Source of the DNA: Myxococcota bacterium
GTDB taxonomy: Bacteria; Myxococcota_A; UBA796; CAJQPC01
Direction of reading: 5' to 3'
Assembly: GCA_036012755.1 (NCBI GenBank)
Contig: DASCPX010000027.1
Coordinates: 128,001 to 192,000 of the forward strand
Length of the DNA: 64,000 nucleotides
The translations under genes were made by a program, and so were the position numbers. A model generated the notes under the pieces. The model had not been told where the DNA came from, did no database searches, and saw nothing but the letters and a program-made list of their open reading frames with translations. Positions within the stretch are counted from its first letter, which is position 1. The number at the start of each line of letters is the position of its first letter. This document shows positions 1-64,000 of the stretch, in pieces.

Positions 1-33
1 GGCATTGATAGCCTTACTCGTCGAGGTGAGTGC

Positions 34-228
34 ATGGGTCTCCGAGATCGGCTGAAGAACAAGGTGCGAGGCGTCGTCGAGAAGTTCAGCGGCGAGTACA
101 GCGAGCCGGCGCCCCGAGCCGAGGACATCAAGCCCTTCGATCGCAACCTCCCACCGGACCCCGAAGCGGAGGTCGTCCGGGCCAGGCTGGAGCGGCCGCG
201 CGACAAGTTCCAGAAGAAGAAGGGCTGA
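34..228 (+). CDS. small hypothetical protein (64 aa)
   Basis: GAGGTG RBS just upstream of the ATG; GC3-rich codon usage; stop abuts the convergent gene. Confidence 0.7.
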   Translation: MGLRDRLKNKVRGVVEKFSGEYSEPAPRAEDIKPFDRNLPPDPEAEVVRARLERPRDKFQKKKG

Positions 229-603
229 TCAGCCCCGGATCCTGAGCTCACCCTCGAGCTTGCGGATCCGACGGTCCAGGCGATCCCGGATCGACTTCAG
301 CCCGGTCACCTCCCCTCGAAGCTCGACGATCTTCTTCTCCAGGCGCGCGCGCTGCTTCTCGAGACGCCAGTTCGTGTCCATCGCGAGGCGCTGCCGCTCG
401 GCGAGGTCGGCTTCGCGGCCGGTCGCGTCCTTGAGCTCCTCGCGAAGTCCTGTCAGCTCCGTCCGCAGCCGCTTGTTCCTCTCCAGCGCCGCGTTGGCGC
501 GGTTTCGCTCGAAGGCTGCTTCCTCGAGCGCTGCGTCGCGCTCGGCCACGAGGACCTCTTCGAGCTTGGACCTGCCGCCGCTCAAAGCGTCGCCACCACC
601 CAC
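229..603 (-). CDS. coiled-coil hypothetical protein
   Basis: E/R/L-rich heptad-like sequence; overlaps the end of the upstream methyltransferase; start uncertain. Confidence 0.6.
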   Translation of the reverse strand: MGGGDALSGGRSKLEEVLVAERDAALEEAAFERNRANAALERNKRLRTELTGLREELKDATGREADLAERQRLAMDTNWRLEKQRARLEKKIVELRGEVTGLKSIRDRLDRRIRKLEGELRIRG

Positions 604-1370
604 ATGAAGGCCGAGCTGTGCGCGTCGAGTCGGAGCGCTGCTGCTGGGACCTGCCAGCCGTCGGAGCCAAAGACCTCGACGCGCGTGAAGCCTGCTGCGT
701 TGGTCAGGGTGATGATCTCGGGGGCGGTCCAGGCCCGCAGGCTCTGGGTCGGGAACTCCCGCCGTCGTCCCGCCTCGAATACGAGAGTGCGGTCCTCGAC
801 GCGCCCTCTCAAGGCATCGAAGCGGTAGGTCCTGACGAGGTCAGCGCTCGCAGCGAGCGAGCCAGGGGGGAAGTGCCGGGTGACGTTGCGGTGGGCCCAG
901 TAGTAGGGATTGAAGAGCTCGAGCACGAGACGCCCCCCCCCCCGCAGTCGGTCCGCGATGTTGGAGAGCGTGCGGAGATGGTCGGCGTCGTCGTCGAAGA
1001 CGCCAAGGGTCCTATCCAGGAGGATCGCTGCGGCGAAGGGCCCCTGTGGGCTCAGGTCCCGCATGTCGCACTGCACCCACTGGGGACCGTCGTGGCCGGG
1101 GTGCCGAGCGGCCCAGCGGCGCTGGGCGAGCTCGAGGAGCTCTGGGGCGAGGTCGACGCCTGTCACGGCCAGGCCCCGCTCCTGCAGGAGGATCGAGTGC
1201 CGCCCTCCCCCGCAGCCGACGTCGAGGAGCGGGTCTCCGGGCCGAAGCTCCAGGAGCCGCTCGAGGAGATCGACCTGGGCCTCGGCCTGCCGGTCGAGCG
1301 CACCCGCCAGGTCGGGGTCGATCGCGGCCAGCGCGGCGAATCTGCTCGCCCACCAGGGGGAGTCGCTCAT
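582..1370 (-). CDS. class I SAM-dependent methyltransferase
   Basis: LLDVGCGGGRH motif I, VTGVDLA, CDMRDL, LRGGGRLVL. Confidence 0.9.
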   Translation of the reverse strand: MSDSPWWASRFAALAAIDPDLAGALDRQAEAQVDLLERLLELRPGDPLLDVGCGGGRHSILLQERGLAVTGVDLAPELLELAQRRWAARHPGHDGPQWVQCDMRDLSPQGPFAAAILLDRTLGVFDDDADHLRTLSNIADRLRGGGRLVLELFNPYYWAHRNVTRHFPPGSLAASADLVRTYRFDALRGRVEDRTLVFEAGRRREFPTQSLRAWTAPEIITLTNAAGFTRVEVFGSDGWQVPAAALRLDAHSSAFMWVVATL

Positions 1371-1927
1371 GACGTCGAGTCTACATCGAGGGCCGCCTCG
1401 ACCCTCCGCGTGAGGGCGTCGAGGTCGCCGCCGTCCGGGTCGACGACGGCGTACCGCAGCTCGACGCGGGAGAACGGAAGCGGGACCATGAAGCGGTCCC
1501 AGCTCCTCGCGCGCCAGGCGCTGTCGCAGCGGGCGCGCACGCAGACCATCGGCCAGCCACGCTGGGCAGCGAGCCAGGCGGCGCCGGGCTTGGCGACCCC
1601 GACCGGCCCGCGCGGGCCGTCAACCGCCAGCGCGACGCTGCGGTCGACCCGCGTCCCCTCGAGCAACGCGCCGACACCCCCTCGAGAGGAGCTCCCCCGG
1701 ACAACGAGGTAGCCCAGCCGCTCCAGCACGCCGGCGAGGCGCTCGCCGTCGCGGCTCCTGCTCACCATGCCGACGATGCCCCGGTCGACGTGGGCCATGG
1801 TCAGCGGGAGGAGCTCGCCGTGGAGGAAGGCGTACACCACCTCTGAGTCGACCTCGTCGCCGCTGCGCTCGAAGCGCCAGGTCCAGGCGAGGGCGCGCAA
1901 CAGCGCGGCGAGGAGGGCGGCGATCAC
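1367..1927 (-). CDS. DUF374 / lysophospholipid acyltransferase-family protein
   Basis: VSRSRDGE, RGSSSRGG, AVDGPRGP, SWDRFMVPLPFSR motifs; 4-nt overlap with the next gene. Confidence 0.85.
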   Translation of the reverse strand: MIAALLAALLRALAWTWRFERSGDEVDSEVVYAFLHGELLPLTMAHVDRGIVGMVSRSRDGERLAGVLERLGYLVVRGSSSRGGVGALLEGTRVDRSVALAVDGPRGPVGVAKPGAAWLAAQRGWPMVCVRARCDSAWRARSWDRFMVPLPFSRVELRYAVVDPDGGDLDALTRRVEAALDVDSTS

Positions 1928-1935
1928 GGTCCGGC

Positions 1936-1942
1936 ATAGTAT
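1936..1942. promoter_or_regulatory. overlapping bidirectional -10 elements (TAGTAT on +, TACTAT on -)
   Basis: Only AT-rich patch in a 21-bp divergent spacer; 6 and 8 nt from the two start codons. Confidence 0.55.
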
Positions 1943-1948
1943 TCGGGC

Positions 1949-2608
1949 ATGCTCGCTCTCGGCCTCCTGTCATGCGCGGTGAATCACGGCGTTCGACCCA
2001 TCGGAAAGGGCAACGTCGCGGCGACGGGCAGCCTGGGCGGCCCCGTCATCGAGGCCTTCGGCGCTCCCATGCCGCTGCCCCTGACCACCCTCGGTGTGCG
2101 CTACGGCATCAGCGACAACAGCGACCTGCACGCGAGCGTGCATCCCTCTCTCGCTGGCATGTTCGGGCTCATCGGCGTCGACGCCGGCGCGAGCTACCTC
2201 GTCGCACCTCAGCTGGGTCCTCGCCCTGCCGTCCTGGTCGACGGAACCCTGCTGGTCGTCGGTGGCGACACGGTCGAGGGTGAGCCCGATGGCGGCGTCC
2301 GCGCCTACGTCTCCGCAGCGACCCTGGCGAGCTGGACCTGGGGGAAGCGGGACAACCTGGTCTACGGCGGCGGCGAGCTCTTCCTCCAGCCTCGGCCGTG
2401 GCAGCTCTATGCCGCGCCGGTGGTCGGCAACCGCTTCCAGCTCACCCGCCGCCTCGGCCTCGCCCTGGAGCTCCGCTGGGTCGACCCCTGGGTCCAGACC
2501 GACGACCTCACGGTGCACTTCTACTCCCCGCGTCGCTATGGCGCCGTGAGCGTCCACGCCGGCTTCCACGTCGCCTTCGGGCCGGACTTCGCGAAGGAGC
2601 CAGGATGA
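1949..2608 (+). CDS. putative lipoprotein, beta-strand rich
   Basis: MLALGLLSC lipobox-like start; amphipathic beta pattern. Confidence 0.7.
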   Translation: MLALGLLSCAVNHGVRPIGKGNVAATGSLGGPVIEAFGAPMPLPLTTLGVRYGISDNSDLHASVHPSLAGMFGLIGVDAGASYLVAPQLGPRPAVLVDGTLLVVGGDTVEGEPDGGVRAYVSAATLASWTWGKRDNLVYGGGELFLQPRPWQLYAAPVVGNRFQLTRRLGLALELRWVDPWVQTDDLTVHFYSPRRYGAVSVHAGFHVAFGPDFAKEPG

Positions 2609-3417
2609 TCCTGCTCGTCACCGGCTGCATGACGCTCGACCCCTTCTTCTTCAACGGCGAGGTCCTCACCCAGTACGGCTTCCCGACAGAGGTCATCCCA
2701 GAGGACCGCGTCGAGGAGGTGGTGTTCGACAGCGGCGAGGAGACGCTCTACGGCATGTGGGCCTGGCAGTACCAGCCCCGCAAGCACCCCACGCTGGTGT
2801 ACTTCCACGGCAACGCCTCCCACATGGACGAGTACATGCCGCGGGTCGAGGTGCTCTGGAACTTCGGCTACAACGTCTTTCAGTTCGACTATCGGGGCTA
2901 TGGACGCTCGACTGGCTCCTCCAGCCACGACTCGGCCATCGAGGACGGCCACGCCGCGGTCGACCAGGCACTGCTCGACGCCCCGTGGCTTCGAGAGGGC
3001 AGCAACCAGCTGGCCTATGTGGGGCTGTCGCTGGGCGGTTTCGTCAGCCTCCACACCGCGCTGGACACCCCGCCCTACGCGCTGGTCACCCAGGACATGT
3101 TCGCGAGCGCAAGCGACCTCGTCGAGCTGAACTTCGGCCTGGACAGCCCGGATGGCTGGCTCTTCGAAGGCGCCTTCGACAACGCCGGAGCCGCCTCGCA
3201 GCTGGAGGTGCCCTACCTCGTCCTGCATGGGGCGGACGACTCCTACATCAAGCCCGACAACGCCGAGCGGGTCTACGCAGCCGCGAACGAGCCCAAGCGC
3301 CTCTTCCTGGTTCCCGGGGCCGACCACGCCGAGATGGCCACGGAGCAGACGGCCGTCTACGAGCAGGAGCTCGTCGGGTGGCTCGAGACCTGGGCGCCGG
3401 TGGACCCGGAGGAGTAG
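2605..3417 (+). CDS. alpha/beta hydrolase (ABHD13/BEM46-like), putative lipoprotein
   Basis: YFHGNA, DYRGYGRS, GLSLGG nucleophile elbow, LHGADD, GADH; AAGGAG RBS and ATGA overlap. Confidence 0.9.
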   Translation: MILLVTGCMTLDPFFFNGEVLTQYGFPTEVIPEDRVEEVVFDSGEETLYGMWAWQYQPRKHPTLVYFHGNASHMDEYMPRVEVLWNFGYNVFQFDYRGYGRSTGSSSHDSAIEDGHAAVDQALLDAPWLREGSNQLAYVGLSLGGFVSLHTALDTPPYALVTQDMFASASDLVELNFGLDSPDGWLFEGAFDNAGAASQLEVPYLVLHGADDSYIKPDNAERVYAAANEPKRLFLVPGADHAEMATEQTAVYEQELVGWLETWAPVDPEE

Positions 3418-3419
3418 GC

Positions 3420-4040
3420 GTGAAGAGGGGGCGGGCCCGCCGGGAGGCCATCCTCGAGCTCGCCCGGCCCTTCGTGCGCGGGCTGGTGGTCGATGTCGGT
3501 TGCGACCACGGTCACACCACCGCGGCGCTCCAGGACCTCGGCACAGCCTCGCTGGTCGTCGGCACCGAGCGCCTGTCGAGTCGCCTCCCGCGCCGCGGCG
3601 ATCTGCATCTGCTCGTCACGGACGGGCTCGCCGGCTTCGAGGTCGTCCAGCTGGCGGTGATCACCGGGATGGGTCCCCACGCCATCCTCGGAGTGCTCGA
3701 GCGGGGGCCACGACCGGCCGCGGCGGTCCTCCACTCCCCCGACCGGACCGACACCCTGCGGAGGGGGCTGAAGGCACAGGGCTGGCGCGTCGACGCGGAG
3801 AAGCTGGCGCCAGAGGGCCGGGGCTTCGCGGAGGTGATCCGCGTCCTCCCCGGCGAGGAGACCGCAGAGGGCCTCGCGCTCGACTTCGGACCCGGCCTGC
3901 TCGGGGATGCGCTCCTACAGCAGCACGTCGAGCACTTGCTCCGACACTGGACACGCATCGCCGAGGTTGCCCCGCTCGGGAGCCGCGGCCGAGCACGCGC
4001 GGAGGCCTGGATTCCCTTCCTGCGAGCCCTGCAGGGGTAG
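3420..4040 (+). CDS. trmK: tRNA (adenine22-N1)-methyltransferase TrmK-like
   Basis: VDVGCDHG, DGL, VITGMG and LRRGLKAQGWRVDAEKL...GFAEVI match the TrmK pattern; GTG start 2 nt after the upstream stop. Confidence 0.7.
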   Translation: MKRGRARREAILELARPFVRGLVVDVGCDHGHTTAALQDLGTASLVVGTERLSSRLPRRGDLHLLVTDGLAGFEVVQLAVITGMGPHAILGVLERGPRPAAAVLHSPDRTDTLRRGLKAQGWRVDAEKLAPEGRGFAEVIRVLPGEETAEGLALDFGPGLLGDALLQQHVEHLLRHWTRIAEVAPLGSRGRARAEAWIPFLRALQG

Positions 4041-4054
4041 GATTCTGGGCGTTC

Positions 4055-5794
4055 ATGCACATCCTCGGACTCTCTTGCTTCTACCACGACGCCGCAGCCT
4101 GCCTGCTCCGCGAGGGCGTCCCCGTCGCGGCCACCGACGAGCAGGCATTCACTCGCAAGAAGCACGACTCGGACTTCCCGAAACAGTCGATTCGCTTCTG
4201 CCTGGACCAGGCCGGAATCACGGCCGACAAGATCGACGCCGTAGCCTTCTACGACAAGCCGTTGATGAAGTTCGATCGCCTGCTGCGCTACCAGGTCCAT
4301 CACTTCCCATCGACCTTCCGCACCTTCGTCGATGCCATGCCGCGGTGGATCGCCACCCGCCTTCGACTCCCGAAGCTCCTGAAGGAGGAGTTCGGCTACA
4401 CGGGCCCCATCCTTTACAGCGAGCACCACCTCAGCCACGCAGCCAGCGCCTACTACACCTCGGGCTTCGACGAGGCCGCGGTGCTGACGGTCGACGGCGT
4501 CGGAGAGTGGGCGACGGCGTCCTGGGGACGCGGCGAGGGCCCGAACCTCGAGCTGCTCGGCCAGATCCGGTTCCCCCACAGCCTGGGTCTCCTGTACTCG
4601 GCCTTCACCTACTACTGCGGGTTCAAGGTCAACTCCGCCGAGTACAAGCTGATGGGCCTGGCGCCCTACGGCCAGCCGACCATGATCGACAAGGTCCGGG
4701 AGTTCATCGACGTCAAGGACGACGGCACCTTCAGGCTGAACATGAAGTACTTCGCCTACGAGCAGGGCGAGGGCATGTTCAACTCCAGCTTCGAGGACGT
4801 GATGGGGAGGCCCCGGCGACCGCTGGAGGCCAAGGACATGGACGCCTTCTACATGGACGCGGCCCGGTCGATCCAGGAGGTCACGAACGAGGTCATGATC
4901 AAGCTGGCCCGCTCGACCATGGAGCGGGCTGGAAGCAAGAACCTGTGCATGGCTGGCGGTGTCTCGCTCAACTGCGTCGCCAACGGTCACATCCTCCGGC
5001 AGACCGGCGTCGAGGACCTCTACGTCCAGCCCTCCGCTGGGGACGCCGGTGGCGCCATGGGGGCGGCCTACGTCGTATGGAACCAGCTGCTGCAGAACCC
5101 GGTCGGACCGCGGCTGCCGACGCCGTATCTCGGCCCGGGCTACGACGAAGAGCAGATCCGCGAGACCCTCGACCGCTACGGCGCGGTCTACAAGCGCCTC
5201 GAGCGGCAGGAGCTCGTCGAGACCGTCGCCGAGCTCATCGACACCGCCCACGTCGTCGGCTGGTACCAGGACCGCCGCGAGTGGGGGCCGCGGGCTCTGG
5301 GACACAGGACCATCCTGGGCGACGCCCGCCACCCGGAGATGCGCACCATCATCAACATGCGGATCAAGTTCCGGGAGGGATTCCGGCCCTTTGCGCCTAC
5401 ATGTCTCGAGGAGTACGTCGAGGACTACTTCGAGATCGATCGGCCCTCGCCGTACATGCTCCTGGTGGCCCCCGTCAAAGAGGAGCACCGCGACGGCCTC
5501 AAGGCCATCACGCACGTCGACGGCTCTGCCCGCATCCAGACCGTGAACCGTGAGCAGGAGCCTCTCTACTACGACCTCATCAAGGCCTTCTACGATCGGA
5601 CTGGCTGCCCCATCGTCATCAACACCTCCCTGAACGTCCGCGGCGAGCCCATCGTGACCACGCCAGAGGACAGCTACCTCTGCTTCATGCGGACGGACAT
5701 GGACGCCATGGCCCTGGGCCCCTTCCTGTGCATGAAAGAGGACCAGCCAGAGCTCGTGCTCCTCTCGGCGAAGGAGGAGTTCGGTCTCGACTGA
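4055..5794 (+). CDS. carbamoyltransferase (NodU/CmcH family)
   Basis: ILGLSCFYHDAAA, EHHLSHAASA, DGVGE, EYKLMGLAPYG, GPRALGHR, FRPFAP, HVDGSARIQTV, NTSLNVRGEPIV. Confidence 0.95.
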   Translation: MHILGLSCFYHDAAACLLREGVPVAATDEQAFTRKKHDSDFPKQSIRFCLDQAGITADKIDAVAFYDKPLMKFDRLLRYQVHHFPSTFRTFVDAMPRWIATRLRLPKLLKEEFGYTGPILYSEHHLSHAASAYYTSGFDEAAVLTVDGVGEWATASWGRGEGPNLELLGQIRFPHSLGLLYSAFTYYCGFKVNSAEYKLMGLAPYGQPTMIDKVREFIDVKDDGTFRLNMKYFAYEQGEGMFNSSFEDVMGRPRRPLEAKDMDAFYMDAARSIQEVTNEVMIKLARSTMERAGSKNLCMAGGVSLNCVANGHILRQTGVEDLYVQPSAGDAGGAMGAAYVVWNQLLQNPVGPRLPTPYLGPGYDEEQIRETLDRYGAVYKRLERQELVETVAELIDTAHVVGWYQDRREWGPRALGHRTILGDARHPEMRTIINMRIKFREGFRPFAPTCLEEYVEDYFEIDRPSPYMLLVAPVKEEHRDGLKAITHVDGSARIQTVNREQEPLYYDLIKAFYDRTGCPIVINTSLNVRGEPIVTTPEDSYLCFMRTDMDAMALGPFLCMKEDQPELVLLSAKEEFGLD

Positions 5795-5797
5795 GAC

Positions 5798-6346
5798 CTA
5801 CCAGGGCGGCCAGCCCCGCGCCTCGCCGCCGGTGAAGGCGATGCCGTCGAGGTCGGTCTCGCCCTCGATGTTGGCGAAGAGGTTGGTGTGGCCGTCCGAG
5901 AAGCCCAGGACCGTCACGGTGACGTCCGGGTCGTTCTCGCTGCTGTAGATGACCGGCGTGCCCTGGGTGGGAGTCAGCGAGTAGCTCATAGAGCTCACCG
6001 GGTAGGTCCCTGCGTAGCGCAGGTCCCCGTCGACGATGATCGTGATGACCTCGGCCTGGCTGTTGTCCGGGATGTTCGCGCTCAGCGAGGTCTTGGTCCA
6101 GAAGCCCTCGTCGGTGGACCACGCGGAGCCGTCCAGCGTCGCCACGAAGCTCGGGGGTTCCGGGTCGAACTCGTCTCCGTAGCTGGTGTCCTCTGTGTCG
6201 CCCTCGGAGTCGTCAGTGCCCTCGGAGTCGTCGGTGACGGGGCTGTCGTCTTCCGCCGAGTCCGCGGTCTGCTCCTTGTTCCCGCTGCAGGCGAGTGACA
6301 GCGCCAGGACGGTCCCACCACAGACGCTCAGTCGAATCGCACGCAT
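5798..6346 (-). CDS. putative lipoprotein with acidic linker
   Basis: LALSLAC lipobox followed by D/E/S/T-rich TDDSEG repeats; GGAGG RBS before MRAIRL. Confidence 0.7.
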   Translation of the reverse strand: MRAIRLSVCGGTVLALSLACSGNKEQTADSAEDDSPVTDDSEGTDDSEGDTEDTSYGDEFDPEPPSFVATLDGSAWSTDEGFWTKTSLSANIPDNSQAEVITIIVDGDLRYAGTYPVSSMSYSLTPTQGTPVIYSSENDPDVTVTVLGFSDGHTNLFANIEGETDLDGIAFTGGEARGWPPW

Positions 6347-6364
6347 GGCCACGTCCTCCAGGGT

Positions 6365-6401
6365 GTCAGCATAGCGAAAGGTCAGCATAGCGAAAGGTCA
6401 G
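6365..6401. repeat. 16-bp perfect direct repeat (GTCAGCATAGCGAAAG x2 + GTCAG)
   Basis: Read directly from the sequence; lies in the divergent intergenic region. Confidence 0.85.
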
Positions 6402-6460
6402 TTGTTCGGCGCCCATCGGTCAGCTAAAGTGACGCCCGCTCCCCGCACCGAGGAGAGCAC

Positions 6461-8116
6461 GTGCTCCTGCTCTGCGCATTGTCCACGAGCGCCCAGGCCG
6501 ACTCCTGGGCCCCGGACGCCACAATCCAAGACGCCGCCCAGCTCCAGGTGACGGAGGAAGGGCTCGACGCGATCACGGACCTCCTCCCTGCCCTGATTCC
6601 CGAGAAGATCGAGATCGGCACGGCCATCGACGAGAGCGGCGGAACGTGGTGCTTCAACTACGAGTTCTACATGGGCAACCTGTGGGTGGGCATCGAGGTG
6701 GTCGACGCCACGCTCACCCCCGGCAACGGCGTGCTCGACCTCCACGCCGACCTGCTTGTCTGGATCAACGACAGCTCCGACAAGTTCGGCCTCCAGACCG
6801 AGGTCGCCTGCATCGAGACGGACTGCCCGGGCTACGTCGAGCCCTTCCCCGTGACCATCGACACGGAGATCGCGCTCGAGATCGTCACCGACGAGTTCGG
6901 CGACCCCGCCCTGGATGCGACGGTAGGCGACATCGAGGTCATCGGGACCGACATCACCGACTACCTGATCCTCGACTGCTGGATCGGGGATCTCGAGGAG
7001 ATCCTGAACTGGGTCGGGCTGTCGCTCTACGACCTCATCTGGATGGCCGTGGAGCCAGTGCTCGCGAGCATGATCAGCGACCTCGGCCCAGAGATCGAGA
7101 CCATGATCGAGGACGCCTTCAGCCAGGCGACCATCAACGAGGAGATCGCTGTCGGTGACGCCACGCTGACGATCGAGCTCTTCCCCAGGGACGTCATCAT
7201 CACGCCGGAGGGCGTGGCGATCGCGATGTCCGGCTCGGCCACCGCTGACGCCGCCGAGTGCATCTTCGCCTACGACCCCGGCGGCTCGACGCGAACGGAC
7301 ACGCCCCTGCCGACCATGGCGGACATCCCGACCGGCACCCACATGTCGATCGAGCTCTCGGACGACTTCACGAACCAGCTGCTCTACGGGGCGTGGCGTG
7401 GCGGCGTGCTCTGCTACACCCTGCAGGGCGAGGACCCGCTGCCGATCAACACCTCGCTCCTGGGCATCATCGCCGGAGACACCTTCGACGAGCTCTTCGC
7501 CGGCGAGACCAAGCCGATGGTCATCCAGACCCGGCCGAAGGTCCCGCCCGAGGCGGTCTTCGACGGCGGCCACGATATCGACGCCCACATCGAGGATCTC
7601 GGACTCAACTTCTTCGGAGAGGTGGACGACCGCATGGCCAAGGTCGTCGGCCTCGACCTCGACATCGACGCCGGGGTCGACCTGGTCTTCGACGGCAACA
7701 CGGGGGAGCTCGCGATCGAGATCGCGCTCTCGGGTGACGACGTCGACGCGGATGTCGTCCACAACGAGCTCGTCACGGGAACCGACGAGGTCATCGAGGG
7801 CAACTTCGCCGGAGCCTTCGACACGATCCTCGAGACGGTCCTCGGCGGTCTGCTCGGAGATCTCGCCTTCGCCCTGCCCTCGATGGAAGGAGTCGGTCTC
7901 ACCGAGCTCCGCGTCGACGCGGTCGGCGCACAGGCGGACTGGCTCGGCGTCTGGGCCAACGTCGGCGTCACCCCCTACGAGGGCGGCGACTGCGGGGGCT
8001 GCGGCGGCGACAGCAGCGGATGCTCCGGTGGCTGCACCAGCGGCAGCATGCGGACCCTGACCCTCTACCTGGCCCTCCCGGCCGTCCTGGTCCTGCTCCG
8101 GCGCCGCGAGGACTGA
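6461..8116 (+). CDS. secreted acidic protein, BPI/LBP(TULIP)-like, with MYXO-CTERM-like anchor
   Basis: GAGGAG RBS; short signal peptide ending AQA; QVTEEGLD and LSDDFTNQLL..AWRGGVL motifs; C-terminal GGC-Gly/Ser-TM-RRR. Confidence 0.7.
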   Translation: MLLLCALSTSAQADSWAPDATIQDAAQLQVTEEGLDAITDLLPALIPEKIEIGTAIDESGGTWCFNYEFYMGNLWVGIEVVDATLTPGNGVLDLHADLLVWINDSSDKFGLQTEVACIETDCPGYVEPFPVTIDTEIALEIVTDEFGDPALDATVGDIEVIGTDITDYLILDCWIGDLEEILNWVGLSLYDLIWMAVEPVLASMISDLGPEIETMIEDAFSQATINEEIAVGDATLTIELFPRDVIITPEGVAIAMSGSATADAAECIFAYDPGGSTRTDTPLPTMADIPTGTHMSIELSDDFTNQLLYGAWRGGVLCYTLQGEDPLPINTSLLGIIAGDTFDELFAGETKPMVIQTRPKVPPEAVFDGGHDIDAHIEDLGLNFFGEVDDRMAKVVGLDLDIDAGVDLVFDGNTGELAIEIALSGDDVDADVVHNELVTGTDEVIEGNFAGAFDTILETVLGGLLGDLAFALPSMEGVGLTELRVDAVGAQADWLGVWANVGVTPYEGGDCGGCGGDSSGCSGGCTSGSMRTLTLYLALPAVLVLLRRRED

Positions 8117-9714
8117 TGCTGGTCCTCGTGGGGGCCGCGCTCGCCCAGGACCATCCCGCGGGCGAGCGCATCGACGAGGCCATCGCGGCGGTGGCAGGTG
8201 AGCAGGCCTTCGACCAGCTGGGCGGGCTCGTCAGCACCCTCGCTCCAGAGGCCATGGAGCTCGATCCCACCGGCGACGAGCAGGGCAGCGGCTGCTTCAA
8301 CTACGCGTACCTGATCGAGAACATGAAGGTCTACGTCGAGATCCTCGACACCCGGATCACGCCCGGAAGCGGCGTCCTGGATGTCGAGGTGGACGCAGAG
8401 ATCGCGGTGAACGACGCCTCTGATCCCTTCGACCTCACCATCGAGCTGTTCTGCAACGAGACCTACTGCCCCACCTACATCGACCCCTTCGAGGCGACGC
8501 TGATCACCGACATCGCGCTGACGCTGGTCGAGGACGCCGACGGCAACAAGGTGATGGACGCCACGGTCTCGCCCTTCACGCTCGACAACAAGCTCGCCAG
8601 CGAGGACATCCACCTCGACTGCAGCATCGCCACCGTCGAGACGGTGCTGAACATCTTCGGGCTGTCGCTCTACGAGCTCATCATCGGGATGCTGGAGTCC
8701 CAGCTCTCCGACCAGCTCGAGGACACGCGGGCCGACATGGAGCTGCAGATCGAGGAGGCCTTCGCGGACCTTCGGATCGAGGAGACCGTCGCCCTCGGTG
8801 ATGCCGAGCTCCTGATCCTGCTCGAGCCAGAGGACGTCCGCATCACCGAGACCGAGCTCACCCTGGTGCTGGCTGGCTCCGCAGAGGCCACCAGCGTCGC
8901 CGAGTGCATAGAAGACGACGACCCCGGCGCCAGCGTCGGCACCGTGGGCTCCGTGCCTGGCTCCGAGTCCCTGGACGGGCGCCACGCCGCCATCCTCGTG
9001 AGCGACGACTTCGGCAACCAGGCGGCCTACGCTGCCTGGCGCGGGGGCATGCTCTGCCAGAGCGTCTCCGATGGCGCCGGGCTGACCCTGGACACGTCGA
9101 TCCTCGCCGCGCTGACCGGTGGTGTCTACGAGCCGCTCTTCGACGAGCCCAAGCCGATGGTCCTGGCGATCCGGCCCCACGTGCCGCCCACGCTGGCCAC
9201 CACCGAGCCCAGCCCGGCCGTGGACCTCGAGCGCTTCGGCATGGACATGGTCGCGGAGGTAGACGACCGGATGGCCCGGGTGGTTGCGGTCGAGCTCGAC
9301 GCCCTGGTCGAGATCCCGATGAGCTTCGACGAGAACACCGGAGAGCTCGCCATCGACGTCGGAATCGACGAGGAGACCCTCGAGGTCGCCGTCGTCCACA
9401 ACGAGCTCGTCACGGGCACGGATGACGAGGTCGCCCTAGCCTTCGTCGATGGCATCGGGCCTTTCCTGGACCTCGCCATCGGCGCGCTCGCGGGCTCCCT
9501 GTCCTTCGACATGCCTGCCTTCGAGGGCATCGGCGTCACGGCCTTGGAGGCCGGCTTCTTCGACGACTGGCTCGTGATCGGCGTGGACCTGGGCGAGCCG
9601 CTGTATGAGCCCGCCTCTTGCGAGGACGGCTGCTCCGGCGGCTGTGGCGTGGGCGGAGGCCTCTCAGGGCTCCTGGCGATGTTGGCCGTCGGCCTCGTGC
9701 GCCGGCGCGAGTGA
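8116..9714 (+). CDS. paralogous secreted BPI/LBP-like protein with MYXO-CTERM-like anchor
   Basis: TGATG coupling; collinear with the previous gene (CFNY, PGxGVLD, GLSLYxLI, SDDFxNQ, EVDDRMA, VHNELVTGTD); GGC..TM..RRRE tail. Confidence 0.7.
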   Translation: MLVLVGAALAQDHPAGERIDEAIAAVAGEQAFDQLGGLVSTLAPEAMELDPTGDEQGSGCFNYAYLIENMKVYVEILDTRITPGSGVLDVEVDAEIAVNDASDPFDLTIELFCNETYCPTYIDPFEATLITDIALTLVEDADGNKVMDATVSPFTLDNKLASEDIHLDCSIATVETVLNIFGLSLYELIIGMLESQLSDQLEDTRADMELQIEEAFADLRIEETVALGDAELLILLEPEDVRITETELTLVLAGSAEATSVAECIEDDDPGASVGTVGSVPGSESLDGRHAAILVSDDFGNQAAYAAWRGGMLCQSVSDGAGLTLDTSILAALTGGVYEPLFDEPKPMVLAIRPHVPPTLATTEPSPAVDLERFGMDMVAEVDDRMARVVAVELDALVEIPMSFDENTGELAIDVGIDEETLEVAVVHNELVTGTDDEVALAFVDGIGPFLDLAIGALAGSLSFDMPAFEGIGVTALEAGFFDDWLVIGVDLGEPLYEPASCEDGCSGGCGVGGGLSGLLAMLAVGLVRRRE

Positions 9715-10305
9715 ATCCGCGAGTGACTCCACAAAGGCGCGACCTTCCTCGGTCGTGGAGAGGCTCCGCCAGACCGCCAGCTTCTCCTCTTCGTTCATGG
9801 TGTCCCAGGTCTCCGCCGCGAGGGCCATGAGCTCGCCACGGAGTTGCTCCAGCACCGCCTCGCGCCCCCCCTCCCCCCAGGGCAGACCATGGGCTTCGAG
9901 GCCCCGCACGTCCGCCTGCGGGTATTGGACGTCCAGGATCACGAGCCCCGAGAGCTTGCAGTGGTTGCGGCCCGACAGCTCGATCAGCCAGTGGCCCTCT
10001 CGGCCCTCCAGGCGGAGCTTGCGGAAGCCGCCGACATCTCCGGCTGGGGGAAGCGACAGCGGGTCTCCGATGCAGGCGCCGAGAGGCTTGGCGAGGGCCC
10101 ATCTCTTCTTGACCGCGATGGGGGGGTCCAGCAGGAGCTCCCGACCCACCGGATCGTAGAGGACCTGGTCGCCGTCCTCGGCCTGGAAGACCTCCACGGG
10201 ATCACCGCCGATGTGGCGATAGACCCGCGCCACTGGCTCCTCATCTCGGGCCTGCTGGGCGGCCTCCTCGACGGGCGCCGCGCACGCCAACAGGAGCAGA
10301 CTCAC
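9664..10305 (-). CDS. hypothetical lipoprotein
   Basis: MSLLLLAC start; 3' end overlaps the convergent gene by 51 nt. Confidence 0.6.
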   Translation of the reverse strand: MSLLLLACAAPVEEAAQQARDEEPVARVYRHIGGDPVEVFQAEDGDQVLYDPVGRELLLDPPIAVKKRWALAKPLGACIGDPLSLPPAGDVGGFRKLRLEGREGHWLIELSGRNHCKLSGLVILDVQYPQADVRGLEAHGLPWGEGGREAVLEQLRGELMALAAETWDTMNEEEKLAVWRSLSTTEEGRAFVESLADSLAPAHEADGQHRQEP

Positions 10306-10322
10306 AGCGCCGATCAGCGCTG

Positions 10323-10805
10323 TCAGTTGCGGACCAGGTTGTTGCAGTAGTCGGCGGAGAAGTACTCCGTGCTGTAGCTGCCGACGTCGTCACCGAAGGT
10401 GATGTCGAAGGAGCCCTCCATCAGGCCGTTGTCCTCCATGCTCTGGACCTGGAGGTTGCCGTCCCGACCGCGGTTCTCGACGAACGCGCCGCCCTTGACG
10501 GCCAGGGCCTTCGCGGCGACGGCGGCGTCACCGGCCACGTTGAAGTTGCCCTTCTGCGTCGCGTCCTCGTCGAAGCCGAACTGCAGCGCGACGAAGTCGA
10601 AGTCCGCGGGGGCCTCTGCCGCGTCGTAGGTGCGCCGCACGAAGCTCATGTCGTAGCAGGTGAGCTCCACATCCACGAAGATGACGAAGGGCCCCCCCCA
10701 GAGAGCGGTGAGCGGGTCGGAGACGGCGTACCCGTCGACCGTGCCGTCGATGACCGTAGCGTCAGGGCCGCAGCCGAGCATGGTGAGCGCGCTGAGCAGG
10801 AACAT
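10323..10805 (-). CDS. hypothetical lipoprotein
   Basis: AGAGGAG RBS before MFLLSALTMLGC; good codon usage. Confidence 0.7.
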   Translation of the reverse strand: MFLLSALTMLGCGPDATVIDGTVDGYAVSDPLTALWGGPFVIFVDVELTCYDMSFVRRTYDAAEAPADFDFVALQFGFDEDATQKGNFNVAGDAAVAAKALAVKGGAFVENRGRDGNLQVQSMEDNGLMEGSFDITFGDDVGSYSTEYFSADYCNNLVRN

Positions 10806-10847
10806 GCTGAAATCTCCTCTCATGGCCAGCCTAACCGGAGATTGTGG

Positions 10848-11585
10848 ATGCGGGAGAAGCTGAGGCAGCTGGGGGGCGGTGGAAAGGTCCGCCTCGACTG
10901 GACCGGACCGATCGCCTCTGTCGTGCTGGACAATCCGAAGGCCCGCAACGCGCTGACGCCGACGATGTTCGCCGAGCTTGGCGACGCCGTGGACGAGCTC
11001 GAGGACAGCGAAGGCGTCGGACTCGTCCTTCGAGGCGCCGGAGACCTCGCCTTCTGCGCCGGGGCGGACCTGGCCTTCGTGCAGGCGGCTCGGGCGAACC
11101 CGGAGACCGCCGCCGCGATGTGCGGCTACATGCATGACCTGACGCGTCGGCTGCGCGCCCTCCCCCTCGTCTCCGTAGCGGCGATCGAGGGAGGAGCCTG
11201 GGGAGGCGGAGCCGAGCTCGCTACCGCGACCGACCTCCGGGTGATGTCACGGACGGCCCGCGTCCACTTCGTGCACGCGAGGCTGGGCCTCGCTCCAGGC
11301 TGGGGAGGTGGCGTGCGGCTACCGCAGTTCGTCGGACGCGCAGGCGCGATCTCGCTGTTGTGTGCCTCCGAGCCGGCGGACGGGCAGCGTGCCCTGGAGA
11401 TGGGCCTCGTGGACCGCCTGGCCCCTCCCGGGGGCACCGTCGGCGCCGCGGAGAGCATCCTCGCGCCGATGACAGCCTGGTCAAAAGACAGCGTGCGTGC
11501 CTGCAAGCGCATGGTCGCCGCCTCCGACCAGGAGCTGGACGCAGCCTACGCAGCGGCCGCGCAGGCCTTCTGCGACCTGTGGTAG
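10848..11585 (+). CDS. crotonase-family enzyme, ethylmalonyl-CoA decarboxylase (ECHDC1)-like
   Basis: LDNPKARNAL, AFCAGADL, AWGGGAELATATDLR, FVHARLGLAPGWGGG; GGAG RBS. Confidence 0.85.
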   Translation: MREKLRQLGGGGKVRLDWTGPIASVVLDNPKARNALTPTMFAELGDAVDELEDSEGVGLVLRGAGDLAFCAGADLAFVQAARANPETAAAMCGYMHDLTRRLRALPLVSVAAIEGGAWGGGAELATATDLRVMSRTARVHFVHARLGLAPGWGGGVRLPQFVGRAGAISLLCASEPADGQRALEMGLVDRLAPPGGTVGAAESILAPMTAWSKDSVRACKRMVAASDQELDAAYAAAAQAFCDLW

Positions 11586-11586
11586 C

Positions 11587-12411
11587 TCAGTCGGCGAGCT
11601 GGTCGTCGAGGTCGGCGCCGAGCTCCCTGGTGCGCTGGTAGGCCGCGTCGATCGACTCGGTGACGACAGCCCCCATCCGGCCCTGCTTGAGGACCTGGAG
11701 GGCCCTGGAGGTGGTCCCCCCCGGAGACGTGACCGCGTCGATGAGCTCCGCGACGTGGAGCTCATCGTCACGCTCGAGCATCTCGGCCGTGCCGAGGAGG
11801 GTCGCCAGGACCGCCTCACGGCCCAGCTCGCGCGGCATTCCGATGTAGTTCGCGGCCTCCAGCAGGGACTTCACGAACTCGGCCACGATGGCGGGTCCGG
11901 TGCCGCTCACCGCGGTCGCCCGGTCCACGTGGCGCTCGTTGTCGACCACCATCTCCCGGCCCATTGTCGTGAGCACCTGACGGATCCGCTCGCCGTGCTC
12001 TCCCTCGGCTGCGGTCCAGACGGTCATGCCGCTGTGGATCCGGCATGGCAGGTTGGGCATCGCGCGGGCGATGCGCTCGTGGCGGAGCCCCGCTGCCAGC
12101 GTCGCCAGCGATGCTCCGGCGACGATCGAGAGGACCTGGGTGTCTGCGGGCAGGTGGCCACCGATGTCCGCGAAGACCTTCGCCAGGGTCTGGGGTTTCA
12201 CGGCCAGCACCAGCAGGTCGGAGCAGGCGACCACCTCGAGGTTGACCGAGGTGACCGCGATGCCGTGAGCGGACTCCAGGTGGTCGCGGCGGCTGCCGTG
12301 GGGATCGCTCGCCATCACCCTGTCCTGGCTCAGCCCGCCGTTGGAGAGGACTCCCGCGATCATGGTCTCGGCCATGACCCCAGCGCCGATGAAACCGAGA
12401 CGCCAGCTCAT
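11587..12411 (-). CDS. proC: pyrroline-5-carboxylate reductase
   Basis: GFIGAGVMA, LAVKPQ, RAMPN, TAVSGTGPA, VTSPGGTT. Confidence 0.95.
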   Translation of the reverse strand: MSWRLGFIGAGVMAETMIAGVLSNGGLSQDRVMASDPHGSRRDHLESAHGIAVTSVNLEVVACSDLLVLAVKPQTLAKVFADIGGHLPADTQVLSIVAGASLATLAAGLRHERIARAMPNLPCRIHSGMTVWTAAEGEHGERIRQVLTTMGREMVVDNERHVDRATAVSGTGPAIVAEFVKSLLEAANYIGMPRELGREAVLATLLGTAEMLERDDELHVAELIDAVTSPGGTTSRALQVLKQGRMGAVVTESIDAAYQRTRELGADLDDQLAD

Positions 12412-13718
12412 CGCTCGACGAACCGGGTGATTGAGACATCGAGATCATCCAGCTTCACGGGGGGATCCAGGAGCAGGCGACTGAGCTCGTGCCAGTCTGG
12501 GGTGTCGTCGGCCAAAAGCCCCTCGTAGTAGAGCAGCTCCGCGCCGGCAGAGACGCGGCGGTGGAGTCCGCCGCGCCCGGCGAGGTGTATTCCCATGCGC
12601 TCGACGGCGGTGGCGACACGGACCCACGCCGGGTGCCAGGGCCCCCTCCAGGCAGGGTCGTGATCCGCCAGTCGAAGGACCCGCCCTCCAGCAGCGGTGC
12701 CAGCTGGAAACCCGATCGAGGACATCGCAGAGACGACGGCGTCGGTGACGCGAGCGTCGCTGGCCGACCACAGGGGATCGCCGTCATCGAGGGCGATGTG
12801 GGCGATCGCATGACCGGCCAGGGCGTCGCCCCCCGGCAGGAGCTCCGGAAGGGAGAGACGGAAGAAGGGCGCGTCGTCGACGACGTGGATCTCTGCGGGC
12901 AGGTCTCTGCGCGACGCGATCGGAACGATGACCTGCATGCGGTGCCGGGTCTCGATGCGCGCGACGTCCATGCGGAGCCCGAGGGCGAGCTCGTCGCCGA
13001 GGTACTCGGCCAGCTCGTGCAGCGGCGCGGCAGACCAGATCTCGTCCACCTCGATCGCGCCGGAGTCGGCGAGCACGCGAGAGACCCTCCCGTCGGTGAC
13101 CTCGATGCCCTCGATGCCACAGTCGGTCTGCACCTCCAGCCCGGACGTGAGCGCGCCCCAGCCCTCCTGCGGCGAGGCGCCGACTCCAACCAGCGCCGCG
13201 TCGCGCACGAGCCCGTGGTGCTGTCGAGCGAGGTTCACGGAGGCTCCCTCGGGATCTCCAAAGCGCTTGTGGCCGTAGGGCCCGTACAAGAGCTGGTAGG
13301 CGCTGCGCCCGTAGCGCTGGACCACCCAGTCACGGTAGCTGCGCTCCTCGAACCCACCGCCCAGCAGCGTGTCCCGAGCCATGAGCCCGGCGCGGGTCCT
13401 GGTCCACTCGAGCAGCGCGCGGCTGGCCTCTCCGCCGGGGAGCATCTCGCGCAGCTGCCGGCGCGAAAACGGCAGCTCCCAGAGCCGGCCGCCACACCAC
13501 AGACCCTTGGCGTACCCGGACGCCACCGGGGCTGCTCCGGCGTGGGCGGCGATGGCGGCGGCAGCGCCCGCGACGTCCTCGCTGACACCGCGGCCGATCG
13601 GCACCTCGGGCCAGGGCAGGCCGCCCGCGTGGGCTTCGGGCTCCAGCAGCGTGGCGCCCTTCAGGCAGGAAGCGGCGAGCACACCCGAGGGTCCGCCGCC
13701 GATCACCACCTTCGCCAT
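12408..13718 (-). CDS. FAD-dependent oxidoreductase (HemY/amine oxidase/UDP-galactopyranose mutase-like)
   Basis: VIGGGPSG dinucleotide motif, EPEAHAGG, HLAGRGG; 4-nt overlap with proC. Confidence 0.7.
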   Translation of the reverse strand: MAKVVIGGGPSGVLAASCLKGATLLEPEAHAGGLPWPEVPIGRGVSEDVAGAAAAIAAHAGAAPVASGYAKGLWCGGRLWELPFSRRQLREMLPGGEASRALLEWTRTRAGLMARDTLLGGGFEERSYRDWVVQRYGRSAYQLLYGPYGHKRFGDPEGASVNLARQHHGLVRDAALVGVGASPQEGWGALTSGLEVQTDCGIEGIEVTDGRVSRVLADSGAIEVDEIWSAAPLHELAEYLGDELALGLRMDVARIETRHRMQVIVPIASRRDLPAEIHVVDDAPFFRLSLPELLPGGDALAGHAIAHIALDDGDPLWSASDARVTDAVVSAMSSIGFPAGTAAGGRVLRLADHDPAWRGPWHPAWVRVATAVERMGIHLAGRGGLHRRVSAGAELLYYEGLLADDTPDWHELSRLLLDPPVKLDDLDVSITRFVER

Positions 13719-13775
13719 CCTCACACCTCGCGCGTCTGTCCCCGTTTCGGGCGCACAGGCTAACCCGCCCGCCCA

Positions 13776-14300
13776 TCAGGCAGAACGCGGCTGGTAGATC
13801 GACAGGCCGGTCCGGCCGTAGACGCGGCGCTCGAGCAGCTCGAGTCCACCGGCACCGGGGCTCTCTTCGTCCCGACGATGCTCCAGGACGAGGCGCCAGC
13901 GAACGCGGCCCTCGAGGCTGGCGAGCACCGCGGCGACCGACTCCCCGTAGGGCGGGTCCAGCAACACGAGATCCCAGGAACCCTCTCCGATCGCCACTGG
14001 TGCGGCTCCCACACGGATCTCCAAGCGGTCCGCGAGGCCGAGCGAGCGCGCCGCCCTGCGGACGAAGGCCGCCGTCTTGGCGTTCTTCTCGACCAGGGTG
14101 GCCCGCTCGGCCCCGCGAGACAGCGCCTCGAAAGACATCAGGCCCGACCCGCCGAAGACGTCGAGCACCGAGAACCCTGTCAGGTCCTGCCCGAGCATGT
14201 TGAACAAGGCCTCGCGCACCTTCGACGACGTCGGTCGAACTCCTGGGGGGATCCGCCCCGGAACCACGCGACTTCGCAGGTCTCCACCGGTGATGCGCAC
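13776..14300 (-). CDS. rsmD: 16S rRNA m2G966 methyltransferase RsmD
   Basis: RITGG, VRPTSSKVREALFNML, EALSRGA, LDPPY; AAGGAGG RBS before GTG at 14300. Confidence 0.92.
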   Translation of the reverse strand: MRITGGDLRSRVVPGRIPPGVRPTSSKVREALFNMLGQDLTGFSVLDVFGGSGLMSFEALSRGAERATLVEKNAKTAAFVRRAARSLGLADRLEIRVGAAPVAIGEGSWDLVLLDPPYGESVAAVLASLEGRVRWRLVLEHRRDEESPGAGGLELLERRVYGRTGLSIYQPRSA

Positions 14301-14347
14301 GGCGGCCTCCTTCACACAGGTCGACTCCCGGCTTATCGTTCGCCGCG

Positions 14348-15358
14348 ATGGCCGAGAAGGACAGCTTCGACCGCTTCGTAGCCGACGAAGCAGAGAACAC
14401 CCAGTACGAGTCCCACTACCTCAAGGCGAACTCGCCCGATGGCGAGCGGGCGTTCTGGGTGAAGCACACCCTCGTCTGCGCGGGCCCGACATGGGCCGAG
14501 CGGATCTGGGAGGTCTGGTTCCTCGCCTTCGAGCGCGGTGGACGGACCTGGGTGAACAAGGCCGAGCTCCGCTGGGGACAGATGGAGGCCATCCTCGACG
14601 GCCCCTGTCTCGTCGGACCCGGCGTCCGCTTCGACCCGACCCGCTCGGTCGGCAAGCTCGGCAGCATCGAGTGGGAGCTCATCCTCGGCGGCGGTGTCGG
14701 CCCGATCCGTCACCTGCCCATCGAGGCGCTCTACCGCGGCAGGAACACCAAGGTCCTCACCCCTGCGAGCTGCCTGCGCTTCGCCGGTGAGGTCCGGCTC
14801 GGTGACGAGACCTGGCCGATCGACTCCTGGGTCGGATGCCGGGGCCACAACTGGGGCGAGGACTACGGACAGCGCTACGGTTGGGTCGCGACGCACGTCT
14901 GGGACGACGGCGCCCAGCGCTCGGTAGAGGGCTTCACGGGCCTCGCCAGCGCCCCGCTGGTCGGGCAGACCCTGGTGTCCCGCGTCATCGCGAAGGGCGC
15001 CGATACGGCCTCGTGGACTCGTCCGGGTACGTGGCCAGCGGCTCCAGGCGCCCACGCCGTCCGTTTCCAGAGCTCCGGCGGCGGCTCGCTGTCGGCAGAA
15101 GCCGCGGCGGGTGAGTTCGTCCACCTGCGCTATCGGAGCCCCAGCGGGGCCGACGTGCTGTGTCGCTGCACGAAGTTCGCGAGCGTGCGCTTCGAGGGCC
15201 CCTCGGGGGTGTCTACCTCTCGCTGCGGCGAGCTGGAGTTCGTCGATCGCGCTCTCGCCGTCCCCGAGGATGCACTGCCGCCCGCCGACTGGAAGATGTC
15301 GGAGGACGGCGTCTTCGAGAGGGTCTTCTATGGATCGACCGCCAGGTCGGCCTCGTAG
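14348..15358 (+). CDS. hypothetical protein, tocopherol-cyclase/AttH-like beta fold
   Basis: YESHYLK, IEWELIL, GCRGHNWG..Y..RYGW pattern. Confidence 0.55.
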   Translation: MAEKDSFDRFVADEAENTQYESHYLKANSPDGERAFWVKHTLVCAGPTWAERIWEVWFLAFERGGRTWVNKAELRWGQMEAILDGPCLVGPGVRFDPTRSVGKLGSIEWELILGGGVGPIRHLPIEALYRGRNTKVLTPASCLRFAGEVRLGDETWPIDSWVGCRGHNWGEDYGQRYGWVATHVWDDGAQRSVEGFTGLASAPLVGQTLVSRVIAKGADTASWTRPGTWPAAPGAHAVRFQSSGGGSLSAEAAAGEFVHLRYRSPSGADVLCRCTKFASVRFEGPSGVSTSRCGELEFVDRALAVPEDALPPADWKMSEDGVFERVFYGSTARSAS

Positions 15359-16764
15359 GAGATCACGCCGACGTCGCCTGCCAGGTCGTGGGCTCCGGTG
15401 AGGTAGGCATCGACGCTGCCGTCGCCCTTGACCGTGCCCTCGAAGGCGTCGCTGTAGGCGTCGACGACGACCTTGCCGATGACGTTGGTGCCGCTCTCCT
15501 CGGCGGACCAGGTGATCTGGAAGTCTCCGCTGCGGCCCTCGTGCTCGAGGTGGCAGACCGCCGTGAGGTAGAGGTGTCCCTTGTTCGCGACACCGTTGAC
15601 CGGTCCCGAGCAGGTCTTGGTCACGCCGTAGCGGTCAGAGGTGACGTCCGCCTCGAACCAACCGCTCTTGTCGCCATCCGCGATGGCGCCGATCGGGATC
15701 GAGCCGCCCCCGCCGCTTCCGTTGACGAGGTCGATGTAGCGATCCCAATCCCAGCCCGATCCGGGGTCCGTGTGGCAGCTCGTGCCACCACCGCCGGGGT
15801 TCGAGCAGCCCGGCACCTCGTAGTGGCCGATGATGTGGCTGCGGTCGATCGGGATTCCGTAGCGGTCGCAGATGTCGCGGGTCAGCCGCGCCGAGGCCGA
15901 GTAGAGCGCCTCCGTGTACCACTTGTCGGGCTCCGCGACGTAGCCCTCGTGCTCGATCCCGATCGAGGACTGGTTCGTGTCCCAGTGGCCGGCGTGCCAG
16001 GCGATGTCCTCTTCGTCGACCGTCTGCGTGATCTCGCCGTCAGATGACCTGACGACGTAGTGGGCGCTGGCCGAGGCCGAGGAGTTCTGGAACCAGCTGA
16101 TCGCCCCGGAGTAGCTCCCCTGGACGGTGTGGATGACGACCATGTCGACGCTGGTGCGGCTGCCGTTGGTGTAGTTCGACGAGGACGCTGGAACGAACTG
16201 AGCGATCAGCGATGAACCCGCCATCTCCTGGCGGCTGGACAAGAACGGGAAGGAGCGAGCGGCCACGGTGATGACCTCGTCGCCCTCCTCGATGACGAGC
16301 CCCCAGCTCAGGAACATGTAGACCTGAGCCGCGAAGCCCTCGGCCAGCAGCGGGTCCCGCTCACCGGAGAAGGCCGCGACGATCGGGTACCAGTCTTCGT
16401 GGGTGACGACCTCTGCCCCCCAAGCATCCTCGCGGCTGTCGGCCATCGAGGCCATCAGGGCCGCGGCGCCGCGGATGTTCTCGCAGGTGTCGAGCTCGAG
16501 CTCCTCGCTGGACACCTGGATCAGCGCGGCGGCCTTGTGGATCGACGGCGTGCTCCCGTCGACGCGGAGGTCCATGACGCCGACGCCGCCCTCTGTGCTG
16601 ATCTCCCCCGACCTGGAATCGACGCGGGTCAGGGCGTAGGAGGTGGCGATGAGGAGGTCTCGAGGGACGTCGAACTCAGCGGAGGCGTCGTCGAAGGCGA
16701 CATTCAGCGAGTGGGTGTCTGCAGACTCGGGGGTCGCGCAGGCGACCAGTGCAGCCAGGATCAT
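15328..16764 (-). CDS. N-acetylmuramoyl-L-alanine amidase (Amidase_2) lipoprotein with N-terminal SLT-like region
   Basis: VVIHTVQG, SAHYVV, AWHAG, SIGIEHEG, IIGHYEV, HTDPG; GAGGAG RBS; MILAALVAC lipobox. Confidence 0.9.
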   Translation of the reverse strand: MILAALVACATPESADTHSLNVAFDDASAEFDVPRDLLIATSYALTRVDSRSGEISTEGGVGVMDLRVDGSTPSIHKAAALIQVSSEELELDTCENIRGAAALMASMADSREDAWGAEVVTHEDWYPIVAAFSGERDPLLAEGFAAQVYMFLSWGLVIEEGDEVITVAARSFPFLSSRQEMAGSSLIAQFVPASSSNYTNGSRTSVDMVVIHTVQGSYSGAISWFQNSSASASAHYVVRSSDGEITQTVDEEDIAWHAGHWDTNQSSIGIEHEGYVAEPDKWYTEALYSASARLTRDICDRYGIPIDRSHIIGHYEVPGCSNPGGGGTSCHTDPGSGWDWDRYIDLVNGSGGGGSIPIGAIADGDKSGWFEADVTSDRYGVTKTCSGPVNGVANKGHLYLTAVCHLEHEGRSGDFQITWSAEESGTNVIGKVVVDAYSDAFEGTVKGDGSVDAYLTGAHDLAGDVGVISYEADLAVDP

Positions 16765-16785
16765 CCGGGCTCCTCGGTGCTGGCA

Positions 16786-18537
16786 TCACTTGAAGCAACA
16801 GTCGTGCCAGCCCCAAGAGGTCGCAAACGCTGCGTTTTTGCGGGGCTCGGCTGTGTCCGGTGGGTCGCAATGCGACCTCGTTGTCGCAGGTTCCGCGACA
16901 TTCCAGAGCTCCACCTGGACCCCAGCGCGGAGCAGGCGGTCGTGCCATACCCGCTGTTCGTCACGCATCGAGTCGGTGGGGCCTTTCACCTCGACCAGCA
17001 TCAGCCCACCGGGAATCGTCGCCGGTATCGCGTCGATCTTGCAGGAGGGACCTGGCAGGACGCAGAGGTCCGGGAGGCCGCGCGCGGAGGCCCAGCCCTC
17101 CTCCAGGAGGCGCTCGCAGATGGTCGCCGCCGCGGGCCCGATGCCCTCGACGACGGCCTCGAGGTCCAGCTGCGACCACGCCTTCCAGGCGAGCCCGGTC
17201 ACGCTCTGCCCCGAGCGAGCCTCCCAGTTGCGGGCGAGCACCTCCCTGGCACGGCCTGCACGGATCGACTCCAGCCGGCCTTCGATCTCGGGACGGCGCC
17301 CTCGGAACTCGGAGGTGCCCAGATCCAGCGGGCCGCAGAGGAAGGGAGCCGGCAGCATGCCCTCCACCGGCAGGAAGTAGAGGTCGACGAACAGCAAGCC
17401 GAAGATCGTCGTCCAGAGCAGGTTCTCGGCGGGAAGCGCCCGCCGGGGGGCGAGGGCATCGACGCAGGCCTGCTCGACGGTGACGCCGCGACCCCACCCG
17501 GGGCGGTTTCCCAGGGTCCCGGCGCGCTCGAGCCGGACTCGACGCTTCGGAGCGCGCTTCTGCGGTCTGGCAGGTACCCACGTGACCCGTGCCTTGCGAG
17601 CCAGCCGGCGGCCGGTGCGCTCGAGTCGGAGCGCTTCAGGAGGAGGAGCCCGCTGCCGCCAGTGCGCGCAGAGCTCAGCGCCCTGTCGTTGTCGCCCACT
17701 CCGCCCGAGGATCTGTGCCAGGCGCCAGGCTGCGAACTCCGGCTGCGCGGGGAGCGCGAGCGCGCGCCGGTACAGCTCCTCCGCTCGGTGATCCTCCCCT
17801 GCCCGCTCGAGCTCGCGGGCCCTCTCCAGCGCCCGAGCCGCGAGGACCCGTCGGGTGTCGAGGCGCCTCAGATGAGCGGGCCTCGGGGCCCAGGACGCGG
17901 CGCGCTGAAGGCCCTCCTCGGGCTCCAGCACCGCTCGATGGGCCTCCTCGAAGGCCAGCAACTCGGCGCGGGTGGCGAAGGCTCGACCGCCCGTCCCCGC
18001 TTCGTACTTCGCCGGGCTGAAGTGCCCGAGGCGCTCGAGGATCAGCAGGCTTCGGTCTCGCCTCGGGCTCCGGAACCAGAGCAGCTCCAGGCGACGGATC
18101 AGCGGCTTGTTCGCCACGCGGATCACGCGAGCTGGATGCCCTACGACCTCGCCGCAAAGGCGCCGCTCCAGGTCCTGACGCCTGCCTCCGACAGCCAGTC
18201 CCCGGGCGCGGCAGAGCTCCTGGAGCTCCGTCACCGTGAAGCAGCAGATGCGCTGTGACCAGGGCAGGCCAGCGTGGACGAGGCCTTCCCGCTCGAGCAT
18301 CTCGACGCCGGCCCCGGCGTCCTCGTAGCGGAGCGCATCGACCCGGAAGAGCTCGCCGCTGCGGCTGGCCAGGCGAGCGTAGACACGCCCGGCGGCGCCG
18401 TCGAGCGCAAGGAGCAGGGAGCAGACCGTCCGCTCGCCGGCGGTCAGGAGCGCGCCGTTGGTGGCGATGGCGCCCTCGACGACACGCTTCAGGTCCGCGA
18501 GCGCGTACTCGCCACCGCGCCGATCGGGAGTCGTCAT
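16786..18537 (-). CDS. FAN1-like VRR-NUC nuclease (SAP + TPR + VRR-NUC)
   Basis: SAP-like TVTELQELCRARGLAVGGRRQDL; GLPDL...LVEVKGPTDSMRDEQRVW PD-(D/E)xK motif. Confidence 0.88.
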   Translation of the reverse strand: MTTPDRRGGEYALADLKRVVEGAIATNGALLTAGERTVCSLLLALDGAAGRVYARLASRSGELFRVDALRYEDAGAGVEMLEREGLVHAGLPWSQRICCFTVTELQELCRARGLAVGGRRQDLERRLCGEVVGHPARVIRVANKPLIRRLELLWFRSPRRDRSLLILERLGHFSPAKYEAGTGGRAFATRAELLAFEEAHRAVLEPEEGLQRAASWAPRPAHLRRLDTRRVLAARALERARELERAGEDHRAEELYRRALALPAQPEFAAWRLAQILGRSGRQRQGAELCAHWRQRAPPPEALRLERTGRRLARKARVTWVPARPQKRAPKRRVRLERAGTLGNRPGWGRGVTVEQACVDALAPRRALPAENLLWTTIFGLLFVDLYFLPVEGMLPAPFLCGPLDLGTSEFRGRRPEIEGRLESIRAGRAREVLARNWEARSGQSVTGLAWKAWSQLDLEAVVEGIGPAAATICERLLEEGWASARGLPDLCVLPGPSCKIDAIPATIPGGLMLVEVKGPTDSMRDEQRVWHDRLLRAGVQVELWNVAEPATTRSHCDPPDTAEPRKNAAFATSWGWHDCCFK

Positions 18538-18591
18538 GCGTGAACAGTTAGCCCTCCATGGGACCAGTTTCTGTCCGGTCCCGGGAGCGTC

Positions 18592-20016
18592 ATGTCACCT
18601 CGCAAGACGAAGATCGTCGCCACACTGGGCCCGGCATCGCGTCCTGCGGAGATCCTCGAGGAGCTCGTCCAGTACGTGGACGTCTTCCGGATCAACTGCT
18701 CCCACGGCAGCTCGGAGTCGATCCGCCGCGACATCGCCCACGTGCGGCGCGCCTGCATGAACAGTCGCCGCTACGCCGGCATCCTGCTCGATCTGCAGGG
18801 TCCGAAGATCCGCACCGGCGCGATGAAGGAACCGTTGAAGCTCGCGGCCGGGGACGTCCTCGAGGTGGTCATGGACGAGGATCTGTTGGGCGAGGGCCGG
18901 CGCTGTGGCACCACCTACTCCGCGATGGCAGACGACGTGGTCATCGACGATGTCGTGATGTTCGCCGACGGCGCGCTCTCCGGTCGGGTCGAGGCGGTGG
19001 TCCGCGAAGGAGGCCTCGCAGAGGTCCACATCCGCATGGCCGAGGGCGGCGAGCTCGGCTCGCACAAGGGCATCAACCTGCCCGGGGTGGAGATCTCCGC
19101 GCCGTCGCTGACGGACAAGGACATCGCGGACCTGGCGGTCGGGGTGAAGGCCGGCGTCGACTACGTGGCCCTGTCCTTCGTGCGCCAGGCGGAGGACGTG
19201 CGACGCCTCAGGGCCGAGATGGAGCGCTTCGGTCAGGCCAGCGTGCCGATCATCGCGAAGATCGAGAAGCCAGAGGCGCTCGACAACATCCAGGCGATCC
19301 TCGCGGTCGTCGACGGCATCATGGTCGCGCGAGGAGACCTCGGCGTGGAGGTCCCGCTCGAGACGGTCCCGATCCACCAGAAACGTCTCATCCTCGCGGC
19401 CAATCGAGCGGGGGCGCTGGTCATCACCGCGACACAGATGCTCGACTCGATGGAGCGAAACCCACGGCCGACGCGGGCCGAGGCCGCCGATGTCGCCAAC
19501 GCGATCCTCGACGGCACCGACGCGATCATGCTGAGCGGGGAGACCGCCGCGGGGCGCTACCCGGTGCGGTCGGTGAAGGTCATGGACAGCCTCGCGCGGG
19601 AGGTGGAGCGCTCGCCCTTCCTCCCCGAGCCGCGGGCTGATCTCGGCCTCGCCGCCGGTCCCGCCACCCTCGTCGCCCGCGCCGCCTGCATGGCCGCGAG
19701 CGAGGCCGGCCGCCCCCTCATCGTCTTCACGTGGTCCGGAGCCAGCGCGATCACGGCCTCGAAGTTCCGTCCCCGCGGTCCCATCTTCGCCCTCACGCCT
19801 GCCCACGCCGTGTGCGACCGCCTCGCCTTGGCCTGGGGCGTGACGCCGCTGCGCGTCCCAGTGGTCCAGAGCACCGACGAGCTCATCCAGATCGGCGAGC
19901 GGGTGCTCCTCGATGCAGGCCTCATCGAGCCGGGACAGGAGATCGTCGTGCTCGCCGGGACCTCGCCCATGAAGGGCACTACGAACACGATGCGGATCAC
20001 GGTGGCCGGCACATAG
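18592..20016 (+). CDS. pyk: pyruvate kinase
   Basis: KTKIVATLGPAS, DLQGPKIR, AKIEK, MVARGDLGVE, ATQMLDSM, DAIMLSGETA. Confidence 0.98.
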   Translation: MSPRKTKIVATLGPASRPAEILEELVQYVDVFRINCSHGSSESIRRDIAHVRRACMNSRRYAGILLDLQGPKIRTGAMKEPLKLAAGDVLEVVMDEDLLGEGRRCGTTYSAMADDVVIDDVVMFADGALSGRVEAVVREGGLAEVHIRMAEGGELGSHKGINLPGVEISAPSLTDKDIADLAVGVKAGVDYVALSFVRQAEDVRRLRAEMERFGQASVPIIAKIEKPEALDNIQAILAVVDGIMVARGDLGVEVPLETVPIHQKRLILAANRAGALVITATQMLDSMERNPRPTRAEAADVANAILDGTDAIMLSGETAAGRYPVRSVKVMDSLAREVERSPFLPEPRADLGLAAGPATLVARAACMAASEAGRPLIVFTWSGASAITASKFRPRGPIFALTPAHAVCDRLALAWGVTPLRVPVVQSTDELIQIGERVLLDAGLIEPGQEIVVLAGTSPMKGTTNTMRITVAGT

Positions 20017-20019
20017 GAT

Positions 20020-21417
20020 TCAGAGGCTGTAGAGGACCCACTCCTCGCCGACGGCGACGGGGGCGCCGACCGTCGCAGCGAGCCAGCCCTCGATGGCTGC
20101 CGCGTTGCGTAGTTCTGGCCGGTGGAGGAGGAGCCACGAGGTCCCCTGGTCCTCGAGGCGCTCGTCTCGGGCGAGCCAGAGGGTCTCGGCGGCCCGGGTG
20201 TCGACGGTCTGGCCGTCCATCGCCGAGAGGTAGCGGATCCACGCCGGGTTCGGGCTGTGTTGGCCGACGATGAAGTCGATCTCCGCCGGCGCGGTGGAGC
20301 CCTGGAACCACGGGGCGCCGGGGGTGGGCCACACGAGGACCTCGCCAACGGACTCGGGCAGCGCCGCGATGGCCGGATCGGGCGGCAGGACTGTGATGGG
20401 AGCCCGGAGCGACCCTCCGAGGAGGGCCTCCGCGAGCACCGCCAGCCCAGCCGCGGCGAGGAGTACCCGGTGCTTCGCCGCGACCGCGAGCACGCCGAGG
20501 AGCCCCGCGAGGCAGATCGCCGCGGCCCACCCGCTCCCACCCCGACCGAAGCCAGGCGGGGCCAGCGCGAACCACCAGTCGGCAGGTCTGGGCGGTGGTA
20601 GCCCCGACGCTGGGAGCCAGCCCGTGCCGAGCACCACGACGACGGCCAGGATCAGGCCGACGACTCCCGCGGCGCGAGGTCCGAGGGTGACGCAGGCCAG
20701 CAGACCGACGAGGGCGAGCCAGCCCCCGTGGGGTCGCGGCGTCGGGTCCGTCGGAGGTGCCAGCATCGCTGGCATCGGAATCACCGAGCCCTCGGGCGTG
20801 ACGTAGGCCGGCACGGTGCGCCGCTCCGGCTCGGCCTGTCGGAGGGTGTGGGCATCCGGCGACGAGCCCACCGCCAGCTGGGCGAACAAGACGGGCACGA
20901 CCGCCAGCCAGGTCCAGCGGCACCGCCAGCGCCCCGCCAGGACCACCAGCCCGAGCGGCCAGCAGAAGGCCGCGGCGAGCCCGGCGAACAGGGGTGCCGC
21001 GACGACGCCGGCAAGCGCCAACGCCGCAGGCCCCAGGCCCCAGGTTGCGACCTCGCCCGCCCACTGAGCGCGGAGCAGGGCGGGACACAGCTGGAGGCCG
21101 AGCATCCCGAGCGCGCCGATGGCGACACCGTGCTTTCGGCCCAAGAGGTAGCCCCCGAATCCCGCGCACCACACGCCGATGAGCGCCAACGACCCCATCG
21201 CCGTCAGGTCGTCGACCACCAGCCCGAGGAGCCACTGGAGGCCAGCGGCTGCGGGACTGACCGCGTCGAGCGGGTCTCGCGGCCCCAACAGGGAAGCGAA
21301 GAGGATCTCCCCCCGCAGTCCGGGCACCTTGAAGCCCCCGAGGGCGGGCCCGAGGGAGACAGCAGGCAGCACCGCGGCAGCCAGCGCGGCGAGTGCGGTC
21401 TTGGCGCGTTCGTTCAC
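20020..21417 (-). CDS. polytopic membrane protein (possibly YfhO/GT-C-like)
   Basis: Many hydrophobic segments plus a C-terminal soluble domain; GTGA overlap with the upstream gene. Confidence 0.6.
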   Translation of the reverse strand: MNERAKTALAALAAAVLPAVSLGPALGGFKVPGLRGEILFASLLGPRDPLDAVSPAAAGLQWLLGLVVDDLTAMGSLALIGVWCAGFGGYLLGRKHGVAIGALGMLGLQLCPALLRAQWAGEVATWGLGPAALALAGVVAAPLFAGLAAAFCWPLGLVVLAGRWRCRWTWLAVVPVLFAQLAVGSSPDAHTLRQAEPERRTVPAYVTPEGSVIPMPAMLAPPTDPTPRPHGGWLALVGLLACVTLGPRAAGVVGLILAVVVVLGTGWLPASGLPPPRPADWWFALAPPGFGRGGSGWAAAICLAGLLGVLAVAAKHRVLLAAAGLAVLAEALLGGSLRAPITVLPPDPAIAALPESVGEVLVWPTPGAPWFQGSTAPAEIDFIVGQHSPNPAWIRYLSAMDGQTVDTRAAETLWLARDERLEDQGTSWLLLHRPELRNAAAIEGWLAATVGAPVAVGEEWVLYSL

Positions 21418-23186
21418 TCCACCGGATTATCGGCCGCGCAGACCTCCGAGCCGCAGAAGTGCTCGACGACGCCCGGGTCCTCTGGGTCGAGGAAGCGCAG
21501 CATCTGCAGCTTCGCCGACTCCCACTTCCGGACCTCGCGGTGGGCGCCGGTGCGGTCGCTGGGCTGGTTGCCGTTGGTGGGATCAGCCAGCTGAGGATCG
21601 AACTGCACGAGCACCGGCCCGGCTTGCGGCTCCGCGCCCTCGAGCCCCTCTGGCAGGAGCGCATAGGGCTCGAGCAGGGGCCACCCGGCGGAGCGCGCCA
21701 GCATCTCGGTGCCGAGATTGCTGACCTCGTCGTCGCCTACTGCCTCCTGCAACAGGAGCGATCGTCCGGAGAGCTCCTCGCTCCAGCTGAGCGGATCGAC
21801 CGGGTCCCAGTACATCTGGGTCATCGCGTAGCTCAGCTGCCGGTCGGTGCTGTCCTCGACGCCGATGGAGACGAGATCCTCGAAGTCCGACCAGTTCGTG
21901 GAGCGCGGGAAGGTCATCGACCAGTTCGCGCCGCCGACGTGCAGCAGCCCGTGTTCCAGCTCCGGGATCGTAGCGAGGGCGACGCCCCCCATGATCGCCC
22001 CGGCGGAGACCCCCAGGTAGTAGAGCTCTGTTGGGTCCGCGAGCCCGAGGAGCTCCGGGTCGTCCATCAGACCCCCGTTCTGGACGAGATCGACCAGGGC
22101 CTTGTGGTTGACGACGCCCTGGTGGAGACGCTCGCTGATCTCGGGGAAGGTGCCGAGATCGTTCGCCGCGCCGACGACGTCGGGGAGATCGCTGCGGGTC
22201 AGCCCACGCCACGTCGTCGCGACCACGATCATCTCGAGGCGGTCCGACCACTCGAGGAAGTGGTCCGGGTCGTCCGGGTCCGCGAAGATGTTCTTGCAGT
22301 TGTTGAAGAGCCCGTGGCCCCAGATCACGACCGGCACGCTGCCCGGCTCTGCCTCGCTGACAGAGTCGGGGATGTGGATGTACAGGTCGGCCTCGGTGGT
22401 CCCGGTCCTCTGGGGGATTCCGTCCGCGTCGAGATCCAGGAGCGAGTCGTCGACGAGGAAGTCGTCAACCGTGAAGGTCCCCTGCAGGCGCTTGTAGAGG
22501 GGGTCCGCGAGCTCCTCGTCGTCCTGGATCTTGAGCCAGGTCCACTCGGTCGTCGTTCCGAGCTGCTCGAGCATCGCCGTCAGCGGCTCCTTGGCGTGGT
22601 CGACCGGGAAGTCCCAGGCCACCGCGACATCGGACCGCGGGACGCCGAGGGCGTCGAGCTCGTCCATCAAATCTCTCGTGCGCGGGCCGATCTCCGGGCA
22701 GCCGATGGGGTCGGCGCCATCCAGCACGGCCTGGAAGACCTCTGGCCGCGGCGCCACTTCGGTCGTCACCACGACGGCGATCCGGTGGCCGTCCTCCATC
22801 AGCTCCAGCGGACGCACCATGAGCAGGCGCCCGTCGCTGCCGCCACCGTCGTCGACCTCTGCAAAGCTGAGGACGCGTCGGCCGGTCTCGAGGTCGATCA
22901 TCTGGACGTTGCCGCTGCGCTGAGGGGCAGAGGGCGTAGGCAGCGCGGACTCGTCGATCCGATCGAGCCGGACCAGCGCGGTCTGGAGGGGAGAGAAACC
23001 CGTTCGGTGGTCGAGGCGCTCGACGGGCGTCGGCGTCGTGACCATCGGAAGGAGGCCCTCTGGGATGCGGACCCTCCCCTCCTCCATCACCTGCGCCGAC
23101 GGATAGGGCCAGAGCGCGCCGTGGCCCAACAGTCCGCCGTCTCCGGTAGGGAGCGGGTCCGTGCAGGCCAGCGCTAGAAGCCACAT
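21414..23186 (-). CDS. secreted alpha/beta-hydrolase (lipase-like) lipoprotein
   Basis: GGAG RBS; MWLLALAC; TGFSP, VVIWGHGL, YLGVSAGA (GxSxG), GDDEVSN. Confidence 0.75.
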   Translation of the reverse strand: MWLLALACTDPLPTGDGGLLGHGALWPYPSAQVMEEGRVRIPEGLLPMVTTPTPVERLDHRTGFSPLQTALVRLDRIDESALPTPSAPQRSGNVQMIDLETGRRVLSFAEVDDGGGSDGRLLMVRPLELMEDGHRIAVVVTTEVAPRPEVFQAVLDGADPIGCPEIGPRTRDLMDELDALGVPRSDVAVAWDFPVDHAKEPLTAMLEQLGTTTEWTWLKIQDDEELADPLYKRLQGTFTVDDFLVDDSLLDLDADGIPQRTGTTEADLYIHIPDSVSEAEPGSVPVVIWGHGLFNNCKNIFADPDDPDHFLEWSDRLEMIVVATTWRGLTRSDLPDVVGAANDLGTFPEISERLHQGVVNHKALVDLVQNGGLMDDPELLGLADPTELYYLGVSAGAIMGGVALATIPELEHGLLHVGGANWSMTFPRSTNWSDFEDLVSIGVEDSTDRQLSYAMTQMYWDPVDPLSWSEELSGRSLLLQEAVGDDEVSNLGTEMLARSAGWPLLEPYALLPEGLEGAEPQAGPVLVQFDPQLADPTNGNQPSDRTGAHREVRKWESAKLQMLRFLDPEDPGVVEHFCGSEVCAADNPVE

Positions 23187-23190
23187 CCGC

Positions 23191-23742
23191 TCACTCCGTG
23201 GCGGCCATGCGCCTCTCGAACTCGGCAACAAGGATAGCCCCGCCTCCCCAGCGCTGCAGCCCGCTGGCAACCCCGCCGACGAAGCCGCCCCCGAAGTCAT
23301 CACCCGGACCCCGCGGCTCTCCCCGGGCGAAGCGTTCGATCGGGGGACTCCTCTTCAGGATCTCGTCCATTGCCGCCCGGACCTCTGCGGACCGGTCGGG
23401 CAGCCAGCCTCGCTCCAGCGCGACGCGGAACATCGTCGCGCGCAGCAGCGCTTCGACCGTCTCGTCCAGGACGTCCTTGACGGTCAGGAAGTAGAAGATC
23501 GTGCGGAAGATCTTCCGGACCACCCAGAAGATCACCCCTCCGGCGACCCGACCGAGGAGCCCACCACGCAGCCGCGTGAGCAGGACGAGCGTGTCGCGGT
23601 CGATCGAGACTCCGGCATCCCTGGCGATCTGCCGGTACATCTGGCGACGCAGGCGTGACCCGATCCAGCGGTCCACGAGCGGAACTGGCACCAGCGGCGT
23701 CAGGCCCGCCAGCAGTCCCCAGTGCACGACAGGGAGTCTCAT
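23191..23742 (-). CDS. hypothetical membrane-associated protein (DUF697/EcsC-like)
   Basis: LAGLTPLVPVPLVD motif; GAGG RBS. Confidence 0.6.
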   Translation of the reverse strand: MRLPVVHWGLLAGLTPLVPVPLVDRWIGSRLRRQMYRQIARDAGVSIDRDTLVLLTRLRGGLLGRVAGGVIFWVVRKIFRTIFYFLTVKDVLDETVEALLRATMFRVALERGWLPDRSAEVRAAMDEILKRSPPIERFARGEPRGPGDDFGGGFVGGVASGLQRWGGGAILVAEFERRMAATE

Positions 23743-23781
23743 CTGGCCTCTGTGGGGTTCGTCGTGTAACTACGGCGAACG

Positions 23782-24519
23782 ATGCTGCCCGCTTTCATCG
23801 CCGAGGCTGCCGAGATCATCGAGGGGCCCGCGCCTCTGCTCTTCACGTGCGAGCACGCCAGCCCTCGCGTGCCCTCTCCGCTGGAGCCCTCTGCTGACGA
23901 CAGTGCAATCCTCGAGACCCACTGGGGCTGGGACATCGGCGCCAGCGCGCTGACCCGCGCCCTGGTCGGGCGGCTCGGTGCCAGCGCGGTGCTCTCTCGC
24001 TTCTCGCGGCTGGTCTGCGACGCCAACCGAGCCCTCGACGACCCCACCTGGATCATGGGTCAGGTCGAGGGCCACCGGATTGCATTCAACCGGCGGGTGG
24101 ACCCCGCCGAGCGCCTCAGGCGGCTCCAGACCTACCACGCGCCCTACCACTCCGCTGTCGACGCCGCCCTTGGTGTCATGGGGCCTCAGACCGTCCTGAT
24201 CGCCATCCACAGCTTCACTCCGGTCTACATCCAGGAGGTGCGGGAGATGAAGGTCGGCGTGCTCTACGACGACTGCGAGGACGCGGCGTTCGCAGTCCGA
24301 GACGCCATCGCATCAGAGATCCCGGAGACCACGCTCAACGCGCCCTACTCAGGGCTCGACGGTGCGATGTACAGCGCCACGCGTCACGGCCGGGGTCACG
24401 ACCTGACCTACCTCGAGCTGGAGCTCCGGCAGGACCTGCTCGCGACGCCGGATGGAATCCAGCTCACTGCGGATCGGCTGGCCTCGGCTCTTCGTCAGGC
24501 GGGGTTGGCGCGCCCGTGA
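23782..24519 (+). CDS. N-formylglutamate amidohydrolase
   Basis: TCEHAS, HWGWDIGA, SRLVCDANR, YHAPYH, IHSFTP, NAPYS, LELRQDL. Confidence 0.92.
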   Translation: MLPAFIAEAAEIIEGPAPLLFTCEHASPRVPSPLEPSADDSAILETHWGWDIGASALTRALVGRLGASAVLSRFSRLVCDANRALDDPTWIMGQVEGHRIAFNRRVDPAERLRRLQTYHAPYHSAVDAALGVMGPQTVLIAIHSFTPVYIQEVREMKVGVLYDDCEDAAFAVRDAIASEIPETTLNAPYSGLDGAMYSATRHGRGHDLTYLELELRQDLLATPDGIQLTADRLASALRQAGLARP

Positions 24520-24889
24520 AGGGCCACACTGGGACCTCTGTACCGTCCGGGTGCAGGGACCACTGACAGACGCCGTCGACACATCCGCAGCTCTTCAGCG
24601 CGTGGAAGCAGAGGCGGATCTCGCAGGTGGTCATCACCTCTGCGATCGTCGCGGCCGGTGCGCAGACCTCTCGGCTGCAGCCGCCGCGGAGGCAGTCACT
24701 GTCGACGGCGCACTCGCCGGCAGTCTCCATCCACTCCACGCGCTCGCGGCAGTCCTGGTAGAGCTCGTAGCCGTCTTCGATGATCAGCTCGGTCATCGGC
24801 TGGAGGCCCTCCTCGCCGAAGGGGGAGGCTTTCTCCAGGGGGACGACAGGAGGCTCGGGGGCCTCGCACCAGCAGGCGAACAACATCAT
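24464..24889 (-). CDS. eight-cysteine-cluster domain protein, exported
   Basis: CAVDSDCLRGGCSREVC...TTCEIRLC...CGCVDGVCQW. Confidence 0.75.
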   Translation of the reverse strand: MMLFACWCEAPEPPVVPLEKASPFGEEGLQPMTELIIEDGYELYQDCRERVEWMETAGECAVDSDCLRGGCSREVCAPAATIAEVMTTCEIRLCFHALKSCGCVDGVCQWSLHPDGTEVPVWPFTGAPTPPDEEPRPADPQ

Positions 24890-25032
24890 GAACACGCGCT
24901 TGACCTCGGCAAAGACACCCACCAATCGAGGAAACCGGAAAGGCCTCGAAACGACCCATGGACGACCTGATGTCCGCAGGCTATCAGGCCGGCCTCTGAC
25001 GCCCTTTTTGGGCGAGACAGCTGGGAGGAGAG

Positions 25033-25743
25033 ATGTCGCGGACGCGCACTGCCCAGATCCTGGCGTGCTTGCTTGCCGCACTCGGCATGGGGTTCCTCGG
25101 GTGTGAGAACGTCGACGTCGAGTCGGACACCCACGAGTTCCCCAAGGTCCCGCACCCGCTCATGCCAACAGAGTATGGCTGGGGCGAGCAGGCGGACTCC
25201 GATGTCGAGTTGCGGAACTCGGTCGGGCGAACGGCACAGCCCGTCGACGACCAGCCGATCGCTTTCGATCACAGCGTCCATGCCGGCACCGTCGAGGACG
25301 GTGGCATGGGCATGGACTGCCAGTACTGCCACGCCAACGCTCGCAAGAGCAGGCACGCGGGTGTCCCTGGGGTCGAGACCTGCGAAGGCTGCCACCACCG
25401 CGGAAACGTCTCCACCGAGGGACGACCGGAGCTGGAGAAGCTGAAGGCCTACTTCCCCGGAGGCGACAAGGAGGGCCAGCCCATCCCCTGGGTCAAGGTC
25501 CACGACATCCCCGACTTCGTGCACTTCGACCACAGCCGCCACATCCAGGGCGGGCTGGAGTGTTCGGAGTGCCACGCCGACATGTCCAAGGAGACGGTCG
25601 CGGTGCGAGCCCAGTCGATGACCCTGGAGATGGGGTGGTGCCTCGAGTGCCACAACGAGCATCCAGCCGTCGAAGATAACTACGGCACCAAGGCCGAGCT
25701 GCGCCGCGCGGAGCTCAAGGACTGCTACACCTGCCACCAGTAG
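25033..25743 (+). CDS. actA: alternative complex III pentaheme cytochrome c ActA
   Basis: Five CxxCH motifs; QPIAFDHSVH, IPWVKVHDIPDFVHFDHSRH, MGWCLECH. Confidence 0.92.
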   Translation: MSRTRTAQILACLLAALGMGFLGCENVDVESDTHEFPKVPHPLMPTEYGWGEQADSDVELRNSVGRTAQPVDDQPIAFDHSVHAGTVEDGGMGMDCQYCHANARKSRHAGVPGVETCEGCHHRGNVSTEGRPELEKLKAYFPGGDKEGQPIPWVKVHDIPDFVHFDHSRHIQGGLECSECHADMSKETVAVRAQSMTLEMGWCLECHNEHPAVEDNYGTKAELRRAELKDCYTCHQ

Positions 25744-25765
25744 GCGCCACAGAGAGAGACCCCAC

Positions 25766-28700
25766 ATGGCTTCCATGAAACGCCGGGACTTCTTCAAGAT
25801 GGTCGGTGTCACCGGCGCCGCCGGACTGACGGCCTGCGATGTCCGCACGCCTGTCGAGAACGTGCTGCCCTACGTCGTCACGCCCGACCAGATCACTCCT
25901 GGCATCCCCACCTTCTTCTCCTCGGTCTGCGACGGCTGCGCCGCCGGATGCGGGTCCATCCTGCGCCACCGCGAAGGCCGCATCGTGTTCGCCGCTGGAA
26001 ACCCGGACTCCCCGATCGGTCAGGGCGGACTCTGTTCGCTCGGCATCTCCGAGACCCAGGCGACCTATGACTGCGACCAGGTCACGGGTCCGATGGTCCA
26101 GGGCGCCGCGAGCGACTGGGACACGGCCCTCGCCAAGGTGTCAGAGGGCCAAAGCGGCGGTGACGTGGCCTGGATCGGTCGCTACCGGACCGGCGCCGTC
26201 GCCCGGCTGATCGCTGACTTCATGGGCGCCACCGGCGGGACGGAGCTCCACTGGGAGCCCCTCGGCTACGAGAGCCTCGCCAAGGCCGTGCAGCTCGCGT
26301 ACGGCCTCGAGGACACCCTCCCCCGGTATGTCCTCGACGACGCCGAGACCATCGTGAGCTTCGGCGCCGACTGGCTCCACACCTGGCTCGCGAACGTCGA
26401 CCACGGTGCTGGCTGGGCGAAGGCCCGCGACCTGGAGTCCGGTCACGTCGCGGCCTACTACGCCATCGAGTCGAGGCTCTCGCACAGCGGCACCCGCTGC
26501 GACACGTGGTGGGCGCCCAAGCCCGGCACAGAGGCCGGCGTGGCCCTGGCCCTGGCCAAGCTGGTCGCCGACGAGAAGGGCAGCGCGAACGGGGCCGTCC
26601 TGGGCGGCGTCGACGCTGGCGCGCTCGCAGGCGCGGCCGGCATCGACCTGCAGAAGCTCGAGACCCTGGCGAAGCGGCTGGCCTCCGGGCCCTCCGTGAT
26701 CTTCCCCGGTGGGGTCCAGAACCAGGGTGTCAACGGCACGAACCTCGCCCTCGCAACGCTCGTCCTCAACCACGTCTGCGGCAACGTCGGCAACACGGTC
26801 GACTTCGTTCGCGCCCGCAGTGTCGGCCCGATCAGCTCCTTCGCCGATGTCGAGGCCCTGCTGGCTGCCTGCGCCGCCGGCAGCGTCAAGACCCTCTTCA
26901 TCGACGGGCTCGACCTCGTCTTCAACCTGCCGAGCGACGTCGGGGTCGCGGCGGCGCTGGCCAAGGTCGACAACCTCGTCATCTTCGGGAACGGCCTCGG
27001 CGACACGCCGACGGAGGGGGCCATCCTCCTCCCGACGGGTTCCTGGCTGGAGAACTGGGGCGACGCAGAGGTCGTGAGCGGATGGCACGGCCTTCGCCAG
27101 CCCGGCATGAAGCGCATCCACGACACGCGCGGCATCGGTGACGTCCTGCTGAGCCTCGCCAAGGCCGCCGGCATGGGCCGGACGGAGGGCGACACCGGAG
27201 AGACCGCCTCGGAAGACGACGAGGTCGCCCTCGCGCTTCCCATGGTGACCGGCGCCGAGGCTCGAGCCGACTTCGAGGCCGTCGACTTCTACCGCTACGT
27301 CGCGGGCCACTGGCACGAGACGGTCTGGAGCGGCTCCGGGAGCTTCCAGGACTTCTGGGTGGACTCCCTGCGGGCCGGCTTTGCAGAGGCCACGGTCGAC
27401 GAGGTCCAGGTCGGGCTCCGCGGCGACGTTCCGACAATCCAGCCCGGCGAGGCTGTCGCCGGAGACGCGCTCCACCTCTTCCCCCACAGCAACCTCCGCG
27501 ACGGTCGAGGCGCCTCCCGCGCCTGGCTGCAGGAGATCCCCCACCCGGTCAGCGGCCTCACCTGGGCCACCTGGGCCGAGGTCAGCCCCAAGACCGCCGA
27601 GGCGCTGCACATCGAGACCTCGGAGGGCTTCACCGGCCACGTGAGGGTGAAGAGCGCGGGTGGCGAGGTCCTCGCCAACCTCCGCGTCGATAAGGGCATC
27701 GCCGATGGCCACGTCGCCGTGGTGCTCGGCAACGGCCACGAGGCCGGCGGCCGCTACGAGAAGGGCTGGGGCGCCAACGCCTTCCGCTTGCTCCAGACCG
27801 CGAAGGACCCCCTCAGCGGGGCTCTCTGCTACCTCGGCCAGACCGCGTCGATCAGCGCCGCAGCAGATGGGCCGCCTCGCAAGTCGATGAAGGGCAACGA
27901 GACGATGGACAACCGTCCGGTCGCCCTCGTCGCCAACGTCGAGCAGGTGCTCCATGGAGAGGAGCTCGACCTTCGGCAGGGAATGGGAGCGCACGTCGTC
28001 GAGGACCAGCGCCTCGTCGACGCCGGCATCCACGACTTCTACCCGGAGCCGGAGCACCCGACCTACCGCTTCGCGATGAGCTTCGACCTCGACCGTTGCA
28101 CCGGCTGCGGCGCCTGCGAGGCAGCCTGCATCGCCGAGAACAACATCGGCATCACCGGGCCCGAGCAGCACAAGCGCTACCGGTACATGGGCTGGATCCG
28201 ACTGGACCGTTTCTGGGAGGGAGAGGGCGAGCACCCCGACGTGCGCTACCTCCCAGCTGTCTGCCAGCAGTGCGCCCACGCTCCTTGCGAGGGTGTCTGC
28301 CCGGTCGTCGCGACCTACCACAACATCGATGGCCTCAACGCCATGATCTACAACCGCTGCGTCGGCACGCGGTACTGCGCGAACAACTGTCCCTACAGCT
28401 CGCGTCGCTTCAACTGGCACACCTACCTGTGGCCCGAGTCCTTCGAGCTGATGCTGAACCCCGACGTGGCCTCTCGCGAGATGGGCGTCATGGAGAAGTG
28501 CACCTTCTGCGTGCAGCGCCTCCGCGTCGCCAAGGCGGACGCCAGCCCAGGGGTTGCTGGCGACGACGTGCTGTCACACATCACGGCCTGCGCCGAGGTC
28601 TGTCCGAGCGATGCCATCGTCCTCGGCAACCGGAAGGACCCGGAGAGCGCGGTGTCGAAGCTGCACGAGGACCCGCGCAGCTACCAGCTCTTCGAGGAGC

Positions 28701-28816
28701 TCAACACCAAGAATGGCGTGCAGTACCTGGCCCGCCTGACCTTCCAGGACGCCAGCCACGGTGGCGGCCACGGTGGCGAAGAGGCCAGCGCCGGCGACCA
28801 CGATGGGGAGCACTGA
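25766..28816 (+). CDS. actB: ACIII ActB (molybdopterin-oxidoreductase-like + 4Fe-4S dicluster), Tat lipoprotein
   Basis: KRRDFFK Tat motif with LTAC lipobox; WLQEIPHP; CTGCGAC, CQQCAHAPC, CVGTRYCANNCPY, GVMEKCTFC. Confidence 0.95.
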   Translation: MASMKRRDFFKMVGVTGAAGLTACDVRTPVENVLPYVVTPDQITPGIPTFFSSVCDGCAAGCGSILRHREGRIVFAAGNPDSPIGQGGLCSLGISETQATYDCDQVTGPMVQGAASDWDTALAKVSEGQSGGDVAWIGRYRTGAVARLIADFMGATGGTELHWEPLGYESLAKAVQLAYGLEDTLPRYVLDDAETIVSFGADWLHTWLANVDHGAGWAKARDLESGHVAAYYAIESRLSHSGTRCDTWWAPKPGTEAGVALALAKLVADEKGSANGAVLGGVDAGALAGAAGIDLQKLETLAKRLASGPSVIFPGGVQNQGVNGTNLALATLVLNHVCGNVGNTVDFVRARSVGPISSFADVEALLAACAAGSVKTLFIDGLDLVFNLPSDVGVAAALAKVDNLVIFGNGLGDTPTEGAILLPTGSWLENWGDAEVVSGWHGLRQPGMKRIHDTRGIGDVLLSLAKAAGMGRTEGDTGETASEDDEVALALPMVTGAEARADFEAVDFYRYVAGHWHETVWSGSGSFQDFWVDSLRAGFAEATVDEVQVGLRGDVPTIQPGEAVAGDALHLFPHSNLRDGRGASRAWLQEIPHPVSGLTWATWAEVSPKTAEALHIETSEGFTGHVRVKSAGGEVLANLRVDKGIADGHVAVVLGNGHEAGGRYEKGWGANAFRLLQTAKDPLSGALCYLGQTASISAAADGPPRKSMKGNETMDNRPVALVANVEQVLHGEELDLRQGMGAHVVEDQRLVDAGIHDFYPEPEHPTYRFAMSFDLDRCTGCGACEAACIAENNIGITGPEQHKRYRYMGWIRLDRFWEGEGEHPDVRYLPAVCQQCAHAPCEGVCPVVATYHNIDGLNAMIYNRCVGTRYCANNCPYSSRRFNWHTYLWPESFELMLNPDVASREMGVMEKCTFCVQRLRVAKADASPGVAGDDVLSHITACAEVCPSDAIVLGNRKDPESAVSKLHEDPRSYQLFEELNTKNGVQYLARLTFQDASHGGGHGGEEASAGDHDGEH

Positions 28817-28817
28817 T

Positions 28818-30148
<1,331 letters not shown>

Positions 30149-30152
<4 letters not shown>

Positions 30153-30679
30153 GCACGAGCCCGAACAACGTGAAGGCCGTCTTCCCCTACCTGGACGACC
30201 TCCTCACGGCGATCGACCGCGTGAAGAAGGCTGGCTACAGCGACTTCACGGTCATGTCTCCGCTCCCGAGGCACGAGATCGAAGAGGCCATCTACGAAGG
30301 CAAGCCCTCCCCGGTGCGCTGGTGGACGATGCTCGGCGCGCTCGCAGGCGGGACCGGAGGCTTCGTCCTGTCCTGCCTGACCTCGGCGGTCTGGCCGATG
30401 GCGCTGCCGGGTGGAAAGCCCGTCGTCTCGATCCCGCCCTTCGTCATCATCACCTTCGAGAGCACGGTGCTCATCTCCGGCCTCATCACGCTGGCGGCCA
30501 TCATCTACCACTGCCGCTTGCCCGCCTTCGACCTCGACGTCGAGTGCTGCGACCCGCGCTACACCGTCGACCACTTCGGTCTCGTCGTCCACGGCCTCGA
30601 CTGGGACGACAAGGCGAACGTCGCCAAGCTCCTCAACGACGCCGGAGCGACCGAAGTCGCCGGCTCCACGGAGGCCTGA
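30149..30679 (+). CDS. actD: ACIII subunit ActD (DUF3341)
   Basis: GTGA overlap; SPLP.H.I, GGKP..SIPPFVIITFESTVL, DPRYTVDHF. Confidence 0.9.
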
Positions 30680-30680
30680 C

Positions 30681-31316
30681 GTGGCTGTCTCACCCCACAC
30701 CAAGCACACCATCGTCTTCGTCGCAGCCTTCTGCGCGTTGGCCGGGTACGGGACCTGGTCCATCACGACCTACGAGATCTTCCCGTCCTTCATGCAGGGA
30801 CGGCAGCTCTACTTCACGGACATGATGGACGTCCAGACGGTCAAGGCCTACGAACGCGAGATGGTTGGGCTCCCCGAGGGCACCGTGTCGAGAGACCGGT
30901 ACTTCCCCAACCACGACCGCGCGACGGACGAGGGCAAGGCGCTCACCCACGACTACGTCGCCGATCTGGACTTCCTGACCCAGGGCGAGGAGATGTTCTC
31001 GACCTACTGCGTGCCCTGCCACGGAGACGGGGGCGCGGGCATGGGGCCCGTGACCAACCCCGCCAACCCGGGCCGCTTCATGCCGCCCGCACCGGCGCTC
31101 TCCGGCAGCTACGCCCTCACCAAGAACTACACCGACGGCTACCTCTACCTCACCATCCGCAACGGCTCGTTCATCATGCCCGGCTACAGCTGGGCGATGT
31201 CCGACGAGGAGATGTGGGCCACCGTCGAATACCTCCGGACTCTGGAGGGCGCTGACTACGCACCCCCCGAGACCGCGGAAGCCGAGGACGGCGCGTCCTC
31301 GAGCGAGGAGGGCTGA
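30681..31316 (+). CDS. actE: ACIII monoheme cytochrome c ActE
   Basis: DMMD...PEGTVSR, YCVPCHG, DGYLYLTIRNG, MPGY, WATVEYLRTL. Confidence 0.9.
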   Translation: MAVSPHTKHTIVFVAAFCALAGYGTWSITTYEIFPSFMQGRQLYFTDMMDVQTVKAYEREMVGLPEGTVSRDRYFPNHDRATDEGKALTHDYVADLDFLTQGEEMFSTYCVPCHGDGGAGMGPVTNPANPGRFMPPAPALSGSYALTKNYTDGYLYLTIRNGSFIMPGYSWAMSDEEMWATVEYLRTLEGADYAPPETAEAEDGASSSEEG

Positions 31317-31319
31317 ACC

Positions 31320-32630
31320 ATGGTCGGCATTCCCCACTTCGACCCCAGACCTCATCTCGGGCCTCCCGCGATCCCCACCACGGTCAAGATCGTCGGCTTC
31401 GCGATGCTCGCGGTTGGCCTGGCTGCTCTCGCTGGCATGCTCCAGGGGGGCGAAGAGTCCGCCCTGCGAGCCCGGATCGCCTTCCTCGTCTCCATGAACT
31501 ACTTCGTCGGCATCAGCTTCGGCGGCATCGCCTTCCTGGCCGCGATGACCATCACAGAGGCCCGCTGGAGCAGGCCGCTCAAGCGCATCGCGGAGGGTTT
31601 CGCGGCCTTCACGCCGGTGATCTGGATCCTCTTCCTGCTGTTCTACGCGACCGGCGGACTCGACCTCTACGAGTGGCACAACCACCCCGAGCAGTTCCAC
31701 GGCCACAAGCACGCCTGGCTGCAGGACGGCTTCTTCCTGGGCCGCAACCTCTTCGCGATGGGCCTGCTCTCGCTGCTGGGTCTCTTGTACATCCGCGCCT
31801 CGCTGAAGCCCGACCTGCTCGCCGCCAAGGCCGAGCTCGGCTCGGTGGCACCGGCGTGGTGGGATCGCGTCATCGGCGGCGCCACGAACGTCAACGCCGA
31901 GATCGAGAGCGCCAACAAGCACATGACCGTGCTCTCCCCCATCCTCGCCATCCTCTACGCCGTCACGCTGACCCTCTATGCCTTCGACGCCATCATGAGC
32001 CTGGCGCCGCACTGGTACGCCAACATGTTCGGTGGCTGGTTCTTCGCCAGCTGTTTCTGGCTCACGATGATCGCGCTGGGGCTCTTCAGCCTGGCCATGC
32101 GTGGATGGATGGGCATCAAGCACCTGCTGAAGCCCGGCATGTACCACGACCTCGGCCAGCTGATCTTCGCCTTCTGCATCATCTGGACGTACATGTTCTT
32201 CGCTCAGCTGCTGCCCATCTGGTACGGCAACATGACGGAGGAGATCGGCTTCCTGCTGGTCCGGATGACACTCGAACCCTGGAACGACCTCGCCAAGGTC
32301 GTCGGGTGCATGTGCTTCCTGATCCCCTTCGGGACGCTGCTGTCGCGTGGCATCAAGAAGATGCCGCTGGGCTTCGCCATCGTGCTGGCGGTCCCGGCGA
32401 TCGGGATCGCGCTCGAGCGCTTCCTCGTCGCAGCCCCGAGCGTCTGGATGGGTGACACGATCCCGCTCGGCCCCGGAGAGGTCGCCATCTTCGCCGGTTT
32501 CCTGGGCGCCTTTGTCCTGGTCGTCAGCAAGTACGTCTCCAGCGTGCCCCCGGTCCCCGTGACCGACCCCTACATGCTTCCGCACCCGAACGACATCCAC
32601 GTGCACTCGCGGGACGCTGCCCACCACTGA
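31320..32630 (+). CDS. actF: ACIII membrane subunit ActF
   Basis: About 10 TM segments; FDAIMSLAPHWYANMFG, HDLGQLIFAF, IWYGNMTEE. Confidence 0.92.
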   Translation: MVGIPHFDPRPHLGPPAIPTTVKIVGFAMLAVGLAALAGMLQGGEESALRARIAFLVSMNYFVGISFGGIAFLAAMTITEARWSRPLKRIAEGFAAFTPVIWILFLLFYATGGLDLYEWHNHPEQFHGHKHAWLQDGFFLGRNLFAMGLLSLLGLLYIRASLKPDLLAAKAELGSVAPAWWDRVIGGATNVNAEIESANKHMTVLSPILAILYAVTLTLYAFDAIMSLAPHWYANMFGGWFFASCFWLTMIALGLFSLAMRGWMGIKHLLKPGMYHDLGQLIFAFCIIWTYMFFAQLLPIWYGNMTEEIGFLLVRMTLEPWNDLAKVVGCMCFLIPFGTLLSRGIKKMPLGFAIVLAVPAIGIALERFLVAAPSVWMGDTIPLGPGEVAIFAGFLGAFVLVVSKYVSSVPPVPVTDPYMLPHPNDIHVHSRDAAHH

Positions 32631-32666
32631 GATCGACTGCGGGGCCCGACGGTGCGGGCTCGGCGA

Positions 32667-34373
32667 TCAGACGATCGGGCGACGCTTCTTCGCCTGGGCC
32701 CGGACCGCGAGCATCGAGCGCGCCCGATCCAGCCCCGTTCGGTACTTCATCTCGTCAGGGACGAGGTCCGCTGCCTTGGCGTAGCAGTCGATGGCCAGAG
32801 GCTTGTCCTTGACCCTCATCGCAGCCTCGCCCTTCTTCGCGAGGGCGACGGCCGCCTTGGCGATCAGCTCCTCCCCGACGATGGCCGAGCGCGCACTCCT
32901 GCGGGCCTCCGCGTCGCCCAGCTCCTCGAGCGCGGTGGCCAGCCGGGCGTTGATCGTCGTGAGCGCTTCGGTGAGCTCGCTCGGGACCTCTCCGAACACG
33001 AGCGGGTCGTAGCGGTTCTTCAGCTTCTTGTGTGCGGCCTCGACCCCTTTCGTCGTGATGATCCAGTGGACCTCGAGCACGTCGAAGGCGTTGGCTCCCT
33101 GGACCTTTTCGCGCTTCTTCAAGATCGGACCGCGGATACGCCTCACCTTCCGCTCGAGGTCCTCGCCCTCGCCGAAGTCGATGAAGCCCATCTCGTTCAG
33201 GGCCCAGATCGTTCCAGCTGTGCCGGCCTTCGTCATCGGAGTGATCGAGAACAGCTTGCGAACCCGGAGCGGCTGCGGTTGGCTGACCAGCTCCAGCAGC
33301 TTGCGCTCCTGGTCGTCCCACGCGAAGCCTGCCAGGATCTGGCGCGCGCTGGCCCGGACGCTGATGTGGTTCTCCAGCCGCGGTCGGAGCATCGTGTAGA
33401 GCTTCTCGGAGGTGACATTCCGAGCGTGGTTCATCATGGCGCGGAACAGGACCTCTGGCACGTTGACGGGCGGGATCGCGAAGCGCTGCGGGAACTGGTC
33501 CACCGGGAAGAAGGCCCAGACACCGTCGTGAGTGCGAAGGACCATCTGGAAGATGAACTCGCACTGCCGCTTGAGCACAGCCGGGATCTGCCCAGGGGTC
33601 AACAACCCCATTCGAACCAGCGCCTCGCCCTGCTTGCAGCCCTCGCTGTCCATGATGTCGAGGGCCTGTTGGACGTGCTCGTCGCTGACCTTCTCGGCCT
33701 TCTTGAGCAGACCCCCCAAGGTCTCCTCCTCGTCGAGGGGCTCGCGTCGCCAGCCGACGGGACCGCCGTCCACCCAGAAGCCATAGCGCTGGACACCGTC
33801 CTCCTGGATCACCGTGAGCAGCCCGGTGGTCTGGTTGACGGCGATGTCCACCAGGAAGCTCCGCAGGCCACGGCCAGCGAGCGAACCCTGCGCCATCGGC
33901 GCCTGATCGAGCACATCCGGGATCTCGTAGCCGTAGGTCCGCCGCCGCGCGACGTACTGGTCATCGACGGCCTCTTCGGTCGGCGCCGCGACGGCGGGTG
34001 CGGGAACGACCCGCTCGACGATGACCTCCCTGACCTCGCCGGGGAGGACGACCTCGCCCAGATCGAGCAGGTGCTGCCTGACGCGCTCGATCGTCTGGAA
34101 GACGCTCTCGACCGCCTCGGCCACGTTGTCTGGCCAGTCCGGGACCTGAGCGGCGGTGTCGCCGTTGTCCAACACGCGGAGCACGTTGCAGCGGACCGGC
34201 CCCACGCGTCCTCGGAAGGGCAGCACGAGGTCCAGGTTGAACTGGAGCGCGAGCTCGTCGCCATCGATCGAGTCGGCGGGGACGACCACCGTGTCGTTGT
34301 CGAGGTGTTCCTCGTACTCCCGCAGGAATGTGTCGAGGTCAGAAAGGTCCCATGAGGTCGCTCGAACGGCCAT
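32667..34373 (-). CDS. multidomain protein: PilZ/TIGR02266-like + DUF4388/MshEN-like + degenerate J-domain + TPR
   Basis: DTFLREYEEHL at the N-terminus; TGLLTVI..RYGFWVDGG; LGGLL..QGEALVRMGLL; FDVLEV..KKLKNRYDP; C-terminal TPR-like helices. Confidence 0.7.
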   Translation of the reverse strand: MAVRATSWDLSDLDTFLREYEEHLDNDTVVVPADSIDGDELALQFNLDLVLPFRGRVGPVRCNVLRVLDNGDTAAQVPDWPDNVAEAVESVFQTIERVRQHLLDLGEVVLPGEVREVIVERVVPAPAVAAPTEEAVDDQYVARRRTYGYEIPDVLDQAPMAQGSLAGRGLRSFLVDIAVNQTTGLLTVIQEDGVQRYGFWVDGGPVGWRREPLDEEETLGGLLKKAEKVSDEHVQQALDIMDSEGCKQGEALVRMGLLTPGQIPAVLKRQCEFIFQMVLRTHDGVWAFFPVDQFPQRFAIPPVNVPEVLFRAMMNHARNVTSEKLYTMLRPRLENHISVRASARQILAGFAWDDQERKLLELVSQPQPLRVRKLFSITPMTKAGTAGTIWALNEMGFIDFGEGEDLERKVRRIRGPILKKREKVQGANAFDVLEVHWIITTKGVEAAHKKLKNRYDPLVFGEVPSELTEALTTINARLATALEELGDAEARRSARSAIVGEELIAKAAVALAKKGEAAMRVKDKPLAIDCYAKAADLVPDEMKYRTGLDRARSMLAVRAQAKKRRPIV

Positions 34374-35294
34374 TCAACGCTCCCGAGTGCCCAGAATGCC
34401 ATCCCGAAGCGCACGCCAGACAGGGATCTTGCCGGATCCGTCAGGCAGATCGACCACGTAGCGCGGCAGGGCGACGCCCGAGACGCGGCGCGCGAGGCCA
34501 TCGTGGAGCGCGAGGCCGTCGTTGGCGTCGACCCGGAACCGGGCGTTTCCAGCCGCGTGATCGGTGTGGTGCAGGTAGTAGGGAAAGACGCGCAGCCCGA
34601 CGAGCTCTTCGCAGAGGCGCTGGAGTACATCCACGTCGTCATTGACGCCCGAGAGCAGCACCGCCTGGTTGAGCACCGGCAGTCCAGCCCCGACGAGGCG
34701 TGAGAGGGAGCTCCGCACGGATGGGCTCAGTTCTCGAGGGTGGTTGCAGTGCACGAGCACCCACGTGGGACCCCGCCGGGCCAACCCCTCGACGAGTTCG
34801 TCGGTGACGCGCTCAGGCGCGGCGATCGGCGCGCGAGTGTGGATGCGCGTGATGGGGAGCCCGACCTCGTCGATGGCGCGGAAGACCAGCTCGTCCCTCA
34901 CGGCGAGGGGGTCTCCGCCGCTCAGGATCAGCTCACGCGCTCCGCTGCGGCGACAGACTCCCAGGGCCTGCTCGAGCTCCGCCGGGTCCGGGTCGAGGCG
35001 CCCGGCGTGGTCGTTGCGCCGGAAACAGTACCGGCAGTAGGCATGACAGCGACGGGTGAGCATCAGCAGTACACGGTCCGGGTGCTTCTGGACCACCCAG
35101 GGAGTCGGCCTCGAGCGCCGCTCCCCCACCGGGTCGACGAGCCCCTCGGGATCTGGTTCGAGCTCGGACGCAGCGGGTAGGACCTGCAGGCCCATGGGGT
35201 CCTCAGGGTCATCGACGAGCCCGAACCAGGAGCGCGGAACCCGCACGGGAAAGCGGGCGTCCACCGCGCTCCAGAGCTCGGGATCGATGCCCAT
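34374..35294 (-). CDS. epmB: KamA-family radical SAM lysine 2,3-aminomutase (EF-P beta-lysylation, EpmB)
   Basis: CHAYCRYCFRR, LSGGDPL, HCNHPRE, NQAVLL.GVND, PYYLH, GSGKIP; divergent from efp; start uncertain (frame open to 35381). Confidence 0.9.
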   Translation of the reverse strand: MGIDPELWSAVDARFPVRVPRSWFGLVDDPEDPMGLQVLPAASELEPDPEGLVDPVGERRSRPTPWVVQKHPDRVLLMLTRRCHAYCRYCFRRNDHAGRLDPDPAELEQALGVCRRSGARELILSGGDPLAVRDELVFRAIDEVGLPITRIHTRAPIAAPERVTDELVEGLARRGPTWVLVHCNHPRELSPSVRSSLSRLVGAGLPVLNQAVLLSGVNDDVDVLQRLCEELVGLRVFPYYLHHTDHAAGNARFRVDANDGLALHDGLARRVSGVALPRYVVDLPDGSGKIPVWRALRDGILGTRER

Positions 35295-35379
35295 CCTCCG
35301 AGATGCCTCCAGCCGGCCGACCGTGGGCGAAGGCCGCTCCACGGGATACGGAACGGTGATTTCTGACCGAGGCCGAGAC

Positions 35380-35955
35380 ATGGCGTCCTACTACCAGACT
35401 TCGGATTTCCGTAACGGGCTCAAGGTCGTCGTCGATGGCTATCCCTACGTGGTGACGTACTTCCAGTTCGTGAAGCCAGGCAAGGGCACGGCCTTCACAC
35501 GGACGAAGCTGAAGAACCTCATCAACGGCAACGTCATCGAGCGCACCTACCGCACGGGCGAGAGCTTGGAGCAGGCGGACTGCGAGGAGCGTCCGATGCA
35601 GTACCAGTACCAGGACGACGACATCTTCTACTTCATGGACATGGAGTCCTTCGAGACGATCGGCATCGGGGAGGAGTTCCTCGGCGGGGCCGAGAAGTAC
35701 CTGCTCGACGCGCTCGAGGTCCAGGTGATGGTCTACAACGGGCGTCCGGTCGGCATCGAGCTTCCGAACTTCATCGAGGCCGAGATCACCCACTGCGAGC
35801 CAGGGGTCAAGGGCAACACGGCACAGGGCGCGACCAAGCCGGCGACCATCTCCTGCGGCGCGACGGTCCAGGTCCCGCTCTTCGTCGAGCGAGGCGAGAT
35901 CATCAAGGTCGACACCCGTGATGGCGGCAAGTACGTCAGCCGCGTCCGGAACTAG
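35380..35955 (+). CDS. efp: translation elongation factor P
   Basis: FVKPGKGTAF, PGVKGNTA, VQVPLFV, KVDTRDG.YVSR. Confidence 0.98.
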   Translation: MASYYQTSDFRNGLKVVVDGYPYVVTYFQFVKPGKGTAFTRTKLKNLINGNVIERTYRTGESLEQADCEERPMQYQYQDDDIFYFMDMESFETIGIGEEFLGGAEKYLLDALEVQVMVYNGRPVGIELPNFIEAEITHCEPGVKGNTAQGATKPATISCGATVQVPLFVERGEIIKVDTRDGGKYVSRVRN

Positions 35956-36766
35956 CATTCCCCGGGCAGAGGTCCTGCGGGCGCGCGCCCACATCATCCG
36001 GAGCATCCGCGAGTGGTTCTGGGGCAGCGGCTTCCTCGAGGTCGAGGCGCCGACGCTCGTGCGCAGTCCGGCGATGGAAGAACACCTGGAGGCCTTCCGA
36101 GTGGGCGAGCGCTTCCTCCACACCTCGCCCGAGTTCGCGCTCAAGCGCGTGCTCGCGGCTGGACTGCCGCGCATCTTCTCCCTGGGGCCCTGCTACCGAG
36201 ACGAGGAGTGGGGTCCGCTCCACGGACACGAGTTCACGATGCTGGAGTGGTACCGGGTGGGATGCGGCTACGAAGGCATCGCCAGCGACCTCGTCGGGCT
36301 GCTCGGCGCCCTGGGAATACCCGAGCCCGTCCGTGTGACGGTGCGCGAGGCCTTTGTCGCCGTTGGGGGGCGACCAGAGGACCCCATCGAGGCCCAGCGG
36401 ACCTGGGTCAACGACGTCGAGCAGCGCTTCCAGCGTCCGACGCTGGTCTTCGACTACCCGGCGGACGAAGCCGCCCTGTCCGAGCTGCGTGGTGAGCATG
36501 CCGAGCGCTTCGAGCTGTACTGGAAGGGCGTAGAGCTCGCCAACGCCTTCACCGAGTTGCGCGATCCCACCGAGCTGCTGGAGCGCTGGGCCAAGAACAA
36601 CGCTCGGCGGCGGGCGGCAGGCAGAGCCCCCCACCCCGTCGATGCCCGCCTGGTGGAAGCCGTCGCCCGCCATCCCCGCGCCGGTGGCATCGCGCTCGGG
36701 ATCGACCGGCTGGTGATGCTGCTGCTCGGCGAAGACGACATCGAGCGGGTCCGCGTGTGTGGCTGA
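35921..36766 (+). CDS. epmA: EF-P lysine aminoacylase EpmA (GenX/PoxA)
   Basis: FLEVEAP, LHTSPEFALKR, HEFTMLEWYR, ERFELY..GVELANAFTEL, GIALGIDRL; no anticodon-binding domain; start uncertain. Confidence 0.93.
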   Translation: MAASTSAASGTSIPRAEVLRARAHIIRSIREWFWGSGFLEVEAPTLVRSPAMEEHLEAFRVGERFLHTSPEFALKRVLAAGLPRIFSLGPCYRDEEWGPLHGHEFTMLEWYRVGCGYEGIASDLVGLLGALGIPEPVRVTVREAFVAVGGRPEDPIEAQRTWVNDVEQRFQRPTLVFDYPADEAALSELRGEHAERFELYWKGVELANAFTELRDPTELLERWAKNNARRRAAGRAPHPVDARLVEAVARHPRAGGIALGIDRLVMLLLGEDDIERVRVCG

Positions 36767-37389
36767 TCATCGCCTGTGGCCAGGTGCCGGAGAGCGATGG
36801 CCGGCGCTTTGTCCGCCAGCTCGGCGGCAGCCCGGAGGCCTGCGCCGCGATCGACGACGCTCGCCTGCGGGGCCACTGCCAGCTCGCCAACGGCGCTGCC
36901 TGCGAGGAGGTCGAAGTGGGCCCCTGGCAGGACGAGTGCTGGTTCAGCCTGGCCGAGCACATCGTCGATGATGACGAGGCAGTCTCGACCTGCACCAAGG
37001 CCGGCCTCTACGCAGGCGACTGCTTGACGCACCTGTTCAAGGCCCAGGTCGACGACGACCTCGCAGCCGCCGAAGCCCTGGAGATGCACTACGACGAGCT
37101 CGGGGCTGGCGACTGGGAGCCCCCTTGGGGATGGTGGTGGCGGCGGCATCACCAGCGAGCGCCGCGCCTGGACCGCAGCTGCGCCGAGCTGTCCCCGCCA
37201 CAGACGCGCCGCTGCCTGCGCGAGGCCATCCCCGCCCTTCGCCTCGCCTACCGGTCGGCCCTGTCCGAGCGCCCCCGCGAGCACTGCGGCCTCGCGCTGG
37301 AGGAACTCCGGAAAGGAAAGATCCCCTGGGTCGCGGACACAGAGCTGGACGCGGTCGTCGTCGAGGAGCTCGAGGCCGCCTGCCCCTAG
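36757..37389 (+). CDS. Cys-rich hypothetical lipoprotein
   Basis: MWLIIAC start overlapping the epmA stop; repeated C..I/V......C helical pairs. Confidence 0.65.
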   Translation: MWLIIACGQVPESDGRRFVRQLGGSPEACAAIDDARLRGHCQLANGAACEEVEVGPWQDECWFSLAEHIVDDDEAVSTCTKAGLYAGDCLTHLFKAQVDDDLAAAEALEMHYDELGAGDWEPPWGWWWRRHHQRAPRLDRSCAELSPPQTRRCLREAIPALRLAYRSALSERPREHCGLALEELRKGKIPWVADTELDAVVVEELEAACP

Positions 37390-39968
37390 GGGACCGCCGC
37401 TTCGCCCTCTATCAGCTGCTCGATCAGCGCCTCCATGAGCTCGACTTCGATCGGGCTCAGGCGGTACTCGATCTCCATGCCCTTCTCCTCGCCCGCTTGG
37501 AGAACGCGCTTGCGTGAGCTCCAGACGACGACGCCGTCGAGTCGGACGGGGTCGGCCTGCCCGGGCACGGCGATCTCGAAGGTGCACTCGCGACCCTCCT
37601 TCAGCGGCTTCTCGGCCTTGATGAAGGTGCGCCCGCGGTCGAGGTTCTCCCGGTACTCGCGAACGAAGGCGGTCGTCGTCCGGTAGCTGATCTTCAGGCG
37701 CGCCGGCTTTCGTGCGCGGACCCGAGGCTCCGGCTCGGGGATCGGATCCGGCTCGATCTCGGGCAGATCCTCCTCAGGCGTCTCGGCGTAGAGGTCCTCT
37801 GGGTAGAAGAGGTCCTCCTCCAAGAGCGCCGGCCGCAGCTCGTCACCGTCGATCGGAGCAAGGTCGTCGTCGGCCAGCTCGGAGACGGCGCCGTTGGCCT
37901 GGTTCTCCTCGGGAGGGGCGAGGTAGCCGAGGGCATCCGTCGGGAGTTCCTCCGCCTCGTCGTCCACCAGGTTGACACCCATCTCCTCATCGAAGTCCAG
38001 GAGCGAGGGATCGACCTCGGCTGGCTCCGGGTCGAAGTCGCCGTAGTCGATCAGATCGTCGGGGGTCTCGTCAAAGACCGCCGCGAGGTCGTCCGCATCG
38101 ATCCTGGCGGGCTCGGTGGATCCCCCAGCCACGACCGCGGCCGGCTCGGGTCGGGGCTCCTCCTCGAACGGCTGGATGTCCGAGGCATCGAGGGTGGGCA
38201 TCTCGATCGCCAGCTTGGTCCTGCGAGCCTGCTCCGGAGGCGGCTCCGGGATCTCGATGGCGGGGGCAGCGGGCTCGCCATCCGGCAGATCGATGCTGGC
38301 CGGATCTCCAGTGTCCTCCTCCTTTGTGCCGAAGATGCTGGAGAAGAAACCGGCCTTCTGCCTGGGCTCTCCAGCGACCGCGGGGGGGCCGATCCCTTGC
38401 GCCAGCCTGGCCTCCCTGACGACGCGGGCAGCCTCGACCGTCTCCGAATCCGGGAGGTGGGGTTCGTTAACGCGATCACCGTAGTTGCGGATGACCAGTT
38501 GCTTTCGCTCCCCGGTGAGCCGATCGACGGCGGTGGTGTGGAGCATTCCGTTGGCGTCGATCCGGAAGGTCACGTCGATCTTCCGTTCCATTCGCGCAGC
38601 GGTGCGTAGGCCGTCGAGGATGAACTCGCCGAGGCGCTCACACTCCTCCGCCACGCGGGAGGTGCCCTGGCGGACCGTGATGCGCGCACGCTCCTGGTCC
38701 TCGTTCGCGGTCGTGAAGACCCTGGTCTTGGTGAAGGGGATGCGGGTGTTTCGTTCGATGACTGTCGTGAAGAAGCCGCCCGCTGAGTCGATGCCGAGAT
38801 CGAAGGGGGTGACGTCGATGAGCAGCGTCGTCCCGATCTCCGGCTCGTCCAGAGACTGGGCGTGGACCGCCGCGCCGATAGCGACGACCTCCTCCGGGTG
38901 GACGGACCTGGAGGGCTCACGACCAAAGAGCGCCGAGATGGCCTCTCGTACGCGGGGCATCCGAGTCTGGCCACCGACGAGCACGACATCGTCGATCTGC
39001 CCGATCTGGAGCCCGGCCATGGCCACGGCCTCCTTCGTGATCTCGACGGTCTTGTCGATGAGATCGCTGACGAGCTCCTCGAGCTGCGTCCGGGTGAGCT
39101 CGTACTCCAGGTTGCGAGTGGCTGTTATGCGCGGGACGAGCACCGTGACCTTGTCGGCGAACGACAGCTCGCACTTCGCGCGCTCTGAGGCGTCCTTGAG
39201 CCGCTGGAGGGCCGTGACGTCCTCGCGGAGATCCTCGCGGTGGTCTGCGAGGAAGCGATCGGCGAGCCACTCGACGATGCGCAGGTCCAGGTCCTCTCCA
39301 CCAAGGTAGGTGTCGCCAGAGGTCGCGAGGACCTCGTAGACTCCGCTGGAGAGGTGGAGCACCGAGACGTCGAAGGTGCCACCGCCGAGGTCGAAGATGG
39401 CGACGCTGCGCTCGATGTCCTTTCGGAAGCCGTAGGCAAGGGCCGCGGCTGTGGGCTCGTTGAGCAGCCGGTCGCACCGGAGGCCCGCCATCTCCGCGGC
39501 CTTCATCGTCGCGGCGCGCTGGGAGTGGTTGAAGTAGGCGGGCACGGTGATCACGGCCTCGTCCACCGGCTCGCCGAGCGCCTTCTCGGCGATCTGTCGG
39601 GCCACCTTGAGGATGATGGCGTGCACCTCGATCGGCGACATGACGTTGTCGCCGATGGTGACGTGAGCCTCGCCGTTGGGCCCTTCTACGACCTGGTAGT
39701 GCATGCGCCTGGAGGTGTCTTGAGCCTGGCGCGAGTCGAAGGTGCGCCCGATCAGCCGCTTGGCGGCGTAGACCGTGTTGTGGGGGTCGGTCAAGATGCG
39801 GTTCTTGGCCGCTTGTCCAACCACGAAGCTCCCGTCGTCCTTCTGACAGACGACGCTCGGGAGCACCTTGTAGCCTTTCCCGTCCTCAAGGACCTTGGGG
39901 CGTCCCTTCATGAACACGGCCACGGCCGTGTTCGTGGTGCCCAGATCGATCCCGATGGTCCTGCCCAA
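37386..39968 (-). CDS. Hsp70/DnaK-family protein with acidic linker and C-terminal PilZ/TIGR02266-like domain
   Basis: GIDLGTTN, TVPAYFN, NEPTAAALAYG, DLGGGTFDVS, LLIDVTP; GGAGAG RBS before TTG at 39968 (alternative start 39986). Confidence 0.92.
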   Translation of the reverse strand: MGRTIGIDLGTTNTAVAVFMKGRPKVLEDGKGYKVLPSVVCQKDDGSFVVGQAAKNRILTDPHNTVYAAKRLIGRTFDSRQAQDTSRRMHYQVVEGPNGEAHVTIGDNVMSPIEVHAIILKVARQIAEKALGEPVDEAVITVPAYFNHSQRAATMKAAEMAGLRCDRLLNEPTAAALAYGFRKDIERSVAIFDLGGGTFDVSVLHLSSGVYEVLATSGDTYLGGEDLDLRIVEWLADRFLADHREDLREDVTALQRLKDASERAKCELSFADKVTVLVPRITATRNLEYELTRTQLEELVSDLIDKTVEITKEAVAMAGLQIGQIDDVVLVGGQTRMPRVREAISALFGREPSRSVHPEEVVAIGAAVHAQSLDEPEIGTTLLIDVTPFDLGIDSAGGFFTTVIERNTRIPFTKTRVFTTANEDQERARITVRQGTSRVAEECERLGEFILDGLRTAARMERKIDVTFRIDANGMLHTTAVDRLTGERKQLVIRNYGDRVNEPHLPDSETVEAARVVREARLAQGIGPPAVAGEPRQKAGFFSSIFGTKEEDTGDPASIDLPDGEPAAPAIEIPEPPPEQARRTKLAIEMPTLDASDIQPFEEEPRPEPAAVVAGGSTEPARIDADDLAAVFDETPDDLIDYGDFDPEPAEVDPSLLDFDEEMGVNLVDDEAEELPTDALGYLAPPEENQANGAVSELADDDLAPIDGDELRPALLEEDLFYPEDLYAETPEEDLPEIEPDPIPEPEPRVRARKPARLKISYRTTTAFVREYRENLDRGRTFIKAEKPLKEGRECTFEIAVPGQADPVRLDGVVVWSSRKRVLQAGEEKGMEIEYRLSPIEVELMEALIEQLIEGEAAVP

Positions 39969-39997
39969 AAGGCTCTCTCCAGCCAAAGTGCAGCAGA

Positions 39998-41395
39998 CTA
40001 TACCGCGTCACTCTCCTCTGACCGAAACAGCGGAAGCTGCGGCGTGTCGACCCCGGGTCTCGGCGGAATCGGGTAGCGACCGCTGAAGCAGGCGTCACAG
40101 TAGCTCCCGCTGTCCTCGCCCAGCTCGGCGTGCAGCGCCTCCATAGGCAGATACGCGAGACTGTCGGCGCCGATGTGCGCTCGGGTCTCCTCGATGTCGA
40201 GCCGGTGAGCGATCAACTCTTCCTGGGTTGGAGTGTCCACCCCGTAGAAACAGCTCGCGATGATGGGCGGGGAGCAGATGCGGAGGTGCACCTCAGCAGC
40301 TCCGGCCGCCCTCAGGAGCCGCACGATCTTGCGTGAGGTGGTGCCGCGGACGATGGAGTCGTCGATTACGACCAGGCGCTTCCCCTCGATCACGGAACGA
40401 ACCGGTGAGAGCTTCAACTTCACGCCGAAGTCGCGAATCTGCTGGCTCGGCTCGATGAAGGTGCGCCCGACGTAGTGGCTCCGGATGAGGCCCTGCTTGA
40501 AGGTGAGCTTCGACTCGAAGGCGTAGCCGAGGGCGGCCGGCGTGCCGCTGTCGGGGACCGGAAGGGCGACGTCCGCCTCGACGGGGGCGGAGCGGGCGAG
40601 ACGTCTCCCCCACCCGAAGCGCGAGTCGTAGACGGGTCGTGAGAAGACGTCGCTGTTCGGTCGCGCGAAGTAGACGTGCTCGAAGACGCAGCTCTTGCGC
40701 TCGCGCCGCGGGAAGGGCGACAGTGACATCACGCGGCCGTCTTCGATGATGATCATCTCTCCGGGCTCGACTTCCCGCTCGACCGTGCCGCCGACGAGGT
40801 CCAGCGCGGTGGTCTCGCTGGCGATGATCCAGGCATCACCGAGGCGACCGAGCACGAGCGGGCGGAAGCCCATCGGGTCGCGCACGGCCACGAGTCGGTC
40901 CTCGGAGAGCAGCACCAGGCTGTAGGCACCCTCGACTTGCATGAGCGCGTCTACGAGGCGGTTGATGAAGGTGCCCTGGATGCTCGTCGCGACCAGGTGG
41001 AGGATGACCTCCGTGTCCGAAGAGGTGGCGAAGATCGAGCCGCGCGCTTCGAGTCGCCCGCGGATCTCGGCTGCGTTGACGAGGTTGCCGTTGTGGGCGA
41101 TGGCCACCTGCCCTTCCCGGTACCTGACCACGAAGGGCTGCACGTTGCGCAGGGACGACTCTCCGGAGGTCGAGTAGCGCACGTGCCCGATCGCGCTGGT
41201 GCCGGGGAGCTTGTCGAGCTCCTGGCCTCCGTAGACATCGCCGACCAGGCCCAGACCACGCCAGGCCCGCAGGCGCGTTCCGTCCCAGGTCGAGATGCCA
41301 GCCCCCTCCTGCCCGCGATGCTGGAGCGCGTGCAGGCCGAGGTAGGCGACCTTCGCGGCCTCGTCGTGACCGTGGATGCCGACGATGCCGCACAC
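39998..41395 (-). CDS. purF: amidophosphoribosyltransferase
   Basis: MCGIVG Ntn Cys, QHRGQ, GHVRYST, DDSIVRGTT, YCDACFSG. Confidence 0.98.
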   Translation of the reverse strand: MCGIVGIHGHDEAAKVAYLGLHALQHRGQEGAGISTWDGTRLRAWRGLGLVGDVYGGQELDKLPGTSAIGHVRYSTSGESSLRNVQPFVVRYREGQVAIAHNGNLVNAAEIRGRLEARGSIFATSSDTEVILHLVATSIQGTFINRLVDALMQVEGAYSLVLLSEDRLVAVRDPMGFRPLVLGRLGDAWIIASETTALDLVGGTVEREVEPGEMIIIEDGRVMSLSPFPRRERKSCVFEHVYFARPNSDVFSRPVYDSRFGWGRRLARSAPVEADVALPVPDSGTPAALGYAFESKLTFKQGLIRSHYVGRTFIEPSQQIRDFGVKLKLSPVRSVIEGKRLVVIDDSIVRGTTSRKIVRLLRAAGAAEVHLRICSPPIIASCFYGVDTPTQEELIAHRLDIEETRAHIGADSLAYLPMEALHAELGEDSGSYCDACFSGRYPIPPRPGVDTPQLPLFRSEESDAV

Positions 41396-41398
41396 GCT

Positions 41399-42133
41399 CT
41401 AGGCGCCGAGCTCGTGACCGAAGACGCGGCTGTAGAGCTCCCTGTAGGTCTCGCTCAGGTCACCGAGGTCGCGGCGGAAGACGTCCTTGTCGAGCTTTCT
41501 GCCCGTGCCCTTCTCCCAGAGACGGCAGCCGTCGGGTGTGATCTCGTCGGCGAGGAGGAGCTGACCGCTGGGGGTTCGGCCGAACTCGATCTTGAAGTCC
41601 ACCAGGTCCACGCCGAGCGGGTCCCAGAAGCCCAACAGCGCCGCGTTGACCTTCAGCGCTGCCATGCGGAAGTACTCGAGCTCCCACTGCTCGGCCCATC
41701 CGAACATGACCGCGTGCACATCCGACATCGCTGGATCGTCGAGCTCGTCGCTCTTGTAGAACCACTCCACCATCGGGTAGGGCAGCGGCTCGCCCTCCTC
41801 CCGTCCGAAGCGGCGAGCGGCCGAACCGGCGACGATGTTCCTGACGACGACCTCGACAGGGACGATCTCCACGCGATGGCAGAGCTGGTCGGTCGCGGAG
41901 AGCCGCTCGACCAGGTGGGTCGGGAGCCCTGTCTCGGCGGAGACGAAGTTCATCAGGTGCCAGCTGATCGCGGCGTTGACGCGGGCCTTGTCCGCGACGC
42001 GATCGAACTTCTTGCCGTTGAACGCAGTGGCGTCGTCCTTGTAGTGGAGGATGACGTGGTCGGGGGAGTCGGCGACGGCAAAGACCTGCTTGGACTTGCC
42101 CTCGCGAAGTAGCTGTCCGCGAGTGTGGCTCAT
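41399..42133 (-). CDS. purC: SAICAR synthetase
   Basis: EGKSK, KDDATAFNG, VEVVVRN, LVDFKIEFG, ADEITPDGCRLW, LDKDVFR. Confidence 0.97.
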   Translation of the reverse strand: MSHTRGQLLREGKSKQVFAVADSPDHVILHYKDDATAFNGKKFDRVADKARVNAAISWHLMNFVSAETGLPTHLVERLSATDQLCHRVEIVPVEVVVRNIVAGSAARRFGREEGEPLPYPMVEWFYKSDELDDPAMSDVHAVMFGWAEQWELEYFRMAALKVNAALLGFWDPLGVDLVDFKIEFGRTPSGQLLLADEITPDGCRLWEKGTGRKLDKDVFRRDLGDLSETYRELYSRVFGHELGA

Positions 42134-42194
42134 TGGGGCCTCCAGTGAGGTTCCTAGCGAGGAGCTCCGACTCGCGCGGTGACGGTCCTGTGAA

Positions 42195-45100
42195 TCAGCC
42201 CTCTTCGAGCTGTTGGAGCACCCGCCGGAGACGCCGGACGCGGGCGCCCTGCTCCAGGCCGAGCCACTGCTCGAGCGCGATGCCGTAGGCCTTGCGGGCC
42301 CGCGCCAGCTGCCCGCAGCGGCGCGCCTCGTCGCCTGCCAGCTCGGCGGGCCAGGCGTTGTCGTAGTCGAGGTCTCCCCAGGACTCGAAGTCCGCGATCG
42401 CCTGGTCGATCGCGCGATCGAAGGCGGACCAGCGTCCGCTGTGGGCCTCCGCCGCGGCGAGGACGACGTGGAGAACGCCGAAGAGGCCGCGCACACCCCT
42501 GGCCCTGGCGTAGCCGAGCACCAGGACCGTGCGCTTGCGGGCCTCGTCGGTGTGTCCGCGCTGGAGGGCCAACAGCGCCAGGTTGGTCTGCGGGTACACC
42601 TTCGCGTACGAACCGCAGGCCTCGTACACGGCCTCGGACCGGAGATAGAGCCCCTCGGCCTTGGAGAAGTCCTCTGCGTGACGCGCGAAGACGCCGAGGT
42701 CGTTGAGGCTGTTGGCGACGCCGAGGCGGGCACCGATGCGCTCGTAGACAGCCAGCGCTCGTCGAATCCAGGTAGCGGCGCCGTCGAAGTCTCCGGAGTG
42801 GCGCAGCAGTATCCCCAGCCCACGGTGGGCCCCCGCGACGCCCTTCTCGTCGCCGAGCTCGGAGTAGAGCTGCTCGGCCAGCAGGTAGTACTCCCTGGCG
42901 CTCTCCGTTTCGTGGAGTATGCGACAGACATCCCCCAAGCCGAGGATGCAGTGGGCCTCGCCCAGCAGGTCCTCGACGAAGCGCCGATACAAGGCGAGGG
43001 CTTCCAGGTAGCCCTGCCGCGCGTCCTCCAGCAGCCCTCGCTGGCGGTTTGCCTCCGCGACACCCCGGATGGCTTCGGCAAGGACCCCGATCTGGCCGTT
43101 TTGGCGGGCGATGGGCAAGACGCGAGAGATCCGCTCGTCGAAGTCCGCCCACTTTCCTTGCAGGCGGTCCACCGCCGCGCGGACGACGAGGCCCTCTGCG
43201 ACTCTCGGATCCCGCTCGGTCAGGCCCAGGGTGCGCTGGGCAGCGAGGCGGCGGTCGAGCAGGTCTCGGGCCTCGGAGAAGCAGCCGGCGTCACGCAGCC
43301 GCTCGGCGGCGACCGCGAGCGGCTCCAGGGCTGCGTCGTGGTCTCCAGCGGCCAGGTAGTGCCTGGCTATGCGCTCGACCGCTTCCCCCTTGGCCCCGTA
43401 GCGCTCGGTGAGCATCGCAGCACAGCGACGGTGGTGGCGATCGAGCCGACCTTCCTCGTCGGCGGTGCGCTGGAGGGCCTCGCGCAGCATGCCGTGCACG
43501 AAGGCGAAGCCCTCATCTCCTCGAACGAGGAGCCGTACGCGGGCCAGGGCCTCGAGGACGTCCGGGCGGTCATCGTGCCCGCACAGGACTGCCCACTCGT
43601 CGGCATCGACCTGGTGTCCCAACGCGGCGGCCAGCTCCAGCAGCCGGCGGTCCTCTGGCCCCCGCTCGGAGAGCGCCGCGTCGAGGCGAGCCGACCAGAC
43701 CTCGTAGAGATCGTCCGGAATGGTCGCTCGCTCGCCGCTGCGAAGGCGCCACCCCTGCTCCGAGAGCTCCAGGACCCCACGATGGACGAGGTCGCCGACG
43801 AGCTGCACTGCGAACAGCGGAGAGCCGGCGGTGCGCTCCTCGACTTCGTCTGCAAGCTCGCCGGAGAGCCCGAGGAGACCCCGCACGAGCTCACGATGCT
43901 CCGCGTCCGCGAGCTTCCGGAGGCTCAGCACGCGAGTCTGCTCGGAGAGCTCCAACTGCTCGAGGAGCGAGGCAGCCTCTGGCCGCTCGAGGATCGCCTC
44001 GTCCCGGATCGTCAGGATCAGCATCAGCGGCATCTCGAGGCCGCGCGACATCAGCCAGCGAGCGAGCGAGAGGGCATCCGGTCCCCACTGGACGTCGTCG
44101 AGGTGCACGATGACCGGGCGCGGGCCGCCCTCGTCGACGAGATCGGCAGCTGCTCGCTGCAGCACTCGCTGGACGAGCACGTAGCGCTCGGTGGTCGAGC
44201 CGAGGCGCAGGCGAGCGTGGGAGGGTCGGAGCAGCGCGACGAGGCCGTCCACCTCGGAGCTGGGATCGCCGAGTCCCCTGCCCCTGAGCGCTACCTCGAG
44301 GTGCGCTTCGAGGTCGTCGCCCGAGAGGCCCACGGCGTGGAGGTGGCGCGCCAGCATCCGCGCGATGCCGAAGCGGGGCCCACCGACGGGGTCGTGGTCG
44401 GCCCGGAGCACTGTTGCGTTTCCGAGCTCGTTGGCGCGCTCGCTGATCCATGCGGCGAGTCGGCTCTTGCCGATGCCGCTGGGACCTCGCAGGATCAATG
44501 CCCTCGGGCTCCTTGCAGACCGGCACTCCTCCAGCAGCCTCCAGGCCATGTCGCGCTCGGCCTCTCTACCGACGAAAGGAACTGTCCGCAGGCCGTAGAG
44601 ACCGAGCCCCGCGCCGAAGACGGGATCGCCACGCTGGCCTGGACGGCGCCAGTCCTGGGGCAAGGGCGGGACCCTGCGCGGTGCCAGCGGCTGGTCCAGG
44701 GAGGTGGGCTCGTCGAGCTCGGGCGGCGGCCGATCCCAGTCGATCTCGACCCATGTCAGCGCCTGCGGCCTGGGAGCTCGAACCGGGACGGCAGGAGGAG
44801 GTCCGTCGGGGGGCTCCGGCAGATCCGCGAGCTCCCAGGCGGCGTCGGCAGCCCGCTGGTAGCGGTCCCAGCTGCGCTTCTGGAGGAGGCGTCGAAGCCA
44901 GGACTCCAGCCCCTCGGGCACGGAAATGGCTGGCTCGAGACGGGGTGGATCCTGGAGCAGGTGGGCCTGCATCAGGGCCTGCACGCCCTCCTTCTCGAAG
45001 GGCGGCCGATACGTGACCAGCTCCCAGGCGAGCACGCCGACCGCGTAGAGGTCGGTCCACGGCCCGAACTCGCGCCAGGCTCCGCGGAACTGCTCCGGAG

Positions 45101-45653
45101 CCATGCCCACCGGCGTCCCTACCAGCCCCCCGCTGCCCTCGGCCCGTCCGAGCGCGTGAGCCAGCCCGAAGTCCGAGAGCTTCAGCGCGGCTCCGGTGGT
45201 GGCCTCTGTCAGGAGCACGTTCTCAGCCTTGATGTCGCGGTGAACCACGCCGCGCGCATGTGCATGGGCCAGCGCGTCCAAGAGCGCGAGCAGGAGCCGA
45301 CGGCAGCCGCGCCAGTCGAGCTGTCTCGCCACGCCGCTGAGCGAGCCGTGGGTGGCGTACTCCATGACGAGGTAGGGGCTTCCGAGGGCCAGCTGGCCCC
45401 TGGAATCCTCTGCCGTCACCGCGTCGATCTCGCCGTGGTCGAAGACGCTGATGATCGAGGGGTGCTCCAGGCCCGCCACCGCGCGGATCTCCTGCCTGAA
45501 GGCGTCCAGGGCGCTGGCGTTTCGCGCGGCCTCGGTCGTGACGACCTTCACGGCGACCGGGAGGCCCTCTTCCGTGTGGCGTCCCTTCCACACCTCGCCC
45601 ATGCCACCGCGCCCGATGACGCCTTCGAGGTGGAACGGACCGAGGTGCAGCAC
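42195..45653 (-). CDS. Ser/Thr protein kinase - AAA_16/STAND ATPase - TPR protein
   Basis: IGRGGMGEV, HRDIKAEN, DFG, GTPVGMAPEQ; GPSGIGKS Walker A; LDDVQW Walker B; C-terminal TPRs. Confidence 0.92.
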   Translation of the reverse strand: MLHLGPFHLEGVIGRGGMGEVWKGRHTEEGLPVAVKVVTTEAARNASALDAFRQEIRAVAGLEHPSIISVFDHGEIDAVTAEDSRGQLALGSPYLVMEYATHGSLSGVARQLDWRGCRRLLLALLDALAHAHARGVVHRDIKAENVLLTEATTGAALKLSDFGLAHALGRAEGSGGLVGTPVGMAPEQFRGAWREFGPWTDLYAVGVLAWELVTYRPPFEKEGVQALMQAHLLQDPPRLEPAISVPEGLESWLRRLLQKRSWDRYQRAADAAWELADLPEPPDGPPPAVPVRAPRPQALTWVEIDWDRPPPELDEPTSLDQPLAPRRVPPLPQDWRRPGQRGDPVFGAGLGLYGLRTVPFVGREAERDMAWRLLEECRSARSPRALILRGPSGIGKSRLAAWISERANELGNATVLRADHDPVGGPRFGIARMLARHLHAVGLSGDDLEAHLEVALRGRGLGDPSSEVDGLVALLRPSHARLRLGSTTERYVLVQRVLQRAAADLVDEGGPRPVIVHLDDVQWGPDALSLARWLMSRGLEMPLMLILTIRDEAILERPEAASLLEQLELSEQTRVLSLRKLADAEHRELVRGLLGLSGELADEVEERTAGSPLFAVQLVGDLVHRGVLELSEQGWRLRSGERATIPDDLYEVWSARLDAALSERGPEDRRLLELAAALGHQVDADEWAVLCGHDDRPDVLEALARVRLLVRGDEGFAFVHGMLREALQRTADEEGRLDRHHRRCAAMLTERYGAKGEAVERIARHYLAAGDHDAALEPLAVAAERLRDAGCFSEARDLLDRRLAAQRTLGLTERDPRVAEGLVVRAAVDRLQGKWADFDERISRVLPIARQNGQIGVLAEAIRGVAEANRQRGLLEDARQGYLEALALYRRFVEDLLGEAHCILGLGDVCRILHETESAREYYLLAEQLYSELGDEKGVAGAHRGLGILLRHSGDFDGAATWIRRALAVYERIGARLGVANSLNDLGVFARHAEDFSKAEGLYLRSEAVYEACGSYAKVYPQTNLALLALQRGHTDEARKRTVLVLGYARARGVRGLFGVLHVVLAAAEAHSGRWSAFDRAIDQAIADFESWGDLDYDNAWPAELAGDEARRCGQLARARKAYGIALEQWLGLEQGARVRRLRRVLQQLEEG

Positions 45654-45702
45654 GAAGCGATGCTACCGGTCGGGGGCCAAGGGGATTAAACAGGTCCGGC
45701 CC

Positions 45703-45786
<84 letters not shown>

Positions 45787-45841
45787 GTTCTCGCCGTCGC
45801 GAGCGCCGACGACGTCGGGGCAGCGACGGCCGGGAGATCTC

Positions 45842-46330
45842 GTGAAGGACCTGAAGCACCAGCTCGCGGAGGCTCTCGGGGTCGAGCCGCCCTCGGAGGA
45901 GAGGCCGGTCCTGAGCGACCCGGCGCCCCGGGAACCACTGGCGGAGGACGCCCACCTCGACTCGGCCTGGCACCAGCGGCTCGTCGAGCTGGCCCGTGGG
46001 TTCTCCATCCAGCTGGCCGCGCGACCGAAGCTCGGTCAGGCGCGGCAAGCCAGCGACCAGCTGGTCAAGCTGCTGAAGAAGGCCGGACGGGGGCGCGACG
46101 CCAAAGAGCTCGCCAAGCTGCGCGACGCCTTCATGGCGAGGCGCGACAAGGCTGCCTGGGCAGCCGTGAAGGAGCGCTTCGCCGCGCTCGAGCTGAGCGA
46201 CAAGGCCTTCCGCTCGGTCAAGCAGTCCAAGGCGGATCCGACGCGCGTGCTAGGACTCATCGACAACAGCGGTGAGAGCCTGCGTGGGGCTTCGGCGAAG
46301 AAGGCCCGTGCGCTGCTCACGCGGAGCTGA
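45842..46330 (+). CDS. basic helical hypothetical protein
   Basis: GGGAG RBS; K/R/A-rich; typical codon usage. Confidence 0.7.
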   Translation: MKDLKHQLAEALGVEPPSEERPVLSDPAPREPLAEDAHLDSAWHQRLVELARGFSIQLAARPKLGQARQASDQLVKLLKKAGRGRDAKELAKLRDAFMARRDKAAWAAVKERFAALELSDKAFRSVKQSKADPTRVLGLIDNSGESLRGASAKKARALLTRS

Positions 46331-46345
46331 CCCGCACGGGGCGGC

Positions 46346-46768
46346 TCAGGGACAAGGGCTGCCGGTGAGCAGGAGCCCCGGGCACTCCGTCGCCGTCCGG
46401 TAGGTCTCCACGGCGCCGATGTCCGCTGTCGCCGCGTAGGTGATCGTGGCGTCGGTGGTGCTGTTCTGCACCGTGGCGCCACCCTCGACGTAGAGCATCG
46501 CGCTCGAGGCGTAGTTCCTGAGCAGCGCGCCGGTCGCGACGTAGATGGTCGCCTCCGGCCCGTTGTTGGTGAGGTCGGCCCCCGGACACGCGATCACGGC
46601 GGCCTGGTAGTCGTTGTTGAACTCGATGCCCGTGACCACCCGGGCGTCCGAGGGCACGGCGATCTCGCAGATCGCGACGCTCGTGTCCTGGCTGTCGATC
46701 GTCGTGACGTCGGTGTCGGAGCTCCACGGCTCCTTGTCTCCGCAGGCCAGCAACACCAGCGCTACCAC
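46346..46768 (-). CDS. hypothetical lipoprotein, beta-solenoid-like
   Basis: MVALVLLAC overlapping the upstream stop; repeated (I/L)YV..GA units. Confidence 0.6.
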   Translation of the reverse strand: MVALVLLACGDKEPWSSDTDVTTIDSQDTSVAICEIAVPSDARVVTGIEFNNDYQAAVIACPGADLTNNGPEATIYVATGALLRNYASSAMLYVEGGATVQNSTTDATITYAATADIGAVETYRTATECPGLLLTGSPCP

Positions 46769-47544
46769 CGAGCCACCATCGCCCAGCGGCCCACGGAGAG
46801 CTTCACCTTGTTCTCGTCCTTCAAGCCGCGCAGGACGCGAAGGACCTCGCTCGGAGACACGTCGTCCCAAGGCGCCTGGCGCTGACAGCCGGCGACCAGC
46901 ACCGCCTGCTTCAGGCCGCTGGAGCCGTAGCTCGAGAGGCGCTGGATGACCTGCTGCCGGAGCCACACGGCCCGCTCCGGGTCCCTCGCGGACTTCGTCG
47001 GCAGCTTCGGACGGCTGGCGCGCGGGGTCCCGTCCTGGGTCGGGGCGCTGCCGCGACGCTTGCGCTTGCGTTCGTCCGGGTGCTTGTGCGAGTCCGGCAC
47101 GTCGAACTGGTGGACCTTCACGGTCTGGCTCTTGGTCGCGGGGTCGACGAGCTCCGGCTCGGCGCTGTCGAAGCAGTCGAGCACGGTCACCATCGCCGGG
47201 GCGCTGCGAATGTGCTTGAGCGCGCCCTCCGAGCGCTCGATCACGGCCTCGCGGAAGCAGGCCGGGATCTTCTCCGCAGGGACCTGGGCGAGCTCGGTGA
47301 GGAAATCCGCGAGGACCGCGCCCTCCGGCAGATCGTTGAACTCACGCACCATCTGGGCCTGGAAGCCCTGGAGGTCCCGTCGCATCTGACCGGGAAGCGA
47401 CTCGAGCTCCGAGAGCGCCAGCAGGTCGCAGAGGCAGTGGGGGTCGAGGGCGTTGAGCGGCTTTCGTACGAGGTCCTGCGTCAGGACCGACAGGGTCGTG
47501 ACATCTGAGGTTCGCAGCCCTGTGATGTTCGTGCGCTTGATCAT
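46762..47544 (-). CDS. hypothetical protein, possible C-terminal winged-helix
   Basis: GAGGA RBS before MIKR; SEVLRVLRGLKDENKVKLSVGRW tail. Confidence 0.65.
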   Translation of the reverse strand: MIKRTNITGLRTSDVTTLSVLTQDLVRKPLNALDPHCLCDLLALSELESLPGQMRRDLQGFQAQMVREFNDLPEGAVLADFLTELAQVPAEKIPACFREAVIERSEGALKHIRSAPAMVTVLDCFDSAEPELVDPATKSQTVKVHQFDVPDSHKHPDERKRKRRGSAPTQDGTPRASRPKLPTKSARDPERAVWLRQQVIQRLSSYGSSGLKQAVLVAGCQRQAPWDDVSPSEVLRVLRGLKDENKVKLSVGRWAMVARW

Positions 47545-47594
47545 CCTGTCCTCTCGAAGCATGTGGTCAGTACCCACCCTCTCGCGGAGCGTCC

Positions 47595-48188
47595 ATGCGA
47601 ATCACCAAGGTCTACACACGCGGCGGCGACAAGGGACTCACGAGTCTGGTCGGCGGAACGCGCGTTCCCAAGAACCACCCTCGCCTCGAAGCCTACGGCA
47701 CAATCGATGAACTCAACACCGTCGTCGGACTCGCGCGGACCTTCAACCGGGGCAGCGAGGCCCCAGAGACCCGCGCGCGCCTCGACGCGATCCTGCGCCG
47801 CGTCCAGAACGAGCTCTTCAGCCTGGGCAGCGACCTCGCGACGCCTCCCGAGCACCGGAGAGAAGGAATGATCCGCGTGGGGGACGAGGAGATCGATCGC
47901 CTGGAGCGGGAGATCGACGAGCTGAACGAGGAGCTCGGGCCGCTCACAGAGTTCATCCTGCCAGGGGGCGGCCCGGTCGGGGCTTTCCTGCACCAGGCCC
48001 GCACCGTCTGCCGTCGCGCCGAGCGCCAGGTGCTCACCCTGGCCGAGAGCGAGGGCGCGGACCTCGACGCAGGATCGCTTCGCTACGTGAACCGACTGTC
48101 GGATCACCTCTTCGTGCTCGGGCGCTGGGCCGCCCGGTCCCTGGGCGAGGAAGAGCACCTCTGGGATCGCCCGGGATCCCGGCGCTAG
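47595..48188 (+). CDS. pduO: cob(I)alamin adenosyltransferase, PduO type
   Basis: KVYTRGGDKGLTSL, YGTIDELN, FILPGG, ARTVCRRAER, NRLSDHLF. Confidence 0.95.
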   Translation: MRITKVYTRGGDKGLTSLVGGTRVPKNHPRLEAYGTIDELNTVVGLARTFNRGSEAPETRARLDAILRRVQNELFSLGSDLATPPEHRREGMIRVGDEEIDRLEREIDELNEELGPLTEFILPGGGPVGAFLHQARTVCRRAERQVLTLAESEGADLDAGSLRYVNRLSDHLFVLGRWAARSLGEEEHLWDRPGSRR

Positions 48189-48190
48189 CG

Positions 48191-51160
48191 CTACTCCTCG
48201 TCCGTCGGGTCGACGGGTGTGTTCAGCATGAAGTCCGGGATGCCCGGCGGCGTCCAGCCGTCTCCGTCGATGTCCACGAAGATCGGGTTCGTGATGGCGA
48301 AGGGCGTCACCGGGTAGACCGTCGGATGCTCCGGGGTCTCGGACAAGAGAGCGCCCACGGCATCGACGCTGGAGAGCGCCTCGGTCACGACGTCCTGGAG
48401 CTGCACCGGCGCGTAGTCCACCGGGGTGAACAGCGGCTCCATGCTCTCTGAGCCTGTCACGATGAGCACGTACCAGCTGTCTTGCTCGGGCAGGTCGACG
48501 TAGGTGTCGACCATTCGCACGACACCCTCGTCGAGCTCGGTCCACTCCTGGACGAGCTCGCCGTTTCGGTAGAGTTCCACGCGGTCGACGCTCATCCAGC
48601 TCGGCGCCTGGATCTCGATGTCGATCTCGACGTCACCCTCGACCACGACCTCGTCGCCGACGATGGCGTCCCCGACGCCGAAGCGCACGAAGGGGCCGTA
48701 GCTGGTGACGACGTGGCCGCTGCGGATGTTCTCGCTGATCTCGATGGGGTCGACCCAGCCCGGGTCGTCGGCGGAGCTCAGGACGTAGTTGCGCGGGCAT
48801 CCGGACTCGGTCGAGGTCGTCCCGTGGGTGTCGGAGTTCCCGACCGCCGTGAAGCGATAGCCGAGGTTGAGCAGGCTGAACCAGTCGTCGACCTGGCCGT
48901 GGAGGCCGTAGCCCAGCGTGTAGGTGCCCTCGTCGAGATGCTGCTGCTCCTCGAGGGTGCGCGCGAGGATCTCGAGGTGGCTGACGTCCTCGCCCGCGGC
49001 GATGCGATCGAGCTCGTCCTGGGTGGGGGTGCGGATGAAGTCGTAGCGCTTGCCGTTGAGGAGCTCGATGGCGTCGAAGTCCATGCTGAAGTTGCTCGAC
49101 GCCAGGAGCAGGTTCGTGAGCGCCAGCAGCGATGTCTCGACGAGCGGATCGTCGATGTCGCCGCCGTAGGGCGAGTAGCCGTACTGGTCGAAGTAGCCGA
49201 GGATGCCGTCCCGAGGGTGAGCGACGACCGTGACGGGGTCGATGTCCTCGACGCCGAGCTCGCGCAGATCGTCGAGCATCTCGTCCGGGGTCGCGTCGGT
49301 CCAGTCGAAGGCTCCGCCGGCGAGGGCGAGGTGGTCGTGGCCGATCGGGAATCCGAGGTAGTGGCCGGCCTCGACGGTCGTGACCTCCACTCCGGGGACC
49401 GAGGAGATCCACGGAGTCATGCCCAGGTCCTCGATGACGGGCCGGAAGTCGCTGACGAAGTCGTGATCGCTGGTGACGAGGAACTCGACGTGCTCCGAGG
49501 CCATGGTGGCCACCCGGCCCTCTGGCGAGACCCCCGAGTCGTGGGAGGGGTTGCTGTGCACGTGCAGATCAGCGCTGATCCAGCCCGTCGTGGCGACGCT
49601 GCGCAGGACCTGGAGCTCGAGGTCCACCGGTCGCGTCGCGCTCACCGAGATGCGCTGCTGGTCGATCTCGTACTCGGGACCGCGCGTGGCGTAGACGACG
49701 TAGTCGCCAGGGGGAAGGGACAGGGAGGTCGCGCCGAAGGGGTTGAAGACCACCGCCTCGGGCATGCCGCCGATGTACGAGTCGCCCAACACGGGGTCGC
49801 GCACGAGGGGCTCGCCGTCGTCGCGGTGGACCGTGATCTTGCTGGGCACGAGCAGCCCGTCCTCGTCGACCACGCTGACGTCGAGGTGCCCGGCGCGGGG
49901 AGCGACCAGGGTCAGACCCTCGACGCTGCGGCCCTCTACGACATCGACCGGGACGCGGGGCCCCGTGCCGGCGCCCCCATCGTGTACGACCAGATCGTAG
50001 GCACCTGGCGGCAGGGTGCCGCCGAAGCTCCCATCCGGGTGGTGATCCTCCCACCCCACGTCGCTCTCCCACTGAGAGAACGGAGCGTCCTCGCCTCGCA
50101 CGTAGACGAGCACATCGACGCCGCTGAGGGACTCGAGGCTTCCCTCTTCCACGACGAAGCCCTCGACCCGACCGCGCGGGGTGCCCCGAGCCTCGAGGAT
50201 CCCGTCGAGCACGCTGCCGACGTCGCCTTTGCCGACGAAGAACATGCGCTCGTAGGTGAACGCGCTGCCCGCCGGGAAGCGTTCCTCCGGGGGCAGCGTG
50301 CCCTCCAGTCCGGCGCCGAAGGTGGCTGTCTGACTGGACGTGAACAGCGGCACGTAGACAGGGCCATCCGCCATCGCCAGGCCGTAGCTGATGCCGTCTG
50401 CGGTGCCTGCGACGAAGTCGAGCTCGAAGGGCTCGAGGAAGGTGTTCTGACCATTGGCGGCGGCGTCCTGGACCGCGCCGTTCTCGTCGAAGCCGATGGT
50501 GGGGGCGAAGACGTTCATGTCGCCGCCCTGGAGGTAGAAGTCACCGAAGGAGAGCCCGGTCTCGATCGCGTACTCCAACAGCGGCAGATCAGGGGTGGCC
50601 CCGAGCTCCACGGCGTCGTCCGGGTACTGGTCCCACTCGGCGAAGTACGCCGTGGTCCGGATGGTCACCCAGGGCTGGCCTGGCTCCACGATGTAGTCGG
50701 TGGCGATGCTGAAGTCCGGAGCCTCGATGATGGCCCAGAGCCCCTTCAGGAGCTTCAGGAAGGGCTCCTGCGGCGCCATCACGCGGACGACCGCGGCGCC
50801 TCCGTCCGAGCCGTCGCTCAGGATCTCGACGGTCCCCTCTCCCTCCATCGCGTACATGACGTTCATGTTGACGGTCGGGAAGAGCTCCGCGAGGCGGTCG
50901 TTGCCGAAGCCCGAGCCCGTCCCTCCAGATGCGCGGTTCAGGTCCGCGTCGATGAGGCTTCCCCCGAAGAGCGATGGCCCCATGGATGCACCGGTCTGCG
51001 TGATCGCGACCCGGATGCGGTCGTTCTCGAGCAGGATGTCCCCCGGCCTGGCGAGCGCCTTTGGCCCACCGATGGTGTCCGAGAGGTCCTCGATCAGCGT
51101 TGCCGATGCGTAGGGCTGAGGGGGTGTTTCACAGGACAGCAGGAGGGCGAGAGGCGTCAT
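48191..51160 (-). CDS. CehA/McbA-family PHP metallohydrolase, lipoprotein
   Basis: ADLHVHS, SDHD, GVEVT, AHPR, DAIELLNG, GNSDTH, PRNY; MTPLALLLSC. Confidence 0.85.
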   Translation of the reverse strand: MTPLALLLSCETPPQPYASATLIEDLSDTIGGPKALARPGDILLENDRIRVAITQTGASMGPSLFGGSLIDADLNRASGGTGSGFGNDRLAELFPTVNMNVMYAMEGEGTVEILSDGSDGGAAVVRVMAPQEPFLKLLKGLWAIIEAPDFSIATDYIVEPGQPWVTIRTTAYFAEWDQYPDDAVELGATPDLPLLEYAIETGLSFGDFYLQGGDMNVFAPTIGFDENGAVQDAAANGQNTFLEPFELDFVAGTADGISYGLAMADGPVYVPLFTSSQTATFGAGLEGTLPPEERFPAGSAFTYERMFFVGKGDVGSVLDGILEARGTPRGRVEGFVVEEGSLESLSGVDVLVYVRGEDAPFSQWESDVGWEDHHPDGSFGGTLPPGAYDLVVHDGGAGTGPRVPVDVVEGRSVEGLTLVAPRAGHLDVSVVDEDGLLVPSKITVHRDDGEPLVRDPVLGDSYIGGMPEAVVFNPFGATSLSLPPGDYVVYATRGPEYEIDQQRISVSATRPVDLELQVLRSVATTGWISADLHVHSNPSHDSGVSPEGRVATMASEHVEFLVTSDHDFVSDFRPVIEDLGMTPWISSVPGVEVTTVEAGHYLGFPIGHDHLALAGGAFDWTDATPDEMLDDLRELGVEDIDPVTVVAHPRDGILGYFDQYGYSPYGGDIDDPLVETSLLALTNLLLASSNFSMDFDAIELLNGKRYDFIRTPTQDELDRIAAGEDVSHLEILARTLEEQQHLDEGTYTLGYGLHGQVDDWFSLLNLGYRFTAVGNSDTHGTTSTESGCPRNYVLSSADDPGWVDPIEISENIRSGHVVTSYGPFVRFGVGDAIVGDEVVVEGDVEIDIEIQAPSWMSVDRVELYRNGELVQEWTELDEGVVRMVDTYVDLPEQDSWYVLIVTGSESMEPLFTPVDYAPVQLQDVVTEALSSVDAVGALLSETPEHPTVYPVTPFAITNPIFVDIDGDGWTPPGIPDFMLNTPVDPTDEE

Positions 51161-51198
51161 GGCGGCGTCAGGTTATCGGCCCCCCGAGAGGTGGTCCA

Positions 51199-52233
51199 AT
51201 GCTGCTGTTGCTGCTTTCCTCGGCCGACGCCGCCGAGACCCGACCCACGGTGCTCGCCCAGGTCTGGGCCACGGCCTACGACCAGGACGAGACCGCCCAG
51301 AGCGATCCCGCTGGCTACGGGGATCCAGAGGACGACCCGGGCTTCAAGGTGCGCCGCGCACGTGTGGGCATGGACGTGGTGGACGACAGCGGCAAGCTGA
51401 GCGCAGGGGTCACCGTCGGCTACAGCGCCGGCTCGGACGCGATCGTCGCCTACGAGGGCGGCGTCGGGCTCGTCGAGGCCCGCGCCTCGGTCCAGGCTCA
51501 TGAGCTCGTGGGGGTCCACGCCGGGCTCGTCAAGGTGCCCGTTGGCCGCGAGACCCTGACCTCGTCGAGCGCCCTGCCTTTCCAGGAGCGCACCGTCGCG
51601 TCGAATCACCTGATGCCCTACCGCGAGGTCGGTGTCCTGGCGGACTTCGAGACCGCGGGGCTGCGCCTGCGCGCGGGGGCATTCAACGGAAACGGCAGCC
51701 TGCGCGGTGACGACGATGCAGGAGTCCTCGCCGCCGGCCGGGCCGAGTACACCCTGGGCGAGGGCGACCCATACCGGACCTTCGGCTCGGTGGACGGCTT
51801 CACCCTCGGAGTCGGCGGCGACTTCGTCTTCAACCCGGAGCTGGCGACCAGGACGATGGTCTACGGTGGCGACATCGTCGTGCGCGTGAAGGGCCTCACC
51901 GCAGTCGTGGAGTACCACCAGGCGAACATCACGCCGACCAACACAGAGGCCGAGGCCCCGGGCGTCCTGGCGGCGACGAAGAGGAGCGGTGGCCACGCCC
52001 AGGTCGGCTACACCATCGCGGATCGGTGGGAGCCCGTCGCGCGCTTCGAGGTCTTCGACGAGGACGCCTCGGAGTCCAACAACGGCGACCTCGCCCACGG
52101 CACCTTCGGCCTGACGGCACACCTCATGGACGACCACCTTCGGCTCGGCGGCGGCTACGTGATGCGCCGCGAGACCGGTGGCCGCACTGTGCCGAACGAC
52201 ACGGTCCGGCTCTGGTCCCAGGTGGCATTCTGA
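51199..52233 (+). CDS. outer-membrane porin (OprO/OprP-like)
   Basis: GFKVRRAR, GLVKVPVGRE..TSS..LPFQER, FNGNG; C-terminal QVAF; GAGGTGG RBS. Confidence 0.8.
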   Translation: MLLLLLSSADAAETRPTVLAQVWATAYDQDETAQSDPAGYGDPEDDPGFKVRRARVGMDVVDDSGKLSAGVTVGYSAGSDAIVAYEGGVGLVEARASVQAHELVGVHAGLVKVPVGRETLTSSSALPFQERTVASNHLMPYREVGVLADFETAGLRLRAGAFNGNGSLRGDDDAGVLAAGRAEYTLGEGDPYRTFGSVDGFTLGVGGDFVFNPELATRTMVYGGDIVVRVKGLTAVVEYHQANITPTNTEAEAPGVLAATKRSGGHAQVGYTIADRWEPVARFEVFDEDASESNNGDLAHGTFGLTAHLMDDHLRLGGGYVMRRETGGRTVPNDTVRLWSQVAF

Positions 52234-52255
52234 GAAAGCCGGGTACAATGCCCAC

Positions 52256-52585
52256 ATGCAAATCGCGGGTCTGCCGGGTGCGAGCGAGCCATCCTTCATG
52301 ACCCGGGACCGCGCGCTGGTGAGCTTCGACACCTTGATCCGATCGACCGTCGAGGAGCTCCTCGAGGCTGGCGTCGACATCTCGCGAGAGGTCACGAAGG
52401 CGACAGTCCAGTGCGCCCGGCAGCTCGTCTGTGCGATGCAGAACCTCGACCGAAGCAGCCTGAGCGAGCTGGTGACACGGGAGCTGCGCCGCTTCCGGAT
52501 CCTGCTCGTGCGACCCGTCGTCGAGGCGATCCTCGCCACCTACGCGGGCATCGTCGCGCGCATGGACATCGACACCGTCTACTGA
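52256..52585 (+). CDS. small helical hypothetical protein
   Basis: TACAAT 6 nt before the ATG; typical codon usage. Confidence 0.55.
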   Translation: MQIAGLPGASEPSFMTRDRALVSFDTLIRSTVEELLEAGVDISREVTKATVQCARQLVCAMQNLDRSSLSELVTRELRRFRILLVRPVVEAILATYAGIVARMDIDTVY

Positions 52586-52598
52586 CATCTCCATAGGG

Positions 52599-52803
52599 GG
52601 ACCCCTGCAGGTCCCCCTACGCGCCTTCGGCGCTTACCCCCCCGGCGACTCTCCGCCTCGCTGTCGCCTCGTTGCTCGGACCGGACCCCTGCAGGTCCCC
52701 CTACGCGCCTTCGGCGCTTACCCCCCCCGGCGACTCTCCGCCTCGCTGTCGACTCGTTGCTCGGACCGGACCCCTGCAGGTCCCCCTACGCGCCTTCGGC
52801 GCT
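52599..52803 (-). repeat. REP/BIME-like tandem array, about 2.4 copies of an 84-85-bp unit
   Basis: Units start at 52599, 52683 and 52768; minus strand reads GTAG followed by palindrome GGGGACC-TGCAGG-GGTCC(CC); lies between convergent genes. Confidence 0.85.
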
Positions 52804-52805
52804 CG

Positions 52806-53762
52806 TCAGGGGCGCTTCGGCAGCTCCTCGTAGCCCCGCGCTTCGAGCCAGCGCTCCGCCTCGAGGGCCGCCATGCAGCCGCTGCCGGCGGCGGTGATCG
52901 CCTGTCGGTAGACCGTGTCCTTGACGTCGCCAGCGGCGAAGACCCCTGGGATGTTCGTCCGGGCAGCGCCGGGCGCGGTGAGGAGGTAGCCGGCGGCGTC
53001 CGTGTCGAGCCAGTCGGCGAAGACCCTGGTGTTGGGTGTGTGGCCGACAGCGATGAAGAGCCCGTCGAGGTCGAAGTCGCGCTCGGTCTTGTCGACGTTG
53101 TCGACGAGGCGCACGCCAGTGACCTCGTCGTCACCGAGCACGTCGATGACCGAGGTGGTCCAGTGCACCGTGATGCGGTCGTTCTCGAAGACCCGCTCCT
53201 GCATGATCTTCGAGGCCCGCAACTCGTCGCGCCGCACGAAGAGGTGCACCTCGGCGAACTTCGTGAGGAAGCACGCCTCCTCCGCGGCCGAGTCTCCTCC
53301 GCCGACGACGCCGACGACCTTGTCCCGGTAGAAGAAGCCGTCACAGGTCGCGCAAGCGCTGACGCCGTAGCCCAACAAGCGCTTCTCGTTGGGCAGGCCG
53401 AGGTAGCGCGCGGTCGCCCCCGTCGCGATGATGAGGGTCCTGGCGAGACCCTCGTCGCCGTTGTCCAAGCGGTATTGGAAGGGCCAGGAGGCGAGATCCA
53501 CGTGTTCGACGGTCCAGGGCTTGTAGACGGTGCCGAAGCGCAGGCACTGCGCCTTCATGAGGTCCATGAGCTCGGGGCCCGTGATCCCCTCCGGGAACCC
53601 GGGGTAGTTGTCGACCTCTGTCGTGATGGTCAGCTGCCCACCGGGCTGCAGCCCCTCGAAGACGATCGGCTGGAGGCTGGCGCGCGAAGTGTAGAGAGCG
53701 GCGGTGTGGCCAGCGGGGCCAGAGCCGATGATGACGACGTCGTGGACCGAGGTATCGGACAA
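52806..53762 (-). CDS. trxB: thioredoxin-disulfide reductase
   Basis: IIGSGPAG, GGQLTITTEVDNYPGF, SACATCDG, GGGDSAAEEA, RQAITAAGSGC; GGAG RBS before TTG. Confidence 0.97.
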   Translation of the reverse strand: MSDTSVHDVVIIGSGPAGHTAALYTSRASLQPIVFEGLQPGGQLTITTEVDNYPGFPEGITGPELMDLMKAQCLRFGTVYKPWTVEHVDLASWPFQYRLDNGDEGLARTLIIATGATARYLGLPNEKRLLGYGVSACATCDGFFYRDKVVGVVGGGDSAAEEACFLTKFAEVHLFVRRDELRASKIMQERVFENDRITVHWTTSVIDVLGDDEVTGVRLVDNVDKTERDFDLDGLFIAVGHTPNTRVFADWLDTDAAGYLLTAPGAARTNIPGVFAAGDVKDTVYRQAITAAGSGCMAALEAERWLEARGYEELPKRP

Positions 53763-53791
53763 CGTGGAACTCCGTGAAAGGTGCAAGTGGC

Positions 53792-54802
53792 GTGACTAAC
53801 GTGGGAGAGCTCATCCAGCGCGAGGCCCGCGACCTGGGGCTGGGCCATGTCCGCTTCGCCCGCGTGGAAGGGCCGACACCTCGCATCGAGGCCTTCGAGG
53901 CCTTCCTGGACGAGGGTCGCCATGGAGTGATGCGCTACCTGGAGAGGGGTCGCAAGATCAGGGGAGACGTGAGCCTTCGCTTCCCCGGCGCCGCCACCGC
54001 GGTCGTCATTGGCCTCGCGCACCATCACGCCCGCCCGCCGGATCCCGGCGGACTCACGGGCATGGTGGCGCGCTACGCCTGGGGACGGGACTACCACAAC
54101 CTCTTCGGCAAGCGGCTGAGGCGGCTCCAGAAGCGCCTTCGCGCTGCAGGCATCGACAGCTGGGGTGGCGTCGACACCGCGCCGATCCTCGAACGTGCCT
54201 GGGCCGAAGCCAGCGGCCTCGGCTTCACCGGGAAGTCGTGCATCCAGATCCTCCCGGCGAGGACGACCTGGTTCTTCCTCGGCGTGCTCTTCGTAGGAGC
54301 GGACATCGACCCCGATCCGCCAGTGGAGCGGGATCACTGCGGCAGCTGCACGCGCTGCCTCGCCGCCTGCCCGGCCGGCGCCTTCGTCGGTCCCTACGAG
54401 CTCGACGCTCGCCGCTGCGTCGCCTACTGGACCATCGAGGCGCCCGGTGCGATTCCCGCTGCCCTGCGTCCCGCGCTTGGCCGCTGGGTCTTCGGCTGCG
54501 ACCTCTGCCAGGAGGTCTGCCCGCACAATGCCGCAGCGCCCGTGTGCCCCGAGGACGACCTCGCCCCACGCAACGCCTGGCTGGACCTCGTCTGGCTGCT
54601 CGACGCCGAGGACGACGTCCTCGATGCCCGTTTCACGGGAACACCCCTGCGCCGCCCCGGGATCGAGGGGCTGCGGCGGAACGCCTGCGTCGTGCTCGGG
54701 AACCTCGGAGACAGGGCGGCCATGCCCGTGCTCGAGCGTGCACTGAAGCGGGGCCCGCTCGTGGCGGAGCATGCCCGTTGGGCCCTGGAGAGGCTCGCAT
54801 GA
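53792..54802 (+). CDS. queG: epoxyqueuosine reductase QueG
   Basis: ARYAWGRDYH, VDTAPILER, CGSCTRCLAACP, FGCDLCQEVCP, LRRNACVVLGN; start between 53774 and 53801. Confidence 0.95.
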   Translation: MTNVGELIQREARDLGLGHVRFARVEGPTPRIEAFEAFLDEGRHGVMRYLERGRKIRGDVSLRFPGAATAVVIGLAHHHARPPDPGGLTGMVARYAWGRDYHNLFGKRLRRLQKRLRAAGIDSWGGVDTAPILERAWAEASGLGFTGKSCIQILPARTTWFFLGVLFVGADIDPDPPVERDHCGSCTRCLAACPAGAFVGPYELDARRCVAYWTIEAPGAIPAALRPALGRWVFGCDLCQEVCPHNAAAPVCPEDDLAPRNAWLDLVWLLDAEDDVLDARFTGTPLRRPGIEGLRRNACVVLGNLGDRAAMPVLERALKRGPLVAEHARWALERLA

Positions 54803-56520
54803 TCGAGGTCCAGCGCGAACACGGCGTCGAGACCCTCTCCTTCGAGGAGTTCGAGAGGCAGGTCCGACGTGGGGACATCCCATCCGAGACGCTCGTCCGG
54901 ATGGAGGTGCTCACCGGCAAGGACTTCAAGCCGGTCGGCGAGCTCGAGCTCTACCAGACACTGGCCGATCCAGAGGACCTCGCCTACGAGCGGCGGCTCC
55001 GCAACGACCCGCCCATCGTGACCGCCCTGTTGGTCGGCGTGCAACTGCGCATCTACCTCTGGAGCAAGGCGCCGGGAGCCGGCGACTGGCTCCTCGATCA
55101 CGCCACCAACTGGGCCCCGGCCGTGTTGGAGTCCGGCGAGGTCTACAGGCTCCTGTCATACGGCGGGCTCCACATGAGCCTCACGCACGCGGCCTTGAAC
55201 ATGCTGTTCCTCGCCTACGCCGGCTGGAACCTCGAGCGCGCCATGGGCCGCCGCAACCTCCTGACCGTGTTCTTCTTCTCGGTCTTCGTCGGCGGGCTGA
55301 TGTCCATGTTCTTGAGCCCGGGACGTCCTTCACTCGGGGCGAGCGGTGGCGACTTCGGGCTCATCGCTGCGGCCGTCGTCTTCGGCTGGAAGCACGAAGA
55401 CCGCCTCCCAGCCTCCGCCCGCAAGTACTTCGGTTGGGCCATCCTCCCCTACCTGGTGTACCCCCTGTGCCTGGGGCTCCTGTCGTCGACCGTCGACAAC
55501 TGGGGCCACCTGGGCGGACTGCTCGGTGGTGCCGCGACGGCGACCTGGCTGCAGCCTGAGGGCTTCAGCCGCTACGCCTCCGCCAACCGCATCGTGCGAC
55601 GGGTAGTGGTGCTGGTGAGCGCGCTGGTCCTGGCCGGGCTCTTCATCTGGGGACCGCGACTGGTCAAGCTCGAGCATCGGAGCGCGCCGAGCGGGCTGGC
55701 CCTGGGTGTTCCCCTCGGCTGGCACGAGGGCTGGGCCTTCACCGAGGATCGCGGGTGGACCTCGCCGACCGGGGCCACGACCCTGGTGGCGACGACCAAG
55801 ACCTACCGGCGTCCCCTCTCACCGGACGAGGCTGTCGAGGCCCTCGTCGAGCAGGTCGAGGCTGGGGGTGATGTGCAGCGTCACGACGTGCGCGCCTTGG
55901 AGGTCGACGGCTGGCCGGCCAGGGAGGTCGAGCTGGACTTCGATCTCGGCGGGGAGCCCCAGGTCATGCATGCCCTGGTCGTCGTGGAGGGCCCCACGGT
56001 GCATCGGGTCCACCTCCACGGCAGCCAGGAGCGGGCTCGCAGATCGAGGCAGCTCGCCGAGCACGTCTTCTCCCTGGTCGAGGTCCAGGACCCCCAGGTC
56101 CTCGTCGCGGCGCGCGAGAAGGCAGCGCGCAACCCGCGCTCGTGGAAGGCGAACCTCCAGGTCGCCAGACTGGAAGCGCTCTACGGCTACCCCGAGGCCT
56201 CGTGGGAGGCCTACCGGCGGGCCTATCGCGACGCCTCCGAGCGCAAGCCGGAGATCGCGGCGGGCATCCTCGATCTGTACGCCGACTACGGCGAGGGACC
56301 GGAGCCCGAGCGCATCGACCAGCTGATCGAAGCCCACTGGCGACATCCATCGGTCGCGGCCACGGGGGCTGACGCCCTCGATCGAATGGGGCGAGACGCC
56401 GATGCCATCGCGCTGTTGGACGAGGCATGGGTGGCGACCGGCGGAGACTTCGTGGTGCGGCGCGCGCGGGAGTCCCGCGGCCTGTCGTCGGATCCGCCCG
56501 GTCCTATTCCTGGTCCGTGA
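54799..56520 (+). CDS. rhomboid intramembrane serine protease with N-terminal GYF_2-like and C-terminal soluble/TPR domains
   Basis: YRLL..GGLH..HAALN, LGASGG, WGHLGG; ATGA overlap with queG. Confidence 0.9.
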   Translation: MIEVQREHGVETLSFEEFERQVRRGDIPSETLVRMEVLTGKDFKPVGELELYQTLADPEDLAYERRLRNDPPIVTALLVGVQLRIYLWSKAPGAGDWLLDHATNWAPAVLESGEVYRLLSYGGLHMSLTHAALNMLFLAYAGWNLERAMGRRNLLTVFFFSVFVGGLMSMFLSPGRPSLGASGGDFGLIAAAVVFGWKHEDRLPASARKYFGWAILPYLVYPLCLGLLSSTVDNWGHLGGLLGGAATATWLQPEGFSRYASANRIVRRVVVLVSALVLAGLFIWGPRLVKLEHRSAPSGLALGVPLGWHEGWAFTEDRGWTSPTGATTLVATTKTYRRPLSPDEAVEALVEQVEAGGDVQRHDVRALEVDGWPAREVELDFDLGGEPQVMHALVVVEGPTVHRVHLHGSQERARRSRQLAEHVFSLVEVQDPQVLVAAREKAARNPRSWKANLQVARLEALYGYPEASWEAYRRAYRDASERKPEIAAGILDLYADYGEGPEPERIDQLIEAHWRHPSVAATGADALDRMGRDADAIALLDEAWVATGGDFVVRRARESRGLSSDPPGPIPGP

Positions 56521-56998
56521 CCAGGCGCCCGCTCAGCGTGCCGTCAACGGTCAGCACGCCAGAGTCCCCGGCGGAGGTCTGCCAGGTGTCGACGGCGCTG
56601 TAGATGCCGCTGAGCTCGTCGCCCTGCCAGATGATGTTCGCGTTCCAGGCGACATCATGGTCCGAGAACTGGGCCCCGGTGTCACCGAGCGTGGTGTTGT
56701 CGCTCGTCCAGTCCGTGCCGACCGTCTTGAGCGTGAAGGCGTTGCAGTTGTCGGAGTCCGGGACGTACTTCGCGGAGAACTCCTGCCCCTCGATCAGGAT
56801 GCGGAAGGTGGAGTTGGCTCCGACGTAGGTCAACTGCCACTCTCGCTCCCCGTTGTAGAAGGGCGCGTAGGTCGGCATCACGCTGTCTTCGGGGTTGTCG
56901 TGGTTGCTGACCGACGAGAACACCGAGTAGGTACCGGCGATCCGGGATGCATCGGTGCACTCGTTCGAGCAAGCCAGAAGGCCCAGGAGCACAGTCAT
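56504..56998 (-). CDS. hypothetical lipoprotein
   Basis: GAGGTG RBS; MTVLLGLLAC; beta-rich. Confidence 0.7.
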   Translation of the reverse strand: MTVLLGLLACSNECTDASRIAGTYSVFSSVSNHDNPEDSVMPTYAPFYNGEREWQLTYVGANSTFRILIEGQEFSAKYVPDSDNCNAFTLKTVGTDWTSDNTTLGDTGAQFSDHDVAWNANIIWQGDELSGIYSAVDTWQTSAGDSGVLTVDGTLSGRLVTDQE

Positions 56999-57044
56999 CG
57001 CTCTCACCTCTCCGCCGCTTTATACTCCGCGGCGCGGAGAGACC

Positions 57045-57695
57045 ATGCAGAGCGCCATCGATTTGAGGACGTGGACATACATCGACATCCTCCAACCCCA
57101 GACAGCTGGGTTCGTAGCGACCATCTCTCGGGGCTACCTCCCGCTGGTCGGCCAGGCCTCGCTTTTCATCGAGGTCCAGCCCGGGATGGACGTGAACCGG
57201 GTGACGGACGCAGTCCTGAAGCGCACCAGCTGCACACCTGGAATGCAGGTCGTGGAGCGGCGCTACGGCGCGCTCGAGGTCCATCACTTCGACCAGGGCC
57301 AGGTCCGCGCGGCCGGTGATGCGATCACCGACGTGCTCGGCATCAAGGAGTCGGACCGGCTGAAGCCCCGCGTCGTCTCGGCCCAGACCATCACCGGGAT
57401 CGAGGGCTACCACTCGATGATCGTGAACCGCTTTCGGCACGGGAACTACATCCACGAGGGAGAGACCCTCTGGGTGCTCGAGACCCACCCGGCGGGCTAC
57501 GCGCTGCTCGCCGCGAACGAAGCCGAGAAGGCCGCCGACGTGGAGGTGCTCGAGTTCCTGAGCTTCGGCGCCTTTGGCCGCCTCTACCTGGGCGGGCTCG
57601 AAGAGGACATCAAGGAAGGGGCGAGAGCCGCGATCGCTGCGCTCGAGGCCATCGACGGCCGAGAGAACCCCGGCGCGCCAGCCACCTTCTACTGA
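57045..57695 (+). CDS. bacterial microcompartment tandem-domain shell protein (BMC-T, CcmP/CsoS1D-type)
   Basis: LRTWTYIDILQPQ, RGYLP, VVERRYGALEVH, DQGQVR, LETHPAGY..LAANEAEKAA, FGAFGRLYLGG. Confidence 0.92.
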   Translation: MQSAIDLRTWTYIDILQPQTAGFVATISRGYLPLVGQASLFIEVQPGMDVNRVTDAVLKRTSCTPGMQVVERRYGALEVHHFDQGQVRAAGDAITDVLGIKESDRLKPRVVSAQTITGIEGYHSMIVNRFRHGNYIHEGETLWVLETHPAGYALLAANEAEKAADVEVLEFLSFGAFGRLYLGGLEEDIKEGARAAIAALEAIDGRENPGAPATFY

Positions 57696-57740
57696 GCGAC
57701 TGCAACTGCATGGGTCGCTCCATGCGGATAGAGCAACGGC

Positions 57741-58484
57741 ATGTACAACCTGCTCATCGCACTGGGCGTCGGCGTCTTGGCCTTCGGACTGGGGACCCTC
57801 GGCGGGAAGTGGCTCTATGGCTTCGCTCCGGCGATGCTGGTGGCGCCGGCTGTCTACTTCTTCCTCGCGCGCCGCAGCGGCAAGCAGCTCGAGGCCATCA
57901 TGGCGAAGGCGATGAACGAGCTGCAGGACGGGCGGGTGAAGGTGGCGAAGGAGACCATCGCCTCCGGCTACCCGCTGGGGAAGTGGCAGTTCCTCATCTC
58001 CAAGCAGATCCACGCCCAGCTCGGCGCGTTGGAGTACATCCAGAAGAACTACAAGCAGGCGCGACCGCTGTTGGAGAAGGCGTGGTCGCGCAACTGGCAG
58101 GCCCAGGGCATGCTCGCCGTCATAGACGCCCGCGACAAGAAGCACGACGAGGCCATCGCCCGCTTCGAGAAGGCCACCTTCCTCGGCAAGAAGGAGCCCG
58201 TGATGTGGGCCCTGTGGGTCTGGCTGCTCCTGGATGCAAAGCGCGTCGAGGCGGCCATGAAGAAGGCTGCGGAGGCGGTCGAGACCTGCGAGTCCAACAA
58301 GACCCTCAAGGAGCTCCAGGCTGCCATCGCCAACGACAAGATGAAGCGCTTCAAGTGGGGCAAGGTCTTCGGCCAGAGCTGGTACCAGTTCTTCCCTGAC
58401 CAGGTCCCGGTCCAACGCGGCGCGTCCCCTGCCAACCACCCGAACATGCGCGGGCGCAAGACCTACCCCCACCCGCGCAGGTAG
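57741..58484 (+). CDS. membrane-anchored TPR protein
   Basis: Two N-terminal TM helices followed by TPR-like helices; basic tail. Confidence 0.75.
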   Translation: MYNLLIALGVGVLAFGLGTLGGKWLYGFAPAMLVAPAVYFFLARRSGKQLEAIMAKAMNELQDGRVKVAKETIASGYPLGKWQFLISKQIHAQLGALEYIQKNYKQARPLLEKAWSRNWQAQGMLAVIDARDKKHDEAIARFEKATFLGKKEPVMWALWVWLLLDAKRVEAAMKKAAEAVETCESNKTLKELQAAIANDKMKRFKWGKVFGQSWYQFFPDQVPVQRGASPANHPNMRGRKTYPHPRR

Positions 58485-58488
58485 CCGC

Positions 58489-60171
58489 TCAGGGCGCTCG
58501 GGCCCCCGTCGCGCCGCCGATGCCCACAGCGTCCGGCCAGCCGCCCTTGCGTGGGTCGCTGGCGCCCTCGAGGCTGTGCTCCCGCCGCACGATGACCTGG
58601 ACGGAGCTGTAGAAGGCCCGCTCCGAGATCTCGTGGCCTCGCGCCTCCAGCATCAGGTGTGTGTCCTTCGGGATGCCCTCGTCGAGGAACAGGGTCTCTG
58701 GCACCCACTGGTGATGGACGCGGGGCGCGCCGACCGCGTCGGCGGCGTCCATGCCGAAGTCCAGCACGTTCGACAGCACCTGCATCGTGCTGCTGATGAT
58801 GAAGGGCCCGCCGCTGCCACCGACGGCCATCACCACCCGGCCCTCGGCGTCGAGGACCACCGTCGGAGTCATCGACGACAGGGGCTTCTTGCCGGGCGCC
58901 ACGGCGTTGGACTCCTTGCCGACGAGGCCGTAGGCGTTCGGCACCCCAGCCTTCGTGACGAAGTCGTCCATCTCGTTGTTGAACAGGATGCCGCTGCGTT
59001 CGTCCAAGACCTGCGACCCGAAGCTGGTGTTGATGGTGGTGGTCAGGGCGACCGCCGCTCCTCCGGCGTCCATGGTCGAGATGTGCTGCGTCCCGGCGTC
59101 ATCCGGGATGCCGGCGAGCGTGCCGTAGTGGTCGCGCCCGAAGGTCCTGGTGGGCCAGATCGAGGCCTGGATCTCGGCGATGCGGGCATCGTCCAGCATT
59201 CGATCGATGGGGACCTCGACGAAGGCCGGGTCGCCCATGAACTCCGCCCGGTCCGCGTAGGCGTGCTTCATCGCCTCCGCCAACAGGTGGATATGGGCTG
59301 AGGAGTTGTGTCCCAAGGCCTCGAGATCATGGGCTTCCAACACCGCCAGCATCTGGAGCAGGGCCGCGCCTCCAGAGGACGGTGGCGGCATCGTCACGAT
59401 CGTGTACCCGCGGTAGGTTCCGACGAGGGGCTCGCGCACGGTCGGCTGGTAGTCGGCGAGGTCGCTCTCGGTGAGGATGCCCCCGGCGGACTGCACCGCG
59501 CCCACCATGTTCCTGGCGACGGAGCCGGTGTGGAGGGCCTCGCCCTCGGTGCGCGCCCAGGCCTCCAGGGTGCGCCCCAGGTTCCTGCGCCGGAGGTGGA
59601 GGCCGACGTGCACGTCGGTGGGGCCTCCGTCGAACAACAGCGGCGCCATGTGTGCCTTGTCGTCCAGGGCGGCTACGAGATGGGCTCCGGCGGGGAAACC
59701 GCCCTTGGCGAGGGTGATCGCCGGCCGGGCGATGTCGGAGAGGGACAGCGACCCATGGTCCCGGGCGAGCTGCGCCAGCCCCCTCGCCTCTCCGGGGACG
59801 CCGACCGCGAGTCCGCCGACGCGCGAGGCCAGCGGCACCACCTCGCCGCTGTCGTCGAGGTACATGTCGGCGTAGGCCGCAGCCGGAGCGACCTCGCGAA
59901 AGTCCAGCACCGTGCGCTCTTTTCCGTCCACGATGACGGCGAAGCCGCCACCCCCGAGCCCCGAACCCGCTGGCTGGACCACCCCGGCCGCGAGCACGGC
60001 AGCGACAGCGGCGTCAGCGGCGTTTCCGCCACGCCGAAGGACCTCGGCCCCGGCCCAGGACGCCAGCTCGTGGTCGGAGGCGACCATCGCCTGGCCGGTC
60101 TTCGGGTAGGGCGCCGCGGCCAGCAGACCGAGCGCGACGGCGGCGAGGGCGGCAGACCGAGCGAGCTTCAT
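58489..60171 (-). CDS. ggt: gamma-glutamyltransferase
   Basis: GGNAADAA, DFREVAP, PPPSSGG, GTQHIS, TTTIN, NNEMDDF, PLSSMTPT, GASDPRK. Confidence 0.96.
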   Translation of the reverse strand: MKLARSAALAAVALGLLAAAPYPKTGQAMVASDHELASWAGAEVLRRGGNAADAAVAAVLAAGVVQPAGSGLGGGGFAVIVDGKERTVLDFREVAPAAAYADMYLDDSGEVVPLASRVGGLAVGVPGEARGLAQLARDHGSLSLSDIARPAITLAKGGFPAGAHLVAALDDKAHMAPLLFDGGPTDVHVGLHLRRRNLGRTLEAWARTEGEALHTGSVARNMVGAVQSAGGILTESDLADYQPTVREPLVGTYRGYTIVTMPPPSSGGAALLQMLAVLEAHDLEALGHNSSAHIHLLAEAMKHAYADRAEFMGDPAFVEVPIDRMLDDARIAEIQASIWPTRTFGRDHYGTLAGIPDDAGTQHISTMDAGGAAVALTTTINTSFGSQVLDERSGILFNNEMDDFVTKAGVPNAYGLVGKESNAVAPGKKPLSSMTPTVVLDAEGRVVMAVGGSGGPFIISSTMQVLSNVLDFGMDAADAVGAPRVHHQWVPETLFLDEGIPKDTHLMLEARGHEISERAFYSSVQVIVRREHSLEGASDPRKGGWPDAVGIGGATGARAP

Positions 60172-60178
60172 CGAGGCA

Positions 60179-61183
60179 TCACACCACGAGCCAGGCCAGC
60201 GCGACGGCGACCTGGAGGGAGAGCGGGAGCAGCGCCTCGCGGAGCGGTCCGCGACACAGCAACAGCGGACCGAGGCCGCCGACGCCGAGGCCCACGGCCA
60301 GGGGCAAGGCGACGGGAGGTAGCGGATGGGCGGCCGTGTCGAGCATCGAGGCGACTACGAGCGCGCCGGCAGGCTCGCCGGCGACTGCGCCGAAGACGAA
60401 GGCCGCGCCGAACAGCAGCGGGTCCAGCCATGCCCGCTGCTCGACCATCTCGATGCCGACCAGCGCCTGCTCGAACAAACCCGAGTGGCGCACCGACCAG
60501 GCCACGAAGGTGATCGCACCGACCCAGGCGAGGGCCTCGAAGGGCAGCTTGCTCAGCCCCAGCGAGCGCCGCCCCATGAGCCCGAGGACCACCGAGCCGA
60601 CGACCAACACCAGCGGCGCGAGCTCAGGGCGCGCGGCCGCGAACAGGGCGATCGCCGCGAGCAGCGCGGAGGCAGGCGCGGAACCCTCGCCATCGATGCG
60701 GCGCCCCCCGGGCCAGGCGACCAGCGCCAGCAGCACAGCCAGCGGAGCCACCTCCGCGGAAGACACCAACAGCAGCGTGACCGGGGTCCCGATCGGAGAG
60801 AGCAGCCCACCCGCCGACGCCACCAGGGCGATTCGCACGGCCGTGCGGCCGTCCTGCGCTCGCGGCGCGAGGAGCGCGACGGCGGCCAGGTCTCCGAGCA
60901 GCGCGCCGGCCACGAGCGCCGCGAGCCCGGCGCTGCGGGGCAGCATCGGGCGAGCGGCCCGACCCGCGAAGCCGAGGAGCAACCAGGCCGAGAGCGTCCC
61001 CAGCTCCACCACGGGAGCCCCCGCCAGGCGCTCGACCGGCACCCAGTGAAAGGCGACCGCGCAGCCGGCGGCGCCGAGGACCGGGAGCACGGCGACCGCC
61101 GACCACCGCCGACCCAGGCCGAGCAACAGCGCGAGACCGAGCAGGACCCCGCCCGCCGTGGCGTTGCGGACGAGCAGGTCCAC
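60179..61183 (-). CDS. membrane transporter, IT superfamily (CitMHS/NhaD-like), divergent
   Basis: Highly hydrophobic; ASAGGLLSPIGTP motif. Confidence 0.6.
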   Translation of the reverse strand: MDLLVRNATAGGVLLGLALLLGLGRRWSAVAVLPVLGAAGCAVAFHWVPVERLAGAPVVELGTLSAWLLLGFAGRAARPMLPRSAGLAALVAGALLGDLAAVALLAPRAQDGRTAVRIALVASAGGLLSPIGTPVTLLLVSSAEVAPLAVLLALVAWPGGRRIDGEGSAPASALLAAIALFAAARPELAPLVLVVGSVVLGLMGRRSLGLSKLPFEALAWVGAITFVAWSVRHSGLFEQALVGIEMVEQRAWLDPLLFGAAFVFGAVAGEPAGALVVASMLDTAAHPLPPVALPLAVGLGVGGLGPLLLCRGPLREALLPLSLQVAVALAWLVV

Positions 61184-61794
61184 TAGCGCAGGCGGACAGG
61201 GTTCGAGAGCACGCCGATGCCCTCGACCTCGACCTCGACGACCTGCCCCGGCGACAAGGGTCCGACTCCGCTGGGGGTGCCGGTGCAGATGAGGTCGCCA
61301 GGAAAGAGCGTCATCACGTGCGAGATGAAGGACACGAGCGTCGGCACATCGAAGACCATGTCGCTCGTGCGTCCGTCCTGGCGCAGCTCACCGTCCACCC
61401 TGCAGGTGACGCGGAGATCGGCGGGATCGAGGTCCTCGACGATGCGCGGACCAGCTGGACAGAAGGTGTCGAAGCCCTTCGCTCTGCCGAAGACCTTGTC
61501 GGCGCGCTGGAGGTCCCTCGCCGTGACATCGTTGACGCAGGTGTAGCCGCGCACGTAGCCGAGCGCATCGCCGACGGAGACGCACTTCGCCCTCCGTCCG
61601 ATGACGACGCCGAGCTCCGCCTCGTGGTCGACGCGGTCGGTGCCGGGAGGGATCTCGATGGCATCCCCGGGACCGATCAGGGCGCTCGGAGCCACCAGGA
61701 AGATCTTCGGGACGGCTGGAATGGGCTTGTTCATCTCCTCGGCGTGCCGGCGGTAGTTGCTGCCGATCCCAATGATCTTGGAGGCTTTGATCAC
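61183..61794 (-). CDS. fumarylacetoacetate hydrolase-family protein
   Basis: IGSNYRRHAEE, DHEAELGVVIG, NDVTARD, KGFDTF, GDLICTGTPSGVG; GTGA overlap. Confidence 0.93.
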   Translation of the reverse strand: MIKASKIIGIGSNYRRHAEEMNKPIPAVPKIFLVAPSALIGPGDAIEIPPGTDRVDHEAELGVVIGRRAKCVSVGDALGYVRGYTCVNDVTARDLQRADKVFGRAKGFDTFCPAGPRIVEDLDPADLRVTCRVDGELRQDGRTSDMVFDVPTLVSFISHVMTLFPGDLICTGTPSGVGPLSPGQVVEVEVEGIGVLSNPVRLR

Positions 61795-62522
61795 AGCTGT
61801 GTCTCCAGGGCTTCGAGGGCCTCGGCGGGGTCCGCGGTGAACAGCAGCAGCCCGCGCCAGACCCACTTCTGCCAGTGGTAGTCGGAGATGCGTCCCTGGG
61901 CCACGGCGAGGTGGCAGCGGGGGAGCTCCCCACCGTAGACCTCTGAGAGCTCGTCGAAGATGAGATCGAACTCCTCCTCGTCTGGTCGGTAGCCGACGAA
62001 AAAGCAGACCGTCTTGCGCAGCACCCGCCGCGCGTCCTTGGCGACGCCGGACAGGCGGCTCTCGTCCGCGTCGGTCAGCAGGAGTGTCTCGGGCCGCTCG
62101 AAGCCACCCCAAAGCTTGTAGACGAGGAGCTTGCCTTCCACTGGCTCGGGGATCGGGTCGCCGGCGTACCGGACCTCCACATCGACCCCGGACTCGACGG
62201 CGGCCCGCTCGAGGAGGTCGTCCCAGCAGGTGGTGAAGATGCGCGGGAACATGCGCACCGCCGCGCGGTGGAAGGCGCCCGGTTCTCCCCCGCCGATGCG
62301 TTCCTGGAGGGCCGAGATCAGGGAGTCCCGACCGCGCCGAGCCGCAAAAGCCGACGATGCCTCCCGGAGCGCTTTGCGGCCCTCGAGCATGCGGGCGAGC
62401 CCTCGCTGGTCCGGGTACTCGGCTCCGGCCTGCTCGACCGCCTCGAGGCTCGCGCGACGACCCACGAAGAGCGCGCAGCGGCGCTGCCGGGTGGCATCGA
62501 CGACCTCGATGGGGACGTTCAC
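61791..62522 (-). CDS. SIR2-like (SIR2_2) domain protein with altered catalytic motifs
   Basis: ALFVGRRAS, IFTTCWDDLLE, VYKLWGG, FFVGY in SIR2_2 order; GTGA overlap with the kinase. Confidence 0.7.
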   Translation of the reverse strand: MNVPIEVVDATRQRRCALFVGRRASLEAVEQAGAEYPDQRGLARMLEGRKALREASSAFAARRGRDSLISALQERIGGGEPGAFHRAAVRMFPRIFTTCWDDLLERAAVESGVDVEVRYAGDPIPEPVEGKLLVYKLWGGFERPETLLLTDADESRLSGVAKDARRVLRKTVCFFVGYRPDEEEFDLIFDELSEVYGGELPRCHLAVAQGRISDYHWQKWVWRGLLLFTADPAEALEALETQL

Positions 62523-63505
62523 GCGACCGCCGCGACCGCCGCAGCGAGAGCATCCCGGTCGCGAACGACAGCTCCCATCTGCGCCACGGCCAGCGCAGCC
62601 ACCCGGGAGCCGAGGTCTCCGCTGCGCCCGGGCTCCCAGCCCTTGCACCAGCCGTAGAGGTAGCCGGCGGCGAAGCTGTCCCCCGCACCGGTGGTGTCGA
62701 CAGCGGTCGTCTCGTAGACCTGCACCTTCGCGATCTGGCCGTCCTGGGCGACCAGGGAGCCACGCCGGCCCATCTTCACGATCACCGTGGACGCCCGCGC
62801 AGCGAGCTCCACGATGGCCTCCTCAGGACCCAGTCCGGTGACAGCGCGAGCCTCCTCCTCGTTGAGGAAGACGATGTCGGCTTCGTCGATCGCCGCGTCC
62901 ATGCGCCCCCTGACGGCGTCGATGACGAAGGGGTCGGCGACGTCGAGGCTGACGGGGACCCTGTGGTCCTTCGCAAAGCGCATGGCCCGCTGCGCCGCCT
63001 GGACCATCGGCCCGCCCAGGAAGAGGTAGCCGGTGACGTGGAGCACACGGCAGGCCTCGATGATGCCCTCGAAGTCGCCGAGGTCGCTGAGCTCCACCGC
63101 GCAGCCGAGATCCGTGACCATGGTGCGCTCGGCGTCCCTTGCCGAGATGAGCGACAGGCACTTGCCGGTGTTCCCAGCCCCGGAGAGCTGCAGCGCGTGT
63201 CCGCCACAGGCCTCCTCGACGCTGCCTCGGTAGAGGGCCCCGAACGCGTCGTCGGCGACCTGTCCGCAGAAGCGGGCGCCGAGTCCCATGAGACCGAGGG
63301 TGGCGATCGTGTTCGCGCAGCTCCCGCCCGACTGGATCTCGACGCCGTGGTGACGGGCCCTCTCGAAGATCTCCACCCACTCGTCGTGGGGTCGTGGGTG
63401 CATGTGGCCGCGTTCGAGCTCGAGCTCGCTCAACAGGCGGTCGTCGGGCAGGCGGACCAGGGCATCGACCAGGGCGTTGCCGAGACCGGCGACATCGTGC
63501 TTCAC
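62519..63505 (-). CDS. PfkB-family (adenosine/inosine-like) kinase
   Basis: GLGNALVD, SGGSCANT, ERTM, FLNEEEA, DTTGAGDSFAAG. Confidence 0.93.
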   Translation of the reverse strand: MKHDVAGLGNALVDALVRLPDDRLLSELELERGHMHPRPHDEWVEIFERARHHGVEIQSGGSCANTIATLGLMGLGARFCGQVADDAFGALYRGSVEEACGGHALQLSGAGNTGKCLSLISARDAERTMVTDLGCAVELSDLGDFEGIIEACRVLHVTGYLFLGGPMVQAAQRAMRFAKDHRVPVSLDVADPFVIDAVRGRMDAAIDEADIVFLNEEEARAVTGLGPEEAIVELAARASTVIVKMGRRGSLVAQDGQIAKVQVYETTAVDTTGAGDSFAAGYLYGWCKGWEPGRSGDLGSRVAALAVAQMGAVVRDRDALAAAVAAVA

Positions 63506-63554
63506 ACGTCCTCCAGGATGAGTCCGCCCTAATCAGCCCTGGTACCCTCGGCAC

Positions 63555-64000
63555 GTGGCCCGCAGGCTCCCTTGGAAGGCCATCGTCGGCGTCGTGGTCT
63601 CGCTGGCGTTTTCTGTGCTCTTCCTCTGGAGCGTGGAGTGGGATGCGCTCACCGGCGCCCTCTCCGATGTGCATGGTGTGCCCGTCCTTTTCGCCTGCTG
63701 CCTGCTGCTGGGCGAGTTCGTCCTCCGGGCCGTTCGCTGGAAGGTGCTGCTGCGACCGGTGGCTCCAGAGGCCAGGGTGCGTGACCTCTTCGTCGCGACC
63801 GTCATCGGCGCCGCGGCGAACACGCTCCTCCCCCTGCGCGCCGGAGAGATCGCCAAGCCGCTGGTCGCATCCCGGAAGACCGGCGCCGCGTTCGTGCCCG
63901 TGTTGGCGACGGCCGTGATGGAGCGCGTCTACGACATCTTCGGCCTGTTGACCGTCTTGTTGACCATGGTGCTCGTCCTTCCTCGGGACCCCGGGCGGAG
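63555..64000 (+). CDS. lysylphosphatidylglycerol synthase TM / flippase-like (UPF0104) protein, truncated by the window end
   Basis: Manually translated: VARRLPWKAIVG...LRAVRWKVLL...ANTLLPLRAGE...ERVYD. Confidence 0.85.
   Translation, partial: MARRLPWKAIVGVVVSLAFSVLFLWSVEWDALTGALSDVHGVPVLFACCLLLGEFVLRAVRWKVLLRPVAPEARVRDLFVATVIGAAANTLLPLRAGEIAKPLVASRKTGAAFVPVLATAVMERVYDIFGLLTVLLTMVLVLPRDPGR

Follow-up and report, generated by a model that had tools for sequence, protein, structure and literature searches.

Introduction

To our knowledge, the tripartite signal, which has a basic n-region and is long enough to span the membrane, is regarded as nearly universal among bacteria, and predictors are constructed around it. 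The leaders of type IV prepilins and archaellins, which are processed by SPase III, are hydrophilic and are cut on the cytoplasmic side, ahead of a hydrophobic helix. In a literature search, with most subscription journals and supplements lying outside its coverage, these leaders were the only 'minimal signal' matches, and no paper on very short, uncharged Sec signals was found. Terms for signal peptides and lipoproteins do not occur in bioRxiv 10.64898/2026.07.10.737566, which mentions the order UBA796, and in PMC11495043, which also mentions it, the trait was not found among 12 of the 32 places matched by a term search. According to excerpts of PMC8689077, the Sec/SPase II signal consists of an n-region, an h-region and a lipobox and is 16-26 residues long on average, the lipobox consensus has [ASTVI] at position -2, and Myxococcus xanthus has an lspA1-lspA2-lgt operon. 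SignalP 6.0 labels n-, h- and c-regions, with a minimum of two residues for the n-region (excerpts of PMC9287161).

The signals described here resemble canonical Sec/SPase II signals in the invariant Cys after a small residue, the Leu-rich core and the acidic disordered tether, and Lgt, LspA, Lnt, LolA and LolCDE are encoded. They differ in that the basic n-region is absent, the Cys is located at residues 7-11 instead of 17-27, and position -2 is mostly Leu. In the case of BamA, BamD, DegP, LolA and a porin, a hydrophobic core is followed by an Ala-X-Ala-type site as in canonical Sec/SPase I signals, but these signals are about 8-16 residues long and lack Lys/Arg, whereas the Escherichia coli orthologs have basic signals of 20-26 residues. 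Like the prepilin leaders the signals are very short; unlike them, the leader itself is hydrophobic and the mature start is acidic.

Results

Short signals in the window

The original prediction named 12 short, uncharged N-termini in the window (the whole 64-kb stretch of DNA analysed), and all 12 were found, with coordinates and strands as follows. A thirteenth, at 10805(-) with Cys12, had been missed. Canonical signals had been said to coexist with them, and three were confirmed, at 6346(-), 25033(+) and 60171(-).

1949..1975, + strand: short lipoprotein signal, Cys9; in-frame stop 3 codons upstream; TAnnnT -10-like element, leaderless-like; product of 219 aa, no family assigned
2605..2628, + strand: short lipoprotein signal, Cys8; Shine-Dalgarno (SD) AAGGAG; alpha/beta hydrolase
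4055..4078, + strand: false positive, with a hydrophobic start and Cys8 matching the pattern; NodU-like carbamoyltransferase, very probably located in the cytoplasm
6287..6346, - strand: internal control, canonical lipoprotein signal, Cys20, two Arg
6461..6499, + strand: 13-residue uncharged SPase I-type signal; GTG start; stop 11 codons upstream; product of 551 aa with a MYXO-CTERM-like C-terminus
8116..8145, + strand: 10-residue uncharged SPase I-type signal; start overlaps the upstream stop; paralog of the 6461 protein (40% identity), also with a MYXO-CTERM-like end
10282..10305, - strand: short lipoprotein signal, Cys8; GTG start
10770..10805, - strand: short lipoprotein signal, Cys12; SD AGGAG
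16738..16764, - strand: short lipoprotein signal, Cys9; SD; stop 7 codons upstream; N-acetylmuramoyl-L-alanine amidase (Amidase_2)
23163..23186, - strand: short lipoprotein signal, Cys8; SD GGAG; product of 590 aa
25033..25104, + strand: internal control, canonical lipoprotein signal, Cys24; multiheme cytochrome c, first gene of an alternative complex III-like operon
36757..36777, + strand: short lipoprotein signal, Cys7; GTG start, overlapping the end of the upstream gene
46742..46768, - strand: short lipoprotein signal, Cys9; GTG start, overlapping the end of the upstream gene
51131..51160, - strand: short lipoprotein signal, Cys10; stop 4 codons upstream; CehA/McbA-family metallohydrolase of 989 aa
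51199..51231, + strand: 11-residue uncharged SPase I-type signal; outer-membrane protein of the porin O/P family
56969..56998, - strand: short lipoprotein signal, Cys10; SD GAGGT
60109..60171, - strand: internal control, canonical basic signal; gamma-glutamyltranspeptidase

Many of these starts had been described as pinned by a ribosome-binding site or by overlap with an upstream stop. The motifs cited are seen at 2605, 6461, 16764, 23186 and 56998, and the overlap holds for 8116; the start at 1949 looks leaderless instead. Two cargo labels, amidase and porin, were retained. The supposed lipase is assigned here to alpha/beta hydrolases in general, and the supposed PHP hydrolase to the CehA/McbA family; the gene of the latter at 51160(-) and the porin gene at 51199(+) lie head to head with 38 nt between them.

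At six of the 12 starts (1949, 6461, 10305, 16764, 36757 and 51160), no in-frame ATG, GTG or TTG is present between the upstream stop and the start, and at 1949, 6461, 16764 and 51160 CTG is absent as well. At 56998 there is a single GTG 3 codons upstream, within the gene's own SD, which would give 13 residues to the Cys and one Arg. In the remaining five, in-frame start codons are located at least 14 codons upstream, within neighbouring genes, and the intervening sequence is not signal-like. Contigs of another sequencing run, not marked as a possible source, match 1300-2431 and 2433-6673 of the window with zero differences.

Genome-wide extent and composition

Start-to-Cys distances were examined genome-wide, as had been proposed. 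With gene and start calls from a simple caller of our own that overlooked one lgt gene or more, the lipobox Cys is located at residue 12 or earlier in 783 of 5551 genes and further away in 223, so that about 78% of the predicted lipoproteins carry short signals. The Cys position peaks at 7-11 with a mode of 8, and the same result is obtained when the most upstream start is taken. The short hydrophobic lipobox pattern is far above chance: with the most upstream start forced, a hydrophobic lipobox Cys occurs at 7-12 in 482 of 5551 genes versus 22 of 20626 non-coding frames. Short uncharged Ala-X-Ala signals number 404 versus 103 long basic ones by a heuristic assignment, and the A/V/S-x-A ends (402 genes) have their maximum at residues 10-11 (82 and 79, on a background of about 15). 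About one-fifth of the genes in the genome open with 6-13 hydrophobic uncharged residues.

In the short lipoboxes, where the filter imposes part of the composition and lets in some cytoplasmic enzymes, Leu occupies 62% of the -3 positions, where [LV] is expected, and 62% of the -2 positions, and A/S/T/V/I only about 27% of the -2 positions. Without the filter, A/G/S is found at -1 in 81% of 981 genes with the first Cys at 7-11, versus 30% of 1131 controls. Lys or Arg precedes the Cys (unfiltered) in 14 of 656 genes at Cys 7-10, 13 of 41 at 13-14 and 61 of 73 at 16-18; counted by class, in 21 of 763 short signals versus 160 of 220 at Cys 14-24. Signals with the Cys at 10 or earlier almost always lack Lys/Arg, and those with the Cys at 16 or later usually contain them. 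This depletion could partly be a by-product of n-region loss and not of selection. The mean Kyte-Doolittle (KD) hydropathy per residue is 2.85-2.95 at Cys 7-8 versus about 2.2 at 17-19; shorter signals are more hydrophobic.

The mature parts of short and canonical lipoproteins are similar. The net charge after the Cys is -2.25 and -2.36, respectively, versus -0.4 in other genes, and the Asp content is 10.9% and 10.3% versus 6.5%. Expression bias as a cause was rejected, as no difference in coding score per codon was seen between the two groups (p = 0.2). A GC artefact was ruled out as well, as short signals also occur in a genome of 47% GC (G029).

Translation starts

The starts had been considered hard to dismiss as mis-called, and this was supported by the sequence upstream and by the orthologs. 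The DNA 5' of the short starts lacks codon periodicity: in-frame GC at codon positions 1/2/3 is 0.71/0.66/0.60 upstream, 0.58/0.43/0.86 in the signal and 0.71/0.46/0.90 in the mature part. Among the 783 short-lipobox genes, in-frame near-cognate starts upstream are absent from 204, a stop lies at most 3 codons upstream in 132, and a -10-like element is located 11-14 nt before the start in 146. TAG is a working stop because it terminates 1495 genes, and TAG recoding was thereby ruled out. Loss of formylation or deformylation was also ruled out, as fmt, two def and two map genes are present. Deformylation is blocked by SRP (excerpts of PMC5454389). Ortholog alignment, which might have revealed an upstream basic n-region, showed that the short start is kept; the signal is likewise short and uncharged in 11 of 12 orthologs from the same genus.

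Cargo

Short signals are found on obligate envelope proteins, namely BamA, DegP, CpoB, OmpA-like proteins, BamD, one LolA and a porin, and on 24 CxxCH proteins (cytochromes c); MYXO-CTERM-like ends are present in 40 of 402 short SPase I-type proteins. BamA, BamD, LolA, DegP, porins, cytochromes c and MYXO-CTERM proteins cannot function in the cytoplasm. The original prediction that the cargo must be extracytoplasmic is supported.

Distribution in the order UBA796

The trait had been proposed to be a property of the lineage, and within the order UBA796 it is, in a graded form. At least 10 matches to the Cys-10 pattern were obtained in 77 of 110 order genomes versus none of 60 outside, and the Cys-8 pattern gave at most 11 matches in each of 341 other genomes versus up to 131 within the order; in these two samples the trait was not found outside the order. 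Three order members (G022, G026 and G095) have few or no short signals.

The mature start of CpoB is identical across the class. Its signal is short and uncharged in nine of 22 order genomes, from three families, and long and basic in five of five outgroups. In the 24 genomes where Pal was found, its signal has remained long and almost always contains Lys/Arg. The BamA series is only partly informative, as many orthologs have long N-terminal extensions. Switches from long to short signals on orthologs recur within the order, and intermediate lengths exist. Because short and long signals interchange on orthologs, the short form is an extreme variant of the Sec signal; the separate export code of the original prediction is not borne out.

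Export machinery

SecY, SecE, SecG, SecA, SecDF, YajC and YidC are present in the genome, together with Lnt, LolCDE, two LolA and three SPase I paralogs. Loss of SRP was ruled out, since Ffh, FtsY and SRP RNA are encoded in the genome; Ffh is present in 30 of 30 relatives and its M domain is ordinary. Five copies of Lgt keep R143 and R239, and four of the five keep G142; two copies of LspA align over both aspartate motifs. Lgt expansion was rejected as an adaptation: 3-5 copies are found in 25 of 25 order genomes, and similar numbers in outgroups that lack the trait (2-7 in 10 class outgroups, 1-6 in 20 others); in the phylum as a whole, a genome usually has three to seven copies. The gene order lspA-lspA-lgt-lgt on contig C59 resembles the M. 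xanthus operon, and tandem lspA was rejected as an adaptation for its presence there (excerpts of PMC8689077). The tandem lspA with lgt is an ancestral context, with no trait-linked difference from M. xanthus. No extra export gene was seen adjoining lgt, lspA or lepB.

Adapted Sec/SRP/Lgt/Lsp machinery had been suggested. Lgt, Lsp, Lnt, Lol and SRP are ordinary, and in SecE no diagnostic change was visible by eye in 26 aligned sequences; the inspection of SecA, SecY, Ffh, Lgt and LspA left order-wide candidates in SecA and SecY only, and these also occur in trait-poor members. SecA has N369S and L372Y in 25 of 25 order sequences, compared with just seven outgroups, and has them in order members without the trait as well. 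Both positions are near A373, which we take to be a prlD position. In SecY, residue 187 is Ala or Ser in 30 of 30 order sequences versus 17 of 147 background representatives, and F192 is replaced by Thr, Ala or Val in 30 of 30. I86, I191, I278, I408, F67 and G69 are unchanged, I82 is kept in 28 of 30, and S282 is Ala in five and Thr in two. The changes at 187 and 192 are shared by the trait-poor G022, G026 and G095. I187 is a member of the isoleucine ring, whose positions host prlA suppressors (excerpts of PMC2171872). The order thus resembles the prlA alleles of E. coli in that every member examined has a small residue in place of a pore-ring isoleucine, and in that defective-looking signals are in routine use. 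It is unlike them in that I187 is not among the positions named in the excerpts of PMC3164448 and PMC2171872 (G69, I191, I278, S282 and I408 in the latter), and the change is natural, order-wide and also present in trait-poor members; its effect is putative. The main candidate change in the machinery is I187 to Ala/Ser with F192 to Thr.

Discussion

Judged from sequence, we assign a probability of about 0.7 to the reading that the stubs are true Sec signal peptides, which Lgt would lipidate and LspA or signal peptidase I would cleave. A stub consists of Met and 5-12 uncharged residues, rich in Leu, ahead of a lipobox Cys or an Ala-X-Ala site. Its high hydrophobicity, together with features of the mature chain that aid targeting (targeting signals are present in mature domains; excerpts of PMC5412566), would engage SecA or SRP and open the lateral gate of SecY. 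The charge-free stub may then slide into the outer leaflet and offer its Cys or Ala-X-Ala site to the periplasm-facing enzymes. Because it would be too short to span the bilayer, it should lack a cytoplasmic charge anchor, and signals retaining Lys/Arg could not become shorter than about 13-16 residues. The order may have become permissive through a looser SecY pore (I187A/S, F192T). Signals would then have been eroded in one gene after another, either through a deletion or because an internal Met or Val codon was recruited, often on leaderless transcripts.

The permissive step may be unnecessary if the ordinary Sec, Lgt and LspA of many bacteria accept Leu-rich stubs and the order has simply drifted to the lower limit. 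This is compatible with most of the favoured reading and differs only on that step; we consider it possible but doubtful. Ffh, SecE, the Lgt number and the LspA operon lack diagnostic changes, the SecY change does not track the trait within the order, and the rise of hydrophobicity with shortening fits. However, the trait is confined to one order, and erosion should be common if stubs worked everywhere. A separate route parallel to the canonical route of Pal/TolB, through a dedicated receptor, YidC-assisted or head-first threading, or a specialised Lgt, LspA or SPase paralog, is unlikely. The two signal classes with their sharp charge switch, the long signal of Pal and the five Lgt, two LspA and three SPase I paralogs, which could divide labour, would suit it; intermediate lengths, class swaps between orthologs of close relatives, equal paralog numbers in outgroups that lack the trait and the lack of an extra export gene by lgt, lspA or lepB speak against it.

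Two further readings deny the signals themselves. If the proteins were unexported or unprocessed, the stub would be an uncleaved membrane anchor or a cytoplasmic acylation tag; some pattern matches are indeed cytoplasmic enzymes (e.g. 4055), and Leu at -2 falls outside the consensus [ASTVI] in the excerpts of PMC8689077. This reading is very improbable, as the envelope cargo would be useless in the cytoplasm, and the small -1 residue and the Ala-X-Ala peak fit peptidase rules. Still less credible is true initiation upstream (by a non-canonical codon, readthrough or frameshift) that adds a basic n-region. An ATG, GTG or TTG within 25 codons upstream would extend 149 of the 783 genes with Lys/Arg, 37 of them with a better SD than that of the chosen start, but this share (19%) does not exceed that of control genes (21% of 3125). 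The nearby upstream stops, the -10-like elements, the function of TAG as a stop, the non-periodic upstream DNA, unconserved among orthologs, and the conserved SD-start spacing also oppose it, and for the majority of cases mis-calling is already contradicted.

More than 1100 genes, including those for essential envelope proteins, appear to dispense with the tripartite signal. The stubs, if functional in Sec export, would redraw the minimum export signal, and the role of n-region charge and the minimum signal length become directly testable in E. coli. The order offers hundreds of natural minimal signals, pairs of orthologs that are alike except for the signal, and a natural translocon that is a candidate suppressor. 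By implication, standard pipelines probably give wrong secretome counts and start calls for this widespread uncultured order.

More tentatively, UBA796 may use a natural 'half-bilayer' signal, a formyl-Met-capped Leu stub of 6-7 residues that is never anchored in the cytoplasm and works with a prl-like SecY. Very little mutation would then be needed to create a new lipoprotein, and this may account for the abundance of lipoproteins: about 1000 predicted lipoprotein genes make up 18% of the genes in the genome.

Reality of the short signals

On re-reading of the sequence, all 12 N-termini listed in the original prediction match its description, namely 5–9 mostly hydrophobic residues with no Lys/Arg n-region, followed by a lipobox Cys or an Ala-X-Ala site. 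An upstream in-frame ATG, GTG or TTG is absent for six of the 12 starts; for one, the upstream GTG sits within its own SD, and for five, the upstream in-frame starts are distant and located in neighbouring genes. Contigs of sequencing run X5 are identical to the window over 1300–2431 and 2433–6673 (zero differences). The cargo of the short signals in the window includes the amidase, alpha/beta hydrolase, porin O/P and CehA/McbA metallohydrolase families, and 9 of 13 short-signal proteins matched no family above its cut-off in the libraries scanned.

The window covers positions 128001–192000 of contig C27. The source assembly is 6.73 Mb and 96% complete, the GC of the window is 68.6%, and the best-matching metagenome runs are marine. 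Genes were called by a purpose-written hexamer caller with an RBS model, and 5551 of the 5869 called genes (closed 5' end, at least 80 codons) were analysed. As anticipated from the window, the start-to-Cys distance peaks genome-wide at positions 7–11. Position 8 holds 325 Cys against a baseline near 75 in the 5551 genes, and with the most upstream start imposed on every gene the peak persists (252). The lipobox filter gave 783 short signals (Cys at residue 12 or earlier) versus 223 longer ones. With the most upstream start and the lipobox filter together, a Cys at 7–12 is found in 482 of 5551 genes versus 22 of 20626 non-coding frames. Codon periodicity is present in the signal codons and absent from the DNA upstream of the start. 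Of the 783 short signals, 204 lack an in-frame near-cognate start upstream, 132 follow a stop no more than three codons away, 407 are preceded by an SD motif of at least 4 bases, and in 184 the start is coupled to the stop of the gene before. An upstream start adding Lys or Arg is possible for 149 of them, 37 with a better SD, and such extensions are just as frequent in control genes (21%). A heuristic for SPase I-type signals, whose class contains false positives, counted 404 signals that are short and uncharged and 103 that are long and basic; both short classes combined make up about 21% of the analysed genes. We regard the short-signal feature as real, with a probability of about 0.95.

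A TAnnnT element lies 11–14 nt before the start in about 10% of the genes (533/5551) and 19% of the short-signal lipoprotein genes: 146/783 short signals versus 13/223 long ones (p = 7e-7) and 374/4545 others (p = 9e-17). Judging from this element, the genes concerned are likely leaderless. The TAG within the element is often an in-frame stop three codons upstream, as at window position 1949.

Probable export of the short-signal proteins

The mature parts that follow short signals resemble canonical lipoproteins in charge and composition, unlike other genes. Families such as BamA, DegP, CpoB, BamD and LolA have to leave the cytoplasm, and short signals were found as follows.

Short signals on envelope proteins of the source genome
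BamA: short signal, 13 residues
Best DegP homolog: short signal, 10 residues; stop three codons upstream
CpoB: short signal, Cys9
OmpA-like proteins: short signals
YajC (on the contig of the window): short uncharged Ala-X-Ala-type segment, then a transmembrane helix
BamD homolog (L418, contig C149): 14-residue uncharged Ala-X-Ala-type signal, no lipobox Cys
LolA: short signal on one of two copies

With such a signal and no lipobox Cys, this BamD may be a soluble periplasmic protein. Short signals also precede CxxCH proteins (16 lipoprotein-type and 8 other), and MYXO-CTERM-like ends occur in 40 of 402 hydrophobic-start proteins and 120 of 5551 overall. The best Pal and TolB homologs retain long basic signals. 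On the evidence of these sequences, the short-signal proteins are most likely exported and processed via the ordinary pathway. The stubs would work like Sec/SPII or Sec/SPI signals, but they lack a basic n-region and are too short; in known lipoproteins, the signal is on average 16–26 residues long (PMC8689077). A literature search, covering few subscription journals, found no description of the trait.

Charge and signal length

In the unfiltered table of the source genome, Lys or Arg precedes the Cys in 14/656 cases at Cys 7–10, 11/88 at 11–12, 13/41 at 13–14, 11/21 at 15 and 61/73 at 16–18. Trivially, the charge may simply disappear along with the n-region. If the classical model held and six hydrophobic residues were enough, Met-Arg followed by the same core would be expected to be common. 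It is not common in this genome, where 35% of all genes carry Lys or Arg in residues 2–5. From this shortage we infer a topological rule: a stub too short to span the bilayer would have to be free of any anchor that keeps it on the cytoplasmic side. An N-formyl group, putatively kept on the stubs, would fit the rule (PMC5454389). A charge-free stub might then shift to the outer leaflet, exposing the Cys or Ala-X-Ala site to periplasm-facing enzymes; we put this sliding model forward tentatively, at slightly less than even odds.

Taxonomic range and orthologs

In the SecY tree, the source genome, 27 order-level relatives and the named records UBA796 and UBA2957 form one clade (support 100/99), and the group is therefore named order UBA796; the class UBA796 is assigned to Myxococcota_A (preprint 10.64898/2026.07.10.737566). 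A Met-to-Cys8 DNA pattern has 75 matches in the source genome and up to 131 in relatives. Of 60 order genomes, 16 reach at least 20 matches; none of 341 genomes from outside the order exceeds 11. The Cys10 pattern is matched at least 10 times in 77/110 order genomes and no more than 3 times in 14 of them; the maximum among 60 chosen genomes from outside the order is 9. In sampled DNA, short signals make up 18/24 lipoprotein calls in the relative G012, 23/33 in the congeneric G002, none of 20 in G022, G026, G021 and G095, and 2/28 in four outgroups. Since G021 has 43 Cys10 matches, its 80-kb sample (3 calls) is too small. All these counts come from samples, and related genomes in them do not count as independent.

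Alignment of ortholog N-termini bore out the short starts: in 292 kb of G002, 11/12 orthologs of short lipoproteins are likewise short and uncharged, with different signal residues and unconserved sequence upstream of the start. Three long/short swaps were seen between orthologs (G002, G012). The mature start of CpoB is the same Cys motif throughout the class. Among 22 order genomes, nine (families f1, f6 and f7) have a short, uncharged CpoB signal; 11 others are long, one is ambiguous and one is without Cys. In the class outgroups the signal is long in 5/5. As sister genomes differ in length, the comparison points to repeated shortening of the CpoB signal. Pal, upstream of CpoB in the same operon, has a long signal at every locus where it was found (24/27 loci).

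Export machinery

The source genome encodes SecY, SecE, SecG, SecA, SecDF, YajC, YidC, Ffh, FtsY and SRP RNA, three SPase I, five Lgt, two LspA, Lnt, LolCDE, two LolA, fmt, def and map. The suggested adaptation of Lgt and LspA to minimal signals was not borne out: neither Lgt copy number nor the lspA-lspA-lgt operon is specific. An lspA-lspA-lgt-lgt cluster lies at 99967–102591 of contig C59 (L008, L036, L038). Cys occupies the E. coli N146 position in 5/5 Lgt, and His is missing at H103 in 4/5.

For Sec, the main candidate change is in SecY. Throughout the order (30/30 sequences), E. coli SecY I187 is replaced by Ala or Ser and F192 by Thr, Ala or Val; both residues are retained in both class outgroups. 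Ala or Ser at 187 was also seen in 17 of 147 aligned representatives of 50% clusters, 3 of which combine it with Thr or Val at 192. I187 belongs to the isoleucine ring, and prlA alleles fall at five neighbouring positions (PMC2171872); the proposed effect of prl alleles is a less stable closed channel (PMC3164448). However, the change is shared with trait-poor genomes and is therefore permissive at most. Twelve further SecY columns likewise set the order apart from these representatives, so some differences are expected by lineage divergence alone. A causal role of the SecY change seems rather unlikely. SecA carries N369S and L372Y in 25/25 order sequences (L317–L346); outgroups have Asn in 7/7 and Leu in 6/7.

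Other features of the window

6461–9714: tandem paralogs (40% identity) outside any Pfam or NCBIfam family; both close with a Cys/Gly-rich linker followed by a MYXO-CTERM-like tail
25033–32630: operon resembling alternative complex III, encoding a multiheme cytochrome c, a molybdopterin/Fe-S subunit that begins with a twin-Arg motif, membrane subunits and a cytochrome c
51160/51199: two exported-protein genes, head to head, start codons just 38 nt apart
54799–56520: rhomboid-family protease, 573 aa, with long additional regions
57045–57695: tandem-domain microcompartment shell protein (CcmP match 259.9 bits, below cutoff), with no obvious shell neighbours
45703–45786: single tRNA gene, the sole Rfam match within the window
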